Shown here: positions 1 through 40,000 of the stretch, piece after piece
Numbering within the stretch: position 1 is the first letter of the stretch
Layout of the letters: every line of letters starts with the position of its first letter
Assembly (NCBI GenBank): GCA_038748515.1
Contig: JBCDIW010000002.1
Coordinates: 382,296 to 422,295 of the forward strand
Source: Pseudomonadota bacterium
GTDB taxonomy: Bacteria > Pseudomonadota > Gammaproteobacteria > Pseudomonadales > Halieaceae
Direction: 5' to 3'
DNA length: 40,000 nucleotides
The notes under the pieces: model-generated
Seen by the model: the letters and a program-made list of their open reading frames with translations, nothing else
Told to the model about the DNA's origin: nothing
Databases searched by the model: none
Made by a program: the position numbers and the translations under genes

Positions 1-460
1 GCGCCGTTGCCTGGGTGACGACGTTACCGAGCACTACAGCATCGTGGCCGGCGACGCGACCGCCGTCGCCCGAGAAATGAAGGCCGCGGTGAAGAGCGTG
101 AAGCGCCAGCGCATTGCCCATTCCGAGTCCTTCAGCTACGCCTGGAAGCTTCACGTGCCCGAGGAACTGCAGCATCCCTTTGTGCCGACGCATGCCAATA
201 TGGCGGCGCTGGAACTGCATCGGGACCTTCCCAGACATCGCCTTATTGCGAACCTCCGCCAGGCCTTTTCCGGAATCGTGGCCGGCAATGTGAAGGACTT
301 TGGCGTGCGAGCGGTAGAGGAGAACGGCCCCTATCAGCTTCACGGCGAGACCGAAGTTATTTCGGGTCTGTCCGAACTGCTTGCGAACTTTGTCCGCGAC
401 GGTCGTATGAAAATCGACGCCAAGGGTTACACACCCTGCTTTGAGCTCGCCGGTGACTGA
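1..460 (+). CDS. ppnN: Nucleotide 5'-monophosphate nucleosidase PpnN (LOG/DUF3412 family), C-terminal part; 5' end outside the window
   Basis: The frame is open from base 2. The translation ...[24 protein letters not shown]...[30 protein letters not shown]...GYTPCFEL matches, from memory, the C-terminus of E. coli PpnN/YgdH ([30 protein letters not shown]...AYIPCYEI). Confidence 0.75.
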   Translation, partial: [152 protein letters not shown]

Positions 461-538
461 GGCCGTTATGACGCCCGAACGCCTCGCCTGGCTGAACACT
501 GGAAACAGCAGCCTACCTCCAATACAGAGGACCGAAAA

Positions 539-1678
539 ATGATCTTGCGAAACCTTTCCGCAACATTAGTCATGACCTTCTTAGCTGCCGCCTGCCAGGC
601 GCAGCTGCCCTTCAACGTTGAAGTTGTGGCCAGTTTCGATGAGCCCTGGTCCGTCGCGGAGATGCCGGACGGTCGGCTCCTCGTCACGGAGACTCGGGGC
701 TCCCTGCGCATCGTGACGCCCGAGGGAGAGAAGTCGCGCGACGTCGCTGGCGTACCGGACGTGGTGTACGGCGGCCAGGGTGGTCTTGGGGATGTGGTAC
801 TCCACCCTGACTTTGCCGATAACGGCGTCATCTATCTCAGCTACGGTGAGACCGGGGTAGGGGACTCGCGCGGCGCCGCGGTTGCCCGGGGCGTTCTGGA
901 TGCATCGACGGACCGGCCGTCCCTGAGTGACGTGGAAGTGATCTGGCGCCAGTACCCCAAGCTGGTCGGTTACGGCCACTACGGTCACCGTATGCTCTTC
1001 GATGACGACGGCTATCTGTGGATCACTTCCGGCGACCGGCAGAAATTCACGCCCTCCCAGGATATGCAGGCCAACGTTGGCAAGGTTCTACGTCTGAACG
1101 ACGATGGAACTGTGCCCGAAGACAATCCTTTCGTGGACTACTACAGCGACGATGCCTTCGTTGACGACATTGGCGTATACCCGCAGGTCTGGTCCCTGGG
1201 CCATCGCAACCCCCTGGGGATTGCGACGGACCTTGACGGGCAGATCTGGGAGATCGAGATGGGGCCGAGGGGCGGCGATGAGCTGAACCTGATCAGCCGC
1301 GGCGCCAACTACGGCTATCCCATAGTTTCGAACGGCATGCACTACGACGGCCGGCCGATCCCGGACCACGACACGCGTCCCGAATTTACCGCGCCGGCGC
1401 TGTGGTGGACACCGGTTATTTCTCCAGGAGATCTCATGGTCTACAAGGGCGAGATGTTCGGCGCCTGGCGCGGCAACGCTCTGGCGGCCGGCCTGTCCTC
1501 TCGTGCGATTATCCGGATCCAGTTGAACGAGGACGGCTCGGCCACGGAGCTGGAGCGCTACGACATGGATGCGCGCATCCGCAGTCTCGAAGAGTCCGCC
1601 GACGGCAGCATCCTGGTACTCGAGGACGAGCGCAGCGATAGCGGCGGTCGCCTGCTTCGCCTGACGCCCGCATCCTGA
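539..1678 (+). CDS. PQQ-dependent soluble sugar (glucose/sorbosone) dehydrogenase, secreted
   Basis: 379-aa ORF with an N-terminal signal-like segment. Motifs are typical of the YliI/sGDH beta-propeller family (GGLGDVVLHPDF, WSLGHRNPLG, GPRGGDELN, GANYGYP). Confidence 0.85.
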   Translation: MILRNLSATLVMTFLAAACQAQLPFNVEVVASFDEPWSVAEMPDGRLLVTETRGSLRIVTPEGEKSRDVAGVPDVVYGGQGGLGDVVLHPDFADNGVIYLSYGETGVGDSRGAAVARGVLDASTDRPSLSDVEVIWRQYPKLVGYGHYGHRMLFDDDGYLWITSGDRQKFTPSQDMQANVGKVLRLNDDGTVPEDNPFVDYYSDDAFVDDIGVYPQVWSLGHRNPLGIATDLDGQIWEIEMGPRGGDELNLISRGANYGYPIVSNGMHYDGRPIPDHDTRPEFTAPALWWTPVISPGDLMVYKGEMFGAWRGNALAAGLSSRAIIRIQLNEDGSATELERYDMDARIRSLEESADGSILVLEDERSDSGGRLLRLTPAS

Positions 1679-1737
1679 CATCGAGTACGGACGATGCGGG
1701 TTCAGCTTTGACGAAACAGCGCGGGGAGGTGCCCTAA

Positions 1738-2127
1738 ATGCCAGTTGAGGTTCAGGTTCTTGGCTACGCGGCCCTGCTGCAGTTTGTCCAGTTCGTGCTT
1801 ATGGCCGTTCCGGTCAATCTTCAGATGGGCGTTTCCTACACCGCCGGTGCGCGGGATCAACAACGGCAGCCCGAGGGTGTGCCGGGACGCCTGCACCGGG
1901 CCATGAACAATCATTTCGAGGGCCTGATTCTGTTCACCATCGCGGTGGTCGTAGTGGTGCTCGGCAACGCCTCCTCGACGCTGACGCAGTACGCGGCCTG
2001 GACGTATCTGGCGGCGCGGATTCTATACGTGCCGGCCTATGCCGCCGGAGTGTTTTTGCTTCGCTCGCTGGTATTCACGGTGGGTTTTGCCGCCACGCTA
2101 GTGATGCTGGTGGCGGCGCTTTTCTGA
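1738..2127 (+). CDS. MAPEG-family membrane protein
   Basis: 129 aa with 3-4 hydrophobic helices. The NHFEGLILF and ARILYVPAY motifs are characteristic of bacterial MAPEG proteins. Confidence 0.7.
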   Translation: MPVEVQVLGYAALLQFVQFVLMAVPVNLQMGVSYTAGARDQQRQPEGVPGRLHRAMNNHFEGLILFTIAVVVVVLGNASSTLTQYAAWTYLAARILYVPAYAAGVFLLRSLVFTVGFAATLVMLVAALF

Positions 2128-2132
2128 GAAGC

Positions 2133-3128
2133 ATGGCAACTCGTGCTTATCGGCCGGGGATGCCGGGCGGTTTCACCGCGGTGCCACAGCGAGCTATCGG
2201 CTGTCTGCTTACTTTGATTCTAAGCGTGCCGTGCGCTCTTGCCGAAACAAGCCTGCGCTCGGGCTTTGTGGATGTGCCCGGCGGTCCCGTGTGGTTCGAA
2301 ATCGCGGGCGATGCCGACGGGGTTCCGTTGGTGGCTTTGCATGGCGGACCCGGCGGCACGTCCTGCGGTCTACAGCTGCTGTATCCCCTCTCCGACGAAT
2401 GGCCCGTGCTGCGCTATGACCAGCTCGGTACCGGGCGCTCCGGTCGGCCTCGGGACTCATCGCTCTGGCAGCGTGATCGCTTCGTCGAGGCCCTGCACCG
2501 GCTGCGTACCGTTCTGGGCCTGGAGCGCATGCATCTCCTGGGTCACAGCTGGGGTGGCGCGCTCGCCGCCTACTACGTGTTGGAGAAAGGCGGGGAAGGG
2601 ATCGTTTCTCTGACCTTGTCCTCGCCGCTGATCAGTACGCCACTGTGGATTCGTGACGCCAATGCGTTGCGGGCGACGCTTCCGCCTGAGGTGCAAGCTG
2701 TTCTGACCCGCCACGAATCTGCCGGCACGACCGACGATCCGGAGTACCTGGAGGCAACGGAGCTGTTTTACGAACGTTTCGTGCGCCGCGGCGCGGCGGC
2801 GGAAGAAACGAGCTGCGAAGATGCGCCTAGGAACTCCGCGATCTATATGCAGATGTGGGGTCCCACGGAGTTTTACGCCACGGGCAGTCTGCGGGATTTT
2901 GATCTTGTGCCGCGCCTAAAGGAGATCGACGTGCCCACTCTCTTCATTACGGGTGAGTTTGATGAGGCGCGACCGGAGACGATCCGTGGCTTCGCGGAAG
3001 CCGTACCCGGCGCGAGTTTTGAGATGGTCCCCGGTGTGGGCCATGCCTCGCTATCACGGTCACCGGTGTTGTACCGGGAAATCCTGCGCCAGTTTCTTCG
3101 AAGCGCGGAGCGCGGCGCAAAATCCTGA
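2133..3128 (+). CDS. Alpha/beta hydrolase, proline iminopeptidase-like, probably secreted
   Basis: 331 aa with an HGGPGG oxyanion motif and a GHSWGG nucleophile elbow. The C-terminal GVGH histidine region and an N-terminal signal-like segment ending ALA-E are also present. Confidence 0.8.
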   Translation: MATRAYRPGMPGGFTAVPQRAIGCLLTLILSVPCALAETSLRSGFVDVPGGPVWFEIAGDADGVPLVALHGGPGGTSCGLQLLYPLSDEWPVLRYDQLGTGRSGRPRDSSLWQRDRFVEALHRLRTVLGLERMHLLGHSWGGALAAYYVLEKGGEGIVSLTLSSPLISTPLWIRDANALRATLPPEVQAVLTRHESAGTTDDPEYLEATELFYERFVRRGAAAEETSCEDAPRNSAIYMQMWGPTEFYATGSLRDFDLVPRLKEIDVPTLFITGEFDEARPETIRGFAEAVPGASFEMVPGVGHASLSRSPVLYREILRQFLRSAERGAKS

Positions 3129-3290
3129 GTGATTTCCACCGATACCGGTGCCCAAAACGACCGGTGCTTGAGCGTGACGTATCGCGGTGGCGAATGTATC
3201 TCGTTACGCGGAATCCGAGGCTTTGACACAGGTCAACGTGGCCACATAAACCCTACCCGAGAATGATTCTTCCGTTGATCGACTCAAGAG

Positions 3291-3815
3291 GTGGCAGGGA
3301 TGAGTGTAGGAATCAGTGGCGCTGTGGCCGACGCTTTCAACCGGCAAATCAACAGCGAGTTGAAGGCCAGCTACGCCTACCGGGCCATGGCTGCGTACTT
3401 CGATGATCAGCAGCTGCCGGGGTTTGCCAAGTGGTTTATCCAGCATGCCGAGGAAGAGGTGAGTCACTCGATGCGCCTCTATGATCATCTTGTGCAGCGA
3501 GGTGCCCGGGTAACGCTTGAGGCTATGGAGCAACCTGAATCAGAGTTTGCGGATCCGGAGGCTGCCGTGTTGGCGGCGCTCTCCATGGAGGGGGAGGTCA
3601 CCGCTCAAATCAATGAGCTGTTTGACCTGGTTCAAGAGAGCAAGGACTTCGGTTCGCAGCCCGTCCTGCATTGGTTCCTGGACGAACAGGTCTCCGAAGA
3701 AGACACCTTCTCCCGCCTTCTCGATCAAGTAAAGTCAGCGGGGGACAGCCGTTGGCATCTGCTAGCCCTGGACCAGCAGCTCGGGGGTGCGGGCGCGAGC
3801 GTGGACGAAGGCTGA
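3291..3815 (+). CDS. Non-heme ferritin (true start may be the ATG at 3300)
   Basis: Ferritin four-helix motifs are present: INSELKASYAYRAMAAYF, HAEEEVSHSMRLYDHL, LDEQVSEE. Confidence 0.85.
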   Translation: MAGMSVGISGAVADAFNRQINSELKASYAYRAMAAYFDDQQLPGFAKWFIQHAEEEVSHSMRLYDHLVQRGARVTLEAMEQPESEFADPEAAVLAALSMEGEVTAQINELFDLVQESKDFGSQPVLHWFLDEQVSEEDTFSRLLDQVKSAGDSRWHLLALDQQLGGAGASVDEG

Positions 3816-3900
3816 CATCGCATCGAGACTGTACGGGGGTTATGGCACGGGCTTTTTCCTGGCGCGGTGGCTGACTACCCGATATTGCTAAGCCTAGAAT

Positions 3901-4016
3901 GTTCAGCGGTTCAGCGGTTCAGCGGTTCAGCGGTTCAGCGGTCCCCAGCGGTTCAGTGGTCCAGCGGTACGGCGGCATAGCGGTGTAGCGGTACAGTGGC
4001 AAAGCAGCACAGCGTG
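3901..4016. repeat. 8-bp tandem array, GTTCAGCG x5 perfect, decaying into about 9 degenerate GNNNAGCG units
   Basis: Read directly: gttcagcg repeats five times from 3901, followed by gtccccagcg gttcagtg gtccagcg gtacggcg gcatagcg gtgtagcg gtacagtg. It lies between the convergent ferritin and dnaE2 3' ends. Confidence 0.9.
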
Positions 4017-4119
4017 AGGGCTGTATGCGCTGATGTTCCACAGCAAGCGTTTTCCTTGCCGAAACCGGTGATCTGCTTTTTCGTGGCGCCTCGTGCCGCT
4101 CGCTCGCTGTGTGTTGCAG

Positions 4120-7100
4120 TCAGCGAAAGCTTCGCGGTTTTACACCCAGCTCCCCAAGGGCCTGCGAATGATCAAAGAGGGCGCCGGCAACGATGTGCGT
4201 CACGCCGTCTTTTTTCTGCAGTGTTCCTTTCACAAGCAGTAGCCGGCCTTTCATCAACGCTTCGCGGAACTGCACCTGAACGCCGGGCCAGACCACCACG
4301 TTGTTATTGCCCGTCTCATCTTCCAGGGTAAGGAAAAGAACGCCGGACGCCGTGCCCGGACGCTGTCGACAGGTGACGAGCCCGGCGATACGCACAAAGC
4401 GTCCGTCGCCGAGGGCTTCGAGATCCCGATTCCGCTTGCACTGGGTGAAGGGCGCACGCTCGCGCAGCAATGCCAGGGGATGGGCGCGCAGGCTGAGCCC
4501 CGTGCTCTGGTAATCAGCGACCACCGCTTCGGCCACGGCTGGGGCTTCGAGTTCGACCGCATCGCTGAGCTCCGAAGATGATGCCTGGCGTTCGTGTCCG
4601 AGGAGCGGACGCTCTGGTTCCAATGCCATCACCTGCCAGCGTGCCTGGTGGCGGTTGCCGCTAAGGCTGGCGAGGGCGTCGGCATCCACCAGCGCTTCCA
4701 TGGCGCCCTTGTCGAGCTGCGCGCGGCGGCGCAGATCCGCAATCTGACGGAATGCGCCGTGCTGGCGAGCCTCCCTGATCCGCTCGGCGGCTTCCCGGGC
4801 CAGACCCTTGACCAAACGGAGACCGAGGCGGACCGGCGCTTTGTGACCGGCGCGGCCATCGTCCAGGAGCTGGTGATCCCAATCGCTGTGGTTGACGTCG
4901 ATGGCGAGCACGTCCACGCCGTGGCGTCGCGCATCCTGAATGAGCTGCGACGGCGTGTAGAAACCCATGGGCTGGCTGTTCAGCAGGCCCACGTAGAAAG
5001 CCGCCGGGTGATGGCGTTTGAGCCAGGCAGACACATAGGCGAGGAGAGCGAAGCTCGCCGAGTGCGACTCGGGAAAACCATAACCACCGAAGCCCTTGAT
5101 CTGATCGAAGAGGCGTTTGGCGTAGTCCTCCGTATAGCCGCGGCGCAGCATGCCCTGAGTGAGCTTTTGCTCGAAGGTCATCAGCTTGCTGTTGCGTCCC
5201 CAGTTGGTGATGGCGCGACGGAGCTGGTCCGCCTCGCCACCGGTAAACCCCGCGGCGACCATCGCCAGGCGAATCACCTGCTCCTGGAAGATCGGCACAC
5301 CCAGGGTGCTCTGCAGCACGCTTTTCACGGCGTCATCGGGGTAGGTGACATCCTCCAGACCCTGGCGGCGGCGCAGATAGGGATGAACCATATCCCCCTG
5401 GATCGGCCCGGGGCGCACGATGGCAATTTCGATGACCAGGTCGTAGAAGCAGGCAGGCTTGAGGCGCGGCAGCATGGTCATCTGCGCTCGCGACTCGATC
5501 TGGAACACACCCAAGGAGTCGGCCTGCTGCAGCATGTGGTAGGTGGCGCTGTCTTCGGTCGGTACGTCCTGCAGGCTGCGGATGCGCGGGTCGTAGCGCT
5601 GCACCAGATCCAGGGATTTGCGGATCGCCGAGAGCATGCCCAGGGCAAGAACGTCGACCTTGAGCAGGCCGAGGGCTTCGATGTCTTCCTTGTCCCATTG
5701 GATGACCGTGCGGTCTGCCATGCTCGCGTTCTCCACGGGCACGAGCTGGGAGATGGGGCCGCGGGAGATCACGAAGCCGCCGACGTGCTGCGAGAGGTGG
5801 CGGGGGAAGCCGAGGATCTCCTGCACCAGTTGATAGAAGAGGGTGGCGGTGCTTGTTTCGCCGTCATCGCGTTCTGTGTCGAGGCCGTGCTCGGCGAAGC
5901 GTGCTTCGAGGTCGCGCTGTTTATCCCACCAGGCCAGGGACTTGGCGAGATCGTCGATGAAGATCGGGTCCAGGCCGAGCGCCTTGCCCACGTCGCGGAC
6001 GGCACTGCGCGCGCGGTAGGTGATGATCGTGGCGGCCAGGGCGGCGCGGCGGCGCGTGTACTTTCGGTAAATGTACTGGATGACTTCCTCGCGGCGTTCG
6101 TGCTCGAAGTCGACGTCGATGTCCGGCGGTTCGTCGCGCTCGCGGGAGATGAAGCGTTCGAAGAGCAGGGAGACCTTTTCCGGTGACACCTCGGTGACGA
6201 ACAGGCAATAGCAGACCACGGAGTTCGCCGCCGAGCCGCGACCCTGGCATAGGATGCCGCGCTCGCGGGCGAAGCGGACCACGTCGTAGACCGTGAGGAA
6301 GTAGTACTCGTAGTCGAGGTCGGCGATGAGCCTGAGTTCGGCTTCTATGCGCTCGTGCACGCTCTGCGGCACGCCGCCGGGCCAGCGCCGGCTGGCGCCC
6401 TGCCAGGTCAGCTCGCGCAGGTAGCTGCGCGCATCGTAGCCTTCGGGGACGACTTCCTCGGGGTATTCGTAGCGCAGTTCATCGAGGCTGAAGCGGCACT
6501 GGCGGGCGATGCGCCGGGTCTCCTTTAGCAACTCAGGTGGGTAGAAGCGTTCGAGCTGGTTGAGGCCGCGCAGGTGCTGCTGGGCATTGGGCAGGCGGCG
6601 GCTGCCGAGTTCGGCGATGCTGCAGTTGTGATAGAGCGCGGTCATCACATCGTGCAAAGGCTTGCGCGCGGCGCTGTGCATGCGTACATCGCCGCAGGCC
6701 ACCAGGGGAAGCCCGAGGTCCTGGCCGAGCGTCTGCAATGTCCGGTAGCGACGCAGCTCATCGTTGCCCAGCAGGTAGTGCACGCCGATCCACACACGCT
6801 CGCGACACAGGCGCGCGAGCTGGCGCCCGAAACCTCGCGTGCTCTCATCGTCGTCCCGGGGCAGCCAGATCAACAGGCAGCGTTTGAGCTGGAAGATCAC
6901 GTCGCGCAGGGCCAGCTCGTACTCGCCCTTGGGGCTACGCCGCCGTCCGAGGCTGATCAGTCCCGAGAGTTCGGCATAGGCCGCGCGAGTGGGCGCGATA
7001 GCAATCAGACGCAGTCCCTCCACCAGCGTGAACTCGCTGCCGATGATCAACTGCAGGCCGCATTCCTTCGCCGCAATGTGGGCCTTTACTACGCCTGATA

Positions 7101-7242
7101 GCGAGCATTCGTCGGTAATCGCGATGCCCGCATAGCCCTTCGCCGCCGCCCCCGCGACCAGCTCTTCCGGCCGGGAAGCTCCGCGCAGGAAACTGAAGCA
7201 GGACAGGCAGTGGAGTTCGGTGTAGTACGCGGAGGAAGGCAT
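4120..7242 (-). CDS. dnaE2: Error-prone DNA polymerase III alpha-like subunit DnaE2 (ImuC)
   Basis: 1040 aa. The N-terminus YTELHCLSCFSFLRGASRPEELV (PHP domain) and overall length are typical of DnaE2 rather than DnaE1. imuA and imuB are on the same strand in this window. Confidence 0.95.
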   Translation of the reverse strand: MPSSAYYTELHCLSCFSFLRGASRPEELVAGAAAKGYAGIAITDECSLSGVVKAHIAAKECGLQLIIGSEFTLVEGLRLIAIAPTRAAYAELSGLISLGRRRSPKGEYELALRDVIFQLKRCLLIWLPRDDDESTRGFGRQLARLCRERVWIGVHYLLGNDELRRYRTLQTLGQDLGLPLVACGDVRMHSAARKPLHDVMTALYHNCSIAELGSRRLPNAQQHLRGLNQLERFYPPELLKETRRIARQCRFSLDELRYEYPEEVVPEGYDARSYLRELTWQGASRRWPGGVPQSVHERIEAELRLIADLDYEYYFLTVYDVVRFARERGILCQGRGSAANSVVCYCLFVTEVSPEKVSLLFERFISRERDEPPDIDVDFEHERREEVIQYIYRKYTRRRAALAATIITYRARSAVRDVGKALGLDPIFIDDLAKSLAWWDKQRDLEARFAEHGLDTERDDGETSTATLFYQLVQEILGFPRHLSQHVGGFVISRGPISQLVPVENASMADRTVIQWDKEDIEALGLLKVDVLALGMLSAIRKSLDLVQRYDPRIRSLQDVPTEDSATYHMLQQADSLGVFQIESRAQMTMLPRLKPACFYDLVIEIAIVRPGPIQGDMVHPYLRRRQGLEDVTYPDDAVKSVLQSTLGVPIFQEQVIRLAMVAAGFTGGEADQLRRAITNWGRNSKLMTFEQKLTQGMLRRGYTEDYAKRLFDQIKGFGGYGFPESHSASFALLAYVSAWLKRHHPAAFYVGLLNSQPMGFYTPSQLIQDARRHGVDVLAIDVNHSDWDHQLLDDGRAGHKAPVRLGLRLVKGLAREAAERIREARQHGAFRQIADLRRRAQLDKGAMEALVDADALASLSGNRHQARWQVMALEPERPLLGHERQASSSELSDAVELEAPAVAEAVVADYQSTGLSLRAHPLALLRERAPFTQCKRNRDLEALGDGRFVRIAGLVTCRQRPGTASGVLFLTLEDETGNNNVVVWPGVQVQFREALMKGRLLLVKGTLQKKDGVTHIVAGALFDHSQALGELGVKPRSFR

Positions 7243-7263
7243 AGTGACAAGGGCGTGGGACGG

Positions 7264-8274
7264 TCACTGGGAGTCCAGCGGGCTGATCACGCCCATCGCG
7301 CCGCGGCCAAGCACGTGCGTGTAGATCTCGGTGGTTTTTACGTCCGAGTGGCCCAGCAGCTTCTGGATAGTCCTCAGATCGTAGCCCTGCTGGAGCAGGC
7401 GGGTCGCGAAGCTGTGTCGGAACGTATGACAGCGCACAGGTTTGTGTATGCCGGCCTGTAAGCGTGCTTTGGTAACGGCTTTGCGCAGAGAGGTTTCGTG
7501 AAGGTGATGGCGTCTATGCACCCCCGAGCGAGGATCGACACCGATACGAGTCGAGGGAAACAGGAACTGCCAGCCCGTCTCGCGGGCGGCCTTCGGGTAC
7601 TTACGGGCCAGGGCGTAGGGCATATAGACCTCACCGTAGCCGTCTTCGATATCGCGCTTGTGAAGCTTCTGCACCAGGGCAACCTGCGCTCGCAGCGGCT
7701 CCTCAAGCGCTGCCGGCAGCAGAGTCACGCGATCCTTATCGCCCTTTCCGGATCGCACCGTGAGTGTATTGAAATCAAAGTCGAGGTCCTTGATTCGCAG
7801 ACTCAGAAGCTCGTTCAGTCGCAGCCCCGACCCATAAAGCAGCTCTGCCATCAATCGGTGGTTGGCTGACATCTGGGCAAGGATTCGAAGTACCTCGGCG
7901 TGAGTAAGCACTACCGGCAGGCGACGCCTCAATCTGGCTTTGCTGAATTCCAGTGAATCCAGACTCATGCCCAGGAAGCGCACGAACAGATAGATCAACG
8001 CGTTTAGCGCGATGCGCTGTGTTGCTGGAGAGCACTGACGCTCATTGGCGAGGTGGCTCAGATACTGCTCGACATGCTCTGCAGAGAGAGTCGCGGGATG
8101 CTGCTTGCCGTGGAAGCGAATGAAGCGAGTGATCCAATGTATGTAGGTCTTTTCCGTCTTCCATGCATACCCACCGTCCCGAAGATGACGGCGTAGCTGA
8201 TCCAGGAGCCGCCTGGGCTGCGCCGGTACCTTGGGTGGAACGTCCGGAATGTTGTTTGATTGAGTACTGTACAT
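7264..8274 (-). CDS. intI: Integron integrase IntI (tyrosine recombinase)
   Basis: 336 aa. It has tyrosine recombinase boxes (HTFRHSFATRLL, LLGHSDVKTTEIYTHV) and the IntI-specific insertion around ALARKYPKAARETGWQFLFPS. It is divergent from an attC-bounded cassette array. Confidence 0.95.
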   Translation of the reverse strand: MYSTQSNNIPDVPPKVPAQPRRLLDQLRRHLRDGGYAWKTEKTYIHWITRFIRFHGKQHPATLSAEHVEQYLSHLANERQCSPATQRIALNALIYLFVRFLGMSLDSLEFSKARLRRRLPVVLTHAEVLRILAQMSANHRLMAELLYGSGLRLNELLSLRIKDLDFDFNTLTVRSGKGDKDRVTLLPAALEEPLRAQVALVQKLHKRDIEDGYGEVYMPYALARKYPKAARETGWQFLFPSTRIGVDPRSGVHRRHHLHETSLRKAVTKARLQAGIHKPVRCHTFRHSFATRLLQQGYDLRTIQKLLGHSDVKTTEIYTHVLGRGAMGVISPLDSQ

Positions 8275-8282
8275 ATATACAG
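8267..8282. promoter_or_regulatory. LexA (SOS) box CTGTACATATATACAG overlapping the intI start codon
   Basis: Perfect gammaproteobacterial CTGT-N8-ACAG palindrome with an AT-only spacer and TA flanks (TACTGTACATATATACAGTA). The intI ATG (8274-8272, minus strand) lies inside it. A TATACT -10-like hexamer overlaps the upstream half-site on the minus strand. Confidence 0.8.
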
Positions 8283-8479
8283 TATAGCTGGGTTTGGGAT
8301 GCTCGTAAGGGGTTTTTCAGCGTGCCTTGGCATACTTCTCCGCTAGTGCGTTGAAATTGCGCAAGTTTTTGCGATGACGACGGTCGAATTCGATGTATCA
8401 GCGTTGGGTACTACGTTCGTTGTTTCTGCCGGGTTAATCTGGGCATACAGTAAGGTATTGAAACATGCAGAAAATTTGC

Positions 8480-8554
8480 CGGGAGTTTGCCTGTGCGAGA
8501 AAAGATAGGGAGAAATGTATTAACGTGCTTTGTCTCGTTAATTAGCTGTTATGT
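8480..8554 (+). other. Putative attI recombination site (core GTTATGT at 8548-8554); left boundary approximate
   Basis: This is the first GTTRRRY core, between intI and the first cassette ORF (ATG at 8564), in an AT-rich spacer. A second GTTAATT lies at 8536-8542. Confidence 0.45.
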
Positions 8555-8561
8555 GTCACAG
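8546..8561. promoter_or_regulatory. Weak LexA-like palindrome CTGTTATGTGTCACAG overlapping the attI core
   Basis: It matches the CTGT-N8-ACAG skeleton, but the spacer (TATGTGTC) and flanks deviate from the consensus. About one chance match is expected in 40 kb. Confidence 0.25.
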
Positions 8562-8563
8562 CG

Positions 8564-8887
8564 ATGAAGCTACTCTTCGTTTGTTCGGAAAATCGCTTGC
8601 GAAGCCCAACAGCAGAAGAGGTCTTCTCTTCCTACCCAGGCGTAGAGGCCATTGGCTGCGGCACTAACGCTGATGCAGAAACACCTCTTTCCGGTGATCT
8701 GATTGAGTGGGCTGACGTTGTCCTTGTCATGGAGAAAACTCATCGCAGCAAGGTGGCGAAGAAGTATCGAGACCTCCTCAAGACGAAGAGGCTCGTGTGT
8801 CTGGATATACCTGACAATTATGCCCGCATGCAGCCAGAACTAGTGCATCTGTTAGAAGCTAAGGTTCCGAAGTATGTGCGTCTGTAG
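8564..8887 (+). CDS. Cassette 1: low-molecular-weight phosphotyrosine phosphatase-like protein
   Basis: 107 aa. The N-terminal LFVCSENRLRS fits the CX5R(S/T) P-loop of LMW-PTP/ArsC-like phosphatases. Confidence 0.65.
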   Translation: MKLLFVCSENRLRSPTAEEVFSSYPGVEAIGCGTNADAETPLSGDLIEWADVVLVMEKTHRSKVAKKYRDLLKTKRLVCLDIPDNYARMQPELVHLLEAKVPKYVRL

Positions 8888-8894
8888 CGGACAC

Positions 8895-8970
8895 ATAACA
8901 AGTCAAGGCTGCAAGGGCGCTTCGCGCCGGGACGTCCGCTGCGCGGCCGCCCCAGCTTGAAGCGTTAGGC
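8895..8970 (+). repeat. attC 1 (type A)
   Basis: ATAACAAGTCAAGGCTGCAAGGGCGCTTCGCGCCGGGACGTCCGCTGCGCGGCCGCCCCAGCTTGAAGCGTTAGGC. R'' ATAAC pairs with R' GTTAG, and L''/L' pair with an extrahelical G. Confidence 0.9.
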
Positions 8971-8990
8971 ATCACCTTAGTCGTCTAAGT

Positions 8991-9335
8991 ATGTGGATTT
9001 ATCTGAAAGCTTTTACCTTCTGTCTCTGTGTGGCGATATTCACCAGCGCTATGCTTGCTGGGTCTGTCTCATTGCTGAAGCCTGAGCAAGCAAAACTTGC
9101 TGAGATCCCCTTGTCGCTTGCTTTCCTATTGCCTATGAATGCAGCTTGTGCGTTCTTGGTCGCTCGAAACCTTGTGGTTGAATCACCTCGCTCGCCGTTG
9201 ATGTTGTCGCTTGGCTTGGCTGTTGCATACCTTCTTCTTCTGCCAATCCAAAGCATCGGGAGTGTGGTTTCTTATACGGGGGTGATTGTGGCTATCGTTC
9301 TGGGGGCTCGGCCTTGGCGAGGCGCCGATGCCTAA
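8991..9335 (+). CDS. Cassette 2: small integral membrane protein, unknown function
   Basis: 114 aa with 3-4 hydrophobic helices. It fills the cassette between attC1 and attC2. Confidence 0.55.
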   Translation: MWIYLKAFTFCLCVAIFTSAMLAGSVSLLKPEQAKLAEIPLSLAFLLPMNAACAFLVARNLVVESPRSPLMLSLGLAVAYLLLLPIQSIGSVVSYTGVIVAIVLGARPWRGADA

Positions 9336-9407
9336 CAAGTCAAGGCTGCAGGGGCGCTTCGCGCCGGGACGTCCGCTACGCGGCCGCCCCAGCTTGAAGC
9401 GTTAGGT
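9332..9407 (+). repeat. attC 2 (type A)
   Basis: CTAACAAGTCAAGGCTGCAGGGGCGC...CAGCTTGAAGCGTTAGGT, near-identical to attC1. Confidence 0.9.
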
Positions 9408-9852
9408 GTCCCAGGTGAGTCCGATGACTCTAGGCGTTCTTGCTGTCCCTGTAGTTTTACTGGGGGCGATTTTTCTCGGCCCGGTGGTCTATAAGGCTTT
9501 CGACCCAGTTTGGGATTTGGTTATGAACAAATACTTATCGAACGTGTGGGGCGATTGGTTCACATACTCAATGCTAATTGCAATCGGGTTCGCAAAAGTA
9601 ATCTCCTTGGCCGGCCTGTCCACGTTATTGCCGGCAATCGTTCTGGCGTACATGCAGCTTGACGGAAGAAGTGCCGCGGTTAGTAGCGTCGTTACAGGCT
9701 CCATAGTTGCGTCAACCGCCTATCTAAGCGGAGTGTGGTCCTTCTACGTTCCGTTTCACTCTTCGCTATGGTTTGGTTTCGCTCTGATTACTTGTTTAGT
9801 TGCTCTGGCTATGTGGGTTGAAGCTAGGAGTTTTCGTTGGCTGCTGAAATAA
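9406..9852 (+). CDS. Cassette 3: integral membrane protein, unknown function (GTG start inside the attC2 core)
   Basis: 148 aa with about 4 hydrophobic helices. It fills the cassette. Confidence 0.55.
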   Translation: MSQVSPMTLGVLAVPVVLLGAIFLGPVVYKAFDPVWDLVMNKYLSNVWGDWFTYSMLIAIGFAKVISLAGLSTLLPAIVLAYMQLDGRSAAVSSVVTGSIVASTAYLSGVWSFYVPFHSSLWFGFALITCLVALAMWVEARSFRWLLK

Positions 9853-9855
9853 CAC

Positions 9856-9940
9856 CTAACAAGTCAAGGCTGCAAGGGCGCTTCGCGCCGGGACGATCAA
9901 ACCGCTACGCGGTTTGCCGCCCCAGCTTGAAGCGTTAACG
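9856..9940 (+). repeat. attC 3 (type A, longer central loop)
   Basis: CTAACAAGTCAAGGCTGCAAGGGCGCTTCGCGCCGGGACGATCAAACCGCTACGCGGTTTGCCGCCCCAGCTTGAAGCGTTAACG. Confidence 0.85.
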
Positions 9941-10231
9941 AGCGCATATCCCTCTGGCCAGGGTGAGAGGCAATCGGGTCGTATGACACCTCTGTTTAGT
10001 TATCCAATGATTAGCTTCTCAGTGGTCTCAAAACTAGTACGGTTCGTTCCTGGAGCCACATCTCCGGCCGGAGCTATCCTTCAGTCCGGTCGCTTCAGGC
10101 GGCGGGGTAGCGCGCTCAAAGATCTCTCTCTAATTTGCAGGACAGCGCGATTGCGCGGCGGATCCGCTCGGGCGTGGCCTTCGCATACGCTGCGGCAGGT
10201 TGGTCGCCTCGAAGTCCTTCCCAGCGCTGCG

Positions 10232-10317
10232 TTAACCAGTGAAGGCTGCAAGGGCGCTTCGCGCCGGGACACCAAAACCGCTACGCGGTTTCGGCGCCCC
10301 AGCTTGAAGCGTTATGC
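10232..10317 (+). repeat. attC 4 (type A variant)
   Basis: TTAACCAGTGAAGGCTGCAAGGGCGCTTCGCGCCGGGACACCAAAACCGCTACGCGGTTTCGGCGCCCCAGCTTGAAGCGTTATGC. Confidence 0.85.
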
Positions 10318-10330
10318 GTCCCTCTAGCGC

Positions 10331-10756
10331 ATGATTTGCGTCGAAACGCGGAGTTTCCAACAGCAGATTGAGGTGCTGAAGCACTTAGCAAGTGATCGTG
10401 CGCTGATGGTTTGTGCGTGGTTGTATCCCGAGTCGGAACTCCAAAGTATCGCTGGCTTCGATACTGACTTGGTTCCGGTCGGGCTACAGCCTGTTACCAC
10501 GTACGGTGACAACCATCAGCCGCGCCATACCACGCTGTGTATCGCCTCCAACGATGCGTTTGAAGCCTTCTCCGATGCGGAGTCCGAAGTGCGTGCAAAT
10601 TGCGATTGCCTCGCGCTCTACACGGAAGGCGAGTCGTCTTGGTATGCGTCAGCCATTGGGCACGAAGGCATGTGTTTGCTCAACACAGAAGCAACGCCGT
10701 CAGCTTTGAGAAACGCTGGCTTCACCATATCTAACGAGGCGCCGCCGTGGTGGTGA
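10331..10756 (+). CDS. Cassette 5: hypothetical cytoplasmic protein
   Basis: 141-aa ORF filling the cassette. No motif recognised; the protein ends ...NEAPPWW. Confidence 0.5.
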   Translation: MICVETRSFQQQIEVLKHLASDRALMVCAWLYPESELQSIAGFDTDLVPVGLQPVTTYGDNHQPRHTTLCIASNDAFEAFSDAESEVRANCDCLALYTEGESSWYASAIGHEGMCLLNTEATPSALRNAGFTISNEAPPWW

Positions 10757-10759
10757 CGC

Positions 10760-10835
10760 ATAACAAGTCAAGGCTGCAAGGGCGCTTCGCGCCGGGACGT
10801 CCGCTACGCGGCCGCCCCAGCTTGAAGCGTTATGC
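10760..10835 (+). repeat. attC 5 (type A)
   Basis: ATAACAAGTCAAGGCTGCAAGGGCGC...CAGCTTGAAGCGTTATGC. Confidence 0.9.
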
Positions 10836-10853
10836 GGCTTGAACTAGGCCCTC

Positions 10854-11087
10854 ATGCAATTTGAGATCATTGGGGCTATTGAATCCGCTGAAACTTTTGC
10901 AACGGGTCGGGGTATACGCGAGCTCCCGCGCCTCAAGCGCATTTATGGCAATGGACGATAGCGTAAGCGAAAGGGAGAGGCGACCATCCGCCTTACGGAT
11001 GGCACTATTCTTAGAGCGGAGATACACTGGTACGAAGCCACGGGTATCGGGCGCAAAGAGTACAAGATCAAGCGCCTACTGGACTGA
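10854..11087 (+). pseudogene. Cassette 6 gene A: small conserved protein interrupted by an in-frame TAG at 10959-10961 (probable TGG to TAG)
   Basis: ATG at 10854 gives MQFEIIGAIESAETFATGRGIRELPRLKRIYGNGR, then TAG. The same frame continues RKRKGEATIRLTDGTILRAEIHWYEATGIGRKEYKIKRLLD to the TGA at 11085. The GR-W-RK context and the HWYEA.GIG..E.KIK tail resemble a small protein family I recall from cassette and TA contexts. Confidence 0.5.
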
Positions 11088-11088
11088 T

Positions 11089-11310
11089 ATGACCATTCCA
11101 AAATACGTAATCTGCATCGAAAACACCGACTACGAGGCTTCACTGGAAGTGCGGAAGATCTACGAGGTGGTTCCGGACGCTCGGGCTCAGACTCTCGGGC
11201 ATCTACGTGTCATTGATGAGTCTGGTGAAGACTATATGTACCCCGCTGAGCGCTTCGTTGATGCTCACCTATCTAAGTCTGTCGAAGAGGCAGTCGCAAA
11301 CGCCGCATAA
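11089..11310 (+). CDS. Cassette 6 gene B: small acidic protein (73 aa), possible partner of gene A
   Basis: The ATG lies 1 nt after the gene A stop. MTIPKYVICIENTDYEASLEVRKIYEVVPDARAQTLGHLRVIDESGEDYMYPAERF... reads as a globular protein. The upstream part of the 149-aa track ORF is a different-frame artefact. Confidence 0.5.
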   Translation: MTIPKYVICIENTDYEASLEVRKIYEVVPDARAQTLGHLRVIDESGEDYMYPAERFVDAHLSKSVEEAVANAA

Positions 11311-11394
11311 CAAGGCCAGGCAGCTCGCTCCCTTCGGTCGCCGGACGTCAAAATCGCTACGCGCTTTTGCCGCCCGCTGCTGGCAGCGTTAAGC
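11307..11394 (+). repeat. attC 6 (type B)
   Basis: ATAACAAGGCCAGGCAGCTCGCTCCCTTCGGTCGCCGGACGTCAAAATCGCTACGCGCTTTTGCCGCCCGCTGCTGGCAGCGTTAAGC. Confidence 0.85.
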
Positions 11395-11419
11395 GGCTGC
11401 ATCCACTACTCGTGCCAAC

Positions 11420-11656
11420 GTGAAAGTCACCAAGTACTTCGAATCTCTGTCTGCTCGACCTGATCGTGCGGGCATCAAACCTGAGTGGATCCAGCGAGTT
11501 GTGCGTGCTCCCGAAAGAGAGCATATTCAGGCCGACGGCCGCATACGACGGTGGGCTCCTGTGCCGGAGATGCAAGGCCGTTACTTGCGTGTAGTCCTGC
11601 TTCCCGACGGCGAAACAGTTCACAACGCGTTTTTTGATAGGGGCTACAAGCCGTGA
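11420..11656 (+). CDS. Cassette 7 gene 1: DUF4258-like putative toxin
   Basis: 78 aa. The ...GRYLRVVLLPDGETVHNAFFDRGY tail is typical of DUF4258. Its stop overlaps the next start (GTGA at 11653-11656). Confidence 0.65.
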   Translation: MKVTKYFESLSARPDRAGIKPEWIQRVVRAPEREHIQADGRIRRWAPVPEMQGRYLRVVLLPDGETVHNAFFDRGYKP

Positions 11657-11850
11657 AAGCTAAATACTTCAGAGATACCGATACGCTCTACATCGAGTTT
11701 AGAGCAGGTGACATCGTCGAAACGCGCGATCTCGATGAAGATACAGTGATTGAACTCGATGCCAACGGGAACATCTGTGCAATGACCATGGAGCACGCCA
11801 AAGATCGCACCGATGCACTCCACTTCACATTCGAAGAAGTCGCCGCTTAA
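11653..11850 (+). CDS. Cassette 7 gene 2: DUF2283-like putative antitoxin
   Basis: 65 aa. MKAKYFRDTDTLYIEFRAGDIVETRDLDEDTVIELDANGNICAMTMEHA fits the DUF2283 pattern (D.lYi.f....es.e....v..D..G.i.g.e). Confidence 0.65.
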   Translation: MKAKYFRDTDTLYIEFRAGDIVETRDLDEDTVIELDANGNICAMTMEHAKDRTDALHFTFEEVAA

Positions 11851-11925
11851 CAAGGTGTGGCTGGCGCTCCGCTGGGACGTCAAAACCGCTGCGCGGTTTC
11901 GCCGCCCCAGCACACGGCGTTATGC
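11847..11925 (+). repeat. attC 7 (variant arms)
   Basis: TTAACAAGGTGTGGCTGGCGCTCCGCTGGGACGTCAAAACCGCTGCGCGGTTTCGCCGCCCCAGCACACGGCGTTATGC. Confidence 0.8.
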
Positions 11926-12284
11926 GTAACTCCGCCGCACTTCGCCTTTTGGCGGTGATGCCTCTCGGAATTCTGCTCTGGGAATGGGCTTCTTGGCTCG
12001 AGCTCGCGCAGGAGCATGCTTCGCGTCCAGCAGGATCAACGCTACTTGTGAATGTATCCGGAGTGATTGTCCTCGGCCTTCTTGTCAGCCAGTCTGCCCC
12101 TTCCAGGTCGATGTCGATGTTGGCGTTGGGCTGGTGTGCAATCTCCGTAGTGGAGACGATGTTTAGTTTCCAGGTATTCGAGTTTAAGGGGTTGATTGCT
12201 GCTTGGGTGGCTCCGGCGTTACTACAGGTTTTGGTTCTAAGTCCTGCCATTGCGTTGGCGTATCGCAATGCCCGTCACGCATAA
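11922..12284 (+). CDS. Cassette 8: small integral membrane protein (ATG inside the attC7 GTTATGC core)
   Basis: 120 aa with 3-4 hydrophobic helices. Confidence 0.5.
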   Translation: MRNSAALRLLAVMPLGILLWEWASWLELAQEHASRPAGSTLLVNVSGVIVLGLLVSQSAPSRSMSMLALGWCAISVVETMFSFQVFEFKGLIAAWVAPALLQVLVLSPAIALAYRNARHA

Positions 12285-12368
12285 CAAGGCCAGGCAGTTC
12301 GCTCCCTTTGGTCGCCGGACGTCCAATCCGCTGCGCGGCTTGGCCGTCCGCTGCTGGCGGCGTTATGC
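12281..12368 (+). repeat. attC 8 (type B)
   Basis: ATAACAAGGCCAGGCAGTTCGCTCCCTTTGGTCGCCGGACGTCCAATCCGCTGCGCGGCTTGGCCGTCCGCTGCTGGCGGCGTTATGC. Confidence 0.85.
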
Positions 12369-12413
12369 GGCTACCGACTTGACATACCGAATAGGGTATA
12401 TATCGTATAAAGT

Positions 12414-12698
12414 ATGTGGGTTGTCTACGAACATCGAAACGTCGATAAGCAGCTCGCGAAGACGCCTTCGGAGGTTCAGAAGCGTTACGAGAAGTGGAAA
12501 GACATCGTTGAGTTGTCCGGCCCGCAGGGAGTAAAGCTTATTCGTGGGTTTCGTGATGAAGCCCTACGAGGTGAATGGAAGGGCTATCGATCCTCCCGCC
12601 TCAACCAGCAGTATCGAGTTATCTACAGACTCGATGGAAGTAGATTCGAAGTATTCGTGGTCGATGTCACGCCCCACGATTATCGAAGGAAATCCTGA
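12414..12698 (+). CDS. Cassette 9 gene 1: RelE/ParE-superfamily (HigB-like) toxin
   Basis: 94 aa. ...LRGEWKGYRSSRLNQQYRVIYRLDGSRFEVFVVDVTPHDY is the typical RelE-fold C-terminus. Its stop overlaps the next start (ATGA). Confidence 0.8.
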   Translation: MWVVYEHRNVDKQLAKTPSEVQKRYEKWKDIVELSGPQGVKLIRGFRDEALRGEWKGYRSSRLNQQYRVIYRLDGSRFEVFVVDVTPHDYRRKS

Positions 12699-12958
12699 TG
12701 AGTGACTTTCGAAAAGCAAAACGTCGCGTTGCCGTATCTCCCGGTGAGTCTGTGAGAATCATCCGTGAGCTTCAAGAACTTAGCCAAAACCAGCTTGCAG
12801 AACTGGCTGGAATGCCACAATCAACAATCTCAGCAATCGAGACCGGAAGAGTCAATCTAGGAGTAGATCGCGCCAAGACTCTCGCGCGTGTGCTGAAGTG
12901 TCATCCAGCAGTATTGGTGTTCCCTGGATGGGATGTTGGTACTGAATCCGCCGCATAA
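12698..12958 (+). CDS. Cassette 9 gene 2: XRE-family HTH antitoxin (HigA-like)
   Basis: 86 aa with an HTH motif (LSQNQLAELAGMPQSTISAIETGRVNLGVDRAKTLARVL). It is translationally coupled to the toxin. Confidence 0.8.
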   Translation: MSDFRKAKRRVAVSPGESVRIIRELQELSQNQLAELAGMPQSTISAIETGRVNLGVDRAKTLARVLKCHPAVLVFPGWDVGTESAA

Positions 12959-13030
12959 CAAGTCAAGGCTGCAAGGGCGCTTCGCGCCGGGACGTCCGCT
13001 GCGCGGCCGCCCCAGCTTGAAGCGTTATAT
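12955..13030 (+). repeat. attC 9 (type A)
   Basis: ATAACAAGTCAAGGCTGCAAGGGCGC...CAGCTTGAAGCGTTATAT. Confidence 0.9.
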
Positions 13031-13063
13031 GGATGGCGCCAGCAATACCGCAGTGACTTCGTT

Positions 13064-13462
13064 ATGAATGAGTCTAATCTTGTAGAGGTAGTGATCTACA
13101 TCCGGGAGCAAATCGCGTTCCTGTGGAATTTTTATGTCACTGTGAGTGCGGTACTAATCGGGTGGGTGTTTTCTTCTAAGATGCAATGGTCGAGAGAGGT
13201 AGGCCTTATTGTACGAGGGCTGTTCGTGGTGTTTGCCTCAATCAATGGAATAGCGCTTTACAACGAGTACTCTCTAATGCACTTGGCAATAGATGATCTC
13301 CGGTCTCGCTCAGATGCAACGAGTGGCTTTGTCTACGAGTTTTCTCGTTCGGGCGGTCTTGGGCCGTCTGTTGCGGCGCTTACCCATCTCGTGGGTGATA
13401 TCGTCATTCTGTCACTTATCAATTTGCGGCTCCGCAGTGTTCTCCCACCTAGATCCACATAA
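13064..13462 (+). CDS. Cassette 10: integral membrane protein, unknown function
   Basis: 132 aa with 3-4 hydrophobic helices. The stop lies in the ATAAC inverse core of its attC. Confidence 0.5.
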   Translation: MNESNLVEVVIYIREQIAFLWNFYVTVSAVLIGWVFSSKMQWSREVGLIVRGLFVVFASINGIALYNEYSLMHLAIDDLRSRSDATSGFVYEFSRSGGLGPSVAALTHLVGDIVILSLINLRLRSVLPPRST

Positions 13463-13466
13463 CAAG

Positions 13467-14663
<1,197 letters not shown>

Positions 14664-14761
14664 ATCATACAAGTCAAGGCTGCAGGGGCGCTTCGCGCCG
14701 GGACGTCCGCTACGCTGCCGCCCAGCTTGACGCGATAGATGTGCTTGTCCGAGGTTGCGAT

Positions 14762-14962
14762 ATGCCAAAAAGTCCTGACAAGCAGAATCCTGAGAATGCT
14801 TCCTCATCAGGTGCTGCGATCGCTATAGGTGTAGGTATCGGAGTAGCGTTCGGCTTGCCGTTTGGGTTGGCAATAGAGAATGTTGGTGTCGGCGTGGGCG
14901 TTGGCACGGGTATCGGTGTTGCGCTTGGCATTGCTATTGGTGCGGCTAGAGGGAAGTCCTAG
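14762..14962 (+). CDS. Cassette 11: glycine-zipper small membrane protein
   Basis: 66 aa from the ATG at 14762, with GAGG 8 nt upstream. The GAAIAIGVGIGVAFGLPFGLAIENVGVGVGVGTGIGVALGIAIGAA repeats form a GxxxG zipper. Confidence 0.5.
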   Translation: MPKSPDKQNPENASSSGAAIAIGVGIGVAFGLPFGLAIENVGVGVGVGTGIGVALGIAIGAARGKS

Positions 14963-14985
14963 CGTGTCTTGTCTAGATCGCCCAC

Positions 14986-15070
14986 CTAACGAGTTAAGGC
15001 TTCAAGGTCGCTTTGTGCCGGGACGTCAAAACCGTTACGCCGTTTCGCCGCCCGTGCTTGAAGCCTTGCC
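14986..15070 (+). repeat. attC 11 (diverged type A, degenerate R')
   Basis: CTAACGAGTTAAGGCTTCAAGGTCGCTTTGTGCCGGGACGTCAAAACCGTTACGCCGTTTCGCCGCCCGTGCTTGAAGCCTTGCCT. Confidence 0.65.
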
Positions 15071-15118
15071 TGCCTTAAGGAGCAGGGATGCACCGGAACC
15101 GTTTTAGAGCTCTGCAAC

Positions 15119-15292
15119 ATGCGAATCATCGGTCCAGATTCGGCTATGGCCGTTACGAAATGGAGGCGCCTCGGCCGGGGCGACGAAGTCGTCGAGCGCC
15201 TGGGAACGACATACACGCTAGTGAAAGTAGGGGCTGAGTGGAAAGTAGCCGTCGTGATAGTACACGATGAGGATGTAGTTCTTTTCGAATAA
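15119..15292 (+). pseudogene. Cassette 12: possible remnant of an NTF2-like/DUF4440-type gene (57-aa ORF)
   Basis: MRIIGPDSAMAVTKWRRLGRGDEVVERLGTTYTLVKVGAEWKVAVVIVHDEDVVLFE resembles only the C-terminal strands of an NTF2-like fold. It is below the ORF-track cutoff. A competing Arg-rich 49-aa ORF with a strong AAGGAG site starts at 15088. Confidence 0.25.
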
Positions 15293-15332
15293 CGGCAAGG
15301 TGGTTATCGGTGCGAAACAATTGCTCCGCATC

Positions 15333-15404
15333 GTACGTGGCCAGGCAAGCCGCTTCGCGGAACATCAAACCGACAGTTTGCCGCCCATGCTGGTAGCGTT
15401 ATGT
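15333..15404 (+). repeat. attC 12 (type B, degenerate R''), last recognisable attC
   Basis: ...GTGGCCAGGCAAGCCGCTTCGCGGAACATCAAACCGACAGTTTGCCGCCCATGCTGGTAGCGTTATGT. Confidence 0.6.
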
Positions 15405-15944
15405 GTCTCTTTCTATGCCCAGCTAGTTCGAGAGGTGCTGAAATGAAGGGCCAGGAGGCCCGCTCAGCATCCATCCCAGTTCGAACCGTCGTTTAGCGTA
15501 GTCAGATGATTGTACTTCGACGCCTTGTACCAGACGATGCTCCGGAAGTTGCCTCCTTGGTTGGCGACGCAGCGGTCTCAAAGAGGACGTCGAGTTTCCC
15601 CCATCCATACCACGAGCGAGATGCGATCGCCGCAGCTTGAACTCTCGGGCTTTGTCCCCACTTCTAAAGCTGACGTAAAGTGCTTTCTGCGGCGTACTGT
15701 TTCGACGTCGTGGGCAAAAGCGCTGTCGTGGCGAGTCAGCATTGACGGTAGGGATGACGTGCAACCACTGCGATGCGAACGTTGGCTTAGAGCGTAAGGA
15801 TCAGTAAGGGGCTCAGCCACGATGCAAAGATCTTTCAAAACTCGTGCATCAGTCAGGAGTACGAGGCTACATTGTCGCTGGCGTATTGAAAGCGGCTGAA
15901 TGATCAAGCTGCTATCTGTCAACCAACGGATGGAATGAGCTGCG

Positions 15945-16511
15945 ATGAGTTCTACGAAGGATGCCTTGTTTAAAGTGTTGTTGACAGGAGTTACTAAAGG
16001 GACCCGCCTGAGAGCCTCCCCTACACCAGCTGATCGCCGCGCCGCGTTCGCCGCGGGTGTGGTGGTGCTATGGAGTTCATTTGTCGTTCCATCGATTGCG
16101 CAGGAAAAAGCCGTGTATGTAGCGAAAGGAAGCTTCGAAGTGAATATAAAGCCCTCGAAAGAGGCCGATGAGGCGGATGGTGTTTCCCTGGGTCGATTCG
16201 ATCTCGAGAAGGGCTTTTCGGGTGATCTGATCGGAACCTCCGAGGGCGAGATGCTCACCGCCAGGACCGCAACAGAGGGATCCGCAGGCTACGTTGCGAT
16301 TGAGCGTTTTACGGGATCATTGAAAGGGCTCGCCGGCACGTTTGTGCTTCAGCACACGGGGACGATGCAGGCCGGCGATCAGACTCTCGCGATATCAATT
16401 GTGCCGGATTCCGGAACGGGCGAGCTTTCGGGCATCTCAGGGAATTTTCAGCTCCGTATCGAGGGTGGAGATCACTACTATGAACTCGAATACTCACTGG
16501 GCGACGGGTAG
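15945..16511 (+). CDS. DUF3224-family protein with an N-terminal signal-like extension
   Basis: The C-terminal 130 aa (GSFEVNIKP...FSGDLIGTSEGEMLTA...GYVAIERFTGSL.G..GTFVLQHTG...) matches my recollection of DUF3224. Confidence 0.65.
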   Translation: MSSTKDALFKVLLTGVTKGTRLRASPTPADRRAAFAAGVVVLWSSFVVPSIAQEKAVYVAKGSFEVNIKPSKEADEADGVSLGRFDLEKGFSGDLIGTSEGEMLTARTATEGSAGYVAIERFTGSLKGLAGTFVLQHTGTMQAGDQTLAISIVPDSGTGELSGISGNFQLRIEGGDHYYELEYSLGDG

Positions 16512-16531
16512 GCGGCGAACGGGATACAGAT

Positions 16532-17155
16532 TTGAAGCTGACCGTAATCAGTGACACGCATGGAACGCAGGAAAGCCTTGGAAATTTGTCCGGCGAGGTG
16601 CTGATCCACTGCGGCGACATGTTCAACATGTTTGACGAGTCCCACGATGATTTTGAGCGCATGGATGACTGGTTCGGCCGGCAGGACTTTGAGCTCATTC
16701 TCTGTACGGGCGGGAACCACGACTTTGAGTTGCAAAAAAGGGCGCTGTACACGGACAGGCCCTTTCGCAATGCAGTTTTTCTTGAGGGCGAGAGTTTTAC
16801 GTTTAAGGACGTCGTTTTCTTCGGCGCGCCCTGGGTGCCGGACCTCTACGGTCAGGCCTTCTTTAAGGATGACGACGAGCTGCCTAGCCGATGGGCTGAG
16901 ATCCCCGATAATGTGGATGTGCTGATTACGCACACGCCACCCTTTGGCGTGTTGGACGTGTCTTCTTCGGGGATGGTCCTGGGATGCAGGCATCTGTCAG
17001 CAGCGGTGTCTCGGGCACAGCCCACGGTGCACTGTTTCGGTCATGTCCACGCGAGCGCTGGCAGGGAGGTCGATGGGCAAACGACCTATATCAACGCTGC
17101 GTTGGCGAACAAACGGCATCAGGTTAGTCGCCCGCCCTACGAGATCGATATCTAA
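16532..17155 (+). CDS. Metallophosphoesterase (calcineurin-like)
   Basis: The VISDTHG, HCGDMF, GGNHD, ITHTPP and CFGHVH motifs appear in the canonical order. TTG start. Confidence 0.8.
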   Translation: MKLTVISDTHGTQESLGNLSGEVLIHCGDMFNMFDESHDDFERMDDWFGRQDFELILCTGGNHDFELQKRALYTDRPFRNAVFLEGESFTFKDVVFFGAPWVPDLYGQAFFKDDDELPSRWAEIPDNVDVLITHTPPFGVLDVSSSGMVLGCRHLSAAVSRAQPTVHCFGHVHASAGREVDGQTTYINAALANKRHQVSRPPYEIDI

Positions 17156-17179
17156 CATGCCCGGGGACGCGGGTTATCG

Positions 17180-17497
17180 GTGCCGGGTTGTCAGTCGAGG
17201 AAGGCGAGATCGTGCTCTTTCTTCCTGGCGCAGTTTTACTTGGTGCCATTCGTGTTTGGCGTTTTAGGCGCCCGCGCGGCCTGGGAGGCGATGCAGCCCC
17301 GCAGGAAGAAGTGTGGGCGCTGCGGCCTCTACTACCGCGAGAGCCTTGAGAAGTGCCGTTGGTGTGGAGACCTGGATGAAAACGGCCTGGCTGAATTGAA
17401 GGCGCGGTTGGACCGTGAGCACCGGGGCAACAAGTCCCTTGGCCACCTGTTTTTTCTCATCGCTGTGGCATGCGCTGTCGTTGTCCTGCTGATCTGA
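17180..17497 (+). CDS. Small zinc-ribbon protein with a C-terminal transmembrane helix (start uncertain)
   Basis: A CGRCG...CRWCG pair of CxxC motifs, followed by a coiled segment and the hydrophobic tail LFFLIAVACAVVVLLI. Confidence 0.4.
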   Translation: MPGCQSRKARSCSFFLAQFYLVPFVFGVLGARAAWEAMQPRRKKCGRCGLYYRESLEKCRWCGDLDENGLAELKARLDREHRGNKSLGHLFFLIAVACAVVVLLI

Positions 17498-17579
17498 CGA
17501 TCCACACGCCGACGAATACATCGACCCCCGTCCTGCTTGCGTACACCTCTCGTAGATCCAAAAAGCAAGTAAAGATCCT

Positions 17580-19223
<1,644 letters not shown>

Positions 19224-19368
19224 TGAGCCTCGCGGTGAAGGTCCGGATGCCCAGCCAGCGTCCGTTGGAGGCGAAGCCGGAAAGCGCTTTATCCCGCAAC
19301 TTCGAACGGGTTTCTAGAGTAGTGCTGCGCTACGCCTCCAGCACTGACTCATCCCCTTAGCGTGCTCC

Positions 19369-19815
19369 GTGGACTGGGTCAGGGAATCGAAAAAGCTGTT
19401 CACGGCGCCCAAGCCGGTGCACTTCACCGATTTCCGGCACTGCTGCGAGTGCGAAGAACACGATGAAACACTTCGAGGGAGTTCGGTCGACATCATTGGC
19501 CTAGCGGAGCTCGGCAATCCCGGTTGGGATCCGTTGAATTTCTGTACGGTCGAAGGTCTGGACTACTACTTTCCAGCACTCGTTCGCCTGTCCCTTGATA
19601 CCGTCGATACCGATGCGTTCTACTTCGAGCAGCTACTGTTTCACCTGGAAAACGGCGGGCGGGGAAATCGTCTGTACTTGCACGCTTCGAGGCGGCAACG
19701 GGCATTCGTCGCCTCGTTCCTGGAGCACATGATCACGGCCTTTCCGAGCCAGCTCGACGCGAACGGGTGTGCCGACGATGCTCTGCGCACTTATGAGTTA
19801 TGGTTCAACGCCTGA
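19369..19815 (+). CDS. Hypothetical Cys/His-motif protein (CCECEEH), unknown function
   Basis: 148-aa ORF with coding-like composition and a GTG start. No confident family assignment. Confidence 0.5.
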   Translation: MDWVRESKKLFTAPKPVHFTDFRHCCECEEHDETLRGSSVDIIGLAELGNPGWDPLNFCTVEGLDYYFPALVRLSLDTVDTDAFYFEQLLFHLENGGRGNRLYLHASRRQRAFVASFLEHMITAFPSQLDANGCADDALRTYELWFNA

Positions 19816-19838
19816 GACCAGAGCAGTCCGAGGCCCTC

Positions 19839-20279
19839 ATGAAGCGACATACTTACTCGATATCCATCAACAAATCCCGGGACACGGTATTCAACAAGCT
19901 TGTGGACAAAGAGCTCTATCCGCGGTGGGCCAGGGCCTGGGGAGCTGGCATGCGCTGCGAAGGAGAGTGGACAGTAGGCGGTCACATCTCCTATTTCGAT
20001 TCCAAGCGGGGCGGTACAAGAGTCGTCATTGAGGAGTTTGTCCCCGGCGAATCAATCAAGACAAAGCACGTGGCAATGGTCGATCCCGAAAATGTCGACG
20101 TCGAACTGGCGGACGAAACGATGCGCAAATGGATAGGTTCGCAGGAGGACTACGCCTTCATGGAGGAGCATGGCGCAACGACGTTTCGAGTGGAAATGAC
20201 GGCGGACGAGGCCTTCGATGAGATGATGAACGCCTGGCCCCAGGCTTTGGAGTACTTCAAGGAGGCTTGCGAAGCGTAG
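19839..20279 (+). CDS. SRPBCC/AHSA1-like ligand-binding protein
   Basis: MKRHTYSISINKSRDTVFNKLVDKELYPRW... has the size and pattern of an SRPBCC fold. The ATG at 19839 is preceded by GAGG. Confidence 0.55.
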   Translation: MKRHTYSISINKSRDTVFNKLVDKELYPRWARAWGAGMRCEGEWTVGGHISYFDSKRGGTRVVIEEFVPGESIKTKHVAMVDPENVDVELADETMRKWIGSQEDYAFMEEHGATTFRVEMTADEAFDEMMNAWPQALEYFKEACEA

Positions 20280-20353
20280 CTGCGGGGCCGTCTCCGCTTA
20301 CACTTTGATCCTCGCGGCGCGTCCGGTGCGAACGGTAGCGAGAAAACCCCGGC

Positions 20354-20689
20354 CTAATTTCCGCCCGTGGGGTTGCCTGCCTGCACAGAGCGGTTCTGCA
20401 TCTCCGTGGTCACCTTGTTTCCTGTGCCCTGCATGGCATCCCAGTCGGATTGGCGTACGCACACGCGACGTGCGACTTTTGTTCCGACCTGAGTAATGAG
20501 CTTACATACTCTCGGATCATCTTCTTTATTCTTTCCTTGCGCAGCGGCTACTTGCGCGCTGGACTGGGCGGGTCCGGCGTCGCCGAGATCGGGGTCGGTC
20601 GTGGAGCACGCTGCCATCACGGTGAGCGCAATTGCGCCGACCATCGCGCTCTTCAATCTCAAATTCACTGCGTTTGAACTCGTTCTCAT
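20354..20689 (-). CDS. Small lipoprotein
   Basis: 111 aa starting at the ATG at 20689. Signal peptide with lipobox: MVGAIALTVMAAC. The longer 247-aa track ORF upstream of this ATG looks like non-coding read-through. Confidence 0.5.
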   Translation of the reverse strand: MRTSSNAVNLRLKSAMVGAIALTVMAACSTTDPDLGDAGPAQSSAQVAAAQGKNKEDDPRVCKLITQVGTKVARRVCVRQSDWDAMQGTGNKVTTEMQNRSVQAGNPTGGN

Positions 20690-20902
20690 CGGCAACCCTG
20701 GTAACAAAACAACTCCATTGTGAAGCTGAGACGGAGGGCCTCGATGGAGCACAGTTCTCAGACAAGATTGAAGTCGATTTGTCCGTCTGCTTCGACGCCC
20801 TGGCGCTATCGTGAACGAATTGTGCTCTGCGCGTCCAGACCGTGGATCTGCGACACTATTCGCATCGCCAAACGCGTGCTTTCCGAGGACCTGCGCAACG
20901 CC

Positions 20903-21376
20903 ATGACCCCAGGAATCACCACCGCTCAGAGAGCGAAGATTGCCTACACAATTCACGAATATGCTCATGATGCATCCAGTGAATCCTATGGCCTGGAAGC
21001 AGCCGAGAAACTCGGTGTACCGGCGGAGCGTATTTTCAAGACACTGGTTGTCAGCCTCGACGGTCGCAAGCTTGCGGTCGGGATCGTGCCGGTGCAAATG
21101 ACGCTGAACATGAAGCTTTTGGCCAGGGCCGTGGGGGCAAAGAAAGCGAGCATGGCGGCAAAGGCCGACGTTGAGCGCTCGACCGGCTATGTGCTGGGCG
21201 GCGTTAGCCCTCTCGGGCAGAAGCGGCGGCTGCCGACCGTCCTGGATGCGTCGGCCCTGCGCTACGCTACGATCTACGTCAGTGCCGGCCGAAGGGGACT
21301 CGAGATCGAGTTGAGTCCCGATGACCTGGCCGCACTGATTGATGGCGTATTCGCGGAGATCAGTCAGAAGGCGTAG
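20903..21376 (+). CDS. ybaK: Cys-tRNA(Pro)/Cys-tRNA(Cys) deacylase YbaK
   Basis: MTPGITTAQRAKIAYTIHEY...FKTLVV...GYVLGGVSPLGQKRRLPTVLD...IYVSAGRRGLEIEL are YbaK hallmarks. About 157 aa, as in E. coli. Confidence 0.8.
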   Translation: MTPGITTAQRAKIAYTIHEYAHDASSESYGLEAAEKLGVPAERIFKTLVVSLDGRKLAVGIVPVQMTLNMKLLARAVGAKKASMAAKADVERSTGYVLGGVSPLGQKRRLPTVLDASALRYATIYVSAGRRGLEIELSPDDLAALIDGVFAEISQKA

Positions 21377-21562
21377 ATGCGGGAAAGAGAGCGCTCTCGA
21401 TATAGGGTGCCTGTCAACCCGAGGGTAATCAGCTACAGATTCGCGAGTTTACTTCGTGATGGCCAGAGTCGCTGATATGGGGAAGGTGCGCACCCGGACG
21501 CGGTGGTCGGCCTATGCGGCGTGTTCGGAAAACTCAGGAATTGATATCGGGAGATTCGCAAG

Positions 21563-22270
21563 TTGAAGACCATCGGCCTGCTGGGCGGGATGAGCTGGGA
21601 AAGCACGCTTGGCTACTACAAAGCGATCAACGAAGGAGTGAAATCCAGGCTTGGGGGACTACACTCGGCACAGATCGCGATGGTCAGCGTCGATTTTCAG
21701 CCCATCGAGGAAATGCAGCATGCGGGAAACTGGGCGGGAACGGCGCAGGTTCTAGCCAAGGCTGCCGCAAGCATCGAGGCAGCCGGAGCGGATATCCTGC
21801 TTATCTGTACCAATACGATGCACAAGGTCGCGCCGGAGATCGGGGCCGCGATTCAGATACCCGTACTCCACATCGCTGATGCCACCGCGCAGGTCCTTGT
21901 CCGTGAAGGGATCAAGACGGTCGGACTGTTGGGTACGGCCTTCACCATGGAGCAGGAGTTTTACAAGGGCAGGCTCAGCGACGCTTTCGGTTTGCAGGTG
22001 CTGGTCCCGGGCGACGAAGACAGGGACACCGTGCATCGGGTGATCTACGACGAACTGTGCCTGGGTGTCGTGAGCGCCGAGTCGAAAGCGGCGTTCCTGC
22101 GGATTGTGCGCCGTCTCGCTGACGAGGGCGCGGAAGCGGTAATCCTGGGCTGCACGGAGATTGGCATGCTGATCAGCCAGGCGGATACGGAGGTACGGCT
22201 CTTTGATACAACCGCCATACATGCGCAAAGTGCCGTCGACTTTGCGACAGCCCAGGAGATCGGCAAATGA
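21563..22270 (+). CDS. Aspartate/glutamate racemase family protein
   Basis: MKTIGLLGGMSWEST, ILLICTNTMH and VILGCTEIG (two catalytic Cys/Thr motifs). TTG start. Confidence 0.85.
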   Translation: MKTIGLLGGMSWESTLGYYKAINEGVKSRLGGLHSAQIAMVSVDFQPIEEMQHAGNWAGTAQVLAKAAASIEAAGADILLICTNTMHKVAPEIGAAIQIPVLHIADATAQVLVREGIKTVGLLGTAFTMEQEFYKGRLSDAFGLQVLVPGDEDRDTVHRVIYDELCLGVVSAESKAAFLRIVRRLADEGAEAVILGCTEIGMLISQADTEVRLFDTTAIHAQSAVDFATAQEIGK

Positions 22271-22370
22271 ATGCGGCTGGAAACACAGCGAATTGGGTCA
22301 GACTCCCGGATTCCGATCTCGGTGATCCGCGGCGACGCCATGGCAACGAAATTGCGGAGGTTCGTGTCCC

Positions 22371-22688
22371 ATGAGTGAGGTGACCATTGGAGCGCTCATC
22401 GCCTTTGTCGGCGCTGTGATTCCCTGTGCGGTGCTGGGGTACCTGATTGCAGTGAAAGAACGGCGCAACCTCATCGCAGGGTGGAATGAAGAGAAAGTTC
22501 GGGACGCAAAGGCCTTTGGCACCTTGATTGGTTGGAGTCTGATGGCGCTAGCGGTGGCACTCGCAATTGTCACCGCGCTATGGGCGCTGGGGCGGATTTC
22601 CGATGAATGGTTTGCCCTGTATGCCCTCATCGCCTCCATGATACCCATTGCCGCGTTGGTGCTCGCAAAAGTGAAATACGGCGCCTAG
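22371..22688 (+). CDS. Small membrane protein (DUF3784-like)
   Basis: 105 aa with three hydrophobic helices and an IAGWNEEKVRD loop. Confidence 0.5.
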   Translation: MSEVTIGALIAFVGAVIPCAVLGYLIAVKERRNLIAGWNEEKVRDAKAFGTLIGWSLMALAVALAIVTALWALGRISDEWFALYALIASMIPIAALVLAKVKYGA

Positions 22689-22819
22689 GCACATACTATG
22701 CGTCCCAGGTCGTGCGCGACCGATCCTAATGGAATTAGCGCCGTCCGCCCAGGATGCACTCTGCTTCCGGGGGGAGACGATTTTTGAACCGATCCTGCTG
22801 TAAACGAGGGAGTGCCGGG

Positions 22820-23257
22820 ATGAGAACCGCTGAAAATGCAGACCTTTCAAAGATCGTTGATCTCCTCGCCGCCAGCGCGCTGCCTACGGAAGATCTTGAA
22901 CAGCAGGACCTGTCGCTGTTTGTAGTAGAGGAGCTCGGTGCCGGATTGGGGGGCGTTGGCGGACTGGAGCGCTGTGGTCGCGATGCCCTCCTGCGCTCCG
23001 TGGCCACCTCTGAATCGTTGCGTGGTCAGGGCAGGGCGCGCGCTATGGTCGCCGAACTCGAAGGCCGCGCCGCCCGCCACGGCATTGAAGAACTGTACTT
23101 GCTGACCGAAACCGCGGCCGATTTTTTCGCGAGTCTTGGCTATGCTGTCCGAGACCGGGAGACGGTGCCGGACGCGGTGCGGGCGAGTCGCCAGTTTTCG
23201 TCGATATGCCCGGACAGTGCCACGGTAATGGCAAAACGGGTTGCATCGGAGACCTAG
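22820..23257 (+). CDS. GNAT N-acetyltransferase, ArsN2-like
   Basis: LLRSVATSESLRGQGRARAMV...LYLLTETAADFFASLGY...RQFSSICPDSATVM resembles the ArsN2 subfamily. ATG at 22820. Confidence 0.7.
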   Translation: MRTAENADLSKIVDLLAASALPTEDLEQQDLSLFVVEELGAGLGGVGGLERCGRDALLRSVATSESLRGQGRARAMVAELEGRAARHGIEELYLLTETAADFFASLGYAVRDRETVPDAVRASRQFSSICPDSATVMAKRVASET

Positions 23258-23298
23258 ATCCTGGCGATGAAACGCCGGGCAGATAGACAATCACGGCT

Positions 23299-23733
23299 AT
23301 GGATTCAGATTCACAGCCCCTGGAACAGCGGGCCGAAACTCCACGGGCGGCCGAATACAGGCAGCTTCGGGTTATCTGCGGGCTCTCGCCCAGATCCGAA
23401 GAAGCCGCCGCGAGGGGCCTCCCACGGAGCCTGTACTGCACGACCATCCGAGATGGCGAGCGACTCATTGCCATGGCGCGCGTGGTGGGAGATGGTGGCT
23501 GCAACTTCGAGGTTGTCGATGTGGCGGTGCACCCGGACTACCAGAAGCGGGGTCTCGGCACGCGGCTCATGAGCGCTGTGAGCGAATACATCCGAGCCAA
23601 TGCCCCCGAGTCCGCCTACGTGTGCCTGATCGCGGATCACCACTCGCCGGCGCTGTATTCGAAGTTTGGCTTTAAGCCCACGGCACCCGTGTCGATTGGT
23701 ATGGCCTATAAGGTAACGGGAAGAGTTGAGTGA
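23299..23733 (+). CDS. GNAT N-acetyltransferase
   Basis: The VDVAVHPDYQKRGLGTRLM acetyl-CoA binding motif, then YSKFGF. Confidence 0.75.
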   Translation: MDSDSQPLEQRAETPRAAEYRQLRVICGLSPRSEEAAARGLPRSLYCTTIRDGERLIAMARVVGDGGCNFEVVDVAVHPDYQKRGLGTRLMSAVSEYIRANAPESAYVCLIADHHSPALYSKFGFKPTAPVSIGMAYKVTGRVE

Positions 23734-24115
23734 TATGAGCAACGCCGTTGACGACCAGTTTCAAGGCAGCTTCGACGACAAGGCATTCTGGAAAAAGGCC
23801 AGGCGCTACGCGCGCGTCGCCGGCTACGAGTTGATGGAGAAGGCGCTGTGGCTCTATTACGCTACCCAAGCTTCAGGCACGCCGGCCTGGGCGAAGTCCG
23901 TCATCTACGGTGCCCTCGCGTACTTTGTGCTCCCCATAGACGCGATCCCCGACCTGCTCCCAGTTGCCGGATTCACCGATGATCTTGGTGCCCTGGCCGC
24001 GGCGTTGATATCGGTCGCCCCGTATGTAGACGATGACGTTAAGCGGCGCACGGAGGCCACGCTCAGGAGCTGGTTTGGAGCTGGATCTGAGCTCGGGGAT
24101 TTGTCCGACAATTGA
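23726..24115 (+). CDS. DUF1232 (YkvA-like) membrane protein
   Basis: The LAYFVLPIDAIPDLLPVAGFTDDL motif is diagnostic of DUF1232. It overlaps the upstream GNAT gene by 8 nt. Confidence 0.7.
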   Translation: MSDMSNAVDDQFQGSFDDKAFWKKARRYARVAGYELMEKALWLYYATQASGTPAWAKSVIYGALAYFVLPIDAIPDLLPVAGFTDDLGALAAALISVAPYVDDDVKRRTEATLRSWFGAGSELGDLSDN

Positions 24116-24133
24116 AGACCAATCCACCGAACA

Positions 24134-24583
24134 GTGACCGCTGCGCCTCCGCGCGCTTTAGGATCTGAACCGCCGATGGCTGATATGAACGAAGTCAACG
24201 CCCGGGGAGATGGCCTTCTTCCGGGGCTGCTGGGTATCCACTTTTCCGCACTCCAAGCCGAACTCGTACGCGCGGAGCTGGAAGTACAGCAACACCACAT
24301 GGCGCCCAATGGCTTTCTGCACGCCGGGTCAGTCATCACGCTCGCGGACACCTGCTGTGGCTACGGCTGTAGAGAAAACATGCCCGCGGAGGCGATTGGA
24401 TTCACGACCATTGAAACCAAGTCAAACCATCTGGGCACGGCCCGTTCCGGGTACATCGACTGCGAGGCGAGGCCTTTGCATGTGGGCCGGACGACCCAGG
24501 TCTGGGATGCGACGGTGACGAGTCGGGAGTCGGGGAAGACCATCGCGCTGTTCCGCTGCACACAAATGCTACTCTACCGATGA
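24134..24583 (+). CDS. PaaI-family hotdog thioesterase
   Basis: ...APNGFLHAGSVITLADTCCGYG...GRTTQVWDATV is typical of the PaaI/YdiI family. The start may be the ATG at 24176. Confidence 0.75.
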   Translation: MTAAPPRALGSEPPMADMNEVNARGDGLLPGLLGIHFSALQAELVRAELEVQQHHMAPNGFLHAGSVITLADTCCGYGCRENMPAEAIGFTTIETKSNHLGTARSGYIDCEARPLHVGRTTQVWDATVTSRESGKTIALFRCTQMLLYR

Positions 24584-24831
24584 TTCCGATACCGACAGGT
24601 TTTCCCATGAACGTCTCCCTCAAAGCGGCCGCAGTACTTTTGCTTGCTCCCGCCGCGAGTCTGCTGATGTCAGGCTGTACTTCAGAGCAGCTCTACACCA
24701 AGATTCAGAATGATCGCGCGCTCGAGTGCCAGAAGTATCCCGACACGCGCTACGATGACTGCATGGCCCAGCTCTCGGGTCCCTATGATGAGTACGAGGA
24801 GTCACTGCCTGAAAAGGAGTCCGGTCAATGA
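24580..24831 (+). CDS. Small lipoprotein (start may be 24607)
   Basis: The signal peptide ends LLMSGC (lipobox). It overlaps the neighbouring genes by 4 nt at both ends (ATGA). Confidence 0.5.
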   Translation: MIPIPTGFPMNVSLKAAAVLLLAPAASLLMSGCTSEQLYTKIQNDRALECQKYPDTRYDDCMAQLSGPYDEYEESLPEKESGQ

Positions 24832-25247
24832 CGGCCGTGCCTCTCAGAAAGAGCGCCGCTGATCTCGTCGCGGAGGCTCGGGTGGTGATAGAGACCCTGA
24901 GCGTGGACGAGGCGAAGGCGCTGCACGGCGACGGTTCGGCACTCTTTGTGGACATTCGCGACGTGCGCGAACTGAAGCAGCAGGGAACGATTTCCGGCGC
25001 CTTCCACGCACCGCGCGGCATGCTCGAATTCTGGATCGATCCGCAGAGTCCCTATTTCAAGCCGGTCTTTGCGGAGCACGAGCGGCTGGTGCTCTTCTGC
25101 CAGTCGAGCTGGCGCTCGGCCCTGGCTGCGAAATCGCTTTCGGAGATGGGCGCGGCCGTGGCGCATATCGACGGCGGCTTCAAGGCCTGGCAGGAGGCCG
25201 GCGGAGCGGTAACGGCGCCTGAGCCGCAGCGAGAGCAAGAGAACTGA
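24828..25247 (+). CDS. Rhodanese-domain sulfurtransferase
   Basis: Single rhodanese domain with active-site loop FCQSSWRS, followed by GGFKAW. Confidence 0.75.
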   Translation: MTAVPLRKSAADLVAEARVVIETLSVDEAKALHGDGSALFVDIRDVRELKQQGTISGAFHAPRGMLEFWIDPQSPYFKPVFAEHERLVLFCQSSWRSALAAKSLSEMGAAVAHIDGGFKAWQEAGGAVTAPEPQREQEN

Positions 25248-25249
25248 GC

Positions 25250-25606
25250 GTGGAACCCGCAGCCGTCAACCTGCAGTCCAAGCTGGATTCATTCAGCGAG
25301 CACTGGTCGCCGAAAATCGTGTCGGCGTTCAACGGGCACGATGTCATGGTGGTCAAAGCGCGGGGCGAATTCACCTGGCACTCGCATCCGGATACCGACG
25401 ACTTCTTCCTGGTGCTCAAAGGTCGCCTGACCATCAAGCTCCGAGACGGTGACGTACACCTGGGTCCCGGCGAACTCTACATCGTCCCGAAAGGTGTAGA
25501 GCATTGCCCCGTTGCCGAGGAAGAAGTTCAGCTGCTGCTCATCGAGCCTGCGGGAACGCCGAACACGGGTGACGAGAAGACCGCGGTCGTAAAGACCCAT
25601 CTATAG
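25250..25606 (+). CDS. Cupin-domain protein
   Basis: WHSHPDTDDFFLVLKG...PKGVEHCP are cupin motifs 1 and 2. GTG start 2 nt after the rhodanese stop. Confidence 0.7.
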   Translation: MEPAAVNLQSKLDSFSEHWSPKIVSAFNGHDVMVVKARGEFTWHSHPDTDDFFLVLKGRLTIKLRDGDVHLGPGELYIVPKGVEHCPVAEEEVQLLLIEPAGTPNTGDEKTAVVKTHL

Positions 25607-25656
25607 TGCCCAACCTCAGTGCCCAACCTCAGTGCCCAACCTCAGTGCCCAGCCTC
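25605..25656. repeat. 13-bp tandem repeat AGTGCCCAACCTC x4
   Basis: Read directly. It begins at the cupin stop codon, and the fourth copy has one substitution. Confidence 0.9.
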
Positions 25657-25889
25657 CATAGCTTACCGATACTCGGAATTCTCGGCGAGAGATTGTGCGT
25701 TGCAGGAGCTTTAAGGCTAGCGCCATAGCTATCGCCGCAGGAGGAAAACTCGCCGCAACGTGCGAGATCCAGCAAGAAACCAAACAGGCATTTCGCGAGG
25801 CGATTGCCGATTCAATGGGCGTCTGGTCGCCGAAGCGGTGATAACTGGCGGCCAGAGCGCCGCCCGACGACACGGGGAGGCAAACGCCG

Positions 25890-26144
25890 ATGAGTAAACC
25901 TGATTTCACGGCGGATGAGAAAGAGATCATCGTTCAGAAAGTAAAGCAGTACTTTCGCGATCAGCTGGAACAGGATATCGGGGGTTTTGACGCCGAGTTC
26001 CTGATCGACTTCTTTGCCGAAGAGATCGGCGCCTACTTCTACAATCGAGGGTTGCACGACGCGCAGGCTCTTTTTGCACGCAAGGTCGACGAGTTTTCTG
26101 ACGCTGTATACGAGCTTGAGCGACCTGTGAATTCGATCCGCTGA
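25890..26144 (+). CDS. DUF2164-family protein
   Basis: 84 aa. ...IGGFDAEFLIDFFAEEIGAYFYNRGLHDA matches my recollection of DUF2164. Confidence 0.65.
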   Translation: MSKPDFTADEKEIIVQKVKQYFRDQLEQDIGGFDAEFLIDFFAEEIGAYFYNRGLHDAQALFARKVDEFSDAVYELERPVNSIR

Positions 26145-26260
26145 CTACTGAGCAAGCCCCAGTGGCCGGTTTCGACAGTTTCGAGCGCGGTTCGGCGCTT
26201 CCGGTTGCGCGCTAATGCATCCACGCTGCGTCCTCCTGGTGCAAATCTGGAGGGGGACCG

Positions 26261-26551
26261 GTGCGGATCGAACCACACCGTTTGCCGACTTTTACGCCGG
26301 TCATATTCACGCTGGCCTTACTGCCAGGGATGGCTCACGGGGGGTATGCAGCGGCGCGCACGGCATCCGATGAAACCCTGGAGCGTTGCCGCTATCTGCA
26401 CGGGCGCATCGAGTTTTACACCGACCGGAGACGATCAGGGGGAAGCGGAGCGCAGATGGAACGCTGGCGAAAGTCGCGGCAACGCTTCGAACGCGAATTC
26501 CGGGAACAGCGCTGTCATCGCTTTGGACGGCGTTTGCGGGGAGATCGCTGA
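26261..26551 (+). CDS. Possible small secreted basic protein
   Basis: 96 aa with a signal-like FTPVIFTLALLPGMAHG, two Cys and an Arg-rich tail. Coding status is uncertain. Confidence 0.35.
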   Translation: MRIEPHRLPTFTPVIFTLALLPGMAHGGYAAARTASDETLERCRYLHGRIEFYTDRRRSGGSGAQMERWRKSRQRFEREFREQRCHRFGRRLRGDR

Positions 26552-26563
26552 TAAAATCGAGGC

Positions 26564-27028
26564 ATGTCTCTTGAACTGAAAGTGCCCCCGCCTCTGGTGC
26601 TGCTGATCTGTGTCGCGGCGATGTTTACCGTCCGGGAGGTGCTGCCGGGTTTCGATTTGCCGCTGTCCCGGTCCCTGGCTAGCTGGGTCGCTAGCGGCCT
26701 CGCCGGATTCGGCATTCTTATTGCGCTGCTGGGTGTCGGAGAATTTCGCAAAGCGACGACTACCGTCGATCCACGTCACCCCGAAAAGGCTTCGGCGTTG
26801 GTGTGCAAGGGCGTGTATCGCTACACGAGGAATCCTATGTATCTCGGCATGCTACTCTGCCTGGCGGGCCTGTTCGTTCACCTTCGCAGTCTTCCCACCG
26901 GGCTCTTGCTTCCATGCTTCGTGCTCTACATGAATCGCTATCAGATCGCGGCAGAGGAACGGGCCATTCAGGTGCGCTTCGGTGATTCCTACGCTGATTA
27001 TCGGACGCGCGTGCGTCGATGGATCTGA
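26564..27028 (+). CDS. Isoprenylcysteine carboxyl methyltransferase (ICMT/PEMT) family membrane protein
   Basis: The GVYRYTRNPMYLGMLL motif and the C-terminal EERAIQVRFGDSYADYRTRVRRWI. Confidence 0.8.
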   Translation: MSLELKVPPPLVLLICVAAMFTVREVLPGFDLPLSRSLASWVASGLAGFGILIALLGVGEFRKATTTVDPRHPEKASALVCKGVYRYTRNPMYLGMLLCLAGLFVHLRSLPTGLLLPCFVLYMNRYQIAAEERAIQVRFGDSYADYRTRVRRWI

Positions 27029-27050
27029 TGCGCCTGTGTCATAGAAAACT

Positions 27051-27566
27051 ATGTCACAGAAAACCGTGGCGTCGGTGAGCGGACGCAACATAAAGCGCCT
27101 CTCTCCTGCGGCTCTGCTGATCGTCCTGCTGGTCGGCCTGTGGGAAGGCCTGTCGGACACGGCGGAGCAGGCAGCGACATCGTCGTCTGCTGCCTTGGAG
27201 GGGTCGGATGCTGTCAGCCCGTCCTCAGGCAACACCGATGCCCTTATTGAAAGGGCGTTTCGCGAACGCCGCGGTGACCTGCAGGTTTCCGGCGAGGGCC
27301 GAGTCGTCCGAGTTCTACCCGATGACACGCAAGGCAGCCAGCATCAACGCTTCCTCCTCGAACTCGCATCGGGGCAGACCCTGCTCGTGGCGCACAATAT
27401 CGACCTGGCCCCGCGTATTCCTGAACTACGTCGGGGTGATCGCGTGGCCTTTTACGGCGAGTATGAGTGGAATGAGCGCGGCGGTGTGATGCACTGGACC
27501 CATCACGATCCAAGGGGCAGGCACCCAGACGGTTGGCTCGAGCACGAGGGTCGTCGCTACGAGTAG
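27051..27566 (+). CDS. DUF3465-family secreted protein
   Basis: ...VLPDDTQGSQHQRFLLELASGQTLLVAHNIDLAPRI....GDRVAFYGEYEWNERGGVMHWTHHDP is the DUF3465 signature. Confidence 0.7.
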   Translation: MSQKTVASVSGRNIKRLSPAALLIVLLVGLWEGLSDTAEQAATSSSAALEGSDAVSPSSGNTDALIERAFRERRGDLQVSGEGRVVRVLPDDTQGSQHQRFLLELASGQTLLVAHNIDLAPRIPELRRGDRVAFYGEYEWNERGGVMHWTHHDPRGRHPDGWLEHEGRRYE

Positions 27567-27595
27567 GCGCTAACTCACCTTACTTCGGAGACTTC

Positions 27596-28144
27596 ATGAA
27601 AATGCCATACCCCTTCTCGACCAGGCTGCTGGCCATGCTCGGCATCGCCGTTGGCTTGTCCGCCTGCCTGGGAATGCCGGACGGCGTTGAACCGGTAGAG
27701 AACTTCGATGCGGACCGCTATCTGGGAAAGTGGTACGAGATTGCGCGCCTCGATCACAGCTTCGAGCGAGGACTCAATAATGTTACCGCCGAGTACAGTC
27801 TGCGCGATGACGGTGCGATCCGCGTCGTAAACAGCGGCTACGATAGCGAGGAGGGAGAGTTTGATTCCATAGAAGGGGTCGCGCGCTTCGTTCGCGAAGA
27901 CGATGAGGCCTATCTCAAGGTATCTTTCTTTGGTCCATTCTATGGATCCTACGTTGTCTTCGAACTGGAGCGCGAGGATTACAGCTACGCGTTTGTATCC
28001 GGTTTTAACCGCAGTTTTTTGTGGTTGCTCGCTCGCGAACCTGAAGTCAGTGAAGAACTTCGCGCAGCGTTTCTTGAACGTGCAGGGGAGCTTGGTTTCG
28101 ACGTCTCAGAGGTGCTTTGGGTGGACCACAGTCCTCCCGGCTAG
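27596..28144 (+). CDS. blc: Outer-membrane lipocalin Blc
   Basis: Lipobox LSAC, then YLGKWYEIARLDHSFERGL (the bacterial lipocalin signature). ATG at 27596. Confidence 0.85.
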   Translation: MKMPYPFSTRLLAMLGIAVGLSACLGMPDGVEPVENFDADRYLGKWYEIARLDHSFERGLNNVTAEYSLRDDGAIRVVNSGYDSEEGEFDSIEGVARFVREDDEAYLKVSFFGPFYGSYVVFELEREDYSYAFVSGFNRSFLWLLAREPEVSEELRAAFLERAGELGFDVSEVLWVDHSPPG

Positions 28145-28271
28145 CGGTTCTCGAGTTTTCCCCAATGGGTGTGTCGAAAAAGACAAGAGCGGCTTGCCCG
28201 GTTCGTCGGCTCTTTAAAAAAGCGCAGGTGAGCGCTTAAGCGCGATGCGTCCAGAGCAAGCCGCGTTTTGA

Positions 28272-28862
28272 TCAGCGGCGATCGCTGACTTCGATGAGCT
28301 CCCAACTGCCGGGCTGACCATCGCGCTCGACGTAGCGATAGCGGATTCTTGCCCCGTGCGTGACGTCGTCCAGCTCGTCGAGGTTGGGGTTGCTGATGAA
28401 CTTTACGCGGCGCCGACTCGAGCTTCGATTCAGCGAGCAAGTCCCCTCGCTGCCGCGGTAGGCTTTGTCGAAGCGCACATACATCGGCTGACCGATCTGC
28501 TCGGCCTTACGCATGTCTACGCGGCCTTCGAGAATGCAGTCTTCCGTGATCTGCGCGTTGGCATTCAACGCGGCCACGGTGAGCGCGAGCGTGAGAAAGG
28601 TCAGGGTGATGGCGCGCCAATACGGGGAGCCCGTCTCATCCCTGCGGGCGCCCAATGGAATGGAGAGCGCTGCGGGTGCTGCGGATAATGATGTCGGTTT
28701 GCTTGACCCGCGCCGGGCGCTGGCAGAAAAGCGTCGACTGCGGTCAGGGGAGCGATCAGTGGCAGCAGGCCGGTTTTGGCCGCCGCAGCTATCGTAACTT
28801 TGCCTGTGATCGCGATTCATGCGATTGATCTGATTATTCATCGAAGTTCTCCTTCGCCTCAC
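28272..28862 (-). CDS. Hypothetical secreted protein; true start probably internal (for example the TTG at 28655)
   Basis: The hydrophobic signal-like WRAITLTFLTLALTVAALNANA is followed by a roughly 95-aa domain. The N-terminal 70 aa of the track ORF are Arg/Ser-rich and unlikely to be coding. Confidence 0.4.
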   Translation of the reverse strand: MRRRRTSMNNQINRMNRDHRQSYDSCGGQNRPAATDRSPDRSRRFSASARRGSSKPTSLSAAPAALSIPLGARRDETGSPYWRAITLTFLTLALTVAALNANAQITEDCILEGRVDMRKAEQIGQPMYVRFDKAYRGSEGTCSLNRSSSRRRVKFISNPNLDELDDVTHGARIRYRYVERDGQPGSWELIEVSDRR

Positions 28863-29000
28863 GGCGATGTGGTGTTTTCGCTGTCGGTACGTTCCCTCGT
28901 TCGGACAGATGGTTGTGGCCCGTTACCCCGGCTTACCGCCGGTGCTTCATGCCGTTCATTTAGATGACGCGTTTTCAACCAGGCGCGTCGGAAGCCGCTG

Positions 29001-29043
29001 TAACGGCTGCTAGCTATAACGGCTGCTAGTAACGGCTGTTAAG
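29001..29043. repeat. Short tandem repeat TAACGGCTGCTAG x3 (14-15-bp units)
   Basis: Read directly: taacggctgctagc tataacggctgctag taacggctgttaag. Confidence 0.8.
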
Positions 29044-29261
29044 TGGGGCAAGCGCCACGATTGTCGTTAGCACATGCCCACCGGCGTCAGGTGCATTTTT
29101 TACAAATGCGCCACTTTTCAGACGCTTACCGCGGATTTAGCCAGCATTCGTCGGAAAAATCCAGAAATTTCATATTATTGTCACATTAAAGTCATGTTTC
29201 TATGAAGTGAGTTGCTTCCCTGGCGGGTTTTGCTTTCTCGGCACGCCGATCAAGCGGCGCA

Positions 29262-30686
29262 TCAGGCAAAGAGGCCGTGGAGAAACCAGCGCTGCAGCCG
29301 GCGCTCGTGGTACACCCAGAAGCGCTGCCCCTGCTCATTGCGGGCGACAAAGTAGTCGCGGCTGGTGCCACCCTGCCACCAGCCGTCCTCGATGCGCTCC
29401 GGGCCATACACGAGCGTGAGGCGACTTCCCCAGAAAGAGAGACGGTCTTCCCGCTGGCCCAGGGTTTCGGGGGTGGACAGTAACCAGAAGGGGCGTTGCG
29501 CCGCTGCGGGTGTCGCACCCGAAGGCGCGTCACCGGGCGCGACACTGGCGTAGCTGTCCTCCGGGAGATGTCCATCCCGACAGCGCAGGCTGCTCACAGC
29601 CCGCGATCCCAGGCGATTGCTGAGCAGGTCCACCAGCTTTGCCGGCGACACGCCCTGGCCTCGCGCACCGAAGAGATCGACAGGCTCCGGCTCGGCGCTC
29701 TCCAGCTGCATTACGCAAAGTTGTACCAGTTCCACTTCATCGCGAAAAGGGCGACGCTCAAGGCGCAGTCGTGTAAGCCGGTACCAGTCCGCACGGGTGG
29801 TGCCCGGGGTGCTGGCGCGGACTTCGAGCTCCTCCTGGTATTCGCCGATGCCCCGGAAACGCCACAGCAGCAGGCGTGTCTGGAGCTGGCGCTGGCGCAG
29901 ATAGTTCTCCAGGGACTCCAGGAGTTGTTCGAGAGCGGGCCCCAGCTCATCCTGATTGCGGACCGGGTAGCCCAGGGGGTAGCTGTCCTGGAAACAGCTC
30001 GGCGGCTCGAAGTGCACCACGGCCTCGATACGTTCTCCGCGTAGATGCTGCAGCAGTTCGCTGAAGTCGCGGCCGCCGCGTTTCCCCAGGGCAGCGACCG
30101 GCAGGGCGAGGATATCTCCCAGCCTGTGCAGCCCGCTGCGCTCCAGGGCACTGAACTGCGGATCAAGGGGGCTGAGCAGACTGCTGGGCAGCTCGGCGAG
30201 ACGCTCTTCGAGCGGCGTATCTACATTACTGCGCCCCGCGCTGCCATGGGACAGGGCCCAGGCTGCCAGGGGGGTCTGCGCTGCCGCTATTTCCACGCTG
30301 AAGCCCCGGCTCGCGAGGCCGCGTCGGCAGTAGCGGAGTATGGCGTCGAGGCCGCCGAAGAGACGAAGGGAGCCCGCAACCTCGAGCATCAGGCAGTCAC
30401 CGCGGAAGCTGTACAGGTGCGGTGTTACGCCGTAGGCCCAGCAGGACAGGTCTTCGAGAGCCTGCTGCTCTGCGCCTGGGTCCCGAGCGAGCAGTTGCAG
30501 GGGCTGCTCGCCGGCGAGCGCCCGGGCGCTCGCCGGATCCATGCCCGCCTCGATGCCGAGCAGGCTTGCAGCGGCGTTCATGGCATGAACGCGCTGTTGC
30601 TCAAGCACGGCGACCGCCAACGGCCGCCGGTGGGGCAGGCACTGCACCGCCAGTTCCGGCAGACGCAGGCAGAGCCAGAGTTGCAT
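29262..30686 (-). CDS. imuB: ImuB, Y-family polymerase-like accessory protein of the DnaE2 mutasome
   Basis: MQLWLCLRLPELAVQCL...AVAVLEQQRVHAMNAAA...GIEAGM is the typical ImuB N-terminus. About 474 aa, with a LexA box about 20 nt upstream; imuA and dnaE2 are on the same strand. The start is taken as the ATG at 30686. Confidence 0.9.
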   Translation of the reverse strand: MQLWLCLRLPELAVQCLPHRRPLAVAVLEQQRVHAMNAAASLLGIEAGMDPASARALAGEQPLQLLARDPGAEQQALEDLSCWAYGVTPHLYSFRGDCLMLEVAGSLRLFGGLDAILRYCRRGLASRGFSVEIAAAQTPLAAWALSHGSAGRSNVDTPLEERLAELPSSLLSPLDPQFSALERSGLHRLGDILALPVAALGKRGGRDFSELLQHLRGERIEAVVHFEPPSCFQDSYPLGYPVRNQDELGPALEQLLESLENYLRQRQLQTRLLLWRFRGIGEYQEELEVRASTPGTTRADWYRLTRLRLERRPFRDEVELVQLCVMQLESAEPEPVDLFGARGQGVSPAKLVDLLSNRLGSRAVSSLRCRDGHLPEDSYASVAPGDAPSGATPAAAQRPFWLLSTPETLGQREDRLSFWGSRLTLVYGPERIEDGWWQGGTSRDYFVARNEQGQRFWVYHERRLQRWFLHGLFA

Positions 30687-30704
30687 GGGTACTTCCATCA
30701 AATA

Positions 30705-30720
30705 CTGTACATATATACAG
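30705..30720. promoter_or_regulatory. LexA (SOS) box CTGTACATATATACAG upstream of imuB
   Basis: Perfect CTGT-N8-ACAG within the near-palindrome TCAAATACTGTACATATATACAGTATTTGA. It lies 19 nt upstream of the imuB ATG. Confidence 0.85.
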
Positions 30721-30759
30721 TATTTGATTTCCGCCGGATTGGCGAACCCGCGAGCCGCC

Positions 30760-30966
30760 TCAGCTCATATTGCGTTCAAGTAAATAGGTGATCGCGGTCT
30801 TGATAACGAAGCCCAGAATGCCTAGCGCCAGGGCAAGGTAGAGGATCATCGTGCCGAAGACCCCCGCATTGCTCTTGCGCGCGAGGTCCCAGACGATGAA
30901 GACCATGAACAGGATCAGGCCGCCCACGCCAATGGTCACCCCGTATTCCGTGAGCCAGGCATCCAT
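30760..30966 (-). CDS. DUF2788-family small membrane protein
   Basis: 68 aa with two helices. FIVWDLARKSNAGVFGT fits the DUF2788 pattern. Confidence 0.65.
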   Translation of the reverse strand: MDAWLTEYGVTIGVGGLILFMVFIVWDLARKSNAGVFGTMILYLALALGILGFVIKTAITYLLERNMS

Positions 30967-30967
30967 C

Positions 30968-31405
30968 TCAGGAGCTGACCTGAACCGCAGCCTGCAGCGA
31001 GCTCTCGGCGATCAGGGAATTGGTGATCAGACAGCCCTGCTCGGCTTTTTGGAGCAGCTTTTTCGCTTTCTCTATGTCAGTCCCCGCCGGGACCTCCAGT
31101 GTGGCTTCGACGTTGATTCCGGTAAAGCGCATGGCCCGTTCAATACGATCAAGAGTACCCGTCACGTGGCATTCCAGATGCATCCACTCCAGCTTTGACG
31201 CCTGCGCCACGGCACGAAAGGTGAGGATGAAGCAATCGGCAACCGCGCCGACGAGCAGAGTCTCCGGCGACCACTTATCTCCAGGACCGCCGAACTCCGC
31301 CGGCGGTGCCGAGACGATCTCCGACAGGCCTGGTGCCGTGAGTGCCACATGGTTGTCGCTCGTGGCGGAACCACTGACTCTGTAGTTATGGGGAAAGGCT
31401 TCCAT
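30968..31405 (-). CDS. osmC: OsmC/Ohr-family peroxiredoxin-like protein
   Basis: 145 aa. ...FGGPGDKWSPETLLVGAVADCF... and ...AEQGCLITNSL carry the two conserved Cys of the OsmC family. Confidence 0.85.
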   Translation of the reverse strand: MEAFPHNYRVSGSATSDNHVALTAPGLSEIVSAPPAEFGGPGDKWSPETLLVGAVADCFILTFRAVAQASKLEWMHLECHVTGTLDRIERAMRFTGINVEATLEVPAGTDIEKAKKLLQKAEQGCLITNSLIAESSLQAAVQVSS

Positions 31406-31508
31406 AAAGACGTCTCCTGGCGGCTTGTCTGGCTAGCGGGCAGCGACGGCGCTGCTACTGCGGAGCGGCGTTATAGCCGGTGGAGAGGCGGGATGCTAGT
31501 AGGCTTTA

Positions 31509-31613
31509 GCCAAAGGTACCTGCCAAAAGTACCTGCCAAAGGTATTTGCTAAAGGAATTGGCCAAAAGCCATTTGCCAAAGGTTTCGGCCCGAGGTGTTG
31601 GTCCAAAGTAACG
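31509..31613. repeat. Degenerate 13-bp tandem array (GCCAAAGGTACCT-like, about 8 units)
   Basis: Read directly: gccaaaggtacct gccaaaagtacct gccaaaggtattt gctaaaggaattg gccaaaagccattt gccaaaggtttcg gcccgaggtgttg gtccaaagtaacg. Confidence 0.85.
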
Positions 31614-32250
31614 ATTGCCTGCTACTGATGTAAGCGGAAATTGTCCGCAAGCTTTTCGCCACAAACAACGCCCCTTGCGGTAGCGGTACACGGTTAGCAA
31701 GAGCGTCTTCACCGGATCTTACAGTCTCATCAATTCCGGCCATGAACTCACACAGTCTTAATGGAGTATCCTTGATTGGCAGGGTCCGGCCTGAAGAAAA
31801 TCGCACTGAGTCGCAGCAGGAGTTGCTTCAGTCCATGGATAGCTTCACTGTTCAGACTTCGACCACTATGCTGCTCATCTAGTCCGTCCCACGCATTCGC
31901 TGCGCAACGGTCGGGATATATCGGTGGTTAACTTCTTGGTTTCATGTTGGCCAAATGTTGGCCTCATCGCGCTCCCAAGGACACTTCTCATCAATGCTGT
32001 CTTTGTTGGAAGCGGGTGTCGTCGAGTAGAAAGTCGAAACCTCTGTCGGCGACCCGAAGCGGAGTATGGCCATTGCAACGAGTTCTACACCGCCGAGCCT
32101 TGAGCGCTGTTGAGCGAGTTGCTTGCCGTTTTCTCGGCCGCTTGCACTAGACTTCTGCCTCACTTGGTGCGGGAATATTTAGCCGTTTTCAGTACGTTAA
32201 ACGCTCTGTTTATTTAACGGAATTAGTCGGAGATTAGAGGGGTATCTATT

Positions 32251-32949
32251 TTGCAAGAGCAGCTCAGAGCGCAAATACTGACTGATCCACCCAAGTTTCA
32301 TTTCTGGCACGGCAAACATTCGGCTGGGGGGTTCTTGAACAGTGATTTCGAGGACTTTGATGAGCTTCTAAAACTTCTGCCACCGGGCGCCGAATCCCGG
32401 AATTTCATTGAAACCGGTGCGGGACTGTCGACACTTTGGTTCTTGGCGAATGAGTTCCGAGTAGTCTCATTTACACTGGAAAAAATTGCAGATGCTGTCA
32501 ATGGCTACCTGCGTGATGGATACCCTGAACTAGCTGGCCAGTGGACATGCTTCACCGGAAAGAGTGAAAGGAACCTCGTGCCGTTCACAAATGGCGAGAA
32601 GCAAGATGCTTTCGACATCGCATTGATCGATGGAAATCATGCTATCGCCACGGTGTTCGCCGACTATGTTGGATTGAATCTTTGTCTTAAGAAAGGAGGG
32701 CTTCTGATCGTCGACGACGTGCGGCTTCCCGGTCCCAGATTACTTGATCAACTCCTGATGCAATTGACTGATGACTGGGAGCATGTATGGACCCAAGAAA
32801 GAGGAAAATGGAAGTGCTACAGGAAAACAACGGACGCCGACGTCCGGATAGGAAACTGTAAGGAGTTCTCCTTTTATGTGCCCCCACCGGGGCAACGAAG
32901 CCTCTTGCGCAGAGTAAAAACGAAGGCGGGTAAGCTGTTGGGACTATGA
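32251..32949 (+). CDS. Class I SAM-dependent methyltransferase (O-methyltransferase family 3-like)
   Basis: 232 aa. The IETGAGLSTLW (motif I) and DIALIDGNH...GGLLIVDDV pattern. Low-GC codon usage and a TTG start. Confidence 0.65.
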   Translation: MQEQLRAQILTDPPKFHFWHGKHSAGGFLNSDFEDFDELLKLLPPGAESRNFIETGAGLSTLWFLANEFRVVSFTLEKIADAVNGYLRDGYPELAGQWTCFTGKSERNLVPFTNGEKQDAFDIALIDGNHAIATVFADYVGLNLCLKKGGLLIVDDVRLPGPRLLDQLLMQLTDDWEHVWTQERGKWKCYRKTTDADVRIGNCKEFSFYVPPPGQRSLLRRVKTKAGKLLGL

Positions 32950-33120
32950 ACCGAGAACAACCGGTAACCGAGTTTACGGCTGGTGTTCTACCGTAGCCAA
33001 TCCATTGGCACGGACTTGTGGTCCCCCCAATGAATAAGCGCGACGTGCAGCAGCCTGGTGACTTGCGATGTGGTTTTCGAGCCTCGCGTAACTTGTAAGA
33101 CAGGCCCCTGCCAAAGAGCA

Positions 33121-33254
33121 CAGTCCCGAAGGTACAGTCCCGAAGGTACAGTCTCGAAGGTACAGTCTCGAAGGTACAGTCTCGAAGGTACAGTCTCGAA
33201 GGTACAGTCTCGAAGGTACAGTTCCGAAGGTACAGTCTCGAAGCTACAGTCTGA
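33121..33254. repeat. 14-bp tandem array CAGTCTCGAAGGTA, about 9.5 units
   Basis: Read directly. Five central units are identical, and the edge units carry single substitutions (cagtcccgaaggta, cagttccgaaggta, cagtctcgaagcta). Confidence 0.95.
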
Positions 33255-33335
33255 TCGGAGACTGACCGGGTATATGCGCTCGAAATGGAGTCTGAAAAGT
33301 CGTAGCGCTCACGAATAGCAGTGCTTCTCGCAACG

Positions 33336-34388
33336 TCAGGATACGGCACGAGTCCCCTGGGCAGCGGAGTCGGCCGGCAATTCCCAGAGCTGCGGCTGGT
33401 GGGGAATGTCGTCTTCCGGCGGCAGGTAGACATTGACGTCGTACAGACCGCTGCGCTGTTTGAGGATCTGCACCTCGCGGTAGGCCTGCATCTGTAGCCG
33501 CAGCGAGGCCGGTGCGTGCTGCTGGGCCACCTCCCGGGGGCGGAACAGTACCGCCAGCGTGTCGCCGCGCGCCGCGGCCAGCTGCAGGCGTCGCAGCTCC
33601 GCATAGCGGTACTCGCTCTTACCGAGCCAGCTGAATACGGCGCTGCAGGTGCCGCTGCGCAGCGCCTGTTCGGTACTCCACAATTGTTCTTCCCGATCCC
33701 GGGGATGGACGAGGAGTACCTGTCGCGTATCGATATCGCGGGCGGCCAGCAGCGGTGCGTAGGGGGTATAGGGCGCGCCGATAAAGGCCTGCCAGCGGGA
33801 CTGTTCGCTCAGAGCCTGCATGGCGGGGAGGAAAAGGCCCATGGCGCCCATGCCCGATGCATCCGTGAGGACCTCGATGCAGGTACCCAGGGGCCAGCCG
33901 CCCTCACAGAGACGTGCATCCAGGGCCGCAAAGCCCGTGCTCAGGTGGGGGTGGCTGTGGTGATCGTTGTTGGCGGCCTTTGCTGTGCTGCCCTGGTCCT
34001 TCTCGTCACGACCGCTAAAGCCGTCAAAGCTAAATTCCGAGCCGACACCATGCTGGGCATGAATCCCAAGCCAGGTGTCACGCCGCCTGATGACCTGCTG
34101 CAGGGCCTCGGGGAGTTCTCGGGGCTTCTTTCTGGTCGCTGCTTTTGCTGCTGTTTTTGCTGCTGTTTTTGCTGCTGCTTTTGTCGCTGCCCGGGTCGCT
34201 GCTTGTGTCGCTGCCATCGGCGCTTCCCGAGTCAGTTCGCTGGGATCAGCCGGGCCGGTCTGTGCGGCAGTCTGCGTGGAACCCCCATCGTCGATATTGC
34301 CGAAGAGTGCGGAAACCGTGGCGGGGGCGCGGCCCGAAGCACGGGAGGGCTGGCTCTCCTGGGACTCAAGGTCAAAATCGCGATGCAT
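33336..34388 (-). CDS. imuA: ImuA (SulA/RecA-fold-like) with a long low-complexity N-terminal extension
   Basis: The C-terminal part, GFAALDARLCEGGWPLGTCIEVL....GMGAMGLFLPAM...AFIGAPYTPYAPLLAARDID..QVLLVHP...EQLWSTEQALRSGTCSAVFSWL, is typical of ImuA. The start is taken as the ATG at 34388 (MHRDF...) because a LexA box lies inside the longer track ORF. Confidence 0.8.
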   Translation of the reverse strand: MHRDFDLESQESQPSRASGRAPATVSALFGNIDDGGSTQTAAQTGPADPSELTREAPMAATQAATRAATKAAAKTAAKTAAKAATRKKPRELPEALQQVIRRRDTWLGIHAQHGVGSEFSFDGFSGRDEKDQGSTAKAANNDHHSHPHLSTGFAALDARLCEGGWPLGTCIEVLTDASGMGAMGLFLPAMQALSEQSRWQAFIGAPYTPYAPLLAARDIDTRQVLLVHPRDREEQLWSTEQALRSGTCSAVFSWLGKSEYRYAELRRLQLAAARGDTLAVLFRPREVAQQHAPASLRLQMQAYREVQILKQRSGLYDVNVYLPPEDDIPHQPQLWELPADSAAQGTRAVS

Positions 34389-34413
34389 GCTGCAGATCCT
34401 CTCAGGCAAAATA

Positions 34414-34429
34414 CTGTATATAAAAACAG
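34414..34429. promoter_or_regulatory. LexA (SOS) box CTGTATATAAAAACAG upstream of imuA
   Basis: TACTGTATATAAAAACAGTA matches the gammaproteobacterial consensus. It lies 26 nt upstream of the proposed imuA ATG. Confidence 0.8.
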
Positions 34430-34481
34430 TAGTCTGGAAATGAGCATCCTGCAAGCGCGATTGCGCTCACCTGTCGCTTTG

Positions 34482-35507
34482 TCAGACAGGTAGAGTCCGG
34501 GTGTCCCCGCGCGACATCCCGAGAAGAAGTAACTCCATGATTTCCCAGGGTTTTCCTGGCCCAAAGCCCTTGATGCTGGCGTCCAGGCGGGCCGCCAGGG
34601 CAAGCAGGTTGTTGCAGCTGCTGCTGTCGTGCCGGCCAAGCGCCGCGCTAATGACGCTCTGTCGGTTTTTCCACACCCGTGCTTCTCCCATGGCCTGCGA
34701 GGGCGAGCGCCCGCTCTCCACCGCCACGCAAAGCGCGCGCAGCAACTCCAGCTCACGCACCAACGCCCATACGAGCGCTGCCGGTTGACCGCCCTCGGCG
34801 CGCAGGCCATGGAGCATGCGCAGGCTGTCCGAATCCCGACCGGCCAGGGCGACATCGATCATGCTGAACAGCGAGAAACGGGCGCTGTTGGCCACGGACG
34901 CGCCTACCGCCGCGCTGTCGATGGGGGCGCCTTCGCTGAGGAGCTCCAACTTCTCCAGTTCCTGGACGGCGGCGAGGAGATTGCCCTCCACGCGCTCCGC
35001 GAGCAGCTGCAGGGCGTCGCGCTCGATACGCATCCCCCGCGAAGCGGCGCGCTGCCCCAGCCATCGCGGGAGCTGGTCCGCGCTCACCGGCCAGATCTGC
35101 AGCGTGGCACCGGCGCCGTCGATGGCCTTGTACCACTTGCTGTTGGTAGAGGCGCGGTCGATCTTGCCCGCGATGATGAGCAGGACGTCTTCCGAGGGTT
35201 GTTCCAGGTAGGAGAGCAGCGCCTGGCTGCCGTCGCTGCCCGGTTTGCCGCTGGGCAGGCGCAGCTCGAGCAGGCGCCGATCCCCAAAGAGCGACAGGCT
35301 GCTGGCATCGTCCAGGAGGTCCTGCCAGCGGAAGCTGCGCTCCCCGGCGTCGAGGACAACCCGCTCGGTGCAGCCTTCGCGCCGCGCCGCGCCGCGGATC
35401 TGGTCGGCGCATTCCTGCACCAGCAGGGTTTCGTCCCCGCTGACCAGATACACGGGGAGCAAGCGCCGCCCAAGTTCCGCGCCTAGCTTTTCGGGGTAGA
35501 CGCGCAA
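34482..35507 (-). CDS. holA: DNA polymerase III delta subunit HolA
   Basis: 341 aa. ...LPVYLVSGDETLLVQE...LFGDRRLLELRLPSGKPG..., in the conserved leuS-lptE-holA order. Confidence 0.9.
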   Translation of the reverse strand: MRVYPEKLGAELGRRLLPVYLVSGDETLLVQECADQIRGAARREGCTERVVLDAGERSFRWQDLLDDASSLSLFGDRRLLELRLPSGKPGSDGSQALLSYLEQPSEDVLLIIAGKIDRASTNSKWYKAIDGAGATLQIWPVSADQLPRWLGQRAASRGMRIERDALQLLAERVEGNLLAAVQELEKLELLSEGAPIDSAAVGASVANSARFSLFSMIDVALAGRDSDSLRMLHGLRAEGGQPAALVWALVRELELLRALCVAVESGRSPSQAMGEARVWKNRQSVISAALGRHDSSSCNNLLALAARLDASIKGFGPGKPWEIMELLLLGMSRGDTRTLPV

Positions 35508-35513
35508 GGAGGG

Positions 35514-36065
35514 TCAGTCTGCGTTCGCGGCAAAAAAGCTGATGCGGCGCAGAATCTGATCGGCGAGTTCGCGGCGCAGCTCGGCCTGCAAGACGCGAAC
35601 TTCCTCGGCCTTCCCGACCACGTTCTGCGGGTCGTTCTCCATCTGTTTATTGACCGTCGCGGTGGTCCGCGGCATGACCAGTTGGCCACTGCTGTCCAGG
35701 ACCGAAAACTCCGTACTCATGATCAGATCAAACTCTGCCGCCCGGGCCTGGGCGTTGACCGAGAGGTTGCGCTGACTGAAACGTTCCGGACCGAGGCGCA
35801 GCGTGTGACTGGCACTCTCGCGCGTCTCCCAAACGATGCCGCTCGCGCTGAAGGTCGCATCAACGGTACGCGCGAATTCCGCGTTGGGGCTGCCGGTAAC
35901 GAGATGCATACTGCGCCAGCTTTCCGGGAGCGCCGAGCTGCCGTCCACGCCGCGCAGTTGAAAGCCGCAGGACGCGAGGATCAGGCACAGAACCACGCCA
36001 ACGAGGGGTGCGGCGAGGTCCCGCGTAAGCCTGGTGGTTGCCGCATAAAAACCGGATCGGTGCAT
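35514..36065 (-). CDS. lptE: LPS-assembly lipoprotein LptE
   Basis: Lipobox LILASCGFQLRG, about 180 aa, located between leuS and holA. Confidence 0.85.
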   Translation of the reverse strand: MHRSGFYAATTRLTRDLAAPLVGVVLCLILASCGFQLRGVDGSSALPESWRSMHLVTGSPNAEFARTVDATFSASGIVWETRESASHTLRLGPERFSQRNLSVNAQARAAEFDLIMSTEFSVLDSSGQLVMPRTTATVNKQMENDPQNVVGKAEEVRVLQAELRRELADQILRRISFFAANAD

Positions 36066-36068
36066 GGC

Positions 36069-38787
<2,719 letters not shown>

Positions 38788-39045
38788 TGCACTGAGCGAA
38801 GTTCCAAGCGAAGTTTCCGCGAATCGTGTCGCATGCTCCAACGCTCTCGCAGCTGTGCATGCGTACGGGGGGGCATGGCGATTATTTTTAACCATAAACG
38901 GCGGCGAACGAGATAAGGCGGAATGCGCTCCGCCTAGTAGACTCAGATCGCTGCGTTACACGTGGACAAGGCGTGCCGTATTGAGGATTTCACCGCCGCC
39001 CAGATGAAGCCACAGCCTACCCACCTCAAACACTGCACGAGCGGA

Positions 39046-39169
39046 GAGGGCTTGGTCTGGTATTCCGCTTCTGACGGGTACCGAGCGCCTGGATGGCGCG
39101 AGATAAGCCTGGCCATGGATGGCCGCTTTTTGGCGTCCCGTCAGAAGCGGAATACCAGACCGAGCCCTC
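39046..39169. repeat. 124-bp hairpin element, copy B (inverted relative to A; same core and outer stem, different inner stem)
   Basis: GAGGGCTTGGTCTGGTATTCCGCTTCTGACGGG ... CCCGTCAGAAGCGGAATACCAGACCGAGCCCTC. The central roughly 58-60 nt are the exact reverse complement of the copy A core. Confidence 0.85.
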
Positions 39170-39440
39170 GGTGGACTGGCACCACCCCAGACGAGAATTA
39201 TCGTCCTGACCAGGTCGTAACGTGCAGCGACGCCAGGTCTGCGGACAGACGAACGGTCAGAAGCGAAGTACCAGACCGAGTCCTCGGCGGACTGGCACCA
39301 CCCCAGACGAGATTTGCCGTCCTACCCAGGTCGTTACGTGCCGCGACGCCAGGTCTGCGGATAGACGAACGGTCAGAAGCGAAACACCAGACCGAGCCCC
39401 GGCAAACTGACACCACGCCGAAAAGAGACTATTCGTCCTG
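39142..39440. repeat. 116-bp tandem repeat, about 2.6 units, overlapping the right arm of hairpin B and the 3' end of lnt
   Basis: The CAGAAGCG unit starts at 39142, 39258 and 39374 (period 116). The units share ...ACCAGACCGAG.CCTCGG.GGACTGGCACCACCCCAGACGAGA...CGTCCT..CCAGGTCGT.ACGTGC.GCGACGCCAGGTCTGCGGA.AGACGAACGGT. Confidence 0.85.
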
Positions 39441-40000
39441 ATCCCGCCACAAAGTGTTGTAGAGCAAAGCCATCAAGGTCAGGAGGACAAACAAAGCCGC
39501 AAGCAAAGGCGTAGACCCGAAGCTCGTAAAGGGCGTGTTCCCGAGCATGACTTCAGCTTCCCCGGTCAATGTGGCCTCCTCGAACTGCGGAGTCGCGCTA
39601 AGAATGGTGCCTCGGTGGTCAATGATTGCCGTGACGCCGTTGTTGGTACCACGCAGAAGATAGCGGCCGTTTTCCAGCGCCCGCATCCGCGCCATCTCCA
39701 GGTGCTGAAGAGGACCGATAGAAGAGCCGAACCAGCTGTCGTTGCTGATGGTGACCAGCATTTCGGCGCGGCGGGCGCTGCGGGCGACCAGTTCCGGGTA
39801 GACGATTTCGTAGCAGATCAGTGGAGCAATACGGTGATTGCCAGCTTGGAGCGGGGCCTGGCCCGGTTGGCCGGTGCTGAAGTTCGACATGGGCAGGTCG
39901 AAGAAGTCGATCAGGCCGCGCAGCCACTGGTCCAAGGGTACGTATTCACCGAAGGGGACGAGGCGCTGCTTGTCGTACAAGCCGCTGCCGAGTCCGAGGG
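39429..40000 (-). CDS. lnt: Apolipoprotein N-acyltransferase Lnt, C-terminal part (5' end outside the window)
   Basis: CN-hydrolase domain motifs (LVPFGEYVP, ICYEIVYPE, LVTISNDSWFG, ARMRALENGRYLLRGTNNG) and a terminal transmembrane helix. Confidence 0.9.
   Translation of the reverse strand, partial: LGLGSGLYDKQRLVPFGEYVPLDQWLRGLIDFFDLPMSNFSTGQPGQAPLQAGNHRIAPLICYEIVYPELVARSARRAEMLVTISNDSWFGSSIGPLQHLEMARMRALENGRYLLRGTNNGVTAIIDHRGTILSATPQFEEATLTGEAEVMLGNTPFTSFGSTPLLAALFVLLTLMALLYNTLWRDQDE

Follow-up and report, generated by a model that had tools for sequence, protein, structure and literature searches.

The imuA, imuB and dnaE2 mutasome genes lie in canonical order, all on the minus strand, within one 30-kb stretch of the chromosome of a marine gammaproteobacterium of the Halieaceae (OM60/NOR5 type), with gaps of ~2.6 kb between imuA and imuB and ~22 kb between imuB and dnaE2, and thus do not form a single contiguous operon. 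This layout raises the question of how the three genes came to be separated and how each is placed under SOS control. We analysed a 40,000-nt window (the whole stretch of DNA under study), in which the mutasome genes lie downstream of leuS-lptE-holA, and compared it with related loci.

Three mutasome units and their LexA boxes

Profile searches upheld the gene identities proposed in the initial annotation of this DNA (NF033429 for ImuA, Pfam IMS for ImuB, NF004225 for DnaE2), and their coordinates, order and strand were confirmed, as were the contents of the ~2.6-kb spacer (osmC, a DUF2788 gene and a low-GC methyltransferase islet):

34414-34429, minus strand: LexA box 1, CTGTTTTTATATACAG, 25 bp upstream of the imuA ATG
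33336-34388, minus strand: imuA, 350 aa; NF033429 ImuA, 201 bits (cutoff 150)
31406-33335: low-GC islet (~50% GC), 1.9 kb, between imuA and osmC
33120-33252: tandem repeat in the islet, 14 nt x 9.5
32251-32949, plus strand: Methyltransf_24 gene in the islet
30968-31405, minus strand: osmC, co-oriented with imuA and imuB
30760-30966, minus strand: DUF2788 gene, co-oriented with imuA and imuB
30705-30720, minus strand: LexA box 2, CTGTATATATGTACAG, 18 bp upstream of the imuB ATG
29262-30686, minus strand: imuB, 474 aa; Y-family homologue without catalytic acidic motifs
28272-28862, minus strand: conserved ORF 3' of imuB, 196 aa, no family match
8267-8282, minus strand: LexA box 3, CTGTATATATGTACAG, preceded by TATACT and overlapping the intI start
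4120-7242, minus strand: dnaE2 (imuC); NF004225 'error-prone DNA polymerase', 1387 bits (cutoff 939)

DnaE2 has PHP, Pol3 alpha, finger, HHH and OB domains. The RecA/SulA-like domain of ImuA makes up its C-terminal half, preceded by a low-complexity, repeat-encoded, Ala/Lys/Thr-rich extension of ~130 aa (12-nt tandem repeats lie within imuA at 34135-34224); its PDB matches, to RecA and PA3008, are both weak. ImuB has a weak Pfam IMS match that passes the cutoff (32 bits vs 23.2) and a weak IMS_C match, and its homologues carry the JGI name 'protein ImuB'; no NCBIfam ImuB model matched, and a PDB search also returned no match. Active Y-family polymerases carry catalytic DxD and SIDE motifs where this protein has LCLRLPEL (N-terminus) and MLEV (motif III position).

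The pattern CTGT-N8-ACAG occurs four times in the window as compared to 0.51 expected, a count reached in none of 100 shuffles, and requiring an AT-rich centre leaves exactly three boxes (8267, 30705 and 34414), all at the positions given in the initial annotation. The fourth match (8546) was rejected as an SOS box; it is the attI core GTTATGTGTC. L001-L006, L016 and L017 all have a box at the corresponding site before imuA, box 2 forms the centre of a 32-nt near-perfect palindrome (30697-30728), and an ATG within box 3 opens the intI reading frame. With their consensus match, enrichment over chance and conservation in relatives, all three are predicted LexA operators. The suggestion that every fragment has its own SOS box stands insofar as three units each lie behind a box; the third box, however, belongs to the intI promoter. 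As intI stands between it and dnaE2, we rejected box 3 as dnaE2's own box: dnaE2 can use it only via read-through from intI.

The gap between imuA and imuB contains osmC in 7 of 9 relatives, and in L016 and L017 an osmC-DUF2788 pair directly follows imuA in a gap of ~0.8 kb, suggesting that the co-oriented pair is the ancestral content of this gap. By comparison, the 1.9-kb islet, found among the relatives compared only in the window genome and L001, is recent, and the sole recent part of the gap.

The integron and the attC-free block between imuB and dnaE2

The 22-kb spacer had been described as an accessory gene block plus a complete integron. A complete integron is indeed present, but it accounts for only 8.4 kb, and the remaining 13 kb are free of attC sites:

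7264-8274, minus strand: intI, intact integron integrase; TIGR02249, 436 bits (cutoff 265)
8283-8552: attI region, crossover core GTTATGTGTC at about 8549
8553-15407, plus strand: cassette array with 12 attC sites, read away from intI
13504-14463, minus strand: IS110-family transposase gene inserted in the array
15945-28144, plus strand: attC-free block, 12 kb, ~20 small genes, all on the cassette strand

In the IntI translation, the R of box I, HxxR, H and Y are all present, as is the insert specific to IntI. The attC sites (at 8893, 9330, 9854, 10230, 10758, 11305, 11845, 12279, 12953, 14664, 14984 and 15330) are all on the plus strand, score 44-99 bits with the covariance model and have RYYYAAC...GTTRRRY ends; the last of them ends in the same core as attI. 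One cassette encodes a RelE-family toxin. For the cassette promoter Pc, the consensus promoter scan of 3900-8700 returned nothing. In all seven related genome loci whose sequence extends more than ~1 kb upstream of intI, that upstream region contains related attC sites. Judged by its IntI, attI and attC array, this appears to be an integron of the sedentary chromosomal type.

Is the attC-free block also the work of the integron? Its genes encode DUF3224, metallophosphoesterase, acetolactate-synthase-like (ALS-like), YbaK, racemase, two GNAT, thioesterase, rhodanese, cupin, DUF2164, PEMT, DUF3465 and lipocalin proteins, and parts of the block occur in relatives without an integrase. If the whole of 8.3-29.2 kb were one array, with 15.9-28.1 kb made of fossil cassettes with decayed attC sites, all of the distance between imuB and dnaE2 would be due to the integron. 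The shared cassette-strand orientation of ~20 small genes of unrelated function, cassette-typical ones (GNATs, cupin, lipocalin, DUFs) among them, is consistent with this; a like pattern is found in L015 distal to the active arrays and in L018 throughout the 13.8-kb gap, which lacks an integrase. One intergenic sequence of L018 resembles a mutated attC (7.7 bits). By contrast, the covariance model run with filters off found no attC in 15.4-29.4 kb (best match 11 bits), no attC remnants were seen in the intergenic sequences of the block, and several neighbouring genes of the block run into one another by 4-8 bp, as in an operon, so that no attC could fit between them. Furthermore, the lipocalin, rhodanese, PEMT and ALS-like genes recur in relatives and are syntenic across several genera, as ordinary core genes would be. 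We therefore hold a fossil origin of the block to be possible but somewhat doubtful.

The intI-dnaE2 pair

The intI stop lies 21 bp from the dnaE2 start on the same strand, and from the intI start as far as dnaE2 the motif, terminator and promoter scans gave neither a box nor a terminator nor a consensus promoter. The consensus promoter scan (3900-8700) is insensitive here, having missed even the expected Pint, and a promoter in the intI 3' end is possible. Across relatives, seven of eight genome contexts have dnaE2 2-60 bp after intI, and in most genomes the gap is 2-28 bp. Among metagenome contigs that could be evaluated, the pair also occurs in 9/11 with an IntI identity of 61% or more, as compared to 0/68 with a more distant IntI (<58% identity), and the identities of IntI and DnaE2 drop in parallel across paired loci. 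Because Halioglobus and Haliea share the pair at 61-68% IntI identity, the pairing is probably ancient. The gap, the strand, the lack of an intervening box or terminator and the conservation together lead us to predict that intI and dnaE2 form one SOS-induced transcript; joint induction is likewise predicted because the sole SOS operator for dnaE2 here overlaps the intI start. The new point is that the pairing is kept across Halieaceae (7/8 genome contexts); no paper describing it was found in the literature searched.

Alternatively, the adjacency might be a neutral accident, with dnaE2 transcribed separately from an unrecognised promoter in the intI 3' end and no regulatory or functional meaning. 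Four relatives (L013, L020, L028 and L029) have a second LexA box between the two genes, directly upstream of dnaE2, so control of dnaE2 independent of intI is possible there; in Congregibacter brevis, a related intI does not adjoin dnaE2; and the insensitivity of the promoter scan also speaks for this view. We nevertheless consider it unlikely, for three reasons: firstly, the 2-28 bp gaps of most genomes are too short for an operator; secondly, 7200-8266 contains no LexA-like motif, yet every dnaE2 studied so far is under LexA control (PMC3323433); thirdly, a box lies directly before dnaE2 after intI loss in three lineages. In L018, the box is followed by the intI 5' leader, a 9-codon ORF (MDDIRLVDS*) and dnaE2; the 5' end of this ORF matches a Halioglobus-type intI start and its 3' end can be aligned with the final 32 nt of the L015 intI. 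The same 24 nt, GCTATACTGTATATATGTACAGTA, occur in L002, where the ATG inside the box is joined in frame to dnaE2, and L017 keeps the box together with sequence resembling the intI stop region. A clear deletion scar in L018 and weaker ones in L002 and L017 suggest that intI was secondarily lost, and its box retained, at least once.

A stronger claim would be that the pair is a functional module, in which co-induced ImuB/DnaE2 machinery takes part in integron recombination and selection keeps one transcript in Halieaceae. This error-prone machinery might then supply the DNA synthesis for resolving the atypical Holliday junction formed with single-stranded attC, or mutagenise newly captured cassettes. 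We regard this as decidedly improbable.

Origin of the layout and comparison with known systems

The initial annotation proposed that the genes were split by two invasions in this genome. Every Halieaceae relative examined, however, has imuA apart from imuB, mostly with osmC-DUF2788 in between, and imuB apart from dnaE2. In all six ImuB loci L001-L006 the order is leuS-lptE-holA-imuA, a gap of 1.3 to 3.5 kb, and imuB, with a box before imuA and before imuB and with dnaE2 adjoining imuB in none; C. litoralis KT71 has the same split arrangement. The imuB-dnaE2 distance, 22 kb in the window, ranges from 2.4 to 37 kb in relatives, the extremes being a 2.4-kb gap in L017 and a 1.9-Mb contig on which imuB and intI-dnaE2 lie 36.6 kb apart. 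In three relatives without an integrase (L002, L017 and L006/L018) the methyltransferase islet is absent too, and the three genes are still unlinked, which contradicts the proposal. We infer that the three-unit layout is ancestral to Halieaceae, the order of events being drawn from few genomes; the outgroup state (contiguous imuABC) was taken from the literature.

The best reading, which we consider probable, is that an ancient chromosomal integron is embedded in the mutasome locus, with intI-dnaE2 as one predicted SOS-induced unit. In an early ancestor of the Halieaceae, a sedentary chromosomal integron would have inserted between imuB and dnaE2, such that intI reads into dnaE2, and the array would have grown from intI towards imuB, driving imuB and dnaE2 apart. 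The first unit comprises a box and imuA (next to osmC-DUF2788 in relatives, interrupted here by the recent 1.9-kb islet), the second a box, imuB and the small conserved ORF, and the third a box, intI and dnaE2. LexA cleavage would induce integrase and error-prone polymerase together on one transcript, and imuA and imuB in parallel from their own boxes.

That a contiguous operon was instead invaded twice in this lineage (by osmC, DUF2788 and the methyltransferase islet, and by the accessory block with the integron), each fragment keeping or gaining a box, fits the canonical order and strand, the three boxes and the truly recent insertion of the low-GC islet, but is highly unlikely given the split without integron and islet in L002, L017 and L018, the family-wide osmC or osmC-DUF2788 in the imuA-imuB gap, the age of the intI-dnaE2 pair and the identity of the third box as the intI box; as a recent event it is largely refuted, and as deep history it merges with the embedded-integron reading.

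Among the SOS-induced routes by which genomes change rapidly, cassette shuffling by integrons and translesion mutagenesis by ImuABC are the two best known, and so far they have been viewed as separate members of the regulon. At this locus the two are physically interwoven, and most Halieaceae apparently have a single operator, and probably a single transcript, for both, providing a natural system for testing functional coupling of integron and mutasome. The locus also offers a putative case of a sedentary integron splitting an operon while selection preserved LexA control of each piece and, where the integrase was lost, of dnaE2 inheriting its operator. Moreover, imuB and dnaE2 form a fixed chromosomal landmark between which growth, decay and loss of the cassette array can be compared across the family.

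A three-way split with three boxes is itself already known, although the initial annotation did not recall it as described: a review (PMC3901139, citing Erill 2006) reports that the cassette occurs in every configuration, three separate loci with an SOS box each among them, and the imuABC cassette has been called 'contiguous or split' (PMC3919608). Split cassettes (Abella 2004; Erill 2006; PMC3901139, PMC3919608) consist of the same three genes with a LexA box each; in M. tuberculosis, imuA'-imuB and dnaE2 occupy separate LexA-controlled loci. Unlike these, the units described here lie within a single 30-kb stretch with canonical order and orientation preserved, have specific spacers (osmC-DUF2788 in one gap, an integron in the other) and include a dnaE2 unit that starts with an integron integrase gene.

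The Vibrionaceae offer another association of two SOS-controlled systems, the superintegron and imuA-imuB-dnaE2, as presence of the mutagenesis cassette correlates with superintegron chromosomal location (Sanchez-Alberola 2012, PMC3323433). That case, however, is a genome-level correlation ascribed to one reorganisation event, with no integron inside the cassette and no intI-dnaE2 pair. SOS-controlled integron integrases (Guerin 2009; Cambray 2011, PMC3108266, a text in which the words 'polymerase' and 'operon' are absent) are similar in having a LexA box overlapping the intI promoter or start, and such integrons in being sedentary, with a homogeneous attC family, toxin-antitoxin cassettes and an IS110-family insertion. 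By contrast, dnaE2 here follows intI by 2-28 bp on the same strand, so the Pint operator would control the error-prone polymerase too.

Genes and LexA boxes of the window

The window is a segment of a high-GC gammaproteobacterial chromosome in which the following features were found:

36069-38714, minus strand: leuS
between leuS and holA in the listed order, minus strand: lptE
34482-35507, minus strand: holA
33336-34388, minus strand: imuA (ImuA model of NCBIfam, 201 bits, cutoff 150)
between imuA and osmC: low-GC islet of 1.9 kb, about 50% GC, with a Methyltransf_24 gene oriented opposite to imuA and imuB
30968-31405, strand of imuA and imuB: osmC
30760-30966, strand of imuA and imuB: DUF2788 gene, 68 aa
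29262-30686, minus strand: imuB (Y-family match, weak yet above cutoff)
28272-28862, minus strand, as imuB: 196-aa ORF following imuB, no family match
15945-28144, plus strand: about 20 small genes of unrelated functions
8893-15407: cassette array, 12 attC of one family, interrupted by an IS110-family element
7264-8274: intact integron integrase gene intI (TIGR02249, 436 bits), with attI
4120-7242, minus strand: dnaE2 (NCBIfam 'error-prone DNA polymerase', 1387 bits, cutoff 939)

These matches bear out the coordinates and gene calls of the initial annotation for imuA, imuB and dnaE2. The closest homologues of the imuB product carry the ImuB label at JGI, while no NCBIfam model scored above noise and a PDB sequence search with ImuB as query returned no match. 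Active Y-family polymerases carry catalytic acidic motifs; on inspection of its sequence, the imuB product lacks these motifs. ImuA has an Ala/Lys/Thr-rich N-terminal extension of ~130 aa, encoded by 12-nt tandem repeats (34135-34224); since the ImuA proteins of relatives (253–315 aa) align only from about residue 20-90, this extension appears variable. Further tandem repeats lie just past the dnaE2 stop codon (8-nt unit GTTCAGCG x 8, 3901-4014) and upstream of leuS (116-nt unit x 2.4, 39140-39416).

Searching the window for CTGT-N8-ACAG yielded four occurrences versus 0.5 expected, and requiring an AT-rich centre left exactly three, at 8267, 30705 and 34414, the positions at which LexA boxes had been called (intI start, imuB and imuA, respectively). 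The fourth, at 8546, was rejected as an SOS box: its centre is GC-richer, and it falls on the attI crossover core GTTATGTGTC, with which the last attC also ends. The imuB and intI boxes are identical 16-mers; duplication was rejected as their source, their flanks being unrelated outside the 20-nt LexA consensus. A scan for consensus promoters and terminators gave a usable signal at none of the three units. Around the imuB boxes and the Halioglobus-type intI boxes, perfect palindromy extends further, by as many as 13 extra pairs on each side; such box-centred palindromes occur in the window (30697-30728, imuB) and in eight loci of relatives (L-numbers denote genome or metagenome loci compared with the window): L008 (~752-793), L018 (~9917-9958), L009, L015, L016, L017, L022 and L027. 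The arms differ in sequence between genomes yet remain complementary. Such covariation goes beyond the needs of LexA binding and points to selection for a hairpin or cruciform, or else to palindrome-perfecting repair.

The imuA-imuB gap in relatives

A genome scan with ImuB recovered six loci, all from Halieaceae, with ImuB identities from 96% to 46%. All six share the order leuS-lptE-holA-imuA, then 1.3–3.5 kb, then imuB, with a LexA box ahead of both imuA and imuB, and four carry osmC inside the gap. Congregibacter litoralis KT71 and the metagenome contig L017 have a tight imuA-osmC-DUF2788-box-imuB arrangement, and the methyltransferase islet is common to the window and L001. From the osmC-DUF2788 arrangement in these relatives, the imuA/imuB split thus appears to be an old two-gene insertion; the methyltransferase islet alone is recent.

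Within the islet we found no convincing coding sequence beyond the one Methyltransf_24 gene; it also holds a 14-nt tandem unit (ACAGTCTCGAAGGT x 9.5, 33120-33252) and a 13-nt unit x 3.6 (31509-31555). In L014, a distant Halieaceae genome (1-10000), the gap has grown to 8.7 kb and contains about nine small opposite-strand genes with cassette-like functions (GNAT, GFA, EthD, YbjN, DUF6713), with no attC detectable there.

The integron and the intI-dnaE2 unit

The initial annotation had filled the 22-kb imuB-dnaE2 gap with a gene block and a complete integron. The integrase gene, attI and 12 attC are indeed present; covariance model R1, built from those 12 attC, found nothing convincing in 15.4–29.4 kb, even with filters off, and therefore the integron proper occupies only about 8.4 kb of the gap. 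R1 was likewise unproductive in the imuB flanks of relatives, filters off too, and inspection of intergenic sequences revealed no attC remnants. As neither approach found attC, the 15945-28144 block cannot be called a cassette array. The 196-aa ORF is kept at its post-imuB position in L001–L004, with a 132-aa ORF there in KT71 and L017, and may be an extra member of the imuB unit. A 13-nt tandem unit x 4 follows a cupin gene in the block (25605-25656).

In the array, an IS110-family transposase gene (13504-14463) lies beside a degenerate attC (14664-14743) that reads CATACAAG in place of CATAACAAG, a placement resembling that of attC-targeting IS1111-type elements. IS elements adjoin intI in L009 and L012 too, and in L009 the insertion parts intI from its LexA box. 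A RelE/StbE-family toxin gene (12414-12698) and an overlapping small upstream ORF form a toxin-antitoxin cassette (12250-12698), a kind of cassette usual in sedentary chromosomal integrons.

The intI stop codon lies 21 bp before the dnaE2 ATG on the same strand, and the 8267-8282 box extends over the first intI codons; between this box and dnaE2 we found no LexA-like motif, terminator or consensus promoter. The claim that each unit has its own box holds for imuA and imuB, which their boxes precede; the third is the well-known SOS operator of the integron integrase promoter, with intI between box and dnaE2, and would be usable by dnaE2 only through read-through from intI.

Congregibacter-type integrons (the window, L007, L010, L011, L012, L019) have the ATG that opens intI inside the LexA box, and a TATACT hexamer placed for transcription to start about at the A of this ATG. 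The window, L011 and L012 offer no other canonical in-frame start ahead of the IntI conserved domain. Together, these features suggest that the intI mRNA is leaderless and that LexA covers its start codon. The Halioglobus-type start (MDD(V/I)R) lies 20–30 nt downstream of the box.

Pairing of intI with dnaE2 is conserved in relatives. Among eight genome contexts of IntI homologues, dnaE2 directly follows intI on the same strand in seven, Congregibacter brevis being the exception, and every intI has attC arrays on its upstream side. The two paired genes are separated by 2 bp in Halioglobus japonicus and L009, by 10–24 bp in L010, L011, L012 and L015, and by 60 bp in Haliea sp. E17. When 80 IntI relatives were scanned in metagenomes, dnaE2 came after intI in 9 of the 11 evaluable contigs whose IntI is at least 61% identical, versus 0 of 68 with IntI below 58%. 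IntI and DnaE2 identities drop in parallel across loci, as would be expected under joint vertical inheritance. Between their intI and dnaE2 genes, four lineages (L013, L020, L028, L029) carry another LexA box, which may represent an older two-box state.

Origin of the arrangement and known systems

imuB and dnaE2 lie at very different distances from each other, and dnaE2 adjoins imuB in none of the six ImuB-scan loci. The spacing is 2.4 kb in L017 (with lipocalin and rhodanese), 9.3 kb in L002 and 13.8 kb in WSDMB12 (L006/L018), all without intI, and 22 kb in the window; on one 1.9-Mb contig, intI is present 36.6 kb from imuB. All three integrase-less relatives have a LexA box directly upstream of dnaE2. 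One reading takes L002, with its box directly before dnaE2, as ancestral, the integron having inserted later downstream of the box. This is less likely given the deletion scar in L018 and the presence of intI-dnaE2 in more distant genera. In WSDMB12, dnaE2 is preceded by a LexA box, the intI 5' leader and ATGGACGATATCCGCCTCGTCGACAGCTGA, a 9-codon ORF that joins the first codons of a Halioglobus-type intI to the last intI codons and aligns to L015 intI 10953-10984; with the short direct repeat ATGG(A/G)CG(A/T)TATCAG common to both intI ends, the junction bears the signature of repeat-mediated deletion. L002 retains 24 nt (GCTATACTGTATATATGTACAGTA) identical to the window's intI start, its in-box ATG fused in frame to dnaE2, and L017 retains the box plus sequence resembling the intI stop region. 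These remnants indicate that the integrase-less state is derived in L018 at least, and probably in all three.

The initial annotation had read the split as two invasions in this genome. Its observation is confirmed and its interpretation partly supported: in relatives that lack both integron and islet (L017, L002, WSDMB12) the genes are still unlinked, and the split goes back to the ancestry of the family instead of having arisen in this genome. With gene identities, operators, spacing and conservation observed, we infer that LexA binds the boxes and that intI and dnaE2 are co-transcribed. DNA damage would then lead to LexA cleavage and parallel derepression of the imuA, imuB and intI-dnaE2 promoters, in relatives with osmC-DUF2788 derepressed along with imuA; ImuA, ImuB and DnaE2 would assemble into a mutasome, and integrase from one transcript with DnaE2 would reshuffle cassettes.

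Nor is the architecture undescribed: the mutagenesis cassette is known as a 'contiguous or split multigene cassette' (PMC3919608), and earlier literature already has the division into three units with three boxes. That intI is under SOS control is likewise established (PMC3108266, which makes no mention of a polymerase or operon). We found no description of the intI-dnaE2 pair in the literature, in coverage so limited that absence is no proof of novelty. What deserves attention here is a chromosomal integron embedded in a mutasome locus and, family-wide, the pairing of intI with dnaE2 behind a single LexA box. The ImuA-ImuB-DnaE2 mutasome itself is established in Mycobacterium, Caulobacter and Pseudomonas, and in Vibrionaceae the mutagenesis cassette correlates with superintegron location (Sanchez-Alberola 2012).

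Follow-up and report, generated by a model that had tools for sequence, protein, structure and literature searches.

Cassette shuffling and error-prone DNA synthesis, both SOS-induced, are the two textbook ways in which stress generates genetic variation, and to our knowledge they have until now been linked solely via their common regulator. Split mutagenesis cassettes with separate LexA boxes are known, e.g. in Mycobacterium, and the integrons of Xanthomonas adjoin ilvD. LexA control of intI is widespread, and the survey of LexA-repressed intI promoters mentions no polymerase or operon downstream of intI (PMC3108266). The mutagenesis cassette made up of imuA, imuB and dnaE2 is persistently LexA-regulated wherever it is present, and in Vibrionaceae a correlation of the cassette with the chromosome carrying the superintegron was reported, with no physical linkage noted (PMC3323433). 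The original prediction knew of no physical joining of intI to the mutasome polymerase, and we likewise found no earlier description of it, nor any described case of a split mutagenesis cassette borrowing an integrase promoter. We rate the intI-dnaE2 arrangement presented here as new, a variant of known SOS modules.

The DNA analysed, referred to as the window, is a stretch of 40,000 nucleotides from a Halieaceae (OM60/NOR5) gammaproteobacterium. The features around the integrase gene are:

8265..8285, minus strand: predicted LexA (SOS) operator, TACTGTATATATGTACAGTA(T), whose core (8267-8282) includes the intI ATG
7264..8274, minus strand: intI, integron integrase of 336 aa (ATG 8274-8272, stop TGA 7266-7264)
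7243..7263, minus strand: the 21-nt intI-dnaE2 junction, ccgtcccacgcccttgtcact, without operator, promoter, terminator or Shine-Dalgarno sequence
4120..7242, minus strand: dnaE2 (imuC), error-prone Pol III alpha-type polymerase of 1040 aa (ATG 7242-7240)
3291-3815, plus strand: ferritin gene, the next after dnaE2 and convergent with it

The identities of intI and dnaE2 are firm. IntI scored 435.7 bits against TIGR02249 (cutoff 265) over model positions 1-314 of 315, contains the Pfam domains Phage_integrase and SAM_4, and aligned over its full length with the VchIntIA structure 2A3V (E 6.8e-94), the alignment taking in the integron-specific insert YP.A...W.(F/Y)LFPS and the R, K, HxxR, H and Y motifs. 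DnaE2 matched NF004225 ('error-prone DNA polymerase') with 1387 bits (cutoff 939) and has the Pfam domains PHP, DNA_pol3_alpha, finger, HHH_6 and OB. The integron-type recombinase, with its IntI-specific domain, stands next to an attC array, and the remaining parts of the integron are:

8286..8551, no strand assigned: attI region, separating intI from the first cassette, placed from a break in homology
8552..15404, plus strand: cassette array of 13 attC sites and small ORFs, in repeat families, divergent from intI
13504..14463, minus strand: gene of an IS110-family transposase, an insertion within the array (NF033542, 220 bits)

Locus L030, 98% related, is homologous from dnaE2 up to exactly position 8551 and no further, and the crossover was probably at the GTTA of 8548-8551. 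The 13 attC sites, at 8894-15404, show the inverted-repeat structure R''/L''...L'/R', have TAAC...GTTA cores and scored 43-99 bits with the attC covariance model R1 (23 base pairs). Since a search with filters off found no attC beyond 15404, the stretch from 15.4 to 29.2 kb cannot be shown to belong to the array, though its gene content is cassette-like. No Pc promoter of the integron was identified.

The integron (attI and 13 attC cassettes, 8552-15404) is chromosomal and lies inside the mutasome locus, in the spacer between imuB and dnaE2, where it adjoins dnaE2. All three mutasome genes are present in the window, on one strand and in canonical order. They form three separate units, spaced as imuA, 2.6 kb, imuB, 22 kb, dnaE2, with opposite-strand genes in between; in place of a contiguous operon behind a single LexA box, three separate boxes were found. 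The two upstream units are:

29262-30698, minus strand: imuB (ATG 30698; Pfam IMS, 32 bits, cutoff 23)
30705-30720, minus strand: LexA box of imuB itself; the unit with its box spans 29262..30723
33336-34388, minus strand: imuA (ATG 34388; NF033429 ImuA_translesion, 201 bits, cutoff 150)
34414-34429, minus strand: LexA box of imuA, from the CTGT-N8-ACAG box scan; the unit with its box spans 33336..34429

By tblastn, the imuB gene of the window is homologous to that of canonical imuA-imuB-dnaE2 operons, and the 21-nt operator in front of it (30703-30723) is identical to that of intI. The original observation on the positions of intI and dnaE2 is correct, but it omitted imuA and imuB, each with its own box in the same window, and the position of the integron inside the split mutasome locus.

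Several described systems resemble this locus in part. As in the LexA-repressed integrons of class 1 and Vibrio cholerae (PMC3108266), an E. coli-type box covers the promoter and start of intI, and a genuine IntI is encoded divergently from attI and the attC array; unlike in those integrons, the LexA-controlled unit appears to run on into dnaE2, and the integron sits inside a mutasome locus. The three genes are those of the imuA-imuB-dnaE2 cassette (PMC3323433), with each transcription unit apparently headed by a LexA box. Outgroup genomes have the canonical contiguous operon, whereas here it is split in three and a boxless dnaE2 apparently uses the box of intI. Sedentary chromosomal integrons such as the Vibrio superintegrons share with this one the vertical inheritance at a single locus across a family, the homogeneous attC sites and the repeated decay or loss of intI. 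In contrast to them, this integron has an SOS gene as its fixed neighbour, placed immediately downstream of intI in the same direction, and a decaying intI appears to leave its promoter and operator to dnaE2.

The LexA box that had been proposed to overlap the intI start codon was recovered at 8267..8282: the core CTGTATATATGTACAG (minus-strand reading) is a perfect CTGT-N8-ACAG, contains the intI ATG and, on a PWM of LexA sites from the family, scored 36.6 bits. It had also been taken for the sole SOS operator serving dnaE2, and across intI and the gap the runner-up site scored only -12.4 bits. The 24-nt sequence GCTATACTGTATATATGTACAGTA is kept in the group-A relatives, and a LexA box at the intI start is present in all 10 relatives with an intact intI. 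An invariant -10-like hexamer, TATACT, overlaps the upstream half of the operator, which would place both the promoter and the start of intI under this predicted LexA site. No conserved -35 element was found 16-18 nt from TATACT; the motif cgGTGAAAAAC is conserved, but was rejected as the -35 element because its position 28 nt upstream is too far. We presume from these features that 8265..8285 is the intI promoter/operator and also serves dnaE2.

The ORF coordinates gave exactly the 21-nt same-strand gap that had been described, and PWM and sigma-70 scans agreed that it has no LexA box or promoter-like site; a purine-rich Shine-Dalgarno sequence is absent as well. In a scan of 3500-9000, the minus strand from 8285 to 7240 gave neither a terminator-like nor a sigma-70-like site; this blank is weak negative evidence only, because the scan is insensitive and missed the intI promoter too. 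The same insensitivity, together with the common occurrence of promoters internal to upstream genes, would leave room for an unrecognised promoter of dnaE2 in the 3' part of intI, LexA-independent or under another regulator, with the adjacency reflecting tight packing. We consider such a promoter unlikely. The last 100 codons of intI show no excess synonymous conservation (0.43-0.45 versus 0.41 overall), and both the distribution of LexA boxes and the natural deletion variants described below argue against it.

A search for the adjacency in other genomes, which had been proposed earlier, found it repeatedly. A tight same-strand junction occurs in 10 other GTDB species genomes of Halieaceae (gaps of 2-24 nt, IntI 67-95% identical) and in ~19 metagenome contigs (gaps of 1-21 nt), and because of this recurrence we do not regard the adjacency as due to chance. 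The metagenome pattern picked tight junctions by design and was anchored on the Halieaceae-type 'MGV.SP' C-terminus of IntI, and thus covers Halieaceae-type IntI only; the comparative loci are mostly MAG or metagenome contigs, and related genomes are not independent points. Homologous junctions measure 1-24 nt overall, and their sequence itself is not conserved. The junction is kept even where IntI identity has fallen to 67% and synonymous sites are saturated (dS >1), and persists in two deep clades of the DnaE2 tree. At the tight-junction loci the divergence of IntI and that of DnaE2 rise in step, which points to vertical inheritance. The shared strand, the short signal-free gap and the adjacency across species are the features expected of an operon and suggest one here.

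The juxtaposition could also be a neutral by-product of the integron landing site, with dnaE2 expressed poorly or not at all and in decay. Three metagenome contigs (L069, L084 and L090), which keep intI while dnaE2 is reduced to its first 11 codons, would fit such a course, as would the many relatives in which the integron is lost or decayed. On the other hand, dnaE2 is full length in 10 of 10 tight-junction genomes, and its dN/dS of ~0.08 (intI ~0.09; range 0.04-0.16, at dS >1) indicates that both genes are under purifying selection. The persistence of the junction in two deep clades and the retention of imuA and imuB with their LexA boxes also speak against neutrality, which we regard as extremely improbable.

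The main evidence for the operon is that LexA boxes and the tight junction follow a complementary rule. A perfect LexA box lies within 220 nt upstream of dnaE2 in 31/31 Halieaceae loci that lack a tight, intact intI, i.e. where intI is absent, decayed or parted from dnaE2 by an insertion. Where intI is intact and tightly joined, the box is found at the intI 5' end only (11/11 loci, the window included); in each of the 10 tight genomes there is one strong box of 29-37 bits at this position, and the rest of intI and the gap reach at most 2.4 bits. The dnaE2 gene of Halieaceae thus always appears to have a LexA box heading its predicted transcription unit. Outgroups with a contiguous imuA-imuB-dnaE2 have boxes before imuA only, whereas nearly every split-off unit has a LexA box of its own, the single exception being imuB in L017. 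The DnaE2 tree implies a minimum of 4-5 changes between these states. If a promoter were hidden within intI, dnaE2 at the tight loci would be alone among the mutasome units of the family in lacking a LexA box, contrary to the pattern of 31/31 versus 0/11. An HMM search of the Congregibacter and Luminiphilus loci found no intI remnants upstream of dnaE2.

Natural deletion variants fit the operon model in that the box and start region of intI appear to stay fused to dnaE2. L001, a locus nested within the tight clade, no longer has intI or cassettes, and its dnaE2 ORF begins at the ATG inside the same 24-nt box; a comparison of the sequences upstream of the box in L001, L009 and the window gave no convincing homology. 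L007 retains the box and ~40 nt of the intI 5' coding sequence (z 7.2). In two loci, L076 and L082, internal deletions have reduced intI to a mini-gene whose promoter region and tight 3' junction are retained; the LexA box is intact in L076 and is rearranged with one core mismatch in L082. These four variants have lost the intI 3' region partly or wholly and kept the 5' promoter/operator region, which speaks against a dnaE2 promoter in the 3' part of intI. In L028, a 670-nt insertion separates intI from dnaE2, and dnaE2 has a separate box.

The LexA-controlled intI-dnaE2 operon, originally proposed from a single sequence, is thus strongly supported, at the level of comparative sequence evidence, by the conserved junction, the complementary boxes and the deletion variants. 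From the box distribution and the variants we put the probability that the two genes are co-transcribed from the LexA-controlled intI promoter at about 80%. The proposed arrangement is a sedentary chromosomal integron lodged inside a split imuA / imuB / dnaE2 SOS mutasome locus. Transcription would start at the intI promoter, where the -10-like TATACT and the start codon lie under one LexA operator, pass through intI and the 21-nt spacer into dnaE2, and stop before the convergent ferritin gene. In an undamaged cell LexA would repress both genes; upon DNA damage, RecA-stimulated cleavage of LexA would switch on cassette recombinase and error-prone polymerase at the same time, with imuA and imuB induced in parallel, each from its own LexA box. 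The sequences show what the genes are, how they are arranged, that the junction is conserved and where the LexA boxes lie; that LexA binds, where transcription starts, that it reads through and that translation is coupled are steps that we infer.

The long-term adjacency of the two genes could also reflect a functional partnership. Integron recombination uses single-stranded substrates, and its products are resolved by replication. ImuA-ImuB-DnaE2 might act in this process, for instance through DNA synthesis on folded attC single strands or in replicative resolution of the atypical attC x attI Holliday junction, and the operon would then match protein amounts, not just timing. The Halieaceae arrangement would in that case be the trace left by this partnership in the genome. 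Most integrons elsewhere are unlinked to dnaE2, many Halieaceae have dnaE2 without intI, and L069, L084 and L090 have intI without a complete dnaE2, all of which makes a partnership very unlikely. It is likelier that an integron landed in the mutasome operon and that the intI promoter was exapted for dnaE2, whose dependence on this promoter may now limit the ways in which intI can decay.

Here the two variation routes are linked physically, sharing what appears to be one transcription unit within a single locus, an arrangement long kept in an abundant coastal marine bacterial family. The intI deletion variants may represent several stages of the takeover of the intI promoter. The locus offers a natural system for asking whether intI and dnaE2 functions are co-selected, whether the need of a host gene for the intI promoter stabilises a chromosomal integron, and how host genes take over regulatory elements of mobile platforms. 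For annotation, it cautions that intI promoters may drive host genes downstream.

Translation of dnaE2 would probably occur by re-initiation or by coupling to ribosomes ending at the intI stop codon; coupling is probable because the gaps in some relatives are only 1-2 nt. The original prediction was right that the gap lacks a Shine-Dalgarno sequence, but this carries little weight, and we rejected it as evidence since such a sequence is absent from most genes of the window. The gaps of 9-24 nt in the clade of the window also lack one, which makes the mode of dnaE2 translation uncertain there. The predicted RNA fold of the junction is ordinary (z -0.96). The imuA gene is preceded by the Shine-Dalgarno sequence GAGAGGA.

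Re-derived coordinates agreed with the original prediction that intI and dnaE2 lie on one strand, 21 nt apart, and that a LexA (SOS) operator overlaps the intI start; the 40-kb window has four perfect CTGT-N8-ACAG matches, of which this operator, with the ATG inside it, is one. The main features, with the mutasome genes imuA and imuB included, are:

4120-7242, minus strand: dnaE2 (ORF call, 1040 aa)
7243-7263, minus strand: intI-dnaE2 gap, 21 nt
7264-8274, minus strand: intI (ORF call, 336 aa)
8267-8282: LexA box including the intI ATG, palindrome CTGTATATATGTACAG, perfect CTGT-N8-ACAG
13504-14463, minus strand: IS110-family transposase gene within the cassette array, between attC 12954-13030 and attC 14665-14740
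29262-30698, minus strand (as dnaE2): imuB (Pfam IMS; homology to imuB of canonical operons)
30705-30720: imuB LexA box, perfect CTGT-N8-ACAG
33336-34388, minus strand (as dnaE2): imuA (NF033429, 201 bits)
34414-34429: imuA LexA box, perfect CTGT-N8-ACAG

The intI product scored 435.7 bits against TIGR02249 (cutoff 265) and aligned over its full length with the Vibrio cholerae IntIA structure 2A3V (E 6.8e-94), the integron-specific insert and catalytic motifs being covered; judged by its sequence, the 336-aa ORF is a genuine integron integrase. The dnaE2 product matched NF004225 ('error-prone DNA polymerase') with 1387 bits (cutoff 939) and contains the complete Pol III alpha domain set. The gene order is holA, imuA, a 2.6-kb insert, imuB, ~14 kb, the cassette array, attI, intI, dnaE2 and a convergent ferritin gene.

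The same adjacency, proposed as something to look for in other genomes, recurred in Halieaceae genomes and in ~19 metagenome contigs. Comparison loci (L numbers) came from metagenomes and from a DnaE2 scan in which each GTDB species was represented by a single genome; the latter gave 66 loci and was followed by tblastn. The sequences are mostly MAGs or metagenome contigs, and related genomes are non-independent observations. All close relatives belonged to the Halieaceae (OM60/NOR5 clade: Congregibacter, Halioglobus, Haliea, Luminiphilus), with L030 (98% identical) and L001 (91%) as the best matches. A co-oriented intact intI directly preceding dnaE2, which we call a tight locus, was found by tblastn in L002, L003, L004, L008, L011, L015, L022, L030 and L051; the gaps in tight genomes were 2-24 nt and IntI was 67-95% identical to that of the window. 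A junction-specific pattern, which detects Halieaceae-type IntI C-termini only, retrieved ~19 metagenome contigs of that type with both genes (gaps 1-21 nt, IntI 66-99% identical). In L028 the intact intI is followed by a 670-nt insertion and then dnaE2, seven loci (L012, L016, L019, L023, L025, L032 and L057) retain only intI fragments, and the Congregibacter and Luminiphilus loci lack intI. In outgroups (Zhongshania, Moraxellaceae, Oleiphilaceae, Enterovibrio, Rheinheimera and others) imuA-imuB-dnaE2 are contiguous, as is canonical. Arrays recognized by the attC model lie upstream of intI in L004, L008, L011 and L030, and are present despite a decayed or undetectable intI in L012, L016, L023, L024, L025 and L057. 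On a neighbour-joining tree of DnaE2, the tight state comprised one eight-taxon clade (window included) and the tips L015 and L022 in a second deep clade. The identities of IntI and DnaE2 drop in step, which indicates that the integron has been at the dnaE2 site since early Halieaceae history. Three metagenome contigs (L069, L084 and L090) carry an intact intI, 1 nt, the first 11 dnaE2 codons (MSYAELHCLS) and, beyond these, unrelated sequence; intI survived in this lineage, but its dnaE2 was truncated or moved.

The distribution of LexA boxes carries the argument for a shared operator. In the Halieaceae mutasome a box heads each transcription unit, except in L017, which has no perfect box before imuB. 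Contiguous-operon outgroups have boxes before imuA only, L035 (imuA split from imuB-dnaE2) has a second one before imuB, Halieaceae with contiguous imuA-imuB have one there and one before dnaE2, and those with all three genes apart have three. Every Halieaceae locus that lacks a tight intact intI (31 of 31) possesses a perfect CTGT-N8-ACAG no more than 220 nt ahead of dnaE2 (including L001, whose box overlaps the start codon and lies outside the PWM scan window). In the window and all 10 tight genomes, the PWM scan bore out the prediction that the intI box is the only SOS operator upstream of dnaE2 and that the gap contains none: the sole site coincides with the 5' end of intI (29-37 bits), and the next best through intI and the gap is at background (≤2.4 bits). 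In the metagenome contigs the box is 1020-1046 nt upstream of dnaE2, with none in between, and in L028, where the genes are separated, dnaE2 has a separate box and intI keeps its own. The tight/non-tight state changes at least 4-5 times on the DnaE2 tree, and the box shifts each time. The mutagenesis cassette is stated to be persistently LexA-regulated wherever present (PMC3323433). Most simply, the operator of intI doubles as that of dnaE2 in tight loci.

Several tests could have contradicted an operon. No terminator-like hairpin or sigma-70-like site was found between the box and dnaE2 on their strand (minus), though the promoter scan was insensitive and missed the intI promoter too. The junction RNA folded no better than shuffled sequences (z -0.96). 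A conserved promoter within the intI 3' end would be expected to raise synonymous conservation there, but it was not raised (0.43-0.45 vs 0.41 overall, range 0.31-0.46). Both genes are under purifying selection in tight loci (dN/dS 0.04-0.16, dS mostly >1), which argues against dnaE2 being a decaying passenger. The predicted lack of a Shine-Dalgarno sequence before dnaE2 held, but has little meaning, as most window genes likewise lack one.

Natural deletion variants take the forms expected of decay products if dnaE2 depends on the intI promoter for its transcription. In L001, sister to the window and L030, the cassettes and intI are gone, and the dnaE2 ORF starts at an ATG within the same 24-nt GCTATACTGTATATATGTACAGTA element (MYS..., like IntI), no other in-frame start being available. 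In L007 this box lies 138 nt upstream of dnaE2, and an intI 5' coding remnant comes after it (local alignment z 7.2). Of two metagenome contigs, L076 has an internally deleted intI with the LexA box, start region and tight dnaE2 junction kept, and L082 has an in-frame 41-codon mini-intI with the start region and tight junction kept; its box region is rearranged, without a perfect CTGT-N8-ACAG, the best site having one core mismatch (CTGG) and a second half-site lying downstream. The Halioglobus/Haliea clade (L012, L013, L016, L023-25, L031, L057 and L059) shows a second route, with a canonical promoter between the intI remnant and dnaE2, in which a perfect TTGACA precedes a LexA box and the ATG comes 3-4 nt past the box; this implies that the dnaE2 mRNA would be leaderless or nearly so.

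Under the proposed mechanism, transcription from the LexA-repressed intI promoter would proceed through intI into dnaE2, while the boxes of imuA and imuB would allow parallel induction of these two genes. The intI mRNA may be leaderless, since an invariant TATACT ends six bases before the intI ATG; box-proximal starts also occur at imuB (ATG 7 nt past the box) and the Halioglobus-type dnaE2 promoters. Translation of dnaE2 by coupling or re-initiation is plausible, because the intI-dnaE2 gap is just 1-2 nt in many relatives.

All of these components are already known. A full-text literature search combining integron with dnaE2, imuB, Halieaceae or Congregibacter returned no description of the linkage, and a survey of LexA-controlled intI promoters mentions no downstream polymerase or operon. 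The nearest published remark is that in Vibrionaceae the presence of the mutagenesis cassette correlates with which chromosome bears the superintegron (PMC3323433). As far as can be told, three things are new: the intI-dnaE2 fusion, an integron nested within the mutasome locus, and an intI promoter taken over by a host gene.

The imuB operator (30703-30723) and the intI operator (8265-8285) are an identical 21-mer, TACTGTACATATATACAGTAT on the plus strand, and their asymmetric G/C position with respect to the gene is also the same; the two may have converged on the consensus, or the operator may have been copied. The fourth perfect match, CTGTTATGTGTCACAG at 8546-8561, is probably not an SOS box; this match covers the GTTA core of attI and the beginning of the first cassette, and homology to L030 stops at 8551. 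A cg(G/C)TGAAAA(A)C motif (window 8310-8320 and homologous positions in L002-L051) is conserved upstream of intI in all group-A relatives. Lying 28 nt upstream of the TATACT hexamer, it is too distant to be its -35; it may bind IntI as an element of attI, or be a piece of another promoter.

The cassette array, upstream of intI and divergent from it, has 13 attC sites (8894-15404), and none was detectable past 15404 in the window, even with filters off. Some IS110/IS1111 elements target attC sites. The mostly plus-strand, ordinary-looking small genes at 15405-29261 (two GNATs, a thioesterase, lipocalin, TPP enzyme, DUF3465, AHSA1-like and PEMT-like) show partial synteny with the integron-less relatives L001 and L010; this stretch could represent fossil cassettes, or simply a variable region of the ordinary kind. 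A 13-nt tandem repeat, CCCAACCTCAGTG, occurs in ~5 copies at 25596-25660. The ~2.6-kb imuA-imuB spacer (30760-33336) has a GC content of 0.50-0.55 vs ~0.62 and holds a small membrane-protein-like ORF ending near 30760 and ORFs matching no family. It looks like an insertion, because imuA-imuB are contiguous in the relatives L020 and L021.

Follow-up and report, generated by a model that had tools for sequence, protein, structure and literature searches.

The integron integrase gene intI and the error-prone polymerase gene dnaE2 of the window (the whole 40,000-nt stretch of Halieaceae DNA analysed here) are probably two genes of a single SOS unit, with one LexA operator that holds the start codon of intI at the head of a probably leaderless mRNA. 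The same reading, which we consider likely as a whole, takes this operator and its 21-nt match upstream of imuB to be products of constraint on LexA operators.

Two identical LexA-type boxes

A 21-mer search of the window found TACTGTACATATATACAGTAT exactly at both 8265-8285 and 30703-30723, where shuffled sequence gave an expectation of zero such repeats (100 shuffles). The first-pass annotation of this DNA had described the intI and imuB operators as identical over 21 nt with unrelated flanks, and the exact repeat was confirmed, with the sequence shared by the two sites limited to those 21 nt. Both contain the CTGT-N8-ACAG palindrome, TA flanks and an AT-rich centre of gammaproteobacterial LexA operators, and they lie over the promoter or start of SOS-type genes and are kept at corresponding sites in relatives. 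The pattern CTGT-N8-ACAG was observed four times in the window versus 0.51 expected, and the 20-mer used in the scans below differs from the perfect palindrome TACTGTATATATATACAGTA by one base. These features mark both 21-mers as near-consensus LexA operators of the kind found in Gammaproteobacteria, predicted to bind with high affinity.

The intI box (8265-8285, minus strand) reads TACTGTATATATGTACAGTA in the direction of the gene and includes the intI ATG. The imuB box (30703-30723, minus strand) forms the centre of a 32-bp palindrome at 30697-30728, and its ATG opens only MYSI-stop, as had been claimed. A third box, TACTGTATATAAAAACAGTA, is located upstream of imuA at 34412-34431 on the minus strand; it differs from the 21-mer, again in agreement with the earlier description.

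A split imu locus with an integron inside it

ImuA, ImuB and DnaE2, the three proteins of the imuA-imuB-dnaE2 cassette, are all encoded in the window. Their genes form three units with three boxes, where the known cassette is one uninterrupted operon with a single LexA box. The imuA gene (33336-34388, minus strand; NF033429, E = 1.1e-59) has its likely start at the ATG at 34388, 23 nt downstream of its box, as deduced from the ORF translation. The imuB gene (29262-30686, minus strand; N-terminus MQLWLCLRL) has its ATG 16 nt past its box; no NCBIfam match was found for the window ImuB, and its homologues are named ImuB with PF00817. The dnaE2 gene, also called imuC (4120-7242, minus strand; NF004225, 1387 bits), begins 21 nt past the intI stop codon. 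The imuA-imuB gap measures 2.6 kb and holds OsmC-like and DUF2788-like genes, and the imuB-dnaE2 gap measures 22 kb. The remaining annotated genes of the window are holA, lptE and leuS, and the gene order in close relatives is leuS-lptE-holA-imuA-OsmC-DUF2788-imuB-orf-blc...dnaE2.

Between imuB and dnaE2 lies an apparently complete integron, with intI pointing into dnaE2. The intI gene (7264-8274, minus strand) encodes an integron integrase of 336 aa with the N-terminus MYS (TIGR02249, score 435.7 bits, cut-off 265 bits, E = 1.1e-130), and this tyrosine recombinase adjoins divergent, attC-bounded cassettes. A probable attI region (8480-8561, plus strand), containing a candidate core site GTTATGT at 8548-8554 on the same strand, was located by inspection in the stretch that separates intI from the first cassette ORF (8564-8887). 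The cassette array extends over 8893-15404 on the plus strand with 12 attC sites (covariance-model matches of 46-98 bits), all on that strand, and the covariance model found none past 15404 in the window. An Rfam scan of the window returned no family.

Homologues of this IntI come from Halieaceae, including Congregibacter, Halioglobus and Haliea, and an identical IntI is encoded on a 5.9-kb contig of the metagenome-assembled genome GCA_039197615.1. Upstream of intI, attC-like sites are present in relatives too. Searched with the model, which is specific to the attC type of this array, the dnaE2-only loci, the imuA-imuB gaps and the loci L207-L210 gave no attC matches, and hence nothing marks these gaps as cassette arrays. 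From the loci compared, the placing of an integron between imuB and dnaE2, together with the pairing of intI and dnaE2, is a recurrent arrangement across the Halieaceae.

Origin of the 21-nt identity

Two explanations for the identity had been offered in the first-pass annotation, namely that an operator was duplicated or transferred as the integron entered the imu locus, or that strong selection favours a single optimal operator. We scanned one genome per species for exact matches to the 20-mer, which gives a sample chosen by the box itself, and the matches outside this genome number at least 119 loci, from many Gamma- and Betaproteobacteria. Among the matches listed, 66 of 119 have the 5' end of imuA, imuB, dnaE2 or intI no more than 700 nt from the box (ImuB 29, ImuA 20, DnaE2 13, IntI 4). 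Other genes behind the 20-mer include dinI, lexA and genes for a umuD-like peptidase, a radical-SAM protein and an AlkB-like protein. A special link between intI and imuB, which the annotation had made to depend on the 21-mer not being the common operator of many SOS genes in this genome, is made less likely by this result, since across genomes the sequence is a common SOS operator.

In loci found independently of the box, the exact 20-mer occurs in two of 11 Halieaceae-type intI boxes and in none of six imuB boxes of the Congregibacter clade, which are close relatives. The nearest relative (L211; 95% identity in ImuB, near-identical flanks) has the imuB box TACTGTATGCATGTACAGTA, which differs from that of the window by 2 nt, and hence the identity between the intI and imuB boxes is not a maintained trait. 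The imuA box of the window served as a control for convergence. It matches the umuDC operator of E. coli K-12 at 20 of 20 positions, likewise a strong operator before a mutagenic polymerase, and this identity is convergent because the genes and the bacterial order are unrelated.

Collectively these comparisons lead us to conclude that the 21-nt identity reflects constraint on strong SOS operators, an ordinary result, and that of the two explanations the one by selection for an optimal operator should be preferred. Operators of tightly repressed SOS functions would have a very small sequence space, which would account for the two identical sites. As the 20-mer is one base away from a perfect palindrome, identity between strong operators reduces to a match in the short AT-rich centre.

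That one operator was recently copied onto the other by duplication, transfer or gene conversion, at or after the arrival of the integron in the imu locus, is in our judgement very improbable. Such an event would fit the exactness of the match over 21 nt and the same orientation of the boxes relative to intI and imuB. It would also fit the second imu boxes at the same loci of relatives, which are usually 1-4 nt off the 20-mer, so that identity within a genome is not automatic. Against it, the homology ends exactly at the box edges, with no shared flank, and of the 119 unrelated matches listed, 100 likewise have T as their 21st base. Boxes at corresponding intI, dnaE2 and imuB positions are found throughout the Halieaceae and are older than the lineage of the window, and the convergent umuDC match indicates that constraint alone suffices. 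Gene conversion of the imuB box towards the intI box was rejected on the outgroup comparison, in which the imuB box of the window retains the commoner bases and that of the 95% relative is the changed one.

The start codon of intI lies within the box

Read on the minus strand the box is TACTGTATAT-ATG-TAC-AGT-A, and the 336-aa intI ORF begins at its ATG (8274-8272). The box thus encodes Met-Tyr-Ser, as had been claimed, and comparison with homologues bears this out. Eighteen IntI homologues (at least 74% identity) begin with MYS and five further residues, followed by the usual start position of the family, MDD(I/V)RP. Only Congregibacter brevis (L122; CP136865) retains this ancestral Met, which lies eight codons downstream of the box ATG; the other 17 have I, P, F, L or V in its place. 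In L123 both ATGs are in frame in the DNA and the protein was called from the later one. More distant family members (327-328 aa) start with MDDIR, 15-21 nt past the box, and have a Shine-Dalgarno sequence in this interval.

The annotation had suggested aligning the upstream regions of related intI genes. We found the same box at the same position in five further intI loci (L004, L073, L120, L121 and L127), variants with 1-3 nt different in L122 and L123, and two relatives without a box. As MYS is kept and both the older ATG and its Shine-Dalgarno sequence have been lost, it appears that the clade of the window moved the intI start onto the ATG of the box. Judged from these alignments, the box ATG is the true start of intI in this IntI clade and the only usable one.

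The promoter region was compared in the same loci. The best -10 candidate is the hexamer TATACT (8281-8286, minus strand), which is separated from the intI ATG by 6 nt as had been noted, and this arrangement of TATACT, 6 nt and ATG is conserved in 6/6 MYS-type loci. Here the hexamer lies 2 nt further upstream than the TACTGT of MDD-type intI genes, which have a TTGAAA-like -35 element, a 16-nt spacer and TACTGT in 8/8 evaluable loci; the same elements are present in 4/6 dnaE2-only loci. The promoter register therefore shifts in step with the change from the MDD to the MYS start. Further upstream the window has a weak -35-like element, TTACGA (8308-8303, minus strand; three of six consensus positions), and a TGAAAAA tract (8319-8313, minus strand) that may be an UP element; every intI locus compared has this tract, at a distance of 26-29 nt upstream from the box. 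For the putative intI mRNA the initial 27 nt are predicted to lack structure, and the window intI has neither a Shine-Dalgarno sequence nor an alternative start. Given the position of TATACT 6 nt before the ATG in all six MYS-type loci, it is plausible that the intI mRNA is leaderless or nearly so.

The ATG could instead be incidental, the box being an ordinary promoter-overlapping operator and intI being translated from a normal leader made at an upstream promoter or from a non-canonical downstream start. We regard this as unlikely. It would be in keeping with the weak -35 element and with a simple scan of 7150-8650, in which no sigma-70 promoter reached the threshold of 9/12, and leaderless mRNAs are uncommon in Gammaproteobacteria. 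The codon of the window at the ancestral start position is Ile (ATT), conceivably a rare start codon; Pro or Phe, which are unable to initiate, occupy this position in seven homologues of the MYS clade. The eight-codon extension is still open and constant in length throughout that clade, and the Shine-Dalgarno sequence of the MDD-type relatives is absent from the window intI. There is no in-frame ATG, GTG or TTG between the box ATG and residue 23 of the window IntI, and any start further downstream would cut conserved N-terminal residues because the match to the integrase model begins at that residue. Among the matches listed, ORFs of at least 100 codons open from the box ATG in 19 of 119 loci, which is about what chance in-frame read-through would give; an excess of such ORFs was dropped as a candidate observation and is not counted as evidence for the use of the ATG.

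The probable intI-dnaE2 unit

In the 21-nt spacer between intI and dnaE2 we found neither a box nor a terminator-like site nor a Shine-Dalgarno sequence. Where IntI shares at least 62% identity with that of the window, dnaE2 is located within about 130 nt downstream of intI in 15 of 19 loci and at about 760 nt in two more (L128 and L137), compared with 0/57 loci with enough downstream sequence at an IntI identity of 57% or less. The loci with dnaE2 directly after intI are L004, L073, L096, L119, L120, L121, L123, L124, L125, L127, L130 and L132-L136, and dnaE2 is absent downstream of intI in C. brevis (L122), which is MYS-type, and in L131. In Halioglobus japonicus the two genes are only 2 nt apart.

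The most economical reading of this arrangement is that intI and dnaE2 are co-transcribed from the intI promoter, which we infer from the gene layout and which would place dnaE2 under SOS control through the intI box. As dnaE2 has neither a box nor a Shine-Dalgarno sequence of its own, it would probably be translated by coupling to intI.

In a neighbour-joining tree of DnaE2 the intI-bearing and intI-less loci are interspersed, and the intI of L119 is broken and decaying. These two observations favour an old intI-dnaE2 unit from which intI has been lost repeatedly. The opposite history, in which the box was originally the dnaE2 operator, intI without a box of its own was inserted between dnaE2 and its promoter, and the dnaE2-only loci are ancestral, seems to us rather unlikely, albeit the least improbable of the alternatives considered here. 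The dnaE2-only loci have the same box directly upstream of dnaE2, and those of Halieaceae share the 20-mer, the -35 element (cacTTGAAAt), the 16-nt spacer and the overall layout with MDD-type intI genes and have no upstream attC sites, all as expected if the operator had been that of dnaE2. The interspersed tree and the decay of intI in L119 speak for loss instead, and a further point against this history is that unrelated intI genes commonly have LexA boxes upstream (PMC3108266).

Proposed mechanism and relation to known systems

In the mechanism that we propose, the box at 8265-8285 would be the single operator of two SOS genes, and these would form the distal part of an imuA / imuB / dnaE2 locus split by a sedentary chromosomal integron. 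LexA, when bound, would cover the -10 hexamer together with the predicted start of transcription and the three initial codons of intI. DNA damage would lead to self-cleavage of LexA and so free the intI promoter, upon which RNA polymerase would start at or beside the A of the box ATG and produce a leaderless or nearly leaderless mRNA. IntI would then be translated from the 5'-terminal AUG and DnaE2 from the same transcript, probably by translational coupling to intI. The G of the ATG, which is the one base that breaks the symmetry of the box, would be retained at intI because it is part of the start codon.

Several known systems resemble parts of this arrangement. SOS (LexA) control of integron integrase promoters was reportedly described by Guerin et al. 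in 2009 for class 1 intI1 and for intIA of Vibrio cholerae. There as here a CTGT-N8-ACAG box lies over the intI promoter; the Halieaceae system differs in the start codon inside the box, the probably leaderless mRNA and the presence of dnaE2 directly after intI. The LexA-regulated imuA-imuB-dnaE2 mutagenesis cassette is said to have been characterised by Abella et al. in 2004 and Erill et al. in 2006. The window encodes all three of its proteins with a LexA box before each, and departs from it in having three units, an integron between imuB and dnaE2, and intI as the first gene of the dnaE2 unit. Leaderless bacterial mRNAs include that of lambda cI from PRM and that of tetR of Tn1721. The window intI is like them in its AUG at the predicted +1, the missing Shine-Dalgarno sequence and the unstructured 5' end; the start codon here lies inside a repressor operator and the +1 position is a prediction from sequence.

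Split imu cassettes that retain LexA control are known (review PMC3901139). The survey by Cambray et al. (2011) of LexA boxes upstream of intI (PMC3108266) lists the 16-nt core CTGTATATATGTACAG once in its supplement, upstream of one intI, and makes no mention of dnaE2/imuA or of leaderless transcripts. A sedentary chromosomal integron of Xanthomonas is fixed next to ilvD (10.1101/2025.06.18.660453). It is like the Halieaceae integron in that its position is fixed across the family, its inheritance seems to be vertical and its intI has decayed in some cases; here the fixed neighbour is an SOS mutagenesis gene that would share the operator of the integrase. A full-text literature search found no paper on a linkage between integrons and imu genes or on integrons of Halieaceae, an absence that is not proof of novelty.

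Integron recombination and mutagenesis appear to be coupled here, with a chromosomal integron set among the divided imu genes and a shared SOS box in front of intI and dnaE2 across the family. If the unit is confirmed, a single promoter would switch on both the recombination of cassettes and mutagenic synthesis upon DNA damage, and the start codon in the operator would add a rare, probably leaderless SOS gene of a gammaproteobacterium. Strains of Congregibacter and Halioglobus are cultured and are usable for experiments.

The box ATG at other loci

Comparison beyond intI suggests a wider use of the box ATG as a start codon, which would explain why the asymmetric variant recurs in this orientation. 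The box ATG is fused in frame to imuB in L084 and to dnaE2 in L207. A tentative extension, which we hold to be possible, is that the Halieaceae 20-bp element combines a LexA operator, a -10/+1 region and a translation start, its G being selected since SOS transcripts start at the AUG. The intI start of the MYS clade, the two fusions and the imuB upstream ORFs described below would fit such a triple role. Together with an intI-dnaE2 operon it would, if true, link the shuffling of cassettes with error-prone synthesis through a single leaderless transcript under damage control.

In the clade of the window the imuB leader is short and the upstream ORF pattern is not conserved. A coupling of the upstream ORF to imuB in the window itself (TGATG, MEVP-MQLW) was considered and dropped, as a 1-nt shift breaks it in L211, the 95% relative. 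Halioglobus/Haliea-type imuB genes have a promoter of the form T(G/A)GACA, 17-18-nt spacer, (A/G)ATACT, 6 nt and box ATG in 18/18 loci. Of the 17 relatives whose box carries an ATG and whose imuB start could be identified, 14 have a poorly conserved ORF of 16-25 codons that opens at the box ATG and whose TGA overlaps the imuB start as (G/A)TGA. The distances from the box ATG to the imuB start are 47, 62, 65, 71 and 74 nt, all of which are 2 modulo 3.

The LexA-box ATG as a possible start codon in relatives

In the imuB leaders of relatives, the ATG within the imuB LexA box starts an upstream open reading frame (uORF) of 16-25 codons (MYS[I/T]...). Of the 17 relatives whose imuB start could be identified, 14 have a uORF TGA stop that overlaps the imuB start codon as (G/A)TGA (L007, L012, L014, L017, L027, L037, L050, L055, L062, L074, L081, L087, L089 and L090; L numbers denote loci from other genomes compared with the window). 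Furthermore, the required uORF frame is kept in all five length classes of these leaders, and the uORF-bearing leaders also carry a conserved (A/C)TGGGG-N4-6-CCC element. At L207, a locus without intI, the dnaE2 gene call begins at the box ATG (MYSNRPN...; box at 20729-20748), and at L084 (box at 5597-5616) the box ATG is fused in frame to imuB (MYSIYKTPSSLWLCLRF).

SOS control and the intI region

All Halieaceae intI loci examined conserve a TGAAAAA tract 26-29 nt upstream of the box (8313-8319 in the window). The tract is not conserved in the dnaE2-only loci with which they were compared, and may serve as an UP element or belong to attI. Upstream of intI in L136 and L137 (IntI 62-64%) we found no recognisable LexA box, yet dnaE2 still lies downstream of intI at both loci; some lineages seem to have lost SOS control.

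A fourth CTGT-N8-ACAG match in the window, CTGTTATGTGTCACAG (8546-8561), overlaps the candidate attI core GTTATGT and sits directly ahead of the first cassette ORF. This match is probably not a LexA site, because its centre is not AT-rich and TA flanks are absent. The imuA box (34412-34431), for its part, is identical at 20 of 20 positions to the umuDC operator of E. coli K-12.

The 21-nt spacer between intI and dnaE2, ccgtcccacgcccttgtcact (7243-7263), contains no Shine-Dalgarno-like purine run, and the corresponding gap in Halioglobus japonicus (L125) is 2 nt. Translation of DnaE2 may be coupled to that of IntI. Downstream of dnaE2 in L004 there is a single attC-like match (2575-2645, 42.9 bits) that does not belong to any array.

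Palindromes around the LexA box

The LexA box is often the middle of a far longer perfect palindrome, the arms of which vary in sequence between species. Six or more extra complementary nucleotides per side were present at 13% of the 119 box loci (the matches listed for the exact 20-mer), as against 0.26% in a control in which flanks from different loci were paired with each other. Box-centred long palindromes occur at L025, L035, L066, L075, L082, L109, L125 and others. In the window, the imuB box lies within a 32-bp palindrome (30697-30728), and there is no extended palindrome around the intI box (8265-8285). The long palindromes might function as hairpins or insulators; alternatively, they might reflect templated correction of quasi-palindromes.

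Extra DNA and tandem repeats

Approximately 1.9 kb of the window (31406-33335), between imuA and an OsmC-like gene, is missing from close relatives, where the corresponding gap is about 120-220 nt (L207, L208 and L210). This segment holds a 232-aa ORF (32251-32949, plus strand) with no NCBIfam match, together with two short-period tandem arrays, one with a 13-nt unit (31508-31608) and one with about 10 copies of a 14-nt unit (33092-33280). Elsewhere in the window a 13-nt unit is repeated four times (25596-25660), and a tandemly repeated 12-nt unit inside imuA (34134-34213) encodes an AAKT-rich repeat.
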